DNA of 64,000 nucleotides from Bacteroidales bacterium (lineage in GTDB: Bacteria; Bacteroidota; Bacteroidia; Bacteroidales; PXBB01): positions 39,200 to 103,199 of the forward strand of contig JAQVVM010000001.1 of assembly GCA_028698995.1 (NCBI GenBank). The letters run 5' to 3'. Below are positions 1 to 64,000 of the stretch, one piece after another. The position numbers and the translations under genes are program-made. How positions within the stretch are numbered: the stretch's first letter is position 1; every line of letters starts with the position of its first letter. The notes under the pieces are model-generated. The model worked only from the letters and a program-made list of their open reading frames with translations, was not told where the DNA came from and made no database searches.

Positions 1-1537
1 CAAAGACTTTATTGGTGAGACCTTGAAGAAAATGTCGGTCATGTGAAACCACTATTAGAGTCCCATTATAATTGATTAACGCTTTTTTCAAAATCTCTTT
101 TGCTTTCATATCGAGATGGTTGGTAGGCTCATCAAGAATTAAAAGATTTACGGGGGCCAGAAGCAATTTTGCAAGAGCAAGACGTGCTTTTTCTCCACCG
201 CTCAAAACCTTTACTTTTTTTTCTATGTCATCTCCCCTGAATAGAAATGAACCTAATATATGTCTCACTTTTTGCCTGATGTCTCCAACCGCAATATCAT
301 CAATTGTTTCAAAAACTGTTTTATTGGGATTAAGTAATTCCGTTTCATTTTGTGCGTAATAACCGATGGCAACATTATACCCTATATTACAAATCCCCTC
401 AAATTCAATTTCTTTATTTATTATACGTGCCAGAGTTGTTTTTCCTTCTCCGTTTTTTCCGACAAAGGCAATTTTATCGCCCTTATCAATTATAAATTCA
501 ATGTTTTTTAAAACAGATTTGGTATCATACCTTTTACTTAGTTTTTGAACTTCAACCACAACCTTTCCTGATTGAGGTGCAGGAGGAAATTTAACATAAA
601 TACTGCTGTTGTCTATGTCATCAACTTCAACAATATCTAACTTTTCCAGCATTTTTATACGTGACTGTACCTGACGTGATTTTGTAGCTTTATACCTGAA
701 TCTTTCTATAAATTTTTCAGTCTGTTCTATTGTTTTTTGTTGATTTTCATACCTTGACTTCTGTTGTTCAATTCGTTCTGTCCTTTTAATTATATATGTT
801 GAATAAGGGACATTGTAATCAAATATTTTTGCAAGATTGATTTCAATAGTTCTGTTAGTCACATTATCTAAAAAAGTTCTGTCGTGAGATACTACAACAA
901 CGGCACCATGATAACGGCATAAAAAATTTTCCAACCACTGAATGGACTCTATGTCAAGATGATTTGTAGGCTCATCAACCAATAATAAATCAGGTTTTTG
1001 AAGCAATAATTTAGCCAGCTCAATGCGCATTCGCCAACCGCCGCTGAATGTATTTACCGGCATATCAAGTTGTTCTTTTGTGAAACCCAATCCCAAAAGA
1101 ATTTTTTCGGTTTCAGCATCAACATTATGCCCGCCCAACATTGAAAAGGAATCATTGGCATCTGTGAGTTTCTGAAGCAACTCATAATAATTATCACTTG
1201 AATAGTCAGTTATTTCTTTTAATTCCTGTTCAAATTTGGTAATATTTTTTTTTAATTCAATAATCTTTTCAAATGCTTTAAGTGTTTCTTCAAAAACCGA
1301 TTTGCTCCCTTTGAAGCTCATTTCCTGAGGAAGAAATCCAATGCTCGTGTCTTTTGGATAGGAGACATTGCCTTCATCGGGCTGCATTATTCCTTTAAGA
1401 ATTCTTAGTAAAGTTGTTTTTCCTGCGCCATTTTTTCCGACCAAACCAATTCTGTCTCCTTTGTTAATTACAAAGGAAATATCCTGAAGAATATATGCGT
1501 TTGAAAAAAGTACTGAAAGCCCGTTTATATTAATCAT
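1..1537 (-). CDS. ABC-F family ATPase (two nucleotide-binding domains, no TM domain). The C-terminus runs off the left window edge.
   Basis: Absent from the ORF track because it is open at the window edge. The reverse complement from the ATG at 1537-1535 reads MININGLSVLFSNAYILQDISFVINKGDRIGLVGKNGAGKTTLLRILKGIMQPDEG (Walker A). A second NBD lies further 3': IDKGDKIAFVGKNGEGKTTLARII, LSGGEKARLALAKLL, LLILDEPTNHLD. The + strand ORFs 72..359 and 366..548 are antisense shadows. Confidence 0.9.
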   Translation of the reverse strand, partial: MININGLSVLFSNAYILQDISFVINKGDRIGLVGKNGAGKTTLLRILKGIMQPDEGNVSYPKDTSIGFLPQEMSFKGSKSVFEETLKAFEKIIELKKNITKFEQELKEITDYSSDNYYELLQKLTDANDSFSMLGGHNVDAETEKILLGLGFTKEQLDMPVNTFSGGWRMRIELAKLLLQKPDLLLVDEPTNHLDIESIQWLENFLCRYHGAVVVVSHDRTFLDNVTNRTIEINLAKIFDYNVPYSTYIIKRTERIEQQKSRYENQQKTIEQTEKFIERFRYKATKSRQVQSRIKMLEKLDIVEVDDIDNSSIYVKFPPAPQSGKVVVEVQKLSKRYDTKSVLKNIEFIIDKGDKIAFVGKNGEGKTTLARIINKEIEFEGICNIGYNVAIGYYAQNETELLNPNKTVFETIDDIAVGDIRQKVRHILGSFLFRGDDIEKKVKVLSGGEKARLALAKLLLAPVNLLILDEPTNHLDMKAKEILKKALINYNGTLIVVSHDRHFLQGLTNKVF

Positions 1538-1630
1538 TCAGAATTGTGCTGTTTTTTTATTCAGCCGCAAAAATAGACTAAATTTTTCTAACCCATTCTT
1601 GTGAGATGATAAAACGACAAATAAACAATT

Positions 1631-2614
1631 TTATTCAGCAGCCTGTGATTTTATTTCTTCGTATGTAAGTTTAGAAATCTGCTCTATTACATTAGCCATT
1701 TCATTGATGTTCTGACCTCTAACCATCACACACAAGATATATGGATTATCTGGGAAATAAATAATCCCACATTCATGTAGCTGAAATACAACATCGTCTG
1801 TAACAAAACCGGATTTATGAGCAATAACAATATTATCATCAATACCCTTCATAATTCCATCTTTGAAGTCTGTTTCAGAGAGGATGGATAATGCTTTTTC
1901 AGAGTGTGTACGGCTTAGATAAGAAGAATTATACAAAACCCTGAAGAATGAAGCATATTCTTTTGTTGTCAGTTGATGAATTTCATTTTTTGAAGGCGCT
2001 GTCATTCCCAAGTCTACAAATACATTGTCAATAAGTCTTTGGTCAATTTTCATGGAATAATCCAGAAGAAATCCTGCAGTTGGATTATGAGAATATTTAA
2101 TCATGTATTCTATGACATCATAAATATCAAAAACCTGTGTTCCATCATTAATCACAACGTTTGAATCCATTTTAGAGAAAATTTCAGTAGTTTCGTTGAA
2201 TAGAAACTTATCTTGCAATACACTTGGATGTTCTTCTATTAATCTGAATGTTGAAAGCATCAATGGAACCTGATTCAGACCTGCCGGTATAAATTTCTCT
2301 CTTTCATTAACACCAAACCAGTTGCCTCCTTGTAAACCTCTGAAGTAAACAGATATTTGATTTATTGATACATTCCTTTTTAATTCAGTAACTTTTTCCT
2401 GTAATTTTTTTTCAAGAATTGGATTAATATAATTAAATTCTCCGTCACAATCAAGTAAGGGGTTTGTAAATTTTGTTTCGCTTGATGTTACTCTGTATTC
2501 AGAATTCATTTTATGTTTTTTTTGGTTTTCTGTAAAAATCTTGTTTATCAACAGACCAAGTGCAAAAAATGAAATGCATAACAAAATGATTAGTAGATAG
2601 TTTGTGCTTCTCAT
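1631..2614 (-). CDS. Membrane-anchored class-A beta-lactamase-fold / serine hydrolase-like protein with a variant active-site motif
   Basis: 327-aa ORF with an N-terminal hydrophobic anchor (LLIILLCISFFALGLLI). Class-A-like motifs occur in the expected order and spacing: PLMLSTFR (S121-x-x-R instead of S-x-x-K), YSHNPTAG (SDN-like, aa 175) and HKSG (KTG/KSG box, aa 267). Confidence 0.6.
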   Translation of the reverse strand: MRSTNYLLIILLCISFFALGLLINKIFTENQKKHKMNSEYRVTSSETKFTNPLLDCDGEFNYINPILEKKLQEKVTELKRNVSINQISVYFRGLQGGNWFGVNEREKFIPAGLNQVPLMLSTFRLIEEHPSVLQDKFLFNETTEIFSKMDSNVVINDGTQVFDIYDVIEYMIKYSHNPTAGFLLDYSMKIDQRLIDNVFVDLGMTAPSKNEIHQLTTKEYASFFRVLYNSSYLSRTHSEKALSILSETDFKDGIMKGIDDNIVIAHKSGFVTDDVVFQLHECGIIYFPDNPYILCVMVRGQNINEMANVIEQISKLTYEEIKSQAAE

Positions 2615-2688
2615 ATGAATTTATTTTTTTGTAAAAATAGTATTTTTTTGTATGACTGCAAAATTTATTTTATTCAAATAGAGAATGC

Positions 2689-3918
2689 TTATCTGGAAAG
2701 CCATTCAACAGGATTTACAGACGTATTACCTTTCCAGATTTCAAAATGCAGTTCTGTTTTTGATTCCTCGGTGTCAGTAAATACCAAGCCAATATCTTGT
2801 CGGACTCTGACTCTTTCTCCCTGACGTACTAAAACCCTGTCGAGTTTGGAGTAAACACTGAAGTATTCACCATGACTTATAATTACGACATTTCTGTACA
2901 TGGGCATCTCAACAATTCTGATAACAGTTCCATCAAAAACAGCTCTAGCTTTAGCACCTTGAGTAGTTGACATATCAATACCCCTGTTATTAATTTTAAT
3001 TCCTGGTAATACCGGATGTGGATTCTCACCGTAAGCACCTGTTACAACAGCTCTTAATAAAGGCCAAGGCAATCTGCCTTTATTTGAGATAAAATTATTG
3101 GATAAGGCCATTTCTTCTGGTGTTAAAGCTATCTCTGTATTTCCACTGCTTCTCCTGGCTCTTTCTGAGGCAAGTCTGATTTCCTCAGCTATAATTGCTT
3201 CTATAGCCCTCTGAAGTCTTTGTGCTGCGGCTTGTTTTTCCCTGATGGTTCTGTTTAATTCCTGCTCCCTTTGTCTGAGTTCGGATATGCTTCTGTTTTT
3301 GTCGCTCTTCTCCCTGTCAAGCTTCCCTTTTTCTTCATTCTGGGCGGTTAACAAGTCCCTGCGATTGTTAAGCATCTGCTCTAATTCATTAACTTTTATA
3401 ACTAATTCTGCCTGCTTTTCAATAATCATTTCTGCCTGTTTCTTTCTGTAAAATGAATATTGCTGAATATATTTCATCCGCTTATAAGCCTGATTAAAAT
3501 CCTTTGATGAAAAAATAAACATGAGCCTATTGTAGGCACTTCGGTTCTTATAAGCGTAGTAAATCATTTTTGAATATTGTTCCTTTAATTCTGTCAATTC
3601 TTTCTTTAGTATCTCAATTGATTCATTGTTGGCAGAAATACTGTTGTTCAACTGTCGGATTTCCGAACTTATATTTTGTATGAGACTTTCACGTTGACGG
3701 ATCTGATTATTAATAAGAACCAACTGGCTTACCGATGTCTGAGTATTTCTTTTTGTTTCATTTAAAAGCCGGTTTGTTAATGCAATTTCTTCTTCAAGTC
3801 TCCTCTTGTCTTGTTGTAATCTTTCTTTTGATTGGCTATAAACAGCGCTATTTAAAAATAAGGCTGAACAGAATGCCAATGTGATAGTCAGAAAAAATAA
3901 ATGTGTTTTACAATTCAT
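2689..3918 (-). CDS. EnvC-like murein hydrolase activator: signal peptide, long coiled coil, degenerate C-terminal LytM/M23 domain
   Basis: 409-aa ORF. The N-terminal ~270 aa are heptad-like and rich in Q/E/R/L. The C-terminus aligns by eye to the M23 fold (NNRGIDMS ... ISHGEYFSVYSKL ... ELHFEIW), but several metal-ligand histidines are replaced. Confidence 0.85.
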   Translation of the reverse strand: MNCKTHLFFLTITLAFCSALFLNSAVYSQSKERLQQDKRRLEEEIALTNRLLNETKRNTQTSVSQLVLINNQIRQRESLIQNISSEIRQLNNSISANNESIEILKKELTELKEQYSKMIYYAYKNRSAYNRLMFIFSSKDFNQAYKRMKYIQQYSFYRKKQAEMIIEKQAELVIKVNELEQMLNNRRDLLTAQNEEKGKLDREKSDKNRSISELRQREQELNRTIREKQAAAQRLQRAIEAIIAEEIRLASERARRSSGNTEIALTPEEMALSNNFISNKGRLPWPLLRAVVTGAYGENPHPVLPGIKINNRGIDMSTTQGAKARAVFDGTVIRIVEMPMYRNVVIISHGEYFSVYSKLDRVLVRQGERVRVRQDIGLVFTDTEESKTELHFEIWKGNTSVNPVEWLSR

Positions 3919-3929
3919 GATGTATTAAA

Positions 3930-4760
3930 TTAAGGCATAATCTGATATTTTTCTGGTATTGTAAAAGGAAAGTTTAAATCCTTATTAAGAGTGATTTTTG
4001 AATATTTTATCAACCCTTCAATCTGATTGTCTGAACTATTTGCTTCTATCGCTATTTCAAAAGGAAAAGTCTGTTCGTCTAGCGCTTTGAAATCTCTATA
4101 ACTTACATTTAAATTAAAACTATCTTTTACCCCTGAAAATAATTGATTAATAATCTTATAACTTGTTTTCTCTAATAAAATACTGTGACTGAATCGTTCA
4201 GTATCGAGAGAGTCACTTTCTTTTAGTCTGTTTGAATAAGTGATTTGAAATGCATTATTATCTTGATTGATTCTTAAGTTTCTCAAATCATATGTGCTTA
4301 AATCATTGCCTGTTAAAACCGATTGAAGCATGTCAAAATCCATGTTGGCATGCAATTGGTTTTTAAGAAATCTGATATCATATAGATAACAAATATTTTC
4401 CATTCTGTTTAATATTTTTACCGAATCGGGTGTTATTAGAATGCGCGCAACCTCAATGCCGGCAAAAGGAACTATACTAACCCAAAGCACACTGTCTCTT
4501 AAAAGCCTCATGTTGGCATTGAAAGATTGATTTATATCTGCTGTATTAACATTCAGCAAAAGGCGGGCTTCTAGAGTATTAAAAGCAACTTCGTTAATTT
4601 TTAAAAAGTAATATATAGAATCAGTATTAATATCAGAAATTTCTAAAAGGTTACGAGGTTTTCTTGTTTTACAGGAATTAAGAAATACAACTGCTGAAAG
4701 GAATGCAAATAAAATAAACACAAGAAAAGGTGATGTTATTTTCAATTTTTTATTCTTCAA
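3930..4760 (-). CDS. Outer-membrane lipoprotein, DUF4292/LolB-like (assigned mainly by size, lipobox and synteny)
   Basis: 276-aa ORF with a signal peptide and lipobox (VVFLNSC). It lies between a TPR lipoprotein gene and an M23/EnvC gene, the usual Bacteroidota position of DUF4292. It overlaps the upstream gene by 11 nt, which suggests an operon. Confidence 0.5.
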   Translation of the reverse strand: MKNKKLKITSPFLVFILFAFLSAVVFLNSCKTRKPRNLLEISDINTDSIYYFLKINEVAFNTLEARLLLNVNTADINQSFNANMRLLRDSVLWVSIVPFAGIEVARILITPDSVKILNRMENICYLYDIRFLKNQLHANMDFDMLQSVLTGNDLSTYDLRNLRINQDNNAFQITYSNRLKESDSLDTERFSHSILLEKTSYKIINQLFSGVKDSFNLNVSYRDFKALDEQTFPFEIAIEANSSDNQIEGLIKYSKITLNKDLNFPFTIPEKYQIMP

Positions 4761-6504
4761 TTAGTGTTTTTGTTCTTATTTTTTCATCAAGAAATACTGA
4801 TCCATTCCCCACTTCTTTGGCTTTTTCCCATTGTTTTATTGCGTCATCCTTTTTGTTTAAACGAAAAAGCACGTCTCCATAGTGTTCAAGAATGACAGCG
4901 TTGGTAATACCACCATTTTCCAATGCTTTTTCAAGCCATATGAGGGCGTTCTCGTAATCCCCTTGTTTGTAAAGAATCCATGCATAGGTATCCTGAAAAG
5001 ATGGTGAATTTGGAACAATTTGGTTGGCTTTTTCTGAAAGTTCTTTAGCTAAATCAAGTTTGTCGGCACGTAAAGATAAATAATAACTGTAATTATTTAA
5101 AAGATAAGCACTGTCTGGTGATATTTTAATGGCTTCATTAAAGGCTGAATCTGATTTTTCGTAATTTTTAAGATGATTATATGATTCGCCCAGTAAGGTG
5201 TAAAATTCAAGCGTCATCTGTTCACTATAGAAAGAATAAGCCACACCCTGATTTAGAGTTTCAACTGTTTTTTCAAAATTGCGTAAATTAAAAGTGGCAT
5301 ATCCACTGTATAAATAAAGTAAAGCATGTTCCGGAAAAAGTGAAATAGCAATGTTTGCTAAAGTATCAAGGCTTATGAAATTTTTTTGTTCAAGTTCAAT
5401 ACTGAGCAACTGTTCCCATACTAGATATTTTGTTTTGTCAAGCTCAATAACCTTTAACAACATGTCTTTTGCTTCATTAAGCTTTTTGTCACGAACAAGA
5501 AAATCAGCATACATGGAGTATCCGACTGCCTCCTGAGGGTGTGTGCTTATTAATATATCTAACAGAATATAGGCTTCTTCTTTATAAGCAACATTGTTGT
5601 TTGAATCTGTGAATTCGTAATATGATAGTAAAATATTAATTTTTTCCTCTGAATTGATGTCGGGATTTGCAAACGCTTTTTGTGTATAAGTGAATGCCTT
5701 GGTATCATCATTCTGAGTTCTGTAATAATTAGCTAAAGATAAATTTACGGAACCATTGTTTGGGTCAGTTGTAAGGATATTTTCAAAGATTCTGAAAGCT
5801 TCTTCTTTATAATTGAGTCTTATATAAACATTTGCTAGAAGCAATTGGTTTTCAATATTTTCGGGATCGGCAGCAATAAGCTTTTCTAATTCCTCAATGG
5901 CTTTTTGGATTTTCCCCATATAAAGATAGATAGTGTGTTTCTGAACAGAAATTTCTTCTGTAATTCCGATAGTTTCCTCAATGTGGTTATAAATGTTTAT
6001 GGCTTCTTTCAACCTCCCTGTGTGTAAATAGGAATTGGCAAGCTCATACTGATAATTAATGTTTTCTGGTGATAACTCAACAAGGTCTTTCAGTGTTTTT
6101 ATAGCCTCATTATATAGCCTGGATTTTTGATACAATTCTATTAATAACACATAATACCATTCATTTCTATCATCTAATCGAACAGCTTCCCTTGCCAATA
6201 GAATACCATCATTGAAATTTTCCTCAATCAGAAGTAAACCCGCCAGTTCGTACATAGCTGCATGATTCTTAGGATCCTTACGGATACAATCAGCATATAA
6301 AGCTTTTGCATTGCTGAAATTTCCAATGATTTTTTCTTTGTTGGCTTCAATAAATAGTGCCGTAACTTCAATTTGCTCTAATGGACTTAAAGAAGATTGG
6401 TTTTCATGTCGAGGGCTACTGCCCCCTTTTCTAAAAATATTACAAGAACTTATCGAAAAAATGACTATAATTATGAGAACCAAATGTTTAATAGTATTTT
6501 TCAT
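4750..6504 (-). CDS. Tetratricopeptide-repeat lipoprotein
   Basis: 584-aa ORF with a signal peptide and lipobox (IFSISSC). Many 34-aa TPR-like units carry the A..Y.....P.N pattern throughout. Confidence 0.85.
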   Translation of the reverse strand: MKNTIKHLVLIIIVIFSISSCNIFRKGGSSPRHENQSSLSPLEQIEVTALFIEANKEKIIGNFSNAKALYADCIRKDPKNHAAMYELAGLLLIEENFNDGILLAREAVRLDDRNEWYYVLLIELYQKSRLYNEAIKTLKDLVELSPENINYQYELANSYLHTGRLKEAINIYNHIEETIGITEEISVQKHTIYLYMGKIQKAIEELEKLIAADPENIENQLLLANVYIRLNYKEEAFRIFENILTTDPNNGSVNLSLANYYRTQNDDTKAFTYTQKAFANPDINSEEKINILLSYYEFTDSNNNVAYKEEAYILLDILISTHPQEAVGYSMYADFLVRDKKLNEAKDMLLKVIELDKTKYLVWEQLLSIELEQKNFISLDTLANIAISLFPEHALLYLYSGYATFNLRNFEKTVETLNQGVAYSFYSEQMTLEFYTLLGESYNHLKNYEKSDSAFNEAIKISPDSAYLLNNYSYYLSLRADKLDLAKELSEKANQIVPNSPSFQDTYAWILYKQGDYENALIWLEKALENGGITNAVILEHYGDVLFRLNKKDDAIKQWEKAKEVGNGSVFLDEKIRTKTLIEE

Positions 6505-6550
6505 GTTGTTATTTTCTCAATTCTTTAAAGCATTCTCATTTTATAGCGCA

Positions 6551-7552
6551 TTAAATAAATGTGGTATAATCACCAATACTGACTTCGTTGTATTTTAATT
6601 TAAAATCAACATAGTTGCCTATCATAGAATTGTCAATATTAACACAATTTAATTTTGTGTGGGATTGTACAATACTGTTAGTAACGATAGAGTTTTCAAT
6701 TTTAGTATCATTTTCAACAGAAACATGTGGGCCAATGATTGAGCCTTTAATAATAACGTTTTTATTCAGATAGCAGGGTTTTATAATAACAGAATCTATT
6801 ATCTGAACAGAATCATGGATAAAATTATTATTGTAATGAAGATCAAGTATTCTTCTGTTTGTAAATAATGTGGCGTCTTTATTACCACAATCCAACCATT
6901 CATCAACCTGTCCTATAGAAAAAATACAATTCCTGTTTTTCATATTTTCAAGGGCATCTGTGAGTTGAAATTCTCCACCCTTATTTATATTATTGTCAAT
7001 TAAAAACTGAAGTTCTTTTTTAAGATAGTTCCCATTTTTGAAATAATAGACACCAATGATAGCAAGGTCTGAAATAAAGCTTTGCGGTTTTTCAATAAAG
7101 TCAGTGATGTTTTTGTTTTTGTTGATTTTAACTACACCGAAATTTGAAGGATCACTTACCTGATGTACCCAGATAGTGCTGTCAGAAGTTCTGTCAAGAG
7201 TAAAGTTGGCTTTAAAAAGAGTGTCTGCAAATGCTACAATAACCTCTCCCTCAAGTGATTCCTTCGCACACAAAATAGCATGAGCAGTACCAAGGGCTTC
7301 TTTCTGATAATAAATACGCCCTTTGCTACCTATATCGCTTGCTATTTTCAGAAGTTGCTCTTCCGTTTCTTTTCCGAAATCACCGATAATGAAAGCTATT
7401 TCTTCAATTTCTTCTTTACAGATTCCGGTAATGTCTTTTACAAGCCTTTGAACAATTGGCTTCCCTGCTATTTTTAACAATGGTTTGGGTACTGTCAGTG
7501 TATGAGGACGCATTCTTTTTCCCATCCCCGCCATTGGAATTATTATCTTCAT
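6551..7552 (-). CDS. Sugar-phosphate nucleotidyltransferase (NTP_transferase N-domain plus left-handed beta-helix C-domain)
   Basis: The N-terminus MKIIIPMAGMGKRMRPHTLTVPKPLLKIAGKPIV carries the G-x-G-x-R pyrophosphorylase signature. The C-terminal third has hexapeptide-like repeats rich in I/V-x-x-x-x-I/V. Confidence 0.8.
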   Translation of the reverse strand: MKIIIPMAGMGKRMRPHTLTVPKPLLKIAGKPIVQRLVKDITGICKEEIEEIAFIIGDFGKETEEQLLKIASDIGSKGRIYYQKEALGTAHAILCAKESLEGEVIVAFADTLFKANFTLDRTSDSTIWVHQVSDPSNFGVVKINKNKNITDFIEKPQSFISDLAIIGVYYFKNGNYLKKELQFLIDNNINKGGEFQLTDALENMKNRNCIFSIGQVDEWLDCGNKDATLFTNRRILDLHYNNNFIHDSVQIIDSVIIKPCYLNKNVIIKGSIIGPHVSVENDTKIENSIVTNSIVQSHTKLNCVNIDNSMIGNYVDFKLKYNEVSIGDYTTFI

Positions 7553-7618
7553 GAGGTGTTTTTTTTACGCAAATGCAAAATTACAAATAATAATGTGTTT
7601 ATCTAAAGCATTTTTTTT

Positions 7619-8053
7619 CTATGTTGTCCCGGTATGGCCAAATCCCCCTGCTCCTCGCTCTGTTTCATTAATCTGATCTACCTCAACAAGTGTAGCTTGC
7701 TCGTGTTTAGCTATAACCATCTGGGCTATTCTTTCTCCATTTTCGATGGTGACTTCTTCCTGTGATAGGTTTATAAGTATAATTTTTATTTCTCCACGGT
7801 AGTCTGCATCAATTGTCCCAGGTGTATTAAGTACTGTTATTCCTTTTTTTAAAGCCAGACCGCTTCTTGGACGTATTTGTGCTTCAATACCGGCAGGAAG
7901 TTCAATAAATAATCCACTTGGAATCAATGCTCTCTCTAAGGGCTTCAATACAATACTTTTCTCAAGGAATGCACTAATGTCCATTCCTGCTGATAATTTT
8001 GTCTGATAGTGGGGTAAAGGGTTTGTTGATTTATTTATTATTCGGATATTCAT
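7619..8053 (-). CDS. dut: dUTP diphosphatase
   Basis: 144-aa ORF with typical trimeric dUTPase motifs: [53 protein letters not shown]. Confidence 0.95.
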
Positions 8054-8085
8054 AATCTTTAAATTTTAGTTTATTTATCTGCGAA

Positions 8086-8093
8086 CAAACTTA
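8086..8093 (-). promoter_or_regulatory. Candidate Bacteroidota -7 box (TAAGTTTG on the minus strand) for the dut operon
   Basis: The plus strand reads caaactta, which is TAagTTTG on the minus strand and matches TAnnTTTG. It lies 33 nt upstream of the dut ATG (8053). This is a motif match only. Confidence 0.35.
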
Positions 8094-8182
8094 CTTAAAA
8101 AATGGCATTGCTTAAAGCATTTTGCTTAAAAATCATTTGTGTCGAAAAATATATTTATATTTACCACAAAATTTAATTTCAA

Positions 8183-9112
8183 ATGAAAACTGTCTCATTT
8201 GTTATTCCTGTTTTTAATGAAGCCGGTAATATTGAAAAATTATTCGATCAATTAAAGACAAATATGCTCGATTTCCCTGAACTTCTACAAGAGTTTATTT
8301 TTATTAATGATGGTAGTTATGACAATTCCCTAGATATTATCAAGCTGATTGCTGCAGCAAATAAAAATGTTAAAGTAATTAGTTTTACCCGTAATTTTGG
8401 TCATCAGGCTGCAATAATTGCTGGCTTAAATGTAGCTAAAGGAGATGCTGTTATTACTATGGATTGCGATTTTCAAGACCCACCTCATATTGTTCCTGTA
8501 CTTATAAGGAACTGGCTTGATGGTTACAAAGTCGTTTATACCCGAAGAACTTTAAGAAGTGACAACTTCTTTAAAAAAATGACAGCACATTGGTATTATA
8601 AATTATTAAATTGGTCTTCAGAAGTATCACTCCCCGGTCATATTGGAGATTTCAGACTAATGGACAGTGTGGTACTTAAACACTTTCAAAATCGAAAAGG
8701 CAAAGAAGAATACCTTCGTGGATTGATTCCTTGGTTAGGGTATAAATACATTGTCGTTGATTTTGAACGACCCAAGAGAGAAAAAGGTGAAACCGGATTC
8801 AGCTTAATCAAAATGATTAGGTTTGCCATGAAAGGAATTCTTAGCTTCTCACTTCTTCCGTTAAGACTTGGCCTTGTTGTTGGAGCTTTCTCAATTTTTT
8901 CTGGTATGGCCATGATGATTTACCTTTTTATTAATTATTTTGTTTTCGGACAGTTTTATAAACTTCTGGAATGGCTCGCTGTAATGAACTTTATTCTTAT
9001 TGGGTTTCTGTTTATCCTGCTTTGGGTATTGGCTGAGTACATAAATGGTATTAAAAAAGAAGTCAAAGAACTGCCCGACTATATTATTGAAGATACATGG
9101 AATCTTGATTAG
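8183..9112 (+). CDS. GT2 polyprenyl-phosphate glycosyltransferase (GtrB/ArnC/DPM1-like) with two C-terminal TM helices
   Basis: 309-aa ORF with VSFVIPVFNEAGNI, FINDGSYDNS, TRNFGHQAAIIAGL and TMDCDFQDPP (GT-A DxD region). The C-terminus has two hydrophobic helices (LGLVVGAFSIFSGMAMMIY and VMNFILIGFLFILLWVLA). Confidence 0.9.
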   Translation: MKTVSFVIPVFNEAGNIEKLFDQLKTNMLDFPELLQEFIFINDGSYDNSLDIIKLIAAANKNVKVISFTRNFGHQAAIIAGLNVAKGDAVITMDCDFQDPPHIVPVLIRNWLDGYKVVYTRRTLRSDNFFKKMTAHWYYKLLNWSSEVSLPGHIGDFRLMDSVVLKHFQNRKGKEEYLRGLIPWLGYKYIVVDFERPKREKGETGFSLIKMIRFAMKGILSFSLLPLRLGLVVGAFSIFSGMAMMIYLFINYFVFGQFYKLLEWLAVMNFILIGFLFILLWVLAEYINGIKKEVKELPDYIIEDTWNLD

Positions 9113-9131
9113 TTCGGAAAAAGTTTATTTA

Positions 9132-11036
9132 ATGAAAAAACATAATAATCATAAAATAATCGAAAAAAAATCAAATCTTGCCGATTTTCAAATGGGTTAT
9201 ATTATCATTATTCTTGTCCTTGCTTCCTTTATTTATCTTAAAAGCTTAAATGGTGAATTTCTAAACTGGGATGATAATGATGTTGTTGTTTACAACGATG
9301 CGGTTAAAAATTTGAATTTTGAAAAAATAATTTTTTTCTTTACAAATATATATTCAAACGACTATCGTCCCATTACCTTTATAAGCTATGGTCTCATATA
9401 TTCAGTTTGGGGACTCAATCCTGTGCCTTTTCATTTTTTCTGTGTTCTTTTTCACTTAATTAATATTGTTTTAGTTTTTCTTCTTGTTAAAAAAATAAGT
9501 CATTCCAAAACTGTTCCTGTTCTTACGGCTCTAATTTTTGCTGTGCATCCGATGCTTGTAGAATCTGTTGCTTGGATATCTGCACTTAATGATGTTCTTT
9601 ATGCTTTTTTCCTTTTGAGTGCTCTATTGTTTTACATACAATATATAAATTCAAATCAAAACTTAAAATACCTTTTATTTTGTTTTCTCTTATTTTCCCT
9701 TTCAGCTTTTACTAAACCCTTAGGTATTGTAATTCCATTCCTTTTATTCCTTTTCGATTATTTTTTAAAAAGGAAATTTAGTCCGAAAGTTTTTTATGAA
9801 AAAATACCTTTTATTTCCCTTTCACTTGTTTTTATTTTGATAACTTTCGTAAGTCGGGAAAGTGAAGTTATTACTGCTCTTAAATCTTTTTCTCTTTTTG
9901 ATAGGTTCTTTTTTGTTTTTTATTCCTTGAGTTTTTATCTTACAAAATTCTTATTTCCTTTTGCTTTATCTTCATTGCATGATTTTCCTGTAAAAGAAAA
10001 TAATGTACTCCCACTTGTATATTACCTCAGCCCTTTGCTTATAGCAGCTTTGTTTTTTTTATTTTATAAAATGAAAAAACACAGAACTCTTTTGGTTTTT
10101 GGGTTTTTATTTTTTTTGATTAATATAGGTCTTGTTGTTCAAATTATACCCTTTGGAAAATTTATTGTCGCCGAAAGATATACTTATGTGCCTTATATAG
10201 GTTTGTCTTTTATTGCGTCTTCATTTTTCTGCATAATATTGCAAAAAATAAACAAAACTTATTACACCCCCATGCAGCTTTTAGGCGCATTGTTTTTGTT
10301 GTTTTTTATTATAAGTTCTTTCAATCGTGTTAAGGTATGGAACAATAGTTTTGCATTATGGGAGGATGTTTTAAAAAAGAATCCAATGGTTGCTATTGCA
10401 CACAACCAAATTGGACTGCTGCATTATTTTGATGGAGACTATAAAAATGCCATTGCCCATTTCGACACGGCTATCTCTTATGACAATGAATTTTACGTGG
10501 CTTTTAATAATAGGGGGAGCATTCACCTAAATTTGAATGAAAACGATAAAGCTCTAGAGGATTTTAATTCAGCTATCAGTATCAATCCTGAATATTCTGA
10601 TGCTTATTATAACATAGGTTATATCAATGGAGAAGAAGGCAAAACTGAAATAGCAATTGAATATTATAATCAAGCCATCAGTAATAATTCTGATAATTTT
10701 AATGCTTATTTTAACAGAGGCTTGGAGTATGTAAAGATTAATAAATATGAACAAGCTGTTGCTGATTTTTCTTCCTTTATTGATGCCCGTAAAAATGACC
10801 CTGATGCATTCTACAACAGAGCCATCGCTTACATGAATTTGAATCAATACAGTAAAGCTCTTATAGATTTCGATGCCGTTACCAGACTTCAACCTAATAA
10901 TTCAAATGCCTATTATAATAAAGGTATTATTAATTATTATTATGATAATTTGTCTGAAGCTTGTATTAATTTCAGAAAAGCAGGTTCTCTTGGGCACCCA
11001 GAGGCTGCTGGAAAAATCACGGAATTGTGTAATTAA
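9132..11036 (+). CDS. Polytopic membrane protein with C-terminal TPR repeats, GT-C superfamily-like (PMT_2/ArnT/TMTC-like glycosyltransferase candidate)
   Basis: I prefer the start at M30 of the listed ORF (MKKHNNHK, 9132), 20 nt after the GT2 stop. It has ~10 or more hydrophobic helices, LNGEFLNWDDNDVVVYN after TM1 (acidic DD loop), HPMLVESVAWI and AERYTYVPYIGLSF. About 7 TPR units follow (NNRG../AYYN.G patterns). Confidence 0.7.
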   Translation: MKKHNNHKIIEKKSNLADFQMGYIIIILVLASFIYLKSLNGEFLNWDDNDVVVYNDAVKNLNFEKIIFFFTNIYSNDYRPITFISYGLIYSVWGLNPVPFHFFCVLFHLINIVLVFLLVKKISHSKTVPVLTALIFAVHPMLVESVAWISALNDVLYAFFLLSALLFYIQYINSNQNLKYLLFCFLLFSLSAFTKPLGIVIPFLLFLFDYFLKRKFSPKVFYEKIPFISLSLVFILITFVSRESEVITALKSFSLFDRFFFVFYSLSFYLTKFLFPFALSSLHDFPVKENNVLPLVYYLSPLLIAALFFLFYKMKKHRTLLVFGFLFFLINIGLVVQIIPFGKFIVAERYTYVPYIGLSFIASSFFCIILQKINKTYYTPMQLLGALFLLFFIISSFNRVKVWNNSFALWEDVLKKNPMVAIAHNQIGLLHYFDGDYKNAIAHFDTAISYDNEFYVAFNNRGSIHLNLNENDKALEDFNSAISINPEYSDAYYNIGYINGEEGKTEIAIEYYNQAISNNSDNFNAYFNRGLEYVKINKYEQAVADFSSFIDARKNDPDAFYNRAIAYMNLNQYSKALIDFDAVTRLQPNNSNAYYNKGIINYYYDNLSEACINFRKAGSLGHPEAAGKITELCN

Positions 11037-11108
11037 ATTTTCAAAATCTATTTTTATTTTGTAACTTTATACAATAATTTGTTGTAGAATGATAATTTAC
11101 TCAACTAA

Positions 11109-14100
11109 ATGAAAAACCTTCTTTTTTCGATACTTTTATTTGTAATTATTTTCAATGTTTCTTCACAGACTTTGCAAAATGGAAACTTTGAACAATGGTA
11201 CATTAAAACACACTACACATATCCTGATGACTGGAATATTACAGGAATTGTTGAGGTCATAAATCAAACTGTTTTTAAAGACCTTGATGCCTATGTTGGT
11301 AATTATGCTCTAAAATTAAAGACGTTTAGTGAAAGTAGTTATGGATTCGCAACGCTTGGAGATGTAGAAATTGATGCTCAAAATAATTACTCTTTTAAAG
11401 GTGCACCTTGTACTATTAATGGTGATACACTTCACTTATGGTATAAATCCAATATTGGTGTTGGGGATGCCTCCCTAATTCTTGTCAGACTGACAAAAAA
11501 CGGAAACCTTGTTCATGAAGAACAACGTCTTTTAACCGGGTCAAATGCTTCTTGGACTCACCTGAAATTGGCAGTTAATCCATTGCTATTACAAATTGAT
11601 TCTCTTTTTGTAGGATTGACAAGTAGCTTCCCTTTTGGTCAACCCTTTGTTCCTTCTTCCGACTCATGGATTATTTTTGATAATATTTATTTTACTCAAG
11701 GTACAAATCCTACGCCCCTAAATATCACAAATTATAGCTTCGAAAATTGGAGCTTTGCTCAGAGTGAAGAACCAGCTGATTGGCTATCAAGTAATGCTGA
11801 ACTGATAAGCTTTCAAATGTTAAATGTGTATAAAACCTTCGATGCATACAGTGGAACAACTGCTCTTAGAATGACAAATGCGCCTTTAAACGGTGACACT
11901 GTAAGTGGGTTTTTATCTAATAGCACTCTTAATATTAGTTCAGGTGGTGTACCATTTGCATTTAAACCGGATTTTATTTTTGGAGCATACAAATACCTTC
12001 CTTTTAATAACGATACCGCACATTTAGATGTTAGTTTTTTTAAAAACGGCTCATGGATTGGAGGAGAATTTATTACAATTTATGATTCTTCTAATGTTTA
12101 TCAAACTTTTCAAAAGCCTTTCTCTTTATTTGAGTTCCCAGATACAATGAGAATTGAGATTTCTTCTGGGAAAAACCCCAACTCTGTGCTTTTTATTGAC
12201 AATATTGATTTTTCATGCAATAGACCTATTAATATACTAATTTCCGGGATAACAAACAATAGTGCTTCATTTACATGGGAAGAAACCGGTACAGCATCTC
12301 TATGGGAAGTTGAATATGGAGTCAGACCTTTAACTTTGGGAACCGGCACTGTCTTGCAAGCCACTTCAAACCACCTCACTATAAACAATTTTAATGCAAA
12401 TACAACCTACGATTTCTATGTCAGGGCCTTATGCGACTCGGTTAAAATTAGTAACTGGTCTGATGCTTCGGCATTTACAACACTTTGCAATCCTGTCAGT
12501 GTACCTGTTTCTGAGAATTTTGAAAACCTGAATCAATTCTCAATGCCCGAATGCTGGCAAAAAATCCAATTAGGTTCTGCTCAGATTTCGGCAGGTGGTT
12601 TTAATAATTTTACATCTGCCTCAAATAGCCTTAAGGTTAGTTTAAATCCGAATGACACTGCATTAATAATAGCCCCTTATGTAACTGAAAATATAAATTT
12701 ACTACAAGTGTCTTTTCAGGCAAAAAAAGTAAACCAGCAAAATCAGGCTGTTTTAAAAATCGGTGCAATGAGTAATGTTCTGGATGCTGGTTCATTTGAA
12801 ATTCTCGCTGTTTTCAATCTTACCAATGACTTTAATAACTATAATTTTTTCTTAAATAATTATTCAGGTAGTGCTCATAATTTAGCATTCATGATTACTT
12901 CAAATGATCTTAATGAAGTATATCTTGATGACATTGAAGTTAATTACCTCCCTTCTTGTATGCCCCCGGTTGGTGTTAATGCAATTAATATAACCAACAA
13001 TTCTGCCTTTATTTACTGGGCCCCTGGTGGAAATGAGCTCTTGTGGGATGTGAAATATGGTTTGTCTGGATTTGATCTTTTAACCGAGGGACAAAGTTTG
13101 AATGGATTAACGGTAAGCAACACAACGATTGGTGGCTTGTTGCCGGGAACTCCCTACGACTTTTATGTTCGTGCAAACTGTAGCGGTTTGAATTTCAGCT
13201 CATGGGTTAAAATTAATTTTGAAACCCTTTGTTTGCCATTTGATGTTCCTTTTGTTCAGAATTTTGACAATACCCTCTCCGGTAGCATTCCCAATTGTTG
13301 GTCTGTTTATTCTGGACCAAATTCTCAAGTCGGTGTTATTGACTGGGGTATTTCAACAAGTGGACTTCAATGTTTAAATATTAACACAGGTACTGCTGAC
13401 AGTGCATTTATTATCCTCCCTGAAATTAACTCTGATATTGACACCTTGATGCTATCTTTTAATGCAAGGAAAGATATTTCTACAAACGCAGCCACCATTG
13501 AAATCGGAATCATTAGTAATTCTTTAAATGTTAACACTTATGTGGCTCTTTCTCAGTTTAATCTAAGCGACTCTTTCATGCCTTTTGTTTACCTGTTTAA
13601 TGATTATCAAGGTACGGATGGATATATTGCGCTACGCCTGGTTTCTTCCTCAACGGCGGTCGTTTATATTGACGATGTTGAGATTAACTTCCTCCCTTTT
13701 TGCATGCCACCCAAAAACATTGCGGTCAGCAATCTGGCAGATACTTCTGTTCAGATAATGTGGAGCCCCGGAGGGAGTGAGCTTTTATGGGATATTAAAT
13801 ACGGCTTATCAGGGTTTAATCCGATTACAGAAGGGCAGTTTCAAAGTGGTTTAACTCAGAATTTTGTTTCTATTAATGGCTTATTACCCGGTAATTCTTA
13901 CGACTTTTATGTCAGGGCAAATTGTGGAGGCAATGACTCTAGTATGTGGACAGGAATAAGTTTCCAAACTTTATGCTTAACTTTTCCTTTACCCCTGATT
14001 CAGAATTTTGAAAATACACCGATTTATAACCTCCCTGATTGTTGGAATAAATATACCAGTGGTTTTGCCCAGGTAAATGTAGTTAACTGGGGCATTTCTA

Positions 14101-17100
14101 CGAGTGGATCGCATAGCTTAAACCTTAATTCCGGCAATGCTGACAGTACATTTATAATACTTCCCCAAACAGCATTTGATATTGACACATTAATGCTCTC
14201 CTTTAATGCCAGAAAAGATTTTTTTACAAATAGTGCAAGCCTTGAAATTGGAACCATAAGCAATACTTTAGACATCAACACTTATTCCTCCCTTTCACAA
14301 ATTATTTTAAATGATTCTTTCTTACCTTTTGTTTATCTCTTTAATAATTATCAGGGCACTGGGGAACGTATAATTTTACGGCTTGTTGCGCCATCATCAG
14401 CTGTCGTTTTTATTGATGATGTGGAAATTAACTTTCTCCCTTCATGTATGCCACCTTACAATATTGTTGTTGGGAATCTTTCAGATACATCTGCTCACTT
14501 ATCTTGGAATTCTGGTGGAAATGAAACTTTATGGGATATTATGTATGGCTTTTCAGGGTTTGATCCCCTTACAGAAGGACAGACTATTTGGGGGATAACA
14601 CAAAATGATACGACCATTAGTGACTTAACACCAGGTAAACTTTATGACTTTTATTTGCGCGCTGACTGTGGAAATTCTGATACCAGCATGTGGACAAAAA
14701 TAAGCTTTGAAACCTTGTGCTTGCCATTTGATATTCCCTTATTTGAAAGTTTTGAAAGCGTTTTTTTAGAAACTCTGCCCAATTGCTGGCAAATTTTTAC
14801 AAGTGGGGGTGCCCAAATTTTTGTTTCCGACTTTGGCGTTTCTACAAGCGGTATTATGAGTCTGAATGTCAGTGCTGAAATCGGTGACAGTGCTTTAATT
14901 GTTTTACCCGAAGCTTCGGCCGATTTAGATACATTAATTTTTACTTTTAATGCAAAAAAAGAAAACTGGACTGGTCTCACTTCTATTGAAATTGGTACTG
15001 TCAGCAATACCTTGGACATCTCTAATTACGCACCTTTATCTCAGTTTAACATCAGTAATTCCTTTAAATCATTTACTTTCGCATTTAATAATTATCAGGG
15101 AACCGATAAATATATTGTGCTTAGAATTTTATCCCAAACTTCCTCTTCCGTATTCATTGATGATATTAGTATTAACTACCTGCCTTTATGTAAACCTCCC
15201 TACAATATTAATTTCAGTACCATCTCCGACTCTTCTGTAAATGTGTCTTGGACTCCCGGTGGAAACGAACTGATGTGGGATGTTAAATATGGAATTACCG
15301 GGTTTAATCCTGCAAACGAAGGCCAGGAAATTTTAGGTTTAAACCAGAGCAATATTATAATTAATGGTTTGAACTCTGGTACATTATATGATTTTTATGT
15401 GCGGGCAAGATGTGGAGCATCTGATTCAAGTATATGGATGACTGCTGATTTTCAAACAACTTGCACAAATGTTCTTTTACCACTTTCAGAAAACTTTGAC
15501 AACACAGCTTTGAATTCTTTACCAATCTGCTGGAATTCTGATATAACCGGAAACAGCATAGCTGGAACTGTTAATTGGGCTCAACCATTTTCAGGAGATA
15601 ATTGTTTGCGGATATTAAATTATGAAGGGCAATTTGTAAAAATTATTTCTCCTGAATTTGCTCAAACTGTTGATACAATTTATGTGGGATTTCATGCACG
15701 TAAAAATCCGAATCTGGGCGATGTTCAATTAATTGTTGGTACAATGCTAAATCAGACTGATAGCCAGTCCTTCATGCCGGTTTCTACTTTTAATTTGTCA
15801 GATCAATATAACAACTATAACACATTCTTTCTGAACCTTACAAATCAACACCACTGTGTTGTTTTTACCTTAAATTTACTTGGTCAGGATGCAGAGGTAT
15901 TTATAGATGATATAAGTTTTGATTATGTGTCCGAATGTAACGCTCCTATTAATGTAGATTTTAATTTTATTAATGAGAACAGTACCTCTTTTTCTTGGCA
16001 AAGTGTTGGCCCTGATACTTTATGGAATCTTAAATATGGACCCAGAGGATTTGATGTTCAAAATGAGGGCACCTTTATTCAAGGCCTGAATTTAGAACAA
16101 TACTCAATTTCAGGATTACAGACTGCAACATCATACGATCTTTACTTACAGGCTGATTGCGGTAGTGGAATGCTTAGTGATTGGCGAGGACCTTACCCCT
16201 TTGATACGAGGTTGACCTCTACTCTGGATTTTGTTAATCACCTTATCTGTCCCGGCGATTCAAATGGTATTGCTCATGTAAGTGTTAGTGGAGGATCTCC
16301 TCCTTATTCCTATCATTGGCTCACTACCCCTCCTCAGTTTGGAGACACTGCTTTTGGATTATCAGGAGGCCCAAATATTGTTAAGGCTCAGGATGCGAAC
16401 GGTTTTTATGTCATTGATACTATTATTATTTCTGAACCACAGTATTTTAATATTGAAAAAATTATTGACAATGTTGTCTGTTATAATCAAAGCAATGGGT
16501 CTGTCGCAGTAAATATTACTGGAGGGACCTCTCCTTACAGCTATTTATGGTCAAATGGAAGCACAAATTCTCAAATTTCCGGTTTATCTTCAAATAATTA
16601 CTACCTTACTATTACTGATGCCTATTCATGTAAAACCTTTGACACTATTACTATTTCTCAGCCTGATGAAATGATTGTTACACCTGCTATTTACAACAAT
16701 ATATCTTGCAGAGGTTATCATAATGGTAAAATTGCTGTTGGTGTTACAGGAGGCACACAACCTTATAGCTATATTTGGAATACAAATCCTGTCGTTTATG
16801 ACTCTGTTGTAACCAATTTAGGTGTTGGGTTTTATAAGGTAACTGTAACTGATGCCAATAATTGCATTAAAGTTAGAACCTATAGTATTACTCAGCCTGG
16901 TCAAGCTTTAAATGCTTCCATTATTGTGAATAACGCATTGTGCGCTAACGATAGCACTGGGTCGATTGTTTCAAGTGCAGTAGGAGGGACACCGCCTTAT
17001 TCTTATTTGTGGAGCAACGGGGCAACAACTCCTGGTATTTTAAACATTAATGGTGGTAATTATATGCTTACCATTACCGATTACAATGGCTGTCTTTTTG

Positions 17101-18794
17101 TTGATACTGCAAATGTAAAACAGCCCGAAATTTCATTTTCAAAAACAGATGTTTTGTGCAATGGTTTAAATACAGGGAATATTACTCTTAAATTAGAAAA
17201 TTTTATTCATGGATTTAATATTCTTTGGACAAACAATATTGATAGTGTGTCGTCTAGCTCCTTCTTTGGGGGTGCATATTTCCAGTATGTTAACTTTTTA
17301 TCTGCCGGAACATATTTTGTAGAAGTCAGCGACTCAATGGGATGTACTGTCAGTGGTTCTGTTACAATAAATCAACCCCAGCCAATGTCTGTTACTGTTT
17401 CTAAAACAGACCTTTTATGCTTTGGGAATAGCAATGCTTCTATTTCGTTATCTCCACAGATTTTATACCCACCTTATACCTATTTGTGGAACAACGGTGC
17501 AACAACTAACTCTGTTAATAATCTCTCTTCGGGAACATACTTTTTTACTGTTACTGATGGTCTGCTTTGCAAGTTTACTGACAGCGTCAATATCATTTCT
17601 CCTCCACAACTATCTTTTGCTGAAAGTATTACTGATAATCTTTGTAAGGGTGACTCCGCGGGAAGCATCAATCTCAATACTTCAGGGGGAACACCTCCCT
17701 ACTTTTTCTTATGGAGTAACGCTGGAGATAGCGCTGTTGCTACAAATCTCGTAGCCGGAAATTATAGCGTTACTGTTACCGACAGCAACTTTTGCTCTTA
17801 TTCCGATGCTTTTACTATAAATGAACCCGATTCCTTTTTTACTCTGACATCTGAAGTTATTGATAATCTTTGTTACGGGGACACTTTTGGTTCAATTAAC
17901 GTTATCCCTGATGGTGGAGTGGCGCCATATAGCTATTTGTGGAACAACGGGCAAACTTCTAATCAGGTGTATAATTTGTCTGCTGGCGACTATATAATTA
18001 CCATCACTGATTATATAGGTTGTAAAAAAATTGATACGGTAACTGTGTTGCAACCCTTAGTTCCTTTTGAAATTCACTTTCAGACAACATCCTATATCTG
18101 TGAAGGCGATACTTCGGGAGGAGCTTTGGCTGCATATACTTCAGGAGGAACCCCCCCGTTTTATTTTATCTGGAGCAACAACCAGAATACAACAGAAATT
18201 ATTAACTTGTCTCTTGGAACTTACACCCTTACTGTTGTAGATGGTTTTGGATGTCTTTCAATTGATTCTTTTATTGTTCAACCTTTAATTATTAATATTG
18301 ACAGCATATATGGAAGCAGTAATGTTGATGAGGACAGTGTGGAAATTTATTATATCGGCGACAATCCTGACCAACTCAATTTCAACTGGTCTGTCATAAA
18401 TGGTACTATTATCAACGGAAATGGACAGAATACAGATACTGTTCTTGTCCTTTGGGATAATTCCGGATCCGGCCTTATTAATATCATTGCAACTGATACC
18501 AATGGATGCTCTGCTGAAAAAAGTATAATTATTAATATTATTCCTTCTTCAAAAATCTTTTATATTGAAGATATTGGATTTGTCCACATTTACCCCAATC
18601 CATTCCAAGATGTTCTTAATGTTGATTTTGAAAGAACTCCGGATTTGAAACTGATTAAGCTCTATGATGCTAATGCAAGGTTTGTTTCAGCATATGAAGT
18701 CAATACATCTAATAGTTATTATATGGTTAATATCAAAAAGGGAGTTTTCTTTCTTAAAATAGGACAATCCATGTTCCCCCTTATTAAAAATTAG
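11109..18794 (+). CDS. 2,561-aa T9SS-secreted multidomain adhesin (FN3 plus MAM-like modules, SprB-type repeats, Por C-terminal sorting domain)
   Basis: Uninterrupted 7.7-kb ORF in AT-rich DNA. It has the signal peptide MKNLLFSILLFVIIFNVSSQ, a modular repeat architecture (see the sub-features) and a C-terminal YPNPF-type sorting domain. Confidence 0.9.
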   Translation: MKNLLFSILLFVIIFNVSSQTLQNGNFEQWYIKTHYTYPDDWNITGIVEVINQTVFKDLDAYVGNYALKLKTFSESSYGFATLGDVEIDAQNNYSFKGAPCTINGDTLHLWYKSNIGVGDASLILVRLTKNGNLVHEEQRLLTGSNASWTHLKLAVNPLLLQIDSLFVGLTSSFPFGQPFVPSSDSWIIFDNIYFTQGTNPTPLNITNYSFENWSFAQSEEPADWLSSNAELISFQMLNVYKTFDAYSGTTALRMTNAPLNGDTVSGFLSNSTLNISSGGVPFAFKPDFIFGAYKYLPFNNDTAHLDVSFFKNGSWIGGEFITIYDSSNVYQTFQKPFSLFEFPDTMRIEISSGKNPNSVLFIDNIDFSCNRPINILISGITNNSASFTWEETGTASLWEVEYGVRPLTLGTGTVLQATSNHLTINNFNANTTYDFYVRALCDSVKISNWSDASAFTTLCNPVSVPVSENFENLNQFSMPECWQKIQLGSAQISAGGFNNFTSASNSLKVSLNPNDTALIIAPYVTENINLLQVSFQAKKVNQQNQAVLKIGAMSNVLDAGSFEILAVFNLTNDFNNYNFFLNNYSGSAHNLAFMITSNDLNEVYLDDIEVNYLPSCMPPVGVNAINITNNSAFIYWAPGGNELLWDVKYGLSGFDLLTEGQSLNGLTVSNTTIGGLLPGTPYDFYVRANCSGLNFSSWVKINFETLCLPFDVPFVQNFDNTLSGSIPNCWSVYSGPNSQVGVIDWGISTSGLQCLNINTGTADSAFIILPEINSDIDTLMLSFNARKDISTNAATIEIGIISNSLNVNTYVALSQFNLSDSFMPFVYLFNDYQGTDGYIALRLVSSSTAVVYIDDVEINFLPFCMPPKNIAVSNLADTSVQIMWSPGGSELLWDIKYGLSGFNPITEGQFQSGLTQNFVSINGLLPGNSYDFYVRANCGGNDSSMWTGISFQTLCLTFPLPLIQNFENTPIYNLPDCWNKYTSGFAQVNVVNWGISTSGSHSLNLNSGNADSTFIILPQTAFDIDTLMLSFNARKDFFTNSASLEIGTISNTLDINTYSSLSQIILNDSFLPFVYLFNNYQGTGERIILRLVAPSSAVVFIDDVEINFLPSCMPPYNIVVGNLSDTSAHLSWNSGGNETLWDIMYGFSGFDPLTEGQTIWGITQNDTTISDLTPGKLYDFYLRADCGNSDTSMWTKISFETLCLPFDIPLFESFESVFLETLPNCWQIFTSGGAQIFVSDFGVSTSGIMSLNVSAEIGDSALIVLPEASADLDTLIFTFNAKKENWTGLTSIEIGTVSNTLDISNYAPLSQFNISNSFKSFTFAFNNYQGTDKYIVLRILSQTSSSVFIDDISINYLPLCKPPYNINFSTISDSSVNVSWTPGGNELMWDVKYGITGFNPANEGQEILGLNQSNIIINGLNSGTLYDFYVRARCGASDSSIWMTADFQTTCTNVLLPLSENFDNTALNSLPICWNSDITGNSIAGTVNWAQPFSGDNCLRILNYEGQFVKIISPEFAQTVDTIYVGFHARKNPNLGDVQLIVGTMLNQTDSQSFMPVSTFNLSDQYNNYNTFFLNLTNQHHCVVFTLNLLGQDAEVFIDDISFDYVSECNAPINVDFNFINENSTSFSWQSVGPDTLWNLKYGPRGFDVQNEGTFIQGLNLEQYSISGLQTATSYDLYLQADCGSGMLSDWRGPYPFDTRLTSTLDFVNHLICPGDSNGIAHVSVSGGSPPYSYHWLTTPPQFGDTAFGLSGGPNIVKAQDANGFYVIDTIIISEPQYFNIEKIIDNVVCYNQSNGSVAVNITGGTSPYSYLWSNGSTNSQISGLSSNNYYLTITDAYSCKTFDTITISQPDEMIVTPAIYNNISCRGYHNGKIAVGVTGGTQPYSYIWNTNPVVYDSVVTNLGVGFYKVTVTDANNCIKVRTYSITQPGQALNASIIVNNALCANDSTGSIVSSAVGGTPPYSYLWSNGATTPGILNINGGNYMLTITDYNGCLFVDTANVKQPEISFSKTDVLCNGLNTGNITLKLENFIHGFNILWTNNIDSVSSSSFFGGAYFQYVNFLSAGTYFVEVSDSMGCTVSGSVTINQPQPMSVTVSKTDLLCFGNSNASISLSPQILYPPYTYLWNNGATTNSVNNLSSGTYFFTVTDGLLCKFTDSVNIISPPQLSFAESITDNLCKGDSAGSINLNTSGGTPPYFFLWSNAGDSAVATNLVAGNYSVTVTDSNFCSYSDAFTINEPDSFFTLTSEVIDNLCYGDTFGSINVIPDGGVAPYSYLWNNGQTSNQVYNLSAGDYIITITDYIGCKKIDTVTVLQPLVPFEIHFQTTSYICEGDTSGGALAAYTSGGTPPFYFIWSNNQNTTEIINLSLGTYTLTVVDGFGCLSIDSFIVQPLIINIDSIYGSSNVDEDSVEIYYIGDNPDQLNFNWSVINGTIINGNGQNTDTVLVLWDNSGSGLINIIATDTNGCSAEKSIIINIIPSSKIFYIEDIGFVHIYPNPFQDVLNVDFERTPDLKLIKLYDANARFVSAYEVNTSNSYYMVNIKKGVFFLKIGQSMFPLIKN
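12216..16215 (+). repeat. Tandem coding modules of 741-747 nt (~248 aa): FN3 plus MAM/'choice-of-anchor J'-like beta-sandwich. Five full modules plus a sixth FN3.
   Basis: The module-initial Cys codons are at 12216, 12957, 13701, 14445, 15189 and 15936. Each FN3 reads C.PP.N......S....W.PGGNE.LWD.KYG..GF......YDFYVRA.C. Each second domain ends V(Y/F)IDD(I/V)E(I/V)N(Y/F)LP.C. Confidence 0.8.
16215..18285 (+). repeat. Nine SprB-type repeats (~77 aa each)
   Basis: The recurrent pattern is (D/N)..C.G...G.I.......GG(T/S)(P/Q)PYSY.WSNG.T......L..G.Y..T(I/V)TD...C, for example GGTPPYSYLWSNGATT. This is characteristic of the SprB repeat of Bacteroidota gliding adhesins. Confidence 0.75.
18582..18791 (+). 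other. T9SS type-A C-terminal sorting domain (Por_Secre_tail-like)
   Basis: VHIYPNPFQDVLNVDF...IKLYDANARFVSAY...GVFFLKIG...LIKN at the extreme C-terminus. Confidence 0.8.
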
Positions 18795-18821
18795 CCCTCA
18801 TGTGAATTAGATAGTATCAAT

Positions 18822-21542
18822 TTAACGCCTGCAATGCATATCAAGCATGTATTGTGCTTGTTGGACACCCATTGATACAGCTTTTTCCCAGTCGCTGCAT
18901 GCTTCGGGGTTTCTTAACTGATGCTTGATATTTGCAAGATTTAAATACAAACCACCATCTTCAGGATTCAATGTTATTGCCTTCTCTATATCACTTTTTG
19001 CACTTTCGAAATCATTTATGGATGCATAACAATTAGCCCTATTCGATAAGGCATTAATATTTGTTGAATCATACATCAGTGCGTAATTGAATCTTGTTAT
19101 GGCCGACTCGAAATAACCATTTATAGCTTTCTTCAATCCTTGCTCATTAAAAAATGCTGATTTTTCAGGATTAAATTCTACAATTGTTGAGTCAGAAACC
19201 TCTTCAAATAATGATTGAGCTTTTTGTGCAATCTGAAAATTGTTATAAGCTTCCGGATATTTTGGATTTAATGTTAGGGCATATTTAAAATCTTCAATTG
19301 CTTTATCAAAAAAACCTGTTTCAAAATAGGCACTCCCTCTGTTGTTAAAGGCATATGAATCTTCAGTATTCAAAAATATGGCTTTAGTTAAATCATCAAT
19401 GGCTTTTTCATATTCTTTAAGTTTTACATAAGTAGCTCCTCTATTCGAAAAATATTTTGAATCCTCTTTATAAAGTTCAATTGCTTTAGTATAAACGGAA
19501 ATAGCTTTGTTGTAGTTTTCGTTTTCATAATAAGCAAGCCCTATACTGAAATAGGCATAATGATTATTGGGATTTTTATCTATGGCATCATTCCAGAATG
19601 TCATGTCGTTTTCCCAGACTTTATTTCTAGTATATGTTTGATAGCTGAGTAAAATGAAAATGACAATTGCCAGTACACGAAATATTTTTTTTATTCGGGA
19701 TTTTGAGACTCTTGTATATATATAATGAAAGAAAACGACCCATGTGAAAAATAAACCAAAATAGGCCAAATAGGTGTACCTGTCTGCAACAACAACCCTT
19801 CCTAAAATTGGAACTATATGCAATACCATCCCTATATTTATGAGGAAAAAAAGTAAACCAAAAATCATTTGTCCCCTAATGGTTTTATCTTTTACAAAAT
19901 ATAAAATTGTTAAAATTATGGAGGTAAGTAAAAGTAAAAACAAAGCAGAAATTCTAAAAATAAATGGTAGCGTTTCGTAAATATCTTCAGGAAGAGGATG
20001 CATGGCATTTAAATGTAAGGGGTAAAATAATCTTGACAAATAATAGCTCAAACTGTAAAATGCAAGATAAACTCGATTTGTTGTAAAAGATAATAAATCC
20101 GCATCTTTGTCAGTATAAAAGGATATGCCTCGTTTGAATAAAAAGTAAAATGCAAATGAAACTATAAATATTCCTGTTAGTTGTATGAGCACCTTCTTCT
20201 GATTAGTAAAAAAATTGAAAGAAGTAGATCCTTTAAGTAATAAGAATGGAGTTAAAAACAAAATTATTTGCCATATAAAGATATTAAAGTCATTATTGTT
20301 ATTTAATTGTATCCTTATTATAAATCCAATTGTTAATGTAAGTATTAACACATCAAATTGAATTCTTTTTAAAAGTTTAATAATGCCGATTTCTAAATAT
20401 AAATTGCCTGTCAATTTTAAATACAAAACATAAGTTGATATAATGAAAAATAGACTATTAAAAAGATCTTGAATTGAGGAAAAGGCCGAACCTCCAAGAA
20501 CAGTTAAAAGAAGCAAATTAAAAGATAAAAAAGCAACAACTAATTTGTTCTCAAGTTTACTGCTAACATCTAACTTCTTTTTTCTAAGAAAATTAATGTA
20601 AAATGGAATGATTAAAAATATAAAAAGCTGAAATAAAATAAAATTTATTTCAAACCCCTGAATAAAAAGAGCGTAGAAATAGAAAATAAAAAGCAGATAT
20701 AGGTTTACTGCATTTAACTTGATTTTGTCCTTCCATATTGATGGAACAACGATGCCATCCATACCCTTATGAATTTCATCCTTTTTGAGGATATAAATGG
20801 AGGGTATGATAATAGTGAAAATATAAATAAAAAAATATGAAAAAAACTCGCGGTTTGCAAAAAAATGAAAATAATGCTGAGTGCATAAAACAATAAAAAA
20901 CAATATGAATGATTTATTATCAATTTTCTTTCTTATAAAAAATTCTACCAACAAAACAATAAATGGTAATGTGTAGGATTGAATCTTACATAATTGAGCA
21001 AGATAAGCACTAATTAAAAGGAGCAATAAATAAAAGATATTTTTACTTTTTAAAAAATTTATGTGACTGATCATGCTTAACAAAAAGAAAAATGAATACA
21101 TAAGATCTTTGCGTTGGATGATCCAGCCCACAGTCTCGCTACGCATGGGATGTATGGCAAATAATAGCGCAATGATAAAGGCCAGATTGTTTTGCTTTAA
21201 AAAAAATCGGCTTAAATAAAAAATTAGAATAACATTTATTGTATGAATTATAACATTAACCAAATGGTAAGAAAAAGGGTCTGCCCCCAAAATATGATAC
21301 TGAATTAAAAAAGTAAATAGTGGCAACGATATAGAGTATTCAAATGCTTTTAATGCCTGAAAACTACTGAGGCTTATTGGTGCTTTGATAAGTTCATTAT
21401 TCAAAATATAAACAGTGTCATCCCAATTTAAAAAACTACCGTTTAAAGCATTTGTAAATAGTAGAAAAGTAGCTGTGCTTAAAATACAGAGATAAAATAT
21501 TGAATTATTTGAAATTTTATTTTCAAGGAATTTTGTTGCCAA
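18822..21542 (-). CDS. 906-aa polytopic membrane protein with C-terminal TPRs, a paralogue of 9132..11036 (GT-C/TMTC-like glycosyltransferase candidate)
   Basis: It shares LNGSFLNWDDTVYILNN, IHPMRSETVGWI, LLFFLINIGMVLHIVP and ADRYTYLAYFGLFF with the 634-aa paralogue. It carries an additional very hydrophobic F/I/L-rich central region. About 8 C-terminal TPR units are visible (NNRG.., A..D...A..L.P). Confidence 0.7.
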   Translation of the reverse strand: MATKFLENKISNNSIFYLCILSTATFLLFTNALNGSFLNWDDTVYILNNELIKAPISLSSFQALKAFEYSISLPLFTFLIQYHILGADPFSYHLVNVIIHTINVILIFYLSRFFLKQNNLAFIIALLFAIHPMRSETVGWIIQRKDLMYSFFFLLSMISHINFLKSKNIFYLLLLLISAYLAQLCKIQSYTLPFIVLLVEFFIRKKIDNKSFILFFIVLCTQHYFHFFANREFFSYFFIYIFTIIIPSIYILKKDEIHKGMDGIVVPSIWKDKIKLNAVNLYLLFIFYFYALFIQGFEINFILFQLFIFLIIPFYINFLRKKKLDVSSKLENKLVVAFLSFNLLLLTVLGGSAFSSIQDLFNSLFFIISTYVLYLKLTGNLYLEIGIIKLLKRIQFDVLILTLTIGFIIRIQLNNNNDFNIFIWQIILFLTPFLLLKGSTSFNFFTNQKKVLIQLTGIFIVSFAFYFLFKRGISFYTDKDADLLSFTTNRVYLAFYSLSYYLSRLFYPLHLNAMHPLPEDIYETLPFIFRISALFLLLLTSIILTILYFVKDKTIRGQMIFGLLFFLINIGMVLHIVPILGRVVVADRYTYLAYFGLFFTWVVFFHYIYTRVSKSRIKKIFRVLAIVIFILLSYQTYTRNKVWENDMTFWNDAIDKNPNNHYAYFSIGLAYYENENYNKAISVYTKAIELYKEDSKYFSNRGATYVKLKEYEKAIDDLTKAIFLNTEDSYAFNNRGSAYFETGFFDKAIEDFKYALTLNPKYPEAYNNFQIAQKAQSLFEEVSDSTIVEFNPEKSAFFNEQGLKKAINGYFESAITRFNYALMYDSTNINALSNRANCYASINDFESAKSDIEKAITLNPEDGGLYLNLANIKHQLRNPEACSDWEKAVSMGVQQAQYMLDMHCRR

Positions 21543-21574
21543 TTCTTATTTTTTTGAACCTGTAATGTTTTGAA

Positions 21575-21582
21575 CAAAATTA
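21575..21582 (-). promoter_or_regulatory. Candidate -7 box (TAATTTTG on the minus strand) for the 906-aa GT-C/TPR gene
   Basis: The plus strand reads caaaatta, which is TAatTTTG on the minus strand. It lies 33 nt upstream of the ATG at 21542, the same spacing as the dut candidate. Motif match only. Confidence 0.35.
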
Positions 21583-21599
21583 CATTAAATTTTTAGTAA

Positions 21600-21607
21600 T
21601 AAGTTTG
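21600..21607 (+). promoter_or_regulatory. Only exact TAnnTTTG match on the + strand upstream of the giant gene (TAAGTTTG). It would imply a ~350-nt leader.
   Basis: Manual scan of 21543..21962. The other TTTG sites there lack the TA. This box sits back-to-back with the minus-strand box at 21575..21582. Confidence 0.25.
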
Positions 21608-21811
21608 ATAAACACTTTTTTTTATTCAAAAATTTTGTTGCCATTTATCCTGAAAATCAGACCGAATACTGATTTCTTTTATTTATACCAACACTTTTTC
21701 TTTTGTGTTTTAAATTTCTTTTATAACGTTAAACAAATGTAAATCACACACCAATATTAAAATTATTTATTTATATAATTAAATGTGTTGTTCCAGAGCC
21801 CTTAATACAAG

Positions 21812-21840
21812 AAATAATTAACAAAATAATTAACAAAATA
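21812..21840. repeat. 12-bp tandem direct repeat (aaataattaaca x2, plus aaata) in the giant-gene leader
   Basis: Read directly from the sequence: gAAATAATTAACAAAATAATTAACAAAATA. The function is unknown and the background is AT-rich, so significance is limited. Confidence 0.5.
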
Positions 21841-21962
21841 CTTGCGTAATGAGATATTTTTTTGTATTTTTATAGATTAATATTTAATTGTTTTTCAGCA
21901 TTTTAGAAGAAATTAAAATTAAATATTTAAAATTAATTATTATTTGACTAAATAATGTCTTT

Positions 21963-22052
21963 ATGAAACATAATTACATCGCCAGAATATTGGTAACAGC
22001 TTTTTTGTGCTCAGTTTTTTTTATGAGTACAAATAAATATGCATTTTCCCAA
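21963..22052 (+). other. Sec signal peptide of the giant protein
   Basis: A positive N-region (K2, R8), a hydrophobic core ILVTAFLCSVFFM and an A-F-S|Q-like cleavage context. Confidence 0.7.
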
Positions 22053-25000
22053 TGTACTAACTGTGGCTCTCAATATCCGAGTGGTACTTATTCAACTACT
22101 TCGAGCACATGGACAACAATATCTTCCGCTATCTATGGTTCAGAGTGGCATTATGCAACACTTGATGCCAACTATATTTATCAATGGAAGTCCAGCTCAA
22201 GTTACTATAATACCCAACTCACCCTTTATCCATCAGGTACCTGTGGTGGCACTTATTTATCATACAATTATTATTATCAACTGGAGGGTTCATATTATAA
22301 CTCATTAATGGTTTATAATCCGGGAACCACAAGTGTACGTATTCTTAATACTTTGTATTATTGTTCAAGCAATTCCTCTAGCGCAACTGTTCAAATGCGT
22401 GCTATCAATAAAAATCCTGTAATTACATCCAATTGGTCAACTGTCTGTTCCGGTGCTCCAGTTACTTTAACCAGAGATGTCCCTAATGATAGTTATGTTA
22501 CGACCTCATGGTGGGGTGGTTCACCAGCAATTAGTGCTTCTGGTTACTCTGTCGTTGTTTATCCAACATCATCGTCAACCTATTATATGCAACATAGTGT
22601 ATTAGGTGGATCCTCGACACAATATACCAACAGTGCCAGCTACACTATTACAGTGCAAGCTCAACCCAGTGCCCCTACTACTTCTTCACCTAATCCAAAT
22701 GCCTCTGAGGTTTGTAATGGTACTAATCTTACATTGGGTGGAGCTGCTTCTGGAGGTAACCCCGGAATCAATTGTTCAATTGGATACCAATATTCAACAA
22801 ATGGTGGTGCAAGCTGGATTTCAACAGGTACCTCTATTCCTTCATTTTCAGCTGTTCAAAATAATTACAATTACATTCAAGCACAGCGTTACAACTGTCA
22901 GTCAGGGTGCAATACAACCGGATGGGCTACTGTTGCCACCTGGTATGCTAGGCCTCAGGCTTCTGCTACTGCTGCAAGCGATCAAACTATCTGTACCGGC
23001 GGTACTGCTAACCTTTCTGTGTCTTACTCCGGTGGTGCAGGTACACCCGGTTATACATGGCAGTATCTGAATGGAGGAACTTGGACAAACACCGGTGCAC
23101 CCAGTTCTCCAAATTTTACAACACCCGCCCTTACTGCTACCACCTATTACAGATGTCTTGTCAATTTTAGCGTTACCGGTTGTTCTCAGGCTGTTTCTAA
23201 TACAGTTACAATTACTGTTGTTCCTGATCCCACAATATCAATTGCCATTTCTGCAGGCTACCCAAGCACAATTTGTAATGGAGCCGGAACTCAGCTTTAC
23301 GTAACAGGTGGCAATGCCGGAACCGGCACTGTTACTTATAACTGGCAAAGAAGAGGGCCAACAGGTTCTTGGGGAAATACAGGTGCAGGTGGAACTACAC
23401 TTAATACAGGCGGTCTAAGTGCTGATGGTACTTGGACTTTCAGATGTGAGAAAGTTGTTGCAGGATCAGGTTGTAATACCTCCTACTCCAATGAAGTCTA
23501 TGTTACTGTTGTGCCTCAACCCGGAGCTCCATCCACCGCCACTAAATCACCTAATGTTGCATCTGTATGCTCAGGAACTACTCTTTCTCTTAGTGGTGTT
23601 GCAAGTGGTGGAAATGCAGGTATAGGATGCTCCATTCAATACCAGTATTCTACAGATAATGGCTCTAATTGGACTTCTACGGGAACATCTGTTCCTTCGT
23701 TTGCTGCTGTCACCAGTACCAGCAATATAATTCAAGCTCAGCGTTCCGGCTGTCAGTCTGGATGCAATGCTTCTGCTTGGGCTACTGTGGCTACATGGCA
23801 GGTTGTTGCCCAACCTGATGCTCCAACTACAGCCACTAAAAATCCTAATGTTGCTTCAGTTTGTGCCGGTACAACATTAACTCTTTCTTCTGCTGCCTCA
23901 GGGGGAAATACCGGTGTCGGATGCTCTATTGAATACCAATACTCTACAGATGGAACTAATTGGACAAATACAGGGACTTCTATTCCTTCTTTTGCATCAG
24001 GTGCTGCCGGTTACACAAATACAATTCAAGCCCGACGTAGCGGTTGCCAGGCAGGTTGTACAGCTACCGGTTGGAATACTGTTGCAACATGGTCGAGTGT
24101 CGCTCAACCTTCTGCACCCACTACAGCAACCAAAAATCCAAATGTAACCAATGTCTGTTCTGGAACAACCCTGACTCTTAGTGGTGCTGCTTCCGGTGGT
24201 AATGCAGGTATTGGTTGTTCCATTGAATACCAATACTCTACTGATGGTGGCACTAACTGGACTGCCACCGGAACTTCTATCCCTTCTTTTGTTGCTGCTC
24301 AGGCAAATAACATCATTCAAGCCAGAAGAAGCGGTTGCCAGGCAGGGTGCACAACTACCGGATATGGTACTGTTGCCTCATGGACAGGCGTTGCTCAACC
24401 TGGTTATCCAACATCTGCAACAAAATCACCCAATGTTGCCTCTGTTTGTGTTGGCACAACTTTAACTCTGAGCGGTGCAGCTTCCGGAGGTAATGCCGGT
24501 GTGGGTTGTTCTATCGAATATGCCTATTCTACCGACAATGGTTCCAATTGGACATCAACAGGAACTTCTATCCCTTCTTTCGCCGCTGTTTTAAGTACAA
24601 CAAACCAAATCAGGGCTCAGCGATACAATTGCCAGGCCGGATGTAATCCATCCGGATGGAATGTCCTTGCCTCATGGACCATTGTTGCAGCTCCTGATCC
24701 TCCAACAACTGCAACTAAAAACCCAAATGTTACAAGTGTATGCTCCGGCACAACTTTAACTCTTTCTGGTGCAGCAACCGGTGGTAATGCCGGTGTAGGA
24801 TGCTCTATTGAGTATGCATATTCTGTCGATAATGGCGTTAACTGGACCAGTACCGGTACTGTAATTCCTTCTTTTGCTGCTGCAACAAGTGCTACCAATA
24901 GGATTCGTGCCCGAAGATATAACTGCCAGTCAGGATGTACGGCCTCTGCATGGAACGAATTGGTTTCTTGGGTTGTTGTTGCTCAACCAACTGCTCCAAA

Positions 25001-28000
25001 TACTTCAACTAGAAATCCAGATGTGGCCTCGGTTTGTGTAGGGACTACTCTTTCTCTTACATACAATGGTGGATTACTCGACTTTTCAACATGGCAGGCT
25101 GGCCAGACCGGAAGTGTAGGACAATTTTCAATGAACGGCGATGTTGCCGAAAATGCCAGAGTTATTGCCGCTGACCCCTGGGGTAACAATGCTGTTGTTT
25201 GGGAAACCAGAGCATCAGGAAATGGAAATGCTGATGGGGGTTGGAATAGCAGTATGTTTAACATTGATAATACAAAATTATACAGAGTATCTGTCTGGGT
25301 ACGCAGAACAAGTGCGACTTCAAGCGGAACTTTTTATTTAGGAACAAATGGTAATGTTGAAGTCTTAAGGGTTGATAATGGCGCTACAGCGAGTAATCCT
25401 TACTGGGATTGCCAGGGGACTGGTACATTAGCACAAAACCAATGGTATCTTGTTGTTGGACACGTTTTCCCTTATACCTATACAGGCACTACTGCGCATC
25501 CGGAAACCGGCTATTATACTGTAGCTTCAGGTACTACTAAAGTGAAAAATGTTAATTTTTGCAATATTGGCCCGGATGTTAAGTTTGCCCCTACTACCAC
25601 TCAGTTAAGACACAGAGCTTATCACTATTACTGTGGTGATGCTACGACCAGATTGCAGTTTGCGTACCCGAAAATTGAAGTTGTTGACGGCACCGAGCCT
25701 TCAATAAGTGATTTGGTGAAAGGTATTGCCGGTTTTGGTGGCTCATCAGGTGTTGCTTGTGGTATGGAATACCAATATTCAACTAATAATGGCAGTTCAT
25801 GGTCAACTGCAAGTACATCCATTCCTTCTTTTGCTGCTGTTTCAGGCACCAATCTTGTTCAGGCTAGACGTGTTACTTGCCAGACCGGTTGTAATCCCGG
25901 TGCATGGGGACAAATTGCCAGTTGGTCTGTTATTGCTGATCCAACCGCTCCGACCACTGCTACAAAATCGCCAAATTATGCTTCTGTATGTGCCGGAACA
26001 ACCCTTTCATTAAGTGGTGCTGCATCCGGTGGTAATGCAGGTGTTGGATGTGCTATTGAATATGCCTACTCAACCGATAATGGTTCAAACTGGGTTAGTA
26101 CCGGAACTTCTATTCCCTCTTTTGTATCTGTAACTTCTACCAGCAATAAAATTAGAGCCCGTAGATATGCTTGTCAGACCGGTTGCGATGATAGTCCCTG
26201 GGGTGAAGTTGCATCATGGGGTGTGGTGGCTCAACCTGCTGCACCTACAACTGCAACAAAAACACCAAATGTGGCATCTGTGTGTGCCGGAACAACATTA
26301 TCATTAAGCGGAGCAGCTTCAGGTGGTAATGCTGGTATTGGTTGCTCTATTGAATACCAATACTCTACTGATGGTACTAACTGGACAAACACAGGAACCT
26401 CTGTACCTTCCTTTGCAGCAGGTGCCGGAGGAAATACAAATACCATTCAAGCCAGACGTAGTGGATGTCAGTCAGGATGTACAACAACGGGTTGGAATAC
26501 TGTGGCAACATGGACCAGTGTCCTTCAGCCTGGGGCTCCAACAACTGCTACAAAAAACCCAAATGTAGCTTCTGTTTGTGCAGGACAAACTCTTACTTTA
26601 AGTAGTGCAGCTTCAGGTGGCGATGCCGGTGTTGGTTGCTCTATCGGTTATCAGTATTCTACAGATAATGGTGGTACTTGGACTTCAACAGGAACTTCAA
26701 TACCATCTTTTGCTGCTGTAACAAGTACAAGCAATATTATTCAAGCGCAACGTTATAATTGTCAGTCAGGATGTAGCAACTCAGCATGGGCTACTGTTGC
26801 TTCGTGGCAGGTTGTTGCCCAACCTGGTGCACCTACTGCTACAAAATCACCCAACTATACTTCTGTCTGCTCAGGAACAACTTTAACTCTTACAGGTCCA
26901 ACAAGCGGTGGTGGAGGTACTGGTACTTGTAGCTTTGAGTATCAGTATAGTACTGGTGGTGCCTATTCCGCATGGAGTACAACGTTGCCTAGTTTTGCTT
27001 CTGTTACCGGAACAAACGCTATCCGAATCAGACGCTATTGTAATGGAACCGGATGTAATGCTTCTGCTTATACAGAGTATTCTTGGACTGTTGTTGACCA
27101 ACCATCTGCACCAACTGCTGTTACAAAGTCACCTAATACTGCTTCTGTGTGTGCTGGTACTCTTGTAAGTGTAAGTGCCCCAACAGGTGGAAATCCCGGT
27201 ATTGGTTGTTCATTCCAGTACCGTTTTCTACGTGGTGCAGTTGTTATTCAGGACTGGAGTGCAACGGCAAGTTATACCACTCAGGCTGCTGATGTTGGAA
27301 ATACTATTAATGTTGTTGTCAAGAGAACAGCTTGTCAGACCGGATGTAATGAAGCAATAAGTGGTACTTTGGCATCATGGACAGTGTCGGCCCAACCCGC
27401 TGCTCCCACCGGGACAAAATCTCCGAATTTAGCTTCTGTCTGCTCAGGTGTAACGTTATCACTAACCGGTGTTACAGATAATGGTGGTGGTACAGGAACT
27501 TGTAGCATTGAATACAGACATACTACCGATGGTACAAATTGGACATCGTGGTCAACCACTCCTTCTAGTTTTACTTCTGTTGTTGGTACAAATACAATTC
27601 AAATCAGAAAGAATTGCAGTGGAAGCGGTTGTAATTATTCTTCAACTTCAGCCTATTCATGGACTGTTGTTGCTCAACCTTCAGCACCAACTACTGCAAC
27701 AAAATCTCCGGATATAGCAACTGTTTGTACAGGTGCTTCTTTGACTCTTAATGGAGTTGCCAGTGGTGGTAATGCAGGTGTAGGTTGTACAATTGAATAT
27801 CAATATTCAACAGATGGCACAAACTATACTGGAACTGGTGCTTCTGTACCTTCATTTACTGCTGTTACAGGAACCAATACCATTCAGGCTCGTAGATCAG
27901 GTTGTACAGCCGGAGCCGGATGCTCAACATCTGCATGGAACACCGTGGCAACATGGACAGCTGTTGTTCAACCTATTGCCCCAACAGCTACTAAATCTCC

Positions 28001-31000
28001 TAATGTTGCATCTGTATGTTCTGGAACTACCTTAACACTTACAGGCGTTACAGATAATGGTGGTGGTACCGGCACATGTAATATTGAATATAGGCACAGC
28101 ACTAATGGTGGTGGCACCTGGACATCATGGTCAACATCTCCTTCAAGTTTTACTGCTGTTACCGGAACAAATACTATTGAAATACGTAAAATTTGCAACG
28201 GCTCAGGTTGCAGTGTCTCTCCTTCTTCTGTCTATTCATGGACAGTTGCTGATCAGCCTACTGTACCTACGGCTACTAAGTCTCCAAATGTTGCTGCTGT
28301 CTGTGCCGGTCAAACTTTAACTTTAACTGGACCAACCAGCTCCGGTGGAACCGGTACTTGTAATTACGAATATCAGCACAATACAGGTAGTGGATATACC
28401 TCATGGAGTACAACAGTTTCAAGTTTTGCTGCTGTTGCAGGTACTAATTATATTCGTATTCGTAGGGTATGTTCTGGTACTGGTTGTACAACAACAAATT
28501 ATACAGAATACTCTTGGACTGTTTATGCACAGCCGGCAGCTCCAACTGCTACAAAGTCTCCTAATGTTGCATCTGTTTGTTCGGGTCAAACTCTTACACT
28601 TTCTGGAGTAACTGATAATGGTGGTGGTACAGGTACTTGCAATATTGAATATAGGCATAGTACTAACGGAGGTGGTGCTTGGACAGCATGGTCAACAACT
28701 CCTTCAAGTTTTACCGCTGTTACAGGTACAAATTTGATAGAAATACGTAAAAACTGTAATGGTACAGGATGTTCAGTGTCTTCTAGCTCACAATATTCAT
28801 GGACTGTTACAGATCAACCATCAGTTCCAACTGCAACTAAATCACCTGATGTTGCCAATGTTTGCGCCGGACAAATTTTAACACTGACCAATCCAACCAG
28901 CGCCGGTGGAACCGGTACTTGTAATTACGAATATCAGCATAATACAGGTAGCGGTTATACCTCATGGAGTACAACAGTTTCTAGTTTTGCCGCTGTAGCT
29001 GGTACTAATTATATCCGTATTCGAAGGGTGTGTTCTGGTACCGGTTGTTCAACTACAAATTACACTGAATATTCTTGGACTGTCTCAGCTCAACCCGCTG
29101 CTCCAACAGGAACAAAATCACCAAATTTGGCATCAGTTTGCTCAGGGGTAACTTTGTCACTCACCGGAGTTACAGATAACGGTGGAGGAACAGGTACATG
29201 TAATATTGAATACAGACACAGTACCGATGGTTCTACCTGGACATCTTGGTCAACGACTCCATCAAGTTTTGCTGCTGTTGTTGGAACAAATACAATTCAA
29301 ATCAGGAAAAATTGCAGTGGAAGCGGCTGTAGTTTTTCTTCTACTTCTGCTTACTCATGGACTGTTGTTGCACAACCTTCATCACCTACAACGGCAACAA
29401 AATCTCCTAATGTTGCTATAGTTTGTTCAGGCGCTTCTCTTACGCTTAACGGAGTTGCCAGTGGCGGCAATACAGGTGTTGGATGTACAATCGAATACCA
29501 ATATTCAACAGATGGCACAAACTATACAGGAACAGGGTCATCTGTACCTTCCTTTGCCGCTGTTACAGGAACTAACACTATTCAGGCTCGCCGATCAGGT
29601 TGCACAGCCGGAGCAGGGTGTACTAATCCCTCTGCATGGAACACAGTGGCTACATGGACAGCAGTTATTCAACCAAATGCACCTACAGCCACCAAAAATC
29701 CTGTAGATGCTTCAGTCTGCGAAGGAGTAACATTAACGCTTTCCGGTGTTACTGATAATGGAGGTGGTACCGGTACATGTAATATTGAATACAGACATAG
29801 CACAAATGGTTCTACTTGGACCACATGGTCAACAACTCCATCAAGTTTTACAGCTGTTGCAGGAACCAATACTATTGAAATTCGAAAGAACTGCAATGGC
29901 TCGGGTTGTAATGTATCAGCATCCTCATCTTATTCATGGACAGTTGCAGCACAACCATCCGTGCCAACAGCCACGAAATCTCCCAACGTGGCAGCAGTGT
30001 GTGCCGGTCAGTTTTTAACATTAACAGGACCAACAAGCACAGGTGGAACCGGTACATGTAATTTTGAGTATCAGTATAATACAGGAAGTGGATATTCAGC
30101 GTGGAGCACTACAGTTCCAAATTTTGCAGCAGTGGTCGGTACTAATTATATCCGAATCCGAAGGGTATGTACAGGAACAGGTTGTACAACACCGTCCTAT
30201 TCTGAATATTCTTGGACTGTATATGCCCAACCTGCGCTCCCAACTGCCACTAAGTCTCCAAATTTTGCTTCCGTTTGCTCAGGGGTAACTTTATCACTCA
30301 CCGGAGTTACAGATAACGGTGGAGGAACAGGAACATGTAATATTGAATACAGACACAGCACCGATGGCTCTACGTGGACACCATGGTCAACAACCCCATC
30401 AAGTTTTACGGCAGTTATCGGCACCAATTTGATAGAAATTCGTAAAACATGTAATGGAACCGGCTGTTCTGTATCTTCCAGCTCACAATACTCATGGACT
30501 GTTGTTGCACAACCTTCTGCACCAACTGCTGTAACAAAAACACCGAATACTGCTTCCGTTTGTGTTGGCACTTTAGTAAGTGTAAGTGCTCCATCAGGTG
30601 GAAATGCCGGCGTTGGCTGTTCATTCCAGTACCGTTTTCTACGTGGTGCAGCAGTCATTCAAGACTGGAGTGCAACGGCAAGTTATACTACTCAAGCAGC
30701 AGATGTTGGAAATACTATTAATGTACTTGTAAAAAGAACATCCTGCCAGACCGGATGTACAGAAGCTATAAGCGCTACTTTGGCATCATGGACTGTTACA
30801 GCACTACCTGCTGCACCAACAGGGACTAAGTCTCCAAATTTGGCATCTGTATGTGCTGGAACTAATTTATCACTCACCGGTGTTACAAATAACGGTGGAG
30901 GAACAGGAACATGTAATATAGAATACAGACACAGTACCGATGGTTCTACCTGGACATCATGGTCAACGACTCCATCAAGTTTTGCTGCAGTTGTTGGAAC

Positions 31001-34000
31001 AAATACAATTCAAATCAGACAAAATTGTGATGGAAGCGGTTGTGGTTTTTCTTCTACTTCTGCTTACTCATGGACAGTTGTTGCTCAACCAGCTGCCCCA
31101 ACTACGGCAACAAAATCTCCTGATGTTGTTAATGTATGCGCTGGTACTACACTTACTTTTAGCGGTGCTGCCAGTGGTGGTGATGCAGGTGTGGGTTGTA
31201 CTATTGAATACCAGTATTCAACTGATGGCACAAACTATACAGGAACAGGTTCATCAGTACCTTCCTTTGCCGCTGTTACCGGAACTAACACTATTCAGGC
31301 TCGCAGATCTGGTTGTACTGCCGGAGCTGGTTGTACAACATCGGGATGGAATACGGTTGCAACTTGGACAGTAAGTGCGCAACCCAATGCACCTACTGCT
31401 ACAAAGTCTCCAGTTGACGCTGTAGTGTGTGCAGGACAAACCCTTACTTTAACCGGTGTAACTGATAATGGTGGTGGTACTGGTACTTGCAATATTGAGT
31501 ACAGACATAGCACAAATAACGGCGGTACTTGGACAGCATGGTCAACCACTCCCTCTAGTTTTACTTCAGTCGTAGGAACTAACCTTATAGAAATCCGAAA
31601 GAACTGTAACGGTTCTGGATGTACTTACTCCCTTACTTCACAGTATTCATGGTCAGTAGTTGCCCAACCTTCTGTGCCTACGGCTACAAAATCTCCTGCC
31701 GTAACAAATGTGTGTTCCGGTCAGACACTAACATTGACATCACCGACTGGTACAGGTGGTACAGGAACCTGCAATTTTGAGTATCAACATAATACAGGAA
31801 GTGGATATTCAGCTTGGAGTACTACTGTTTCCAGTTTTGCTGCTGTAACAGGCACTAACTATATACGCATACGAAGGGCTTGTTCGGGAAGCGGATGTAA
31901 TCCTTCAAACTATACTGAATATTCCTGGACAGTTGCTGCCCAACCATCAATAACTTTAACAGGATCTAATCAGACAATTTGTGCAAGTGGTTCTGTTACT
32001 GGTTTTACAGCTACTATTTCAAATGGAACAGGTTGCGGATATCAGTGGCAAAGCAGTAACGATGGTGTCGCATGGTCGAATATTGGAGGTGCTACAACTT
32101 CTGCTTATACACCTTCAGGAGTAACAAAAACAACTTTCTACCGATGTGTAACCATAAGTTGTGGAACCGGTTGTTCTCAGGCTACTTCTCCGGTTAGAAT
32201 TGTTACTGTAACTTCTGTGCCTACTGCTGTTTTAACTCATCCCAGTCCTTCTTCTCAAACAGTTTGTGAGGGTGCTAATGTGAGCTATAGTGCTCAGGCT
32301 GATATGGGTTCTGGAACTAAACGTTACAGGGTTGTCTTTACTTCTGCTCATGGTACTGGTTGGCACGGTGTTCAGGAAATTTTGGGATACAATTCAGCCG
32401 GATCTTTGCAGGCACTTTCTTGTATTACTGCCTCTTCTGCTACTTATACGGACGATTTGTGTAACTATGCGTCTTATGGAGCTGCAAATGCTTTTGATGG
32501 TGTTTACAATTCCGCTAATTCATCAGGAGATCAATGGCTTACCCCAAAAAATAATACATCTCCAAACACCAATTGGCAAAACTATAATACTGTTAATCCT
32601 TTCTTTTCTCCTGAATGGGTTGAATTCAGTGCTCCTCAACCACTGAGCGAAATATGGATATATAATGGCAGGTATGCATCAGGAACAAGTACTACATGCT
32701 ACAAGGATTATTACATACTTATAAGCCATGATAATGGAACTTCTTGGTATAAAGTTAAAGAAGGTGCCATGACAAATGTTCAAGGATTTGACGGCAACAA
32801 TAATAAGTTTGTAATTGAACCAACTTATACATGGAAAAAGGGTGCAGCAACTGTAGGTAGTGGAAAAACTCTTGATTTGAACTCTGTAACACTTGCAAGC
32901 GCAGGAAATTATAATGTGGAATTGACTTATGGTTGTGGAACACCAACAAGCTCAAATTCAGCAACTTTATCAGTTGTTGTCCAACCATCAGCACCTACTG
33001 CAACAAAATCCCCTGTTGACGCTTCAGTTTGTGCCGGTCAAACACTAACTCTTACAGGTGTTACCGATAATGGAGGTGGTGCAGGTACATGTAATATTGA
33101 ATACAGACATAGCACAAATGGTGGTGCTAACTGGACAGCCTGGTCAACAACACCTTCAAGTTTTGCTGGTGTTGCAGGCACAAATCTCATTGAAATACGT
33201 AAACTTTGCAGTGGTTCCGGATGCACTGTTTCATCAAGTAATCAGTATTCATGGAACGTAACACCTCAACCATCAGTGCCAACTGCTACCAAATCACCCG
33301 ATGTCACAAATGTTTGTGCAGGTCAAATGTTGACGCTGATTAATCCCACAAGCACAGGAGGCACAGGTACTTGTACTTATGAATACCAACACAGTACAAA
33401 TGGTGGTACTAACTGGACAAGTTGGTCAACAACTGTTTCAAATTTTGCTGCTGTAGCCGGGTCAAATCTGATTCGTATCCGAAGAGTATGTAATGGTACT
33501 GGTTGTAATACTACTACTTATAATGAATACTCATGGACTGTTTCTGCACAACCTGCAGCTCCTACTGCTACCAAATCACCTGTTGATGCTACTGTTTGTG
33601 CCGGTCAGACACTTACTCTTTCAGGTGTTACAGATAATGGCGGCGGTACTGGTACTTGCAGTATTGAATATCGTCACAGTACTAATAATGGAGGAACTTG
33701 GACATCATGGTCGGGTACTCCTTCAAGTTTTACATCTGTTTCAGGTACTAACCTAATTGAAATTAGAAAAACATGTTCTGGAGCAGGTTGCAATGTATCT
33801 TCAAGCTCATCCTATTCATGGACAGTTGTGGATCAGCCTTCTGTACCAACTGCTACCAAATCCCCTGCTGTTACAGATGTTTGTGCTGGACAAACATTGA
33901 CACTTATTAATCCTAGCAGTACAGGAGGCACAGGTACATGTAATTATGAGTATCAACATAACACTGGAAGTGGATATACAACATGGAGTACTACTGTTTC

Positions 34001-37000
34001 AAGTTTTGCAGCTGTAGTCGGAACCAATTATATCCGAATCCGTAGGGTTTGTTCAGGCTCAGGTTGTAACACAACAAACTATTCGGAATATTCATGGACA
34101 GTTACTGCTCAGCCTGCTGCACCAACAGCAACTAAATCACCAAATCTGGGAACTGTATGTTCTGGAACTACTTTATCTCTGTCAGGTGTAACGGATAATG
34201 GCGGTGGTACAGGGACTTGTGCAATTGAATATCGACATAGCACAAACAATGGCGGTACATGGACATCCTGGTCCGCAACACCTTCAAGTTTTGCTGCTGT
34301 AACAGGAACAAATTTGATTCAAATTCGTAAATCATGTACAGGTACAGGTTGTAGTGTTTCATCATCATCCTCCTATTCATGGACTGTTGTAGCACAACCA
34401 TCTTCTCCTAATACCGCTACAAAATCACCAGATGTAGCAACTGTTTGTTCAGGTGCAACACTTACTCTAAGCGGTGCCGCCAGTGGTGGTAATGCAGGTG
34501 TTGGCTGCTCAATTGAATATCAATATTCAACAGATGGTACTAACTATACAGGAACCGGAACGTCAGTTCCTTCATTTACTGCTGTTACTGGTACCAATAC
34601 CATTCAGGCTCGAAGGTCGGGTTGTACAGCCGGTACCGGATGTAGTACTTCAGCATGGAATACTGTAGCCACTTGGACCGTTGTTGCACAACCTGCAACA
34701 CCTACTGCTACTAAATCTCCAAATGTTGCTTCTGTTTGTGAAGGTCAAACACTTACTTTAACTGGTGTTACCGATAATGGTGGAGGTACTGGTACTTGTA
34801 ATATTGAATACAGACACAGCACAAATAATGGCGGTTTGTGGACAAGTTGGTCAACATCTCCATCTTCATTTGCAGCGGTTGCAGGAATAAATTTAATCGA
34901 AATTCGTAAAAATTGTAGTGGTGCAGCTTGTAATGTGTCTTCTACTTCTCAATATTCATGGACAGTGGAAGTTCAACCTGTAACTCCTACTGCTACAAAA
35001 TCACCGGATGTTTCAAATGTTTGTGCAGGTCAGACTCTTACACTTATAAATCCAACAGGAAGCTCTGGTGGTACAGGTGTTTGTAATTATGAATATCAAC
35101 ATAGTACTGGAGGTGCATATTCATCTTGGAGTACAACTGTATCCAGTTTTGCCGCAGTGGCTGGTACAAATTATATCCGAATCCGTAGGGCATGTTCCGG
35201 ATCCGGTTGTAATGCCTCTGGCTATACAGAATATTCATGGACAGTTGGTCAACAACCTTCTGTTACTGTTCATCCTATAGGTGCAAGTATTTGTTATGGT
35301 GAAACTCACAGCATGAGTGTTACAGCTACAGGTGGTTCTCCTACTCTTAGCTATCAGTGGCAATCTTCAACGGATAATGCTACATGGACTAATATTGGAG
35401 GTGCAACTACCTCAACTTATACAACACCTGTGCTATATAGTTCTGTTTATTACAGAACTCATCTTTCGTCAGGTGGAGGTGGTTGTAGTAGTATCAGTAC
35501 TAATAGTGCACAAGTTGTAGTTTATGGAGATCTTACTGCTGGTAGTATTGGTTATGATCAAACTATATGTAACAATACTGCTCCGGCTCCATTTGAATCT
35601 TTATCTTTACCAACAGGTGGTGTTGGTAGTTCTGATGCTTACAATACTGTTACCATCGGAAGTCAGACTTGGATGCAAAATAATCTGAGTAACGCAAGGT
35701 ATAACGATGGAGTTTCTATTGGTAGCGATTTTTCAGGAACATCTGGTGCTTATGCATGGTATAACAATGATTCTGTTACGTATTCTGCTACATATGGCGC
35801 TTTGTATAACTGGTATGCAGTAAATTCCGGTAAATTATGTCAGGCGGGATGGCATGTGCCTACGGGTGCTGAATGGACAACTCTAGCCACATATTTAGGA
35901 GGTGAGGCCATTACCGGTGGAAAACTAAAGGAAACAGGAACTGTTCACTGGGATAGTCCTAATACAGGAGCAACAAACGTAAGTGGATTTACTGCTTTAC
36001 CTGCAGGAAGACGTGCCACCAATGGAGCTTTTTCATCACTAAACACACAAGCAAGGTTCTGGACTGCTACTGAGTATAGTTCGCTTAATGCTTGGTATAG
36101 ACGACTTAATCATATTACTGAAAGTATTGAATATATAGATACTTGGACAGAAAAAAATGAAGGTTATTCAGTTCGTTGTATAAAGGATTCAGACCCCTAT
36201 TCATATCAATGGCAAATAGATGTGGGATGTACTGGAAACTGGTCTGATATAATAGGTGCAAATGCAGCTACTTATCAGGCTCCTGCATTAACCCAAAACA
36301 CATGCTATAAACGCCTTGTAACGTCGGGTAGTTGTGGTACTGTTGGAACAAATACCGTTACAGTTACTGTAAACACCGTGTTAAATCCAGGTGTAGTTGC
36401 AGCTGATCAGACAATTGATTATGGCGCAAATGCACAGACTCTATCAAGTACTTCTTCAGCATCCGGTGGTGTAGGTAGTTACACTTATCAGTGGCAACGT
36501 GACGTGGGTTGTTTAAATTCATGGTTAGATATCTCCGGTTCAACTTCAACCACTTATTCTCCAGGAGCACTTTACGAAACTACTTGTTACCGAAGAAAAG
36601 TTACCAACACTTGCGGTACTCTTTATTCAAATGAAATACATATTACTGTTAAAGCTCCGCTTACTGCAGGTGCTATTGCTGCTGAGCAAACTATCTGCTA
36701 CAATGCAGCTCCTGCTCAGTTTACAAATGTTGCATTACCAACTGGCGGAAACGGTACATATAGCTATCAGTGGCAGTCTTCAGCTGATAATATAAGCTGG
36801 TCTAATATCAGTGGTGCAATAAATTTGACCTATACTTCTTCTGCACTTACATCATCCTCTTATTTCAGAAGATGTGCAACGTCAGATGGTTTAGGTCCGG
36901 TATGTACAGGTGCAGAAGGAAATATTTTATGGACAGATATGGTCAATACTGCAGCTACAAAAGCAGTTGATACTATTACCCCTGCACATACAGGTCTTAT

Positions 37001-40000
37001 GACTTCTTTCTCAAACTGGATACATAATAACTGTACCCAAAGAAATGCATCAGGTAACGATTATTTCTCAATGACTGTTAATACTGCATCTGTTATTACA
37101 CCAACATTGACATTTGCTGAAAATGAACAGAAGGAACTATACTTCCAAGCTAGAACTTACGGCTCTGTAGGTGTGTATAATACAATAACTGTTTCTATCT
37201 CAACAAATAATGGTTCTTCATGGACTGTATTAGGAACAAGAGTTCCTGTTAATACCAGTTTACTAAATATGCAGGGATTTGATATCTCTGGGTACTCAGG
37301 TAATCAGATTCTTATCAAACTGGAAACACTCAGTGCTGCAAGTGGCAATGGTGTTGGTATTGATAATATTACTATAAGGAAAGTCAAAAGCTATGATTTA
37401 ACCAAAAATGCCGGTACAAATAGCCAGTGGAATGCAGGCGCTGCATCCATTCAGAAAGTTTGGGAAGGTGGCTATGCTTATACAGTTGCAGCTGAAACAA
37501 ACAGAGCAAGAATGTTCGGTTTAAGCCAGTCTAATACTGATGCTAATTACACAACTATTAAGTATGCTGTTTATTTAAATTCAAGTGCAGTGGTACAAAT
37601 TTATGAAAACGGTTCAAACAAAGGTTCATTCGGAGCCTATGCAACCGGTGATACATTGAAAGTTGCCGTAGTGGGTGGTGTTGTGAAATATTATAAGAAT
37701 GCAACACTTTTATATACAAGTTCTTTGACACCAACACTTCCTTTATTGGCAGATGTATCTCTTTACACTACAACTTCATCAACATTAAAAGTAAACAAAA
37801 TACGATCTCAGCAATCGCTTCATGTTACCGTTAATGATGAACTTGCTGCCGGACAAATCGGAACAACCCAATCTGTTTGTTATAACGAAGCACCAGCATT
37901 GTTTACTAATGTTGCAAGCCCTACAGGTGGTAATGGTACTTATACTTACCAATGGCAAAATCAAGCAGCTTGTTCAGGTGGCTGGTCAAATATATCAAGT
38001 GCTAACGCAAATACTTATCAAGCACCTGCTCTTACACAAAATATATGTTACAGAAGAGAAGTTAAATCTTGTGGTGAAACCAAATATTCCAATACTATTA
38101 CGGTATCTGTTTATGACGAAATTAATGCGTATGGATTATCCGGTACTGGAGCACAGTGCGATCCCAGCCAGACATTATATTTGGATGACAGTGATAACGG
38201 AATAACTTATGCTTTGATTTATGGTGGATCAACCGTAGCAACTGTTGCCGGTGATGGAGATTCCATAAGCTTTGGCTTCCAAACAGGAGGAGGTTTATAC
38301 TATGCAATTGGTTATAATACAACTACAAATTGTACTATTCAAATGGCCAATACTTATAATATCAGTACTTTACCTTTACCTGATGCTGCCGGTAATATAA
38401 CAGGAACAGCAACGGTTTGCCAGGGACAGAATGGCGTAAGCTATTCCATAAGTGCTGTAACCAATGCTGTTTCTTATGTTTGGACATTGCCAACAGGAGC
38501 AACTATAGCAAGCGGAGATGGTACTAACAGTATTACAGTTAATTTCTCTACTTCGGCAGTTTCAGGAAACATCTCCGTTTATGCAACCAATGATTGCGGA
38601 GATGGTGCTTCTTCTCCAAATTATGCCGTGACTCTAAACTTGTTACCTTACTTTACTGCACATCCTCAGGATGTTGGAATTTGTGAGGGTACTGATACTG
38701 CGTTTTCTGTTACTGCAAGTGGACAAGCAACTATTAATTATCAATGGCAGGTTCATAATGGAAGCTCATGGTCTAATATTACTACTGCAGGTTCCAATCC
38801 TACTTATGCAAACTGGACAACATCCACATTAGATTTAACCGGTGTGCAGAATGCAAATAATGGTTACAAATACAGGTGTGTTGCAAGCAGTACAACTTGT
38901 ACTGCCCAATCTGCTACTTCAAATGAAGCCATTCTTACTGTTCATGAGGCTCCGGATATTACCGGACAACCGGCTAACCCTTCTGTTTGTGAAAACACCA
39001 ATACTTCATTTGGTATTTCTGCTTCAGGTTATGGATCAGCTTCATTTACTTATCAATGGCAAGTTTCAACCGATGATGGAGGTTCTTGGAGTAATATTAC
39101 AACCAGTGGGTCAGACCCTGAATACGGCAGTTTTGATGAAGATACCCTCTATTTAACGGGAGTTGTTTTATCTAATGATGGGTATAAATACAGATGTCAT
39201 GTGTCAGGTGTTTGCGAACCTGCTGCTACATCAAATGCTGGTACTTTAAGTGTAAATCCTGCTCCTGTAATAACTGATCAGCCGATTCATTCAACTATTT
39301 GTGTAAGTACGAACACAACATTTGGAGTTGCTGCATCCGGATATGGAACATTAACATATCAATGGCAGGTAAGCACTGATGGTGGAAGCTCGTTTAACAA
39401 TATTACTACAGCAGGCAGTAACCCTACTTATGCTAACTGGACAACTGATTCTTTAGATGTAAATTCTGTCGTTACAGGTAATAACGATTATAGATATAGG
39501 GTGCTTGTAACAGGAAGCTGTCAGCCACCTTTGTTATCTGATTATGCTATCTTAACTGTTGAACCTTCTCCCGCTGTTTCAGATGAACCGGATGATTTAA
39601 ATATTTGCGAAGGCTTAACTGCTAATTTTAATGTTATTGCAACAGGACCGGGATTGACCTACAGGTGGCAAGTAAGTACTAATGGAGGCTCAACTTGGAC
39701 TAATGTAATCAATGGCGCGCCCTATTTCAATGCTACTACAACTGAACTTACTATTAATCCAGTGTCTTTATCTATGAATGGATATAAATATAGGGCACAT
39801 GTGATGGGTACATGCAGCCCTGCTACTAATTCAGCAGCTGCACTACTTACGGTTTATGCTGCACCGACAATAAGTAGCAATCCATCAGATAGTGTGATAT
39901 GCGAAAATACTAATGCATCCTTCAGTGTATCTGCTTCTGGTCAGGGTACTTTAGGTTATCAGTGGCAATTGAGCACAGATGGTGGTACAAACTGGATTAA

Positions 40001-43000
40001 CCTTACAAATGTGGGTGTTTACAGTAATGTTACAACTAATACTATGAATATTACAACAGCTACAGCAGGTATGAATGGATATAGATATCGTTGTGAAGTA
40101 AGTGGTGATTGTGATCCGGAAATACTTACAAATAGTGCCTTACTAACGGTCTTAACGGCACCTGTAATAACAGTAGATCCAATAAGTGATGAAGCTTGTG
40201 AGAATTCTTGGATTGATTTCACAGTTACTGCAACCGGAGCCGGTCTTAATTATCAATGGCAAGTCAGTGTCAACGGTGGTTTAGCTTGGTCAAATCTTTC
40301 TAACAGTGGTTCCTACAGTAATGTGAATACAACTACATTATCCATTAATCCTCTGGAATTAACAATGGATGATAACCAATACAGGGTTGTTGTTACAGGA
40401 ACTTGTTCTCCTTCCGAAACCTCAGATGCAGCAGTATTAACTGTTCATGCTGCTCCTGTTGTGATTACACACCCTGAAGATAGTACTATCTGTGAAAACA
40501 ATAATGCAAGTTTTTCAGTTTCTGCTACAGGTTACGGAGCTCTTGAATACCAATGGCAATCCAGCTCAGATGGTGGTTCTACATTTATCAATATACTTAA
40601 TTTAGGTCCTTATACTAATATTGATAATTCAACAATGAACATAACCAATGCACATGACAGTCTTGACGGTTATAAGTTCCGTTGTCTAGTATTTGCTAAT
40701 TGTTTGCCTGCTGATATTTCGGAAGCAGCAACATTAACTGTTCAAAATGCTCCGGTAGTAATTACAGATCCAATTTCACACAATGCTTGTGAGAATGCTT
40801 CAACAAACTTTACAGTTGTTGCTTCAGGTGTAGGGCTCAACTTCCAATGGCAAATAAGTACCAATGGAGGCTCATCGTGGAATAACCTTTCTAACAGTGG
40901 ATCCTATACCGATGTTACAACCGCAACCATGGGCATTAATCCTGTTTTGTTAGGAATGAATAATTACAAATACAGGGTTCTTGTGATGGGAACTTGTGCA
41001 CCAGATGACACTTCTGCTGCCGCTACATTAACTGTTAATCCCGCACCTACAGTAAGTGTTAATCCTTTAGATAGCACAATTTGTGAAAACACAAATGTAT
41101 CTTTCAGTGTGACAGCTTCTGGTTATGGTACTCTCGGTTATCAATGGCAATTAAGTACAAACGGTGGAACTGTTTGGAGTAATATAAGTAATGGTGGTTA
41201 TTATAGTAATGTTACAACAAATACAATGAATATAACCGGGGCTCCTCTCTCAATGAACACTTATCTTTATCGTTGTGAAGTAAGTGGTGATTGCGACCCA
41301 GCATTGGTCTCATCTGGGGCTCTATTAACAGTATTACCTGCTCCTGTAGTAACGTTGGATCCTGTGTCTCACAGTATTTGTGAAAACGATGCTACTACAT
41401 TTACAGTCGGTGCTACCGGCTCAGGCCTTACTTATCAATGGCAAATCAGTACTACTGGTAGTTCCAGTTGGAGTAATTTATCAAATAGTGGCTCTTATGA
41501 TGATGTAACTACAGCAACATTAAGTATTGATCCTGTTGAGTTGACAATGAATGCTTATCAGTACAGAGCTTTGGTTTTAGGAACTTGTTCTCCGAATGAT
41601 TTATCAAGTGCCGCTACTTTAACTGTTAATCCGGCTCCTACTGTAAGTGTTAACCCTGTTGACAGCACTATTTGTGAAAATACAAATGCTTCATTCAGTA
41701 TAACAGCCTCAGGGTACGGTACATTAGGTTACCAGTGGCAACTAAGCACTAATGGTGGTGGTGCATGGGGAAATATCTCTAATGGTGGTTATTACAGTGA
41801 TGTTTTAACCTCAACATTACATATAACAGGGGCTATCGCAAATATGGATAGCTATATGTACAGATGTGTTGTATCCGGTACCTGTACACCTCCCGAAACT
41901 TCTGACGCTGCTACTCTTACAGTATTAACTGCACCGGCTATTGTAACTCAACCACAATCTCACAACACATGCGAAAATGCACCTACAAGTTTCAGTGTTG
42001 CAGCAACAGGTTATAATTTATCCTATCAATGGCAACTTAATACAGGATCAGGTTGGGGTGATTTAAGCAATAATGCAACATACAGTGGAACCAATACAAA
42101 CTTACTTGATATCAGCAATGTAACCCTTGGTATGGATAATTATCAATATAGGGTTATTGTTTCAGGAACATGTAATCCCAAAGATACCTCAGCAACTGCT
42201 ATATTGTCTGTAGATAATGCTCCAATTGTAACACAAGATCCTGTTGATGATATTATTTGTCCACTCTCTAATACAAACCTTGAAGTTACAGCAACCGGAT
42301 ATGGTAGTTTGAATTATCAATGGCAATATAATAATAGTGGTTCATGGGAAAATGTGGCTAATGGAACACCTTCAGGTGCTACTTATACAGGCGCAACACT
42401 TAACCAGTTAAATGTCAGTGGTATATCTATTCCAGGGGTTTATCAATTCGTTTGCCTTGTTAGTGGCGATTGTAATCCTCCTGCTTATTCTGCATCGGCT
42501 GAAATTACAGTTTTAGATTATACAGAGGTAGTTGTTCAAGCTGAAAATGATACAGTATGTCAGGATTTGATGGCTACTTTTGAGATACATGCACAGGGAA
42601 CCAATTTAACTTATCAATGGCAGATTAATAATGCCGGCACATGGGAAGATGTTCCAAATGCTGTTCCATATATTGGTGTTAATTCACCTGAACTCAATAT
42701 AACCCCTGCTGCTTTAAGCATGAATGGATTTGAATATAGGGCAGTAGTTACAGGGAATTGTACCCCATATGCTGATACCTCTCAAGTTGTCACTTTAATC
42801 GTTGAGCCTGCACCTGTTGTTGATGTACAACCGGTAAATGATACCATTTGTCCTTTAGGAACCGGATTTATTGGTATTGAAGCTAGTGGTAGTGGAACAC
42901 TCACTTATCAATGGCAGTACAATGACAGTGGATCATGGGGAAATGTTTCAAATGGAACACCATCAGGTGCTACTTATACAAATACGACAAATGATACTTT

Positions 43001-46000
43001 AACTATTTATGGTATTACGGTCCCTGTAGCACATGAATACAGATGCGTTGTTATGGGAGATTGTGATCCTCCTACTATTTCTTCGTCTGCATTCTTATTA
43101 GTAACTGATTATACAGCTATAAGTGTACAACCTGTTGATGAGACTGTTTGTCAGGATCTGATTGCTACATTTGAAGTAACAGCTCAAGGAACTGACTTAG
43201 CATATAAATGGCAGTACAACAACAGTGGCAGTTGGGAGGATATTCCTTCAGGAGCACCTTATACAGGCGAAACAAGTACTCTTTTGACAATTAATCCAGC
43301 AACATTAAGCCTTGACGGACAAGAATACAGAGTTGTAGTTACAGGTTTATGTACGCCTTTTGGTGATACTTCAGATGTTGTTGTACTACATGTAAACCCG
43401 GCTCCTGTAGTAGATGTTCAGGCTATAAATGACACTATTTGCCCCTTAGGCACTGCTTATTTAGGTGTAGATGCAAGTGGCACCGGTTCTTTAACATATC
43501 AATGGCAGTACAACAATGGAGGTACTTGGGAAAATGTTGCTAATGGTACACCAACAGGTGCATCTTATACTAATGCAACAAGTGATACAATAACTATTTC
43601 AGGTATTTCTGTTGTAGAAACTTATGAATACAGAATTGAAGTTTATGGTGATTGTGATCCTCCGACCTTATCCAACAGTGCTCAAGTTGTGATTTTGGAT
43701 TATACAGCAATAACCACAGAACCAATAGATGCTATTTTATGTCAAGATCTGATAGCAAATTTTGAAGTCACTGCAGAAGGAACAGCATTAAGTTATCAAT
43801 GGCAATATGAAAACGGTGGTTTATGGGTCAATGTTCCTTCTTCATCTCCTTACTCTGGAGTAACAACTTCTACTTTAAGTGTTAATCCTGCATCTCTTGG
43901 TTTGAATGGTCAAGATTACAGAGTTGTTGTTTATGGCTTATGTACGCCATATTCAGACACCTCTGTTGTTGTTGAACTTACTGTTAACCCTGCTCCTGTA
44001 GTTGATATTCAACCTGTCAATGATACCATTTGTCCATTAGGATTGGGCACCATGAGTATAACAGCAAGTGGTAGTGGTACTTTAGAATATCAATGGCAGT
44101 ATAATAACGGTGGTACTTGGGAAAATGTAATTAATGCAACGCCTGCTGGAGCAACCTATACAGGAGATGATACTGATGAATTGTCAATTAATGGCATTTC
44201 TGTTTCAGGTCCTTATGCATATAGATGTGCTGTTACCGGAGATTGTAATCCTCCAGTAAATTCAAATCAAGCGCTTTTGGTAGTATTAGATTATACAGAA
44301 ATAACAGTTCACCCGGTTAATGATACTGTTTGTCAGGATCTTCCTGCAAGCTTTGCAGTAACAGCACAAGGAACAGGTTTAGCTTACAGATGGCAGTACA
44401 ATAATGGAGGTAGCTGGGAAAATGTTCCATCAGCAGTACCTTATTCAGGAGAAACCACGACAACATTGAATCTCAGTTCAGCAAGTTTAAGTCTTGATGG
44501 TCAAGAATACAGGGTTGTAGTAACGGGATTATGTACTCCATTTGCCGACACATCAACAGTGGTTGAATTAACAGTAAAACCTGCGCCTGTTGTAAATGTA
44601 CAGGCTGTGAATGATACCATCTGTCCATTAGGAAGCGGAACTTTGGAAATTACCGCCAGCGGCAGCGGAAGTTTAGCCTATCAATGGCAGTATAATAATA
44701 GCGGCTCCTGGGTAAATGTTTCTAATGGCACACCTGCAGGAGCATCATACAGTGGTGCGCTAACGAATGGAATAACAATTAATAGTGTTTCAGTTGCAGG
44801 TACACATGAATATAAGTGTATAGTCATAGGAGATTGTGATCCTCCTACAGAATCCAATTCAGCATATCTGGTAGTGAGAGATTACACAACCATAAGTGTA
44901 CAACCAGAAAATGATACAGTATGTCAGGATTTGACAGCAACATTCGAGGTAACTGCACAAGGAACAGATTTAGCCTATAAGTGGCAATACAATAACAGTG
45001 GTACATGGTTAAATGTTCCGACAGGATCACCCTATTCCGGTGAAACAAGTTCTGTTTTAAGTGTCAATCCGGCCTTATTAAGTCTTGATGGACAGGAATA
45101 CAGGGTTGTCGTAACGGGTTTATGTACACCATTTGCAGATACTTCAGATGTTGTAGTGCTACATATAAATCCTGCGCCAGAAGTAGATGTACAGGCAGTT
45201 AATGATACCATTTGTCCGTTAGGTACCGCTTACCTTGGCATCGAAGCCAGCGGAACAGGAACTTTGACTTATCAGTGGCAGTATAACAATGGAGGTATCT
45301 GGGTGAATGTCGCCAATGGTACACCAACAGGTGCATCTTATACTAATGCAACAAGCGATACCATAACAATTTCAGGTATTTCAGTTGTAGGAACCTATGA
45401 ATATAGAATTGAAGTTTATGGTGATTGTGATCCTCCAACGCTATCCAATAGTGCTCAAGTTGTGATTTTGGATTATACGGCAATAACTATAGAACCAACA
45501 GATGCCAGTGTATGCCAGGATTTGATAGCAAATTTTGAAGTCACAGCAGAAGGAACCTCTTTAAGTTATCAATGGCAATATGAAAGTGGCGGCTTGTGGA
45601 ACAATGTGCCATCTTCATCCCCATATTCGGGAGCAACAACCTCAATACTGAGTATAGATCCTGCATCCCTTAGTTTGGACGGACAGGATTACAGAGTTGT
45701 TGTTTATGGCTTATGTACGCCATATTCAGACACCTCTGCAGTTGTTGAACTTACTGTTAACCCTGCTCCTGTAGTTGATATTCAACCTGTCAATGATACC
45801 ATTTGTCCATTAGGATTGGGCACCATGAGTATAACAGCAAGTGGTAGTGGTACTTTAGAATATCAGTGGCAGTATAGTAACAGTGGTTTGTGGGAGAATG
45901 TAGCAAATTCAACTCCAACCGGAGCAACCTATACAGGAGATGATACTGATGAGCTGACTATAAGTAGTGTTTCAGTTTCCAGTTCATATATGTACAGATG

Positions 46001-49000
46001 TATTGTTACAGGAGATTGTGATCCTCCAGTAAATTCAACACCGGCCCATCTAATTGTATTAGATTATACAGCTGTTGTGGTTCAACCGGTCAATGATACT
46101 GTTTGTCAGGATCTTCCTGCAAGCTTTGCAGTAACAGCACAAGGAACAGATTTAGCATATAGATGGCAGTACAACAATGGAGGCACATGGGCTGATGTTC
46201 CATCTTCTACACCTTATTCAGGAGAAACCACAACAACATTGAGCCTCAGTTCAGCAAGTTTAAGTCTTGATGGTCAAGAATACAGGGTTGTAGTAACGGG
46301 ATTATGTACTCCATTTGCCGACACATCAACAGTGGTTGAATTAACAGTAAAACCTGCGCCTGTTGTAAATGTACAGGCTGTGAATGATACCATCTGTCCA
46401 TTAGGAAGCGGAACTTTGGAAATTACCGCCAGCGGCAGCGGAAGTTTAGCCTATCAATGGCAGTATAATAATAGCGGCTCCTGGGTAAATGTTTCTAATG
46501 GCACACCTGCAGGAGCATCATACAGTGGTGCGCTAACGAATGGAATAACAATTAATAGTGTTTCAGTTGCAGGTACACATGAATATAAGTGTATAGTCAT
46601 AGGAGATTGTGATCCTCCTACAGAATCCAATTCAGCATATCTGGTAGTGAGAGATTACACAACCATAAGTGTACAACCAGAAAATGATACAGTATGTCAG
46701 GATTTGACAGCAACATTCGAGGTAACTGCACAAGGAACAGATTTAGCCTATAAGTGGCAATACAATAACAGTGGTACATGGTTAAATGTTCCGACAGGAT
46801 CACCCTATTCCGGTGAAACAAGTTCTGTTTTAAGTGTCAATCCGGCCTTATTAAGTCTTGATGGACAGGAATACAGGGTTGTCGTAACGGGTTTATGTAC
46901 ACCATTTGCAGATACTTCAGATGTTGTAGTGCTACATATAAATCCTGCGCCAGAAGTAGATGTACAGGCAGTTAATGATACCATTTGTCCGTTAGGTACC
47001 GCTTACCTTGGCATCGAAGCCAGCGGAACAGGAACTTTGACTTATCAGTGGCAGTATAACAATGGAGGTATCTGGGTGAATGTCGCCAATGGTACACCAA
47101 CAGGTGCATCTTATACTAATGCAACAAGCGATACCATAACAATTTCAGGTATTTCAGTTGTAGGAACCTATGAATATAGAATTGAAGTTTATGGTGATTG
47201 TGATCCTCCAACGCTATCCAATAGTGCTCAAGTTGTGATTTTGGATTATACGGCAATAACTATAGAACCAACAGATGCCAGTGTATGCCAGGATTTGATA
47301 GCAAATTTTGAAGTCACAGCAGAAGGAACCTCTTTAAGTTATCAATGGCAATATGAAAGTGGCGGCTTGTGGAACAATGTGCCATCTTCATCCCCATATT
47401 CGGGAGCAACAACCTCAATACTGAGTATAGATCCTGCATCCCTTAGTTTGGACGGACAGGATTACAGAGTTGTTGTTTATGGCTTATGTACGCCATATTC
47501 AGACACCTCTGCAGTTGTTGAACTTACTGTTAACCCTGCTCCTGTAGTTGATATTCAACCTGTCAATGATACCATTTGTCCATTAGGATTGGGCACCATG
47601 AGTATAACAGCAAGTGGTAGTGGTACTTTAGAATATCAGTGGCAGTATAGTAACAGTGGTTTGTGGGAGAATGTAGCAAATTCAACTCCAACCGGAGCAA
47701 CCTATACAGGAGATGATACTGATGAGCTGACTATAAGTAGTGTTTCAGTTTCCAGTTCATATATGTACAGATGTATTGTTACAGGAGATTGTGATCCTCC
47801 AGTAAATTCAACACCGGCCCATCTAATTGTATTAGATTATACAGCTGTTGTGGTTCAACCGGTCAATGATACTGTTTGTCAGGATCTTCCTGCAAGCTTT
47901 GCAGTAACAGCACAAGGAACAGATTTAGCATATAGATGGCAGTACAACAATGGAGGCACATGGGCTGATGTTCCATCTTCTACACCTTATTCAGGAGAAA
48001 CCACAACAACATTGAGCCTCAGTTCAGCAAGTTTAAGCCTTGATGGTCAAGAGTACAGAGTTGTTGTTACAGGTTTGTGCACACCTTTTGCCGATACTTC
48101 TTCTGTGGTTGAATTAATTGTAAAACCCGCTCCAATTGTTACAGTTCAGTCTGCAAATGATACTATTTGTCCATTGGGAACTGGAAATCTTAATATTTCA
48201 GCCAGTGGTAGCGGTAGTTTAACCTATCAATGGCAGTATAATAATAGCGGCTCCTGGGTAAATGTTTCTAATGGTACACCTTCAGGTGCATCATACAGTG
48301 GTGGTCTAACTGATGAACTAACAATAAGTAGTGTATCTGTTGTTGGCTCACACGAGTATAAATGTATTGTATTTGGAGATTGCGATCCTCCATCTGAGTC
48401 CAATTCAGCATATCTTGTAGTAAAGGATTACACTTCAATAATTGTTCAGCCAGTTAATGATACGGTATGCCAAGATTTAGTCGCCACTTTTGAAGTAACT
48501 GCGCAGGGAACAGATTTAGCATATAAGTGGCAGTATAATAACAGTGGCACTTGGGAAGATGTTCCTACAGGAATACCCTATTCCGGAGAAACAAGCAGTG
48601 TTTTGATTATTGATCCGGCTTCTATAAGTCTTGATGGTCAAGAGTATAGGGTTGTTGTAACCGGTTTCTGTACACCATTTGCCGACACATCAGATGTTGT
48701 GGTATTATACATAAATCCTGCACCATCAATTGATGTTCAAGCTATAAATGATACTATCTGTCCGTTAGGCACTGGAGCTTTTGGAATAGAAGCCGGCGGT
48801 ACTGGTACCTTAACATATCAATGGCAGTACAACAATGGGGGCACATGGAATAATGTAATTGATGGCTCTCCATTAGGTGCGATATATACAAATGCCGATA
48901 ATGATACTGTTTCTATAAGTGGTATTTCGGTAGTAGGCACTCATGAATACAGATGTGAAGTAAGTGGTGACTGTGATCCTCCTTCATTATCATCTGTCGT

Positions 49001-52000
49001 TAGTCTTTATGTAATGAATTATACTTCTGTCTCTGTTCAACCAATTAATGATACAGTATGTCAGGGTCTTCAGGCAAACTTCGAAGTTACTGCATTAGGT
49101 ACTAATTTGACTTATAAATGGCAATATAAGAATGGAGTTTCATGGGAAAATGTACCATCCGGTGCACCATATACAGGAGAAACTACATCAATACTAACAA
49201 TTTATCCTACGACTCTCCTCATGAATGAACAAGAATACAGAGTTGTAGTAACAGGAACTTGTACACCTTTCGGAGATACATCTGATGTTGCTGTTTTATA
49301 TATTAATCCTGCTCCGGTTGTTACTATTCAGCCTTTAAATGACACTATTTGTCCTTTAGGAAATGGTTTGATTGGTATTGTTGCAAGTGGTAGTGGTACA
49401 TTAAATTATCAATGGCAATTTAATAACAGCAGTGTTTGGGAGGACGTAGTAAATGATGCTCCGTTAGGCGCTTCCTATACAGGTGCAAATGATGACACAT
49501 TAAATATAAGTGGTGTATCCGTAAGTGGAGCACATCAATATCGTGTTATAGTTACAGGTGATTGCGACCCAAGTGTAACATCTGAAATAGCATCTTTGGT
49601 TGTACTACCTTCAACTGATATTACAGTTCAACCGGAAGATCAGGCTGTATGCCAAGATTTACAAGCTGATTTTGTAGTTTTTGCCGTAGGATCATCACTT
49701 ACTTATCAATGGCAGATTGATACTACAGGTGTTTGGGAAAATCTGTCTGATAATAGCCCTTTCACAGGTGTAAATACAAGTACATTATCTGTAAGTCCTG
49801 CTTTCCTATTCTTGGATAATAGCAATTATAGGGTTATCGTTTATGGCAATTGCTTACCAGATTCAGTTGTGTCTGATATAGTTCAGTTAAATATAAATAA
49901 CCCACCCTACTTTATTATCAATCCTGCAAATGATACAATTTGTGCCGGTGGTTCGGGTGATTTCAATGTGTTAGCATCCGGATATGGCACCATAGGCTAT
50001 CAATGGCAATATAATAATGGTGGGGTGTGGGAAGATGTTTCTGATGGATCTCCAATAGGATCAATCTATACCGGTCAAAATAGTTCAAATCTTAATGTAA
50101 GTGGCGTTTCTGCAAGTGGTTTGTATGAATATATTGCTATTGCATCGGGTACTTGTGAGCCTCCAGCTGTTTCAAGTTCTGCTTTTCTTTATGTAGAACC
50201 GGCTTTGGCCATAACATCTCAACCGCTGGATCAGAATGTTTGCGAAGGCTCTTCAGCTGACTTTGTTACAGTTGCTGTTGGTGGTGGTGTAACATACCAA
50301 TGGCAGTTTTATGATGGTGTTGACTTCGTTAATCTATTAGATACAGGCAACTATTCAAATGTTACAACTAATAATATGACTATCAGTGCTGTTAACATGT
50401 CAATGGATGATTTTATTTACAGAGTTGTTATTGGTGATAGTTGTACTGTGGGAAATATCCCATCTGATCCATGTACATTAAATGTACTTTCTGATCCGTT
50501 TATTGTTACACATCCTTCTGATAGTTCTGTTTGTGAAAATAGCAATGTGGCATTCGGAATTGTTGCTAATGGATATGGTGTGTTAACTTATCAATGGCAG
50601 GTCAGTGATGATCAGGGTGTTAACTGGACAAATTTAACAAATACAGGATTTTACTCTACTGTAACAAATGATACATTAATTATTACAGGTGCTGATGTTA
50701 CTTTACAGGCAAATTGGTATAGGTGCGTTGTTAATGGCAACTGCTCACCACCGGAAGCTTATTCTAATCATGCTGTATTAACTATTTTAACTTCGCCGGT
50801 AATCACACAAGACCCTATAGAAAGTGAAGTTTGTGAAGGCACAACTGCAATGTTTAATGTTATTGCAACAGGATTTGGATTGCAGTATCAATGGCAGATT
50901 AAACCAACATCAACTGGTATATGGGTCAATCTTAATGACGTTCCTCCTTATACAGGTAGTTCCAACGATGTTCTTAATATTTCACCGGTTACTGCTTTAA
51001 TGCACAACGACTCATTTAGAGTTGTAATTGGAGGTACGTGCTCTGCATTACCAACAATTTCTGAAGCAGCAGCATTAAAAATTCTTCTCGCTCCATTTAT
51101 AATTTCAGATCCAACAGATACTGTCGTATGCGATAATGGAAATGCAACTTTCACTACTGAAGCCGGTGGATATGGTAATCTTATTTATCAATGGGAAGTA
51201 TGTACTGACGGTTTTGGAAATTCATGGCTTGAAGTTCAGGATGGAGGTGTTTATTCAGGAGCTTCGACTGATGAACTTTTGCTTACGGGTGTGAGTACTT
51301 CAATGAGTAATTATTGGTACAGGTGTAAAATAACCGGAGATTGTTCTCCTCCCGATGCATACTCTGAAAAAGCAATTTTATGGGTGAATTCAGGACCACA
51401 GGTTATAACACAACCTGTCGATACAGCATTTGTTTGTGAAGATGATAACTTAATTCTTGGTATAGAGGCTAGTGGTGGTTTCCTATCATACCAATGGCAG
51501 GTAAACACCGGAAGTTCATGGGAAAACATAACATTATCTCTTGGAGGTAATCATCCTGTTTACAATAATTTCGACAATGATACTCTCGAAGCAACTAATG
51601 TTAGTATTGCTCATAATAACTATAAATACAGATGTATTGTAAACAGTATCTGCCAACCCTATGTTGCCCAATCTGATGTGGCAGTACTTTCAGTTATGTT
51701 AAAACCTTATATTATTACTCAACCTCATGATACAACAAGCTGTGAAGGCTTAGATGCAGGATTTTCAATAGTAGTAGGAGGTCAGGGTATTAACTATTAC
51801 AAATGGTTTGAAAGTGATGATTCGGGCTTTAGCTGGACCAGTCTAAATGATGTTCCCGGATCATATTCCGGAACAAATACAAATTCTCTTACTGTTGAGA
51901 ATGTAAATTCCAGTATGCACGAATATATGTACAGGGTAGAAATTGGAGGTCAATGTCCTCCAAACATCTTCTCTGCATATGCAGTTTTATATATTGGAAG

Positions 52001-55000
52001 CCCTCCAAGTGTATTACTGCATCCTACAACAATTGATACTGTTTGTGCCGGTGTTACACCAGCTGTGTTTAGTGCGCTTGGTACGGGTTATGGTACTATA
52101 ACCTATCAGTGGCAACAGTTGTTAGATGATACAGGAGCTGTATGGACAAATTTAATTGATACATTATCTTATACTGGATCAACAACGAGTCAATTAACAA
52201 TTAATCCTGTTGAGGTTGAGCTTGATGGTTCTGCTTACAGAGCTGTAATTTCCGGTTCTTGTGACCCTGCTGATACTACAGATGCAGCTTATATCTTTGT
52301 AAAATCAGAACTTATCGTTTCATTAACCAATCCATCTCCTTACGAATACCTTGCTTCAAATGGTAATTATACATTCTCATGGGTAACTTTGGGTGATGAT
52401 CCTGTTGTTTGTGATTTAACGGTTGAGGGTTCCACAACTTATAATGTGCCTGCCGATTCTTCAGGTTATTATAACAGACCCGGTACAACAGGCAGTTCCC
52501 TCCCAACAGCTAATTTTTATCAATGGTCGGTTGAAGGCACAAATCAATGCGGATATGATAATGTCACGTTCCAATATTACAGAAAAAAGGAAATTTCTCC
52601 TATTGATAATTATATTGTTGAACCTATTTTCAATCTTCCAAATGCAAACTCTGTTTTCTATTATTACCTGACAATGGAAAAGGATGTTACCTATTATTTC
52701 AGAACTGATGGGCAATTTAATTCATATGGAAATAGAAATATTGAAGTGTTGAATTCTGCAGGTACTGTTGTTGCAGGGCCAAGTACTTTTGTTTCCTATG
52801 TATGTGATGCAAATGGTATTTATTATGTAAAAGTTTCTGCTGGTTCAGGTAGTGGAGGTATATTTAGCTTAGCTCATAGGTATTTCTTTAGTTGTGACAA
52901 TATATTTGTAACGGGTGATACCACTATATTAAGTAATTCACTTATGGGTGGTGTTTATACCTGTACAGGAGACTTTATAGTGCCTCCTGGTGTTGTTATT
53001 ACTGTACGTCAGGCTTGTAGAGAACTTGTAGTACATGCAAGAAATATTAGAATTCAGGGAGATATTGTTGCAAATGGTTCAGGTGATTATTATTCGGGTG
53101 GAGGTTACGGTGGTACATGTTCAAGAGGCGGATGGTATGATCCATATCAAGGTTGGTTGATTTACGGGGATTCCGGTTTAACATGTGTTGGATTAGACTA
53201 TTGTGATAAGAACTCGAGTACAGGAATCAGAACTTATGGTGGAGAGGGCGGATATGTTCCCTATGAAAATTGGCCAAATTCAGCCGGAAGACCCGGAGCT
53301 GATGGAGGAAGTGGTTTTGGAAGTGACCAATTCTGTAATACTTTTGGCGATGAAGCCGGAGCTGTAGGTGGTGCCGGTGGCGGCGGTGGCGGCGGCGGAG
53401 GCGGCTATGGGGGTTCCGGTGGAACCGGTGGAAACGGTGGAAACGGTGGCAATGCAAATACCAACGAAGCTACTCCCGGTAATCCTCTTTTCAGAGGATT
53501 GGGCGGATCCGGTGGCACTGGTGGTTTGTCTCATGGTTATGCAACATTACCCGACAGTATTAGATGGGGTGCCGGTGGAGCCGGTGCCGGTGGTGGTGGT
53601 AAAGGTATGGGTATTTCTGGTGGTTCTTATTTTAATTATGGTGGATCTGGTGGTGGTTCAGTAAAACTTTATGCAACTTTTGACGTGAATATTCCTGGCA
53701 ATATTACAGCAAATGGAATGTCCGGATATGCCGGCGGAGCCGGTGGTACCGGTGGTAGGGGAGACAGATGTTGCTCTGATATGTCATCAGGATGTGATGA
53801 ATATACCTACGTCGGAAGTGGCGGTGGAGGCGGTGGTGCCGGTGGTGGATCAGGCGGCGGTGTTTTGGTATCAGCTAATGGCATCATGGAATTCACTGGA
53901 AGTATAAGTGCAAACGGAGGCGATGGTGGTCTTGGAGGAACAACAAGTGGTTCTGTATCATGCGATGGATATTATGGTTACACAGGTTCAAATGGTTCAA
54001 GAGGTGGTGGCGGTGGCGGTGGCCGTATTATTATTCAAAGAAACCCTTGCTTTATTAATAATATCAATCCTTCATCTTTAAGTGTAAACGGAGGAACCGG
54101 AGGTAGCAACGGCGGTACTGGAACTATAGAACATGTTAATTCAGGTTCCATTGATAATTATTGGATTGGTGTTATTGACAGTAACTGGTTTAACTTAGGA
54201 AACTGGAGTTGTAATATGCTGCCTGATATTGCTACTGATGTGGTCATAAATGATTCAGCAACCATTAATGGTGTGTGGTCTAAAGTGCCAAATATGCCGG
54301 TTATTCATATAACACCTACTTCACTTCTTAATGCTTATACCAAGTCACTTGATATTAGGTTAAATGCATCGGTGAAATTTAAACCTGATATTTCAAACCC
54401 CAAAACTTTGATAATTGGGCAAGATCTCAGAGCTGTTGGGCCTTTGTATTTCACAGGCAGTGATGATGTTGATATTATATTAACAGGTGCCAATGCATCA
54501 ATAATTGTGACTAATAATAGTATTAAAAATACACGAATTAAAATTGATAATGGAGCTTCCTATAAAACATACGGAACATTCCCTGTGTATAAACTTAATA
54601 TTTTGGGCAATTTAACAGTAAATAACTTTGACACTGTGTACACATATAAGTTGTTTATTGACGAAAATGTTGGACAATTTAATCTTGAAGCTTTTGCATG
54701 GGTTGGATTTGCAGGTGCTGATGATGCTAACCATTTTAATATTGAACTTGATACATTTAATACTAGATTCAATGTGTCAGATGGAGGTGTTATTTTTAAT
54801 AATGGCGATACGATGTGGAATGGAATTTATAACTCTGAATTCGAGTCACAGAGAATACGTTCGTTTAATTACAGATGGGTATTAGCAAATGCAGGAAATA
54901 CTGGAAGCTCTAAAGTTTTAACTATAGGCTCTGCTATACCCAATAAACCTGTTTATGTTCAAAGATTGGAATTGCTGAATACCAGTTATAATGGTGTTAT

Positions 55001-57140: not shown

Positions 57141-57150
57141 GATTTCTTTT

Positions 57151-57197
57151 AAACAAAAACGACCTCTTGAGATGACTCAAGGGGTCGTTTTTGTTTC
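57151..57197. terminator. Rho-independent, potentially bidirectional terminator after the giant gene
   Basis: aaacaaaaac GACCTCTTGAG atga CTCAAGGGGTC gtttttgttt. The stem is 11 bp with one G-U pair and the loop is 4 nt. An A-tract lies 5' and a T-tract 3'. It starts 11 nt after the stop codon. Confidence 0.7.
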
Positions 57198-57533
57198 TTC
57201 TCTATTGATTTTATATTCAATGAATATTAGGTACATACATAGGTGCAAAATGAAGTTATTTTAGTTATTATCTTTTGCGTAAAGCAATTTGAAATCGAAA
57301 ATTCTACTTCACATAGCATCTGACATATTCAAATACTCTGAATTATATTTATCAAAATTTTTATTCTATTACCGGCAGGGAACTAATACTTTAATTTTTT
57401 ACACTTGAGCAAAAATGAATTTTTATACATGAAGTTTAAAAGTTGTCTTATCCTACAGAAGCTAAAATTTAAAATCCCAAAGGACATAAAATATAAGAAA
57501 AAAAAGAAGAGGATACTAAAACGAAAAGTAAAC

Positions 57534-58430
57534 TTAGTATGTTTTAGTCATGCTTGCAGGTACACAAATAATAAAATCAGCTCTGCCAAGGTGTTCTTCA
57601 TCCAGGGAACTGATATTATCTTGTTCAACAGTTGATATAGTCAATATATTTATATTTGAATTTGATTGCTTCAGATACCAATAAATCCCATCATAAAAAT
57701 CAGAATGGAAAGCTCCATGAAAATGTAAAAAAATGCTTTCAGAAATTAAGTTTTGGACTATAAAATATGCCATGGTAGCGTCTTTGATGGCTTGAGCTTT
57801 TGGAAAATTTTCATTTGTCTGTCTGCCTTGCATGCCTCCCATATTTAACATTTTTTGATATCCGGGCAAATTTGGGTCGTAGCGCACAGGTAATGGTGCA
57901 ATATATCTTTTTGCTTCATTGCTGAGAACATCTAAGCCCTCAAAGCCACTATTGTTAACAATTGATGCATATCTGCGTGGGATGTTTGATGCGATAAATG
58001 AAAGATTTTTTTCTTTAGCAAAATCTAGCAGAGGTTTATAGTCTGTTTCAAAGTTATCCCACAACCGCGCATCTGCCTGAAAATTTCGAATTGCAATCAA
58101 ACCTTTTAAATATTCGTTAAGAATAATTTGATTGTCTGCTTCAAACATTTCTGCACCAAGAACAAGCCGGTTTCCAATACGTTCATAGATTTCTTTTGTA
58201 AGTTCATATTGCAACCAATGACTGATGGGATTGTTATGTAACTCTCCAAATAAGACTATATTGTTTCTGATGGCAGATTCTATCAATAAACTGAATGTCG
58301 TGGCCTCTCCATCCTTATTATACAGGATATAAGATGGTTTTTCCTGTGTGAAAACAAGACTAATTGAAAAGAAAGCAACAGTAATTGTTAAAAGTATTTT
58401 TTTCATTTTTGATTTAATTATGGTAAGCAA
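57534..58430 (-). CDS. ChaN-like (haem-binding uptake / DUF399, Cofac_haem_bdg) lipoprotein or periplasmic protein
   Basis: 298-aa ORF. The signal peptide begins at the internal MKKILLTITVAFFSISLVF, so the true start may be 58406. The ChaN-family hallmark NIVLFGELHNNPISHW is present near the N-terminus. Confidence 0.65.
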   Translation of the reverse strand: MLTIIKSKMKKILLTITVAFFSISLVFTQEKPSYILYNKDGEATTFSLLIESAIRNNIVLFGELHNNPISHWLQYELTKEIYERIGNRLVLGAEMFEADNQIILNEYLKGLIAIRNFQADARLWDNFETDYKPLLDFAKEKNLSFIASNIPRRYASIVNNSGFEGLDVLSNEAKRYIAPLPVRYDPNLPGYQKMLNMGGMQGRQTNENFPKAQAIKDATMAYFIVQNLISESIFLHFHGAFHSDFYDGIYWYLKQSNSNINILTISTVEQDNISSLDEEHLGRADFIICVPASMTKTY

Positions 58431-58470
58431 ATTTAGTAATTTTAAGAATTAAAAATATTGTATGTAATAA

Positions 58471-59949
58471 TTACTTTATAATGTTCTCTTTTTCATAGTT
58501 ACCGGTTAATACCTCCAATGCTGTTAAATAAGCTAATTTTGTGATCTTATAAAAAAGAGAGTGGTTAAGTGTTTCAAAAGTATCATCAGGCAGATGAAGA
58601 TATGTATAGCTGTTTGTTGTTACAAAATACAAGCAGGGAATATCATTTTTGTGAAAAGCTGTTGCATCTGCACCACCGCCTGACCATGTTCCTGGTGATA
58701 TCATATTGTCGTTTTGTAAATCAATTGTTTTTGATAATTCCCAAAGGATTGGAGCACTTTCACCATTTCCAATTTTAATACTGTCTCCATGTCCAATGCA
58801 ATCCAAATTAAACATTGCAACAGTGTTCTCAAGAGGAATTAAGGGGTTTTGAGTGTAAAAATCAGAACCTTTAAGTCCTTGTTCTTCGTTTCCAAAAAGA
58901 ATGAAAACAACAGAACGTTTAAGTAATTCCCTTTTTTTAGAGAGAAGAGCTGCAATATTTAAAACTGCAGCCACACCGGAAGCGTTGTCATTAGCACCGG
59001 GAAAATATAATTTATCACCTTGGCTTCCTACATGGTCAAGATGTGCCCCAATAACGAGGTATTCTTTTTTTAATTGAGGATCGTTCCCTTCTATCATACC
59101 AATAATGTTCATAGTTTGTGCATCGGGTTGATAGTCGGCATGAACTTCTGTAAAAACATTTGCCGTGAGAGGAAAAGAAAAGGGCTTTTGAGTTGAATCA
59201 ATAAGGTTTTGAAGGATGTTGATTTCTTTTCCGGAATCAATCAGGAGCTTATTGGCAACACTTGTGTCAATGTGGATATTTGTTGTTTGTAATGTATGCT
59301 CTGATATTTCACCTGTTGCTATACTCCCAATGGGTTTAGTGCTTCGAGAATTGAAAGTTGAAACCAATAATACACCTTTCGCTCCATGATTGGCAGCTAC
59401 TTGAGCTTTATATCTGGGGTAGGATGGTGTCCAGTCAGATTCAGAAATTCTCCAATGAGGATTTTCCTTGAAAATAAGCACAACTTTATCCTCTACATCT
59501 ATGCCGTTGTAATCATCATAACCAATTTCAGGCATTGAAATACCATAGCCACAAAAAACAACTTCAGATGTATAGGTTCCGGAACCGGTAAAACCCCTGC
59601 AAACAAAATCATTGCCGGCTATAAGCTTAACTGTATCTGAATTCTTAATGAGATAGAGCTTTAAAGGTTTATTTATCTTGTTATATTCTGTAGAGAAATA
59701 TTGATAGTAACTTTGACCACCAATAGCCTGAATATCGATTTTTTTTAGTTCAAGTTCGCAATAGGCTGCTGCCTGATTATAACCATCACTTCCTGGTAAA
59801 CGTCCTGCATATTTGGGGGATGACAACTCATTTACAATTTCTAAAAGATAAGAAGTGTCAATTACTAAATCTGATTGGTTTTGTGAATAGACACAAAAAG
59901 AAGTAGAAAAAAGAATAAATAATAAAACAAATATTGAATTTTGAAGCAT
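58471..59949 (-). CDS. M28 family zinc aminopeptidase with a PA (protease-associated) domain
   Basis: 492-aa ORF with a signal peptide. The PA-like insert is VVFCGYGIS...YNGIDVEDKVVLIF. M28 motifs present: IGAHLDHVG, GANDNASGVAAVLNIA, FGNEEQGLKGS, NLDCIGHG. Confidence 0.85.
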   Translation of the reverse strand: MLQNSIFVLLFILFSTSFCVYSQNQSDLVIDTSYLLEIVNELSSPKYAGRLPGSDGYNQAAAYCELELKKIDIQAIGGQSYYQYFSTEYNKINKPLKLYLIKNSDTVKLIAGNDFVCRGFTGSGTYTSEVVFCGYGISMPEIGYDDYNGIDVEDKVVLIFKENPHWRISESDWTPSYPRYKAQVAANHGAKGVLLVSTFNSRSTKPIGSIATGEISEHTLQTTNIHIDTSVANKLLIDSGKEINILQNLIDSTQKPFSFPLTANVFTEVHADYQPDAQTMNIIGMIEGNDPQLKKEYLVIGAHLDHVGSQGDKLYFPGANDNASGVAAVLNIAALLSKKRELLKRSVVFILFGNEEQGLKGSDFYTQNPLIPLENTVAMFNLDCIGHGDSIKIGNGESAPILWELSKTIDLQNDNMISPGTWSGGGADATAFHKNDIPCLYFVTTNSYTYLHLPDDTFETLNHSLFYKITKLAYLTALEVLTGNYEKENIIK

Positions 59950-60097
59950 TTTTAAAGCAAAGTTAATTTTTTTACATAAATTGATGAAAGTGGGGATTAA
60001 AAAACTATTTTTTGAAAGTGATATCTTTTCTTTTAAAAACAGTAAAACTTATTTGAAGGATTATTATATTTTAACAATAGAAAAGATTTAAATTGAG

Positions 60098-60105
60098 TAT
60101 TTTTG
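60098..60105 (+). promoter_or_regulatory. Candidate -7 box TATTTTTG for the aminotransferase gene
   Basis: Matches TAnnTTTG, 27 nt upstream of the ATG at 60132. Motif match only. Confidence 0.4.
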
Positions 60106-60131
60106 AAAAAATAATTAGTAAATGATATGAC

Positions 60132-61319
60132 ATGAGCAACGAAAAATTGCTATTTTACAAATATCTGGCTCAAACAAGCAAGGCGCCCCTTGCCCTAGAA
60201 ATTGAAAAGGCAAATGGGGCTATTCTTACGGATACCCATCAGAAGGAGTATATTGACTTTATTTCAGGAATAAGTGTTAGTAATATTGGTCATTGTCATC
60301 CCAAAGTCGTTGAAGCTGTTAAGAATCAGGTAGATAAATACATGCATTTGATGGTTTATGGAGAGTATGTACAGAGTCCGCAGGTATTACTTGCTGAAAA
60401 ACTTGTTTCTCTGCTACCAGCTCATTTAAATAATGTTTATTTTGTTAATTCCGGTGCAGAAGCAATTGAAGGAGCACTTAAATTATCTAAAAAATATACC
60501 GGGCGTAATGAAATCATATCTTTTAAAAATGCCTACCACGGTAGTACTCATGGTGCATTAAGCATTATGGGGAATGAATTAATTAAAAATTGTTTTCGAC
60601 CATTATTACCGGGCGTTAAGTTACTGACATATAATAACTTTGAAGAACTGGTTAATATTTCTCGTAAAACAGCATGCGTGGTTGTAGAAGCAATTCAGGC
60701 AGAGGCTGGTATCATCGAACCTGAAAATGGTTTTTTGTCAGCACTTGAAGAAAAATGCAAACAAAATGGGGCGTTGCTTGTTGTAGATGAAATTCAGACT
60801 GGACTGGGGCGTACAGGGCATATGTTTGGTTTTGAAAATTATAATATTAAACCCGATATCATCACCTTAGCTAAAGGGCTTGGTGCAGGTATGCCTCTTG
60901 GTGCTTTTATTTCTTCTGAAAAGTTAATGTCTGTACTTAAATCAAATCCTGCTTTGGGACATATAACCACTTTTGGTGGACATCCTGTGTCTTGTGCTGC
61001 TGCATTGGCAGGACTGGATGTTATTATCGATGAGAGATTGACCAAAAAGGCTCTCGAAAAACATGAAGTTATCCAATCCCTATTAGAATTAAAGGACTAT
61101 AAACTCAGAGGTAAAGGTCTGTTTTTAGCCTTAAAGTTGAAGTCGGCAAAACAAAATCTCGGGGTTATTGATTTTTGTTTAAAAAGGGGACTTATTACAG
61201 ATTGGTTTTTGTTTGCAGATGATTGCCTGAGAATTGCACCACCCCTAAATATTTCAATCGACTTAATTCACAAGGCTTGTTTAATAATATTAGAGGCTTT
61301 AGAAAATGAAAAGAACTGA
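60132..61319 (+). CDS. Class-III (aspartate aminotransferase superfamily) PLP aminotransferase, acetylornithine/ornithine aminotransferase-like
   Basis: 395-aa ORF with GISVSNIGHCHP, FVNSGAEAIEGALKL, LVVDEIQTGLGRTG and the PLP-lysine context ITLAKGLGAGMPLGA. Substrate specificity cannot be read from the sequence alone. Confidence 0.85.
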   Translation: MSNEKLLFYKYLAQTSKAPLALEIEKANGAILTDTHQKEYIDFISGISVSNIGHCHPKVVEAVKNQVDKYMHLMVYGEYVQSPQVLLAEKLVSLLPAHLNNVYFVNSGAEAIEGALKLSKKYTGRNEIISFKNAYHGSTHGALSIMGNELIKNCFRPLLPGVKLLTYNNFEELVNISRKTACVVVEAIQAEAGIIEPENGFLSALEEKCKQNGALLVVDEIQTGLGRTGHMFGFENYNIKPDIITLAKGLGAGMPLGAFISSEKLMSVLKSNPALGHITTFGGHPVSCAAALAGLDVIIDERLTKKALEKHEVIQSLLELKDYKLRGKGLFLALKLKSAKQNLGVIDFCLKRGLITDWFLFADDCLRIAPPLNISIDLIHKACLIILEALENEKN

Positions 61320-61381
61320 TACTAATTATTGGAAGTCGTTCTATTATTCTCTCTTTTTTCAGTCAGAATGCAATTTGTTTC

Positions 61382-61389
61382 TATTTTTG
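61382..61389 (+). promoter_or_regulatory. Candidate -7 box TATTTTTG for the first Xaa-Pro aminopeptidase gene
   Basis: Matches TAnnTTTG, 18 nt upstream of the ATG at 61407. Motif match only. Confidence 0.3.
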
Positions 61390-61406
61390 TATAAATATTA
61401 AATATA

Positions 61407-62702
61407 ATGAAAACACTTTATCCCGATAAAAATTTTTATAAAGACAATCGCAAAGCACTTGTTACAAAGATGCTATCTAAGTCTGTTTTGATGATTTCTG
61501 CTGGAGAAATGTTTCCCCGTTCGGCAGACCAATTTTTCCCTTTCAGAGCCAACCCCAATTTATATTATTTAACAGGTATTTCTCAATTTGAGACTGTTTT
61601 GATGTTATTTCCTGACAGCCCTAATCCTGAATATAGAGAAATCCTATTTATAAGTGATAGAGACGAGTCTAAAGAAATATGGAATGGAAAAAGGCTTTCA
61701 AAAGAGGAAGCTCAGGATGTTTCAGGTGTAAAAACTGTTATGTGGATTAGTACTTTTCAAACTGTTTTAAGGGATGCCATGCTCATGGCTGAAAATGTAT
61801 ACCTCGAATATAATGAGTACAGTGGATATGGGGGCTCAGATGCATTTAAGAACATTACTTTTGTGCAGAATATTCAGCAAGCATTTCCATTACATCATTT
61901 CTATAGGGCTTACCCAATAATTGCCGAATTAAGAGCCCAAAAAAAGGAAACAGAAATAAATTTACTCAAAAAGGCCATTGATATTACACATTTTGCTTTA
62001 GAAAGGGTAATGAAAACACTTGTTCCAGGCATAAATGAATATGAAGTTGAAGCAGAAATAACTTATACTTTTATTAAAAATAATGCACGTTTTCACGGGT
62101 TTCAACCTATTGTAGCTTCAGGAATCAATGCTTGCTACCTACATTATCATGAGAATATCAGCAAATGCAATAAAGGTGATTTACTTCTCATTGATATTGG
62201 GGGAGAGTATGATTCATATACTTCTGATATTACACGTGTATTTCCTGTAGATGGGAAATTCAATAAACGACAAAAAGTTATTTATAATGCTGTACTCAAA
62301 GTGATGAAGGAGTCTAATAACTTATTGGTGCCAGGAAACACAATAAGTTTTATCAATGAACAAAGTGGGCTTCTGATGAGTGATACCCTTTTAGAAATAG
62401 GTCTCCTTACAAAAGAAGATATCAAAGCTGCAGGACCTCTTGCCTATAAAAAATTCATGCCCCATGGACTATCTCATTTCCTTGGTATGGATGCCCATGA
62501 TGCCGGAAATAAATTCGTAACACTTAAACCCGGCATGATACTTACTTGTGAACCCGGTATTTATATATTTGATGAAAAAATAGGTGTCAGACTGGAAAAT
62601 GATCTACTTATAACCGAAAAAAAACCAATCAGCCTCAGTGCTCAAATTCCGATTGAAATTGAAGAAATTGAGGAAATAATGTCAAAAAAATTAATAAAAT
62701 AA
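61407..62702 (+). CDS. pepP: Xaa-Pro aminopeptidase (M24B, aminopeptidase P-like)
   Basis: 431-aa ORF with the AMP_N motif FPFRANPNLYYLTG. The M24 metal-ligand contexts are LLIDIGGEYDSYTSDITRVFPV, HGLSHFLGMDAHD, EPGIY and RLEND. Confidence 0.8.
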   Translation: MKTLYPDKNFYKDNRKALVTKMLSKSVLMISAGEMFPRSADQFFPFRANPNLYYLTGISQFETVLMLFPDSPNPEYREILFISDRDESKEIWNGKRLSKEEAQDVSGVKTVMWISTFQTVLRDAMLMAENVYLEYNEYSGYGGSDAFKNITFVQNIQQAFPLHHFYRAYPIIAELRAQKKETEINLLKKAIDITHFALERVMKTLVPGINEYEVEAEITYTFIKNNARFHGFQPIVASGINACYLHYHENISKCNKGDLLLIDIGGEYDSYTSDITRVFPVDGKFNKRQKVIYNAVLKVMKESNNLLVPGNTISFINEQSGLLMSDTLLEIGLLTKEDIKAAGPLAYKKFMPHGLSHFLGMDAHDAGNKFVTLKPGMILTCEPGIYIFDEKIGVRLENDLLITEKKPISLSAQIPIEIEEIEEIMSKKLIK

Positions 62703-62722
62703 TAATCTTTAAAATTCATAAT

Positions 62723-64000
62723 CATGTTCGATGCACACATTTATTCAACAAGAAGAAATAAGTTGAAGTCAATTTTAAACAATGGAATAGCTTTGTTCTT
62801 AGGCAACAATTATGCTCCTATGAATTACCCTGCCAACACCTATCCATTTAGACAGGATAGTAACTTTCTGTATTTCTTTGGGCTTAATGATGCCAGATTG
62901 GCTGCTATCATTGATTTTGAAAGTGGTAAAGAAATTCTTTTCGGTGATGATGTTGATATTGATGATATAATTTGGATGGGAACTCAAGCATCACTAAAAG
63001 ACAAGAGTGCACAATGCGGTGTGAAAGAAACAAGAACTTACAATGATTTAGAGAAGTATATTTCTGAAAATTCCGGCAGGCAGATTCATTATTTACCACC
63101 ATACAGAGCTGATAATAGCATTGTTTTAGAAAAACTTCTTGGTATAAAACCCTCATCTCAGAAAAAATTCGCATCAATAGATTTAATTAAGGCTGTCGTA
63201 TCTTTAAGAGCAGTAAAAGAACCCTGCGAAATTGAAGCCTTAGAAGAAGCTCAGAAAATTGGATATGAAATGCACTCGACAGCTTTAAAAATGACCAAAC
63301 CAGGTATATATGAAAGGGAAATTGCCGGAGCCATGGAGGGTGTTTGTTTATCACATGGCGCTGTTGTTTCTTTTCCTGTAATTCTTACAATCAACGGGCA
63401 AACACTACATAACCACTGTCATGAAAACATTTTAAAAGAAGGTGATTTATTATTGGTGGATGCAGGTGCAGAGGCGCCAAATAATTATTGTTCCGACCAT
63501 ACAAGAACGTATCCTGTTGGTGGTAAATTTACACAAAAACAAAAGGAAATTTATGAGATTGTGCTGAAGGCGAATAAAGAAGCCATACAAATGATTAAAC
63601 CTGGAATTACATTTCAATCTGTTCACTTTTATGCATGTAAGATAATAGCTGAAGGTCTTAAAGCAATAGGACTTATGAAAGGTAATACTGATGAAGCAGT
63701 AAAACAGGGTGCACATGCCATGTTTCTTCCTCATGGACTGGGACATATGATGGGTCTGGATGTTCATGACATGGAGGATTTGGGTGAAAATTACGTAGGT
63801 TATGATGAAGAGACCAAAAGAAGTACTCTGTTTGGGACAGCTTATCTTAGAATGGGTAGAAAATTGAAAGAGGGATTTGTTGTTACTGTTGAACCAGGTA
63901 TATACTTTATCCCTGCATTGATTCAAATGTGGGAAAAAGAGAATAAATTTTCTGAATTCATTAATTATAGTAAAGTCAATGAATACCTCAATTTTGGAGG
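62723..64000 (+). CDS. Second Xaa-Pro aminopeptidase/prolidase paralogue (M24B). The 3' end runs off the window.
   Basis: Absent from the ORF track because it is open at the window edge. From the ATG at 62723 the translation reads MFDAHIYSTRRNKLKSILNNGIALFLGNNYAPMNYPANTYPFRQDSNFLYFFG ... LLLVDAGAEAPNNYCSDHTRTYPVGG ... HGLGHMMGLDVHD ... VEPGIYF. The frame stays open to position 64000 (426 codons). The minus-strand ORFs 62799..63926 are shadows. Confidence 0.8.

Follow-up and report, generated by a model that had tools for sequence, protein, structure and literature searches.

A 35-kb open reading frame from an uncultured Bacteroidota bacterium encodes a probable T9SS-secreted surface fibre of Ig-like repeats

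The 64-kb stretch of DNA analysed here (the window) carries a single uninterrupted 35-kb open reading frame. Most probably, this gene encodes an intact, very long cell-surface fibre or adhesin of an uncultured Bacteroidota bacterium. The predicted protein is about 1.8–2 times as long as the largest characterised T9SS substrates. Apart from its great length, it is a typical representative of a known class of giant adhesins that includes SprB, RemA and GhpA. The features of the gene and its product are listed in Table 1.

Results

The reading frame is kept open by selection

The single open frame of 11,725 codons recorded in the initial annotation was recovered by ORF listing and translation. 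It starts with ATG and is closed by its only stop codon, and no N occurs in the window. An in-frame stop lies six codons upstream, and between it and the ATG there is no earlier start codon. With a stop probability of 0.063 per codon, calculated from the base composition of the ORF itself, a frame of 11,725 codons should contain about 739 stops by chance (log10 P of finding none = -331). The remaining five frames of the same stretch contain 588–1020 stops each. Hence, the frame has been kept by selection and not by chance. The encoded protein has a predicted mass of 1.226 MDa, a pI of 4.45 and 322 Cys residues.

The GC content of the ORF is 0.38–0.46, compared with 0.30–0.34 in the flanks; the DNA had been described as AT-rich, which is not especially true of the ORF itself. 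Its GC content per codon position is 0.45/0.54/0.23. The third-position value is uniform along the gene and resembles that of the neighbouring genes (0.25–0.29). The raised GC content is due to an amino-acid composition rich in Thr, Ser, Gly, Val and Ala, with the excess at codon position 2. A foreign origin of the ORF, as the GC difference might suggest, was ruled out, since its GC3 of 0.23 is as in the neighbours.

Table 1. Features of the giant gene and its predicted product. Nucleotide positions are those of the window.
Feature	Residues	Position	Strand	Evidence
Candidate Bacteroidota -7 promoter motif TAnnTTTG (TAAGTTTG)		21600..21607	+	weak evidence
Complete ORF, 11,725 codons plus stop		21963..57140	+	ORF listing, translation
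Sec signal peptide, predicted cleavage between AFS and Q	1–29	21963..22049	+	sequence pattern, hydrophobicity, homologues
N-terminal "head", starts QCTNCGSQYPSGT	30–241	22050..22685	+	Pfam, homologue searches
N-type array I, 8 full four-Cys units of ~96–100 aa	242–1040	22686..25082	+	HMM, AF2 model
Insert 1, non-repeat	1041–1251	25083..25715	+	no PDB or Pfam match
N-type array II, 23 units	1252–3428	25716..32246	+	HMM
Insert 2	3429–3680	32247..33002	+	weak neuropilin similarity
N-type array III, 9 units	3681–4530	33003..35552	+	HMM
FISUMP / Fib_succ_major domain	4563–4741	35649..36185	+	PF09603, TIGR02145
Mixed zone	4742–5555	36186..38627	+	Pfam, HMM
C-type array, 46 consecutive I-set/Ig_3-like units without inserts	5565–10126	38655..52340	+	Pfam, HMM, PDB
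Perfect tandem duplication, 2.01 copies, period 1,773 nt (591 aa, 6 Ig units), 0 mismatches		44472..48037	+	self-comparison
Domain without family match	10127–10299	52341..52859	+	Pfam, PDB searches
Glycine-rich ~430-aa module	10300–10735	52860..54167	+	homologues, AF2
Asn-rich non-repeat region	10736–11540	54168..56582	+	homologue searches
Pre-CTD domain	11541–11645	56583..56897	+	homologue searches
T9SS type A C-terminal sorting domain (CTD)	11646–11725	56898..57137	+	PF18962, TIGR04183
Intrinsic terminator, 20-pair hairpin then T-rich tail		57152–57195	+	12 nt past stop codon

Both ends of the gene carry the expected signals

The mature protein is probably preceded by a Sec signal peptide. 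The N-terminus, MKHNYIARILVTAFLCSVFFMSTNKYAFS followed by Q, displays the n-, h- and c-regions of such a peptide by sequence pattern. Residues 5–24 form the only clear hydrophobic segment of the protein; two windows within Ig units are barely over the threshold. In three homologues (P0095, P0180 and P0124) a signal peptide ending in [SG]Q is followed by a CTNCG/CYTC head sequence, as in the giant protein. This common SP-Q-CTNCG junction supports both the start codon and the predicted cleavage site, and the earlier assignment of a Sec signal peptide agrees with all of these features.

The opposite end was described as a canonical T9SS CTD, and it scores above the curated cut-offs of two models: residues 11646–11714 match PF18962 (Pfam; E 1.6e-11, 44.7 bits vs cut-off 27), and residues 11646–11724 match TIGR04183, the type A model of NCBIfam (44.5 bits vs cut-off 23). 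Together with the pre-CTD domain, the CTD forms a terminal module of ~185 aa that is common to dozens of T9SS type A proteins at 26–42% identity. The strong terminator reported earlier was also found again; its hairpin begins shortly past the stop codon (Table 1). Terminator-like sites within the ORF are weak (5–9 pairs) and no commoner than in shuffled sequence.

Upstream of the gene, the candidate -7 motif sits in a 420-nt intergenic region of 25% GC. A mirror-image TAnnTTTG motif at 21575–21582 (-) faces the divergent TPR gene. The motif shows no window-wide enrichment; it occurs 9–34 nt upstream of several other gene starts. Hits of a sigma-70 promoter scan upstream of the giant gene were no commoner than in shuffled sequence.

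Two homologous arrays of Ig-like units make up most of the protein

The repeat units were counted with an HMM that was built and iterated on the giant protein itself, supplemented by self-comparison. This gave 94 Ig-like units of 95–107 aa each, 86 of them strong, in close agreement with the roughly 95 beta-sandwich-type units of the initial annotation. The units cover 9,597 of the 11,725 aa (82%) and fall into two types.

The 48 N-type units (41 strong) are located between residues 242 and 5394 and possess four conserved Cys residues (consensus TKSPNVASVCxGxTLTL...GTC.IEYQ.ST.G..W...RR.C.G.GC...YSWTV). Besides its full units, array I contains a ninth, weak N-type match that extends into insert 1. 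No individual N-type unit gave a passing match to Pfam; weak scores arose only when summed over many repeats. An AF2 model of the unit, calculated from an alignment of 40 internal copies, is all-beta with a pLDDT of 85. Its PDB neighbours according to Foldseek are fn3, PKD and Ig domains, including GhpA stem fragments, with E-values of 0.02–0.3 that indicate a likeness at the level of the fold only. At the sequence level, the N-type profile matches RemA in the SprA-PorV-RemA structure 8gl6 (chain 8gl6_D) in two stretches with an E-value of 1.3e-5, when compared with PDB chain sequences.

The 46 C-type units match Pfam Ig_3 and I-set, and their profile matches PDB Ig domains with a best E-value of 2.6e-20. 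Residues C10, G23, W31 and C80 of the unit are invariant. The C-type units also carry conserved D-T-[IV] sites, which are candidates for glycosylation. The profiles of the two types are homologous (hhalign 96.9%). Neighbouring units resemble one another less than units two or six places apart; in the C-type array the identity rises from 39% at lag 1 to 54% at lag 2 and 59% at lag 6. The array is composed of two alternating unit subtypes inside a super-repeat of 6 units and 591 aa.

Head, inserts and base

All non-Ig inserts are found within residues 1–5555, the N-terminal 47% of the protein; residues 5565–10126 are uninterrupted. The head comprises 212 aa. Three other large repeat proteins begin, once mature, with a similar sequence (40–47% identity), and two of them have a type A CTD at their end. 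Searches of Pfam, NCBIfam and PDB sequences gave no match to the head; by self-comparison, its final ~90 aa are possibly one more weak Ig-like unit. For insert 1 we can only guess at a jelly-roll or lectin-like fold from the sequence pattern. Insert 2 is weakly similar to the neuropilin b1/b2 (F5/8 type C, discoidin) domain (E 0.0097) and has no Pfam match. The FISUMP domain matches PF09603 with E-values of 2e-37 and 7e-39 in separate scans and TIGR02145 with 113.8 bits vs a cut-off of 41.65. It is followed by the mixed zone, which contains four divergent "YQWQ" Ig units, insert 3 of ~290 aa (residues 5008–5296), an unclassified stretch of ~80 aa and a PKD_6 domain (residues 5473–5555). Searches of Pfam, NCBIfam and PDB sequences gave no match for insert 3. 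The label "lectin-like" is therefore firm only for the FISUMP domain and weak for the discoidin-like insert 2.

The sorting domain is preceded by a non-repeat base of 1,600 aa, about 1,000 aa of which have no family match in Pfam and PDB searches. At least 24 other T9SS proteins of Bacteroidota carry its glycine-rich module as one conserved unit. Modelled with AF2 (mean pLDDT 79.5), the module gave no significant fold match in the PDB; the best non-significant ones are beta-helical TPS domains and the snow-flea antifreeze protein (E at least 1.5). An ALK/LTK-type GRD, suggested by PF12810/PF21722 on relatives, was not supported. In the Asn-rich region, the last ~370 aa are common to a subset of T9SS type A proteins, and there is a very weak hint of PATR.

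Relatives share modules of the giant protein

The N-type profile matched 11,885 cluster representatives among 1.84 billion at E <= 1e-3. Among the best 150 of these 11,885 proteins the longest has 7,356 aa and the maximum in one protein is 70 repeats; the giant protein exceeds every one of these 150 best-scoring proteins in length. The ends of ten large top matches were read, and nine of the ten finish in a T9SS CTD motif, mostly of type B and at least once of type A. No full-length orthologue was found: a scan of genome contigs gave CTD-proximal matches of ~170 aa only, and queries for homologues of the C-terminal 1,626 aa and of the N-terminal 1,260 aa yielded smaller proteins with some modules in common. 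A scan of JGI metagenomes retrieved two very long mosaic ORFs, L005 and L006, which carry FISUMP and the "YQWQ" Ig subtype and are not orthologues. L005 corresponds to P0080 (6,810 aa, type A CTD). L006 lies on a contig of 43.9 kb and comprises 5,541 codons or more, its frame not having closed where the retrieved stretch ends.

Assembly support and exact length

The C-type array contains a perfect tandem duplication (Table 1): shifted by 1,773 nt, the sequence matches itself over 1,793 positions in a row. No other exact repeat in the giant gene is longer than 125 nt. The duplication reflects either a recent unequal crossover or a copy number that was mis-set or homogenised in polishing. As 1,773 is divisible by 3, the frame persists with any whole number of copies, and the intactness of the gene is unaffected. 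With one copy of the unit the protein would have 11,134 aa, still at least 10,000 aa. The earlier view that the gene is intact rather than a fusion or pseudogene is supported with respect to intactness; the exact length is less secure because of the duplication.

As an independent check, the Logan short-read assembly of run SRR22315503 was compared with the window. One Logan contig is 100% identical to positions 52405–64000; it starts at nt 52405 (residue 10,147), ~65 nt past the last Ig unit. A second contig is 100% identical to positions 1–19112, the part that was retrieved, and ends near nt 20864. These contigs provide independent confirmation of the 3' 4.7 kb of the gene and of both flanks, and the repeat-rich 30 kb is covered solely by the 204.6-kb source contig.

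Genomic neighbourhood

The next upstream gene on the same strand (11109–18794) encodes another type A T9SS cargo of 2,561 aa with SprB repeats and fn3 domains. Further flanking genes encode a membrane-TPR protein, a ChaN-like protein and an M28 peptidase (Pfam). The ChaN-like gene, for a haem-binding protein, lies directly downstream of the giant ORF on the opposite strand. The membrane parts of the two flanking TPR proteins gave no Pfam match, and the larger of the two gave no PDB sequence match. The LolB1_Flavo equivalog is present in the window, and the closest homologue of a flanking housekeeping gene is 71% identical, the named relatives being Bacteroidota MAGs. An affiliation with the Bacteroidota is supported by LolB1_Flavo, by the homologues of flanking genes and by the adjoining second type A cargo.

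Neither T9SS core genes (SprA/Sov, PorV, PorU, GldKLMN) nor gld/spr genes nor T6SS genes were found within the 64-kb window. Pfam scans of the larger flanking ORFs revealed no PorP/SprF-like adaptor, and Rfam and tRNA scans of the 64-kb window found nothing.

Discussion

Comparison with known systems

SprB, the gliding adhesin of Flavobacterium johnsoniae (6,497 aa, 669 kDa), and the giant protein both consist mostly of Ig-like repeats, with a signal peptide and a C-terminal sorting domain (PMC9127263; bioRxiv 10.1101/2024.01.29.577165). SprB is a T9SS-secreted surface filament of Bacteroidota with a type B CTD and SprB repeats, and it depends on SprF as an adaptor. The giant protein, in contrast, possesses a type A CTD, lacks SprB repeats, has no adaptor gene that we could find nearby and is 1.8 times longer. 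No segment of it matched the type B CTD (TIGR04131 / PF13585), and SprB repeats (PF13573) were not found in it; they are present in the adjoining 2,561-aa protein.

GhpA from Aureispira sp. (5,898 aa) has 52 Ig-like stem repeats, is heptameric and forms hooks of 240 nm (bioRxiv 10.1101/2024.01.29.577165). The giant protein resembles it as a predicted T9SS substrate with a long Ig-like stem, numerous putative disulfides and a separate module at its distal N-terminus; O-glycosylation is probable as well. However, its head has 212 aa and not 1,400, a porP/porE pair comparable to ghpB/C is missing downstream, and it is twice as long. A homology to GhpA at the sequence level was not detected, since neither of the two repeat profiles matched GhpA at E <= 0.1 in a search of all PDB chain sequences, a library in which Foldseek located GhpA entries.

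RemA, the mobile lectin adhesin of F. johnsoniae (~1,400 aa), is a T9SS cargo that combines Ig-like repeats homologous to the N-type units with a carbohydrate-binding module. The lectin of RemA is a SUEL/Gal_Lectin (galactose/rhamnose-binding) domain. No Pfam scan of the giant protein gave a match to Gal_Lectin; its modules are instead FISUMP, the discoidin-like insert and inserts without a family match.

A similar layout is known from giant RTX adhesins secreted by T1SS, such as MpIBP, LapA and SiiE, in which a long "extender" of near-identical Ig-like domains places a cluster of ligand-binding domains far from the cell. These adhesins differ from the giant protein in secretion system, anchoring end and repeat family (BIg) and are probably analogous rather than homologous.

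With regard to size, proteins of at least 10,000 aa have been termed "large" and those of at least 30,000 aa "giant", the large ones stemming from many phyla (West-Roberts et al., bioRxiv 10.1101/2023.11.21.568195). The protein described here belongs to the "large" class and not to the "giant" one. Like many of that class it is repeat-rich and presumably adhesive; unlike them it has neither transmembrane regions nor SecA-like domains. Bacteroidota are not among the phyla highlighted in that study (bioRxiv 10.1101/2023.11.21.568195). To place it among the largest bacterial proteins, as was done initially, is overstated, since proteins of 36,805 aa (Chlorobi) and 85,804 aa (Omnitrophota) are on record (bioRxiv 10.1101/2023.11.21.568195).

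Proposed mechanism

The sequence features agree with the usual route of type A T9SS cargo. The protein would be exported by Sec, and its signal peptide would be cut before Gln30. The ~94 Ig-like domains would then fold and form disulfides in the periplasm, with two invariant Cys residues per C-type unit and four conserved ones per N-type unit. Targeted by its type A CTD, the protein would reach the T9SS translocon (SprA/Sov), through which the folded domains of ~100 aa would pass successively like beads on a string. The SprA translocon is ~70 Å wide and passes folded substrate, and T9SS exports GhpA with 5,898 aa and SprB with 6,497 aa (bioRxiv 10.1101/2024.01.29.577165). Since SprA passes folded cargo of ~6,000 aa, a string of ~100-aa domains would pose no new topological problem and would merely be slower. 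Finally, the CTD would be cleaved and the new C-terminus joined to anionic LPS, as for other type A cargo; proteins with a type A CTD are covalently anchored to anionic LPS (PMC9143113).

Such an anchoring at the C-terminus would leave the base at the membrane and render the half with head and inserts distal. The 1,600-aa base would adjoin the outer membrane, with the uninterrupted rod of 46 C-type Ig units as a spacer. The N-terminal half, comprising the N-type units, the head, FISUMP, the discoidin-like insert and two other inserts, would extend up to about 0.4 µm from the cell and bind ligands, probably glycans on particles or other cells. Scaling from GhpA, or assuming ~4 nm per Ig unit, results in roughly 0.4–0.5 µm if the fibre is extended. 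An extended length of several hundred nm, as initially proposed, is thus reasonable by analogy with the 52 Ig-like repeats and 240-nm hooks of GhpA.

A bolder version of this proposal appears improbable to us when taken as a whole. The protein would then be the longest T9SS substrate yet described, a ~1.2-MDa, ~0.4–0.5-µm single-chain or bundled fibre with about twice the reach of SprB or GhpA. It would display a distal multivalent lectin-like array on a glycosylated 46-Ig spacer, perhaps modified by the two adjoining TMTC-like membrane-TPR proteins, for long-range capture of particles, algae or prey. If true, it would be a test case for how T9SS and the PorU sortase handle ~100 folded domains.

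Alternative explanations

The length of the ORF could be a product of the assembly, the frame being intact and the duplication (possibly also other blocks) having been expanded, collapsed or homogenised in polishing. The true size would then deviate by some multiple of 591 aa, or of ~197 aa in other blocks. We regard this as somewhat unlikely. In its favour are the 1,793 identical positions at a 1,773-nt offset, whereas flanking copies of the super-repeat are 60–90% identical, the lack of any other exact repeat over 125 nt in the gene, and the ends of the Logan contigs of SRR22315503 at nt 52405 and near nt 20864. A recent unequal crossover, however, gives exactly the same pattern, and tandem Ig arrays evolve in this way. 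Moreover, the 204.6-kb source contig spanned the gene, and all other repeat pairs have diverged enough to be resolved. With a period divisible by 3, an error of this kind would alter how long the protein is and leave its nature untouched. A further doubt, that the frame is open without giving a single functional product because it is silent, expressed as fragments only or a recent fusion of an N-type and a C-type cargo gene, deserves hardly any credence. The halves indeed differ in repeat subtype, the junction zone (residues 4531–5564) is a domain mosaic, and the metagenome relatives L005 and L006 match parts of the architecture only. But a decaying 35-kb pseudogene would quickly gain stops, and none is present in 11,725 codons of uniform GC3. 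There is one signal peptide and one CTD, each at the correct end, no strong internal terminator was found, and N-type and C-type units are homologous and commonly mixed in the arrays of relatives (Pfam).

If the frame yields one protein, this could still be a mobile gliding adhesin that is driven along a surface track like RemA or SprB, and not a static LPS-anchored fibre. RemA is itself a type A CTD cargo with a lectin domain, and the N-type profile matches it (8gl6_D, E 1.3e-5). The neighbouring gene 11109–18794 carries SprB repeats, and SprB is an Ig-repeat filament of ~6,500 aa (bioRxiv 10.1101/2024.01.29.577165; PMC9127263). The giant protein, in contrast, lacks both PF13573 repeats and a type B CTD, a PorP/SprF-like adaptor is missing from the larger flanking ORFs and gld/spr genes from the window, and a fibre of ~0.4 µm would far exceed known track adhesins in length. 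Gliding is therefore unlikely. Less probable by some way is a multi-stranded, rigid "grappling hook" that catches prey or partner cells in the manner of heptameric GhpA. Foldseek sets the N-type unit among the GhpA fragments 9flw, 9g8b, 9fls and 9flu (E 0.04–0.3, TM 0.47–0.50), both proteins are T9SS substrates rich in Cys and Ig repeats that carry a separate head at the N-terminus, and in GhpA disulfides join neighbouring Ig-like domains (bioRxiv 10.1101/2024.01.29.577165). This likeness, however, exists at the level of the generic Ig fold, since neither repeat profile matches GhpA chains at E <= 0.1. The head is small (212 aa vs the 1,400-aa GhpA hook), the downstream position is occupied by the ChaN-like gene on the opposite strand and not by PorP/PorE-like ghpB/C, and T6SS genes are missing from the window. 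An anchored surface fibre or adhesin is consequently the reading that we prefer.

Significance

The giant protein reveals no new kind of system; with about twice the length of the characterised examples, it widens the size span of T9SS cargo. Metagenomes probably contain more giant Bacteroidota adhesins than have been counted, as genes of this kind interrupt short-read assemblies. The architecture suggests a division of labour between a membrane-proximal base, an unbroken Ig spacer and a distal half with binding modules. This layout could guide experiments on the threading, anchoring and display of T9SS substrates.

Repeat arrays of the giant protein

In the array of 46 C-type (I-set/Ig_3-like) units of the giant T9SS cargo (window 38655-52340), adjacent Ig units share 39% identity, compared with 54% for units two positions apart and 59% for units six positions apart. 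Adjacent units are consistently less alike than those two or six apart both here and in the array at 25716-32246, i.e. the Ig units alternate in an A-B manner inside a six-unit super-repeat. Tandem Ig arrays tend to avoid near-identical neighbours, and the observed A-B alternation agrees with such an avoidance. The C array also contains a perfect tandem duplication (see table). The super-repeat around it has four copies, and the others are just 60-90% identical. Either this duplication arose very recently by unequal crossover, or it is an artefact of assembly or polishing.

Coordinates of features in the window and of very long open frames on JGI metagenome contigs
Feature	Position (nt)	Strand	Details
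LolB1_Flavo equivalog	3930-4760	-	169 bits (cut-off 50)
NTP_transferase gene	6551-7552		
GT2 gene	8183-9112		
Membrane-TPR protein	9045-11036	+	paralogue of the 18822-21542 product
Second T9SS type A cargo	11109-18794	+	2,561 aa; nearest same-strand gene upstream of the giant gene
Membrane-TPR protein	18822-21542	-	divergent from the giant gene
Head domain	22050-22685		aa 30-241; start QCTNCGSQYPSGT
Perfect tandem duplication	44472-48037		2.01 copies of a 1,773-nt period (6 Ig units) without mismatches
Glycine-rich module	52860-54167		~430 aa; aa 10300-10735
Very long open frame, L005	2-19084		JGI contig Ga0209697_10003651; >=6,361 codons
Very long open frame, L006	2184-18806		JGI contig Ga0118677_10001847; >=5,541 codons

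Head domain and glycine-rich module

The head domain has no assigned family. Three further large proteins with repeats (2,602-3,606 aa) carry it at their mature N-terminus as well, with 40-47% identity, and this conservation suggests a specific function at the distal tip. The glycine-rich module comprises 64 invariant columns, mostly Gly. At least 24 other T9SS proteins share it as a whole, often directly after their signal peptide. It was modelled confidently by AF2 (pLDDT 79.5, pTM 0.79), and the model has no significant fold match in the PDB.

Related frames and contigs in metagenomes

Both very long frames from JGI metagenomes encode FISUMP domains and the 'YQWQ...CYRR' Ig subtype, as does the giant gene. 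The L005 frame corresponds to P0080, a protein of 6,810 aa with a type A CTD. The L006 frame has no stop by the end of the retrieved stretch; since it is still open there and the contig measures 43.9 kb, its product could likewise exceed 10,000 aa. Two contigs from Logan's short-read assembly of run SRR22315503 reproduce parts of the window with 100% identity: L001 covers 52405-64000 and L004 covers 1-19112. L001 ends about 65 nt or less from the last Ig unit, and L004 ends near 20864, inside the AT-rich TPR gene upstream of the giant gene. These end points illustrate the fragmentation of such genes in short-read metagenomes. As a taxonomic marker of the window serves the match to LolB1_Flavo, a Bacteroidota outer-membrane lipoprotein insertase reportedly required for gliding and T9SS (PMC11885536).

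A candidate glycosylation cassette

The 2,561-aa cargo combines seven SprB repeats with fn3 domains and a Por_Secre_tail. Its gene also contains internal repeats at the DNA level (13339-14694 and 14083-15438, 66% identity). It is flanked on either side by the genes of the two membrane-TPR paralogues, which share 31% identity and an NG(S/E)FLNWDD motif conserved near the N-terminus. Each has 10-14 predicted membrane helices followed by C-terminal TPR repeats, an architecture reminiscent of TMTC/PMT-like GT-C protein O-glycosyltransferases; the membrane part has no match in Pfam or PDB.

The Bacteroidota O-glycosylation sequon is D-(S/T)-(A/I/L/V/M/T). Among the 46 C-type units, 29 carry it at a conserved site close to their start, typically as N-D-T-[IV]-C. 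The whole giant protein contains 59 such sites (42 +/- 6 in shuffles), none of them within the first 4,500 aa. The membrane-TPR paralogues may form, together with the GT2 and NTP_transferase genes, a glycosylation cassette that serves both Ser/Thr-rich cargos.
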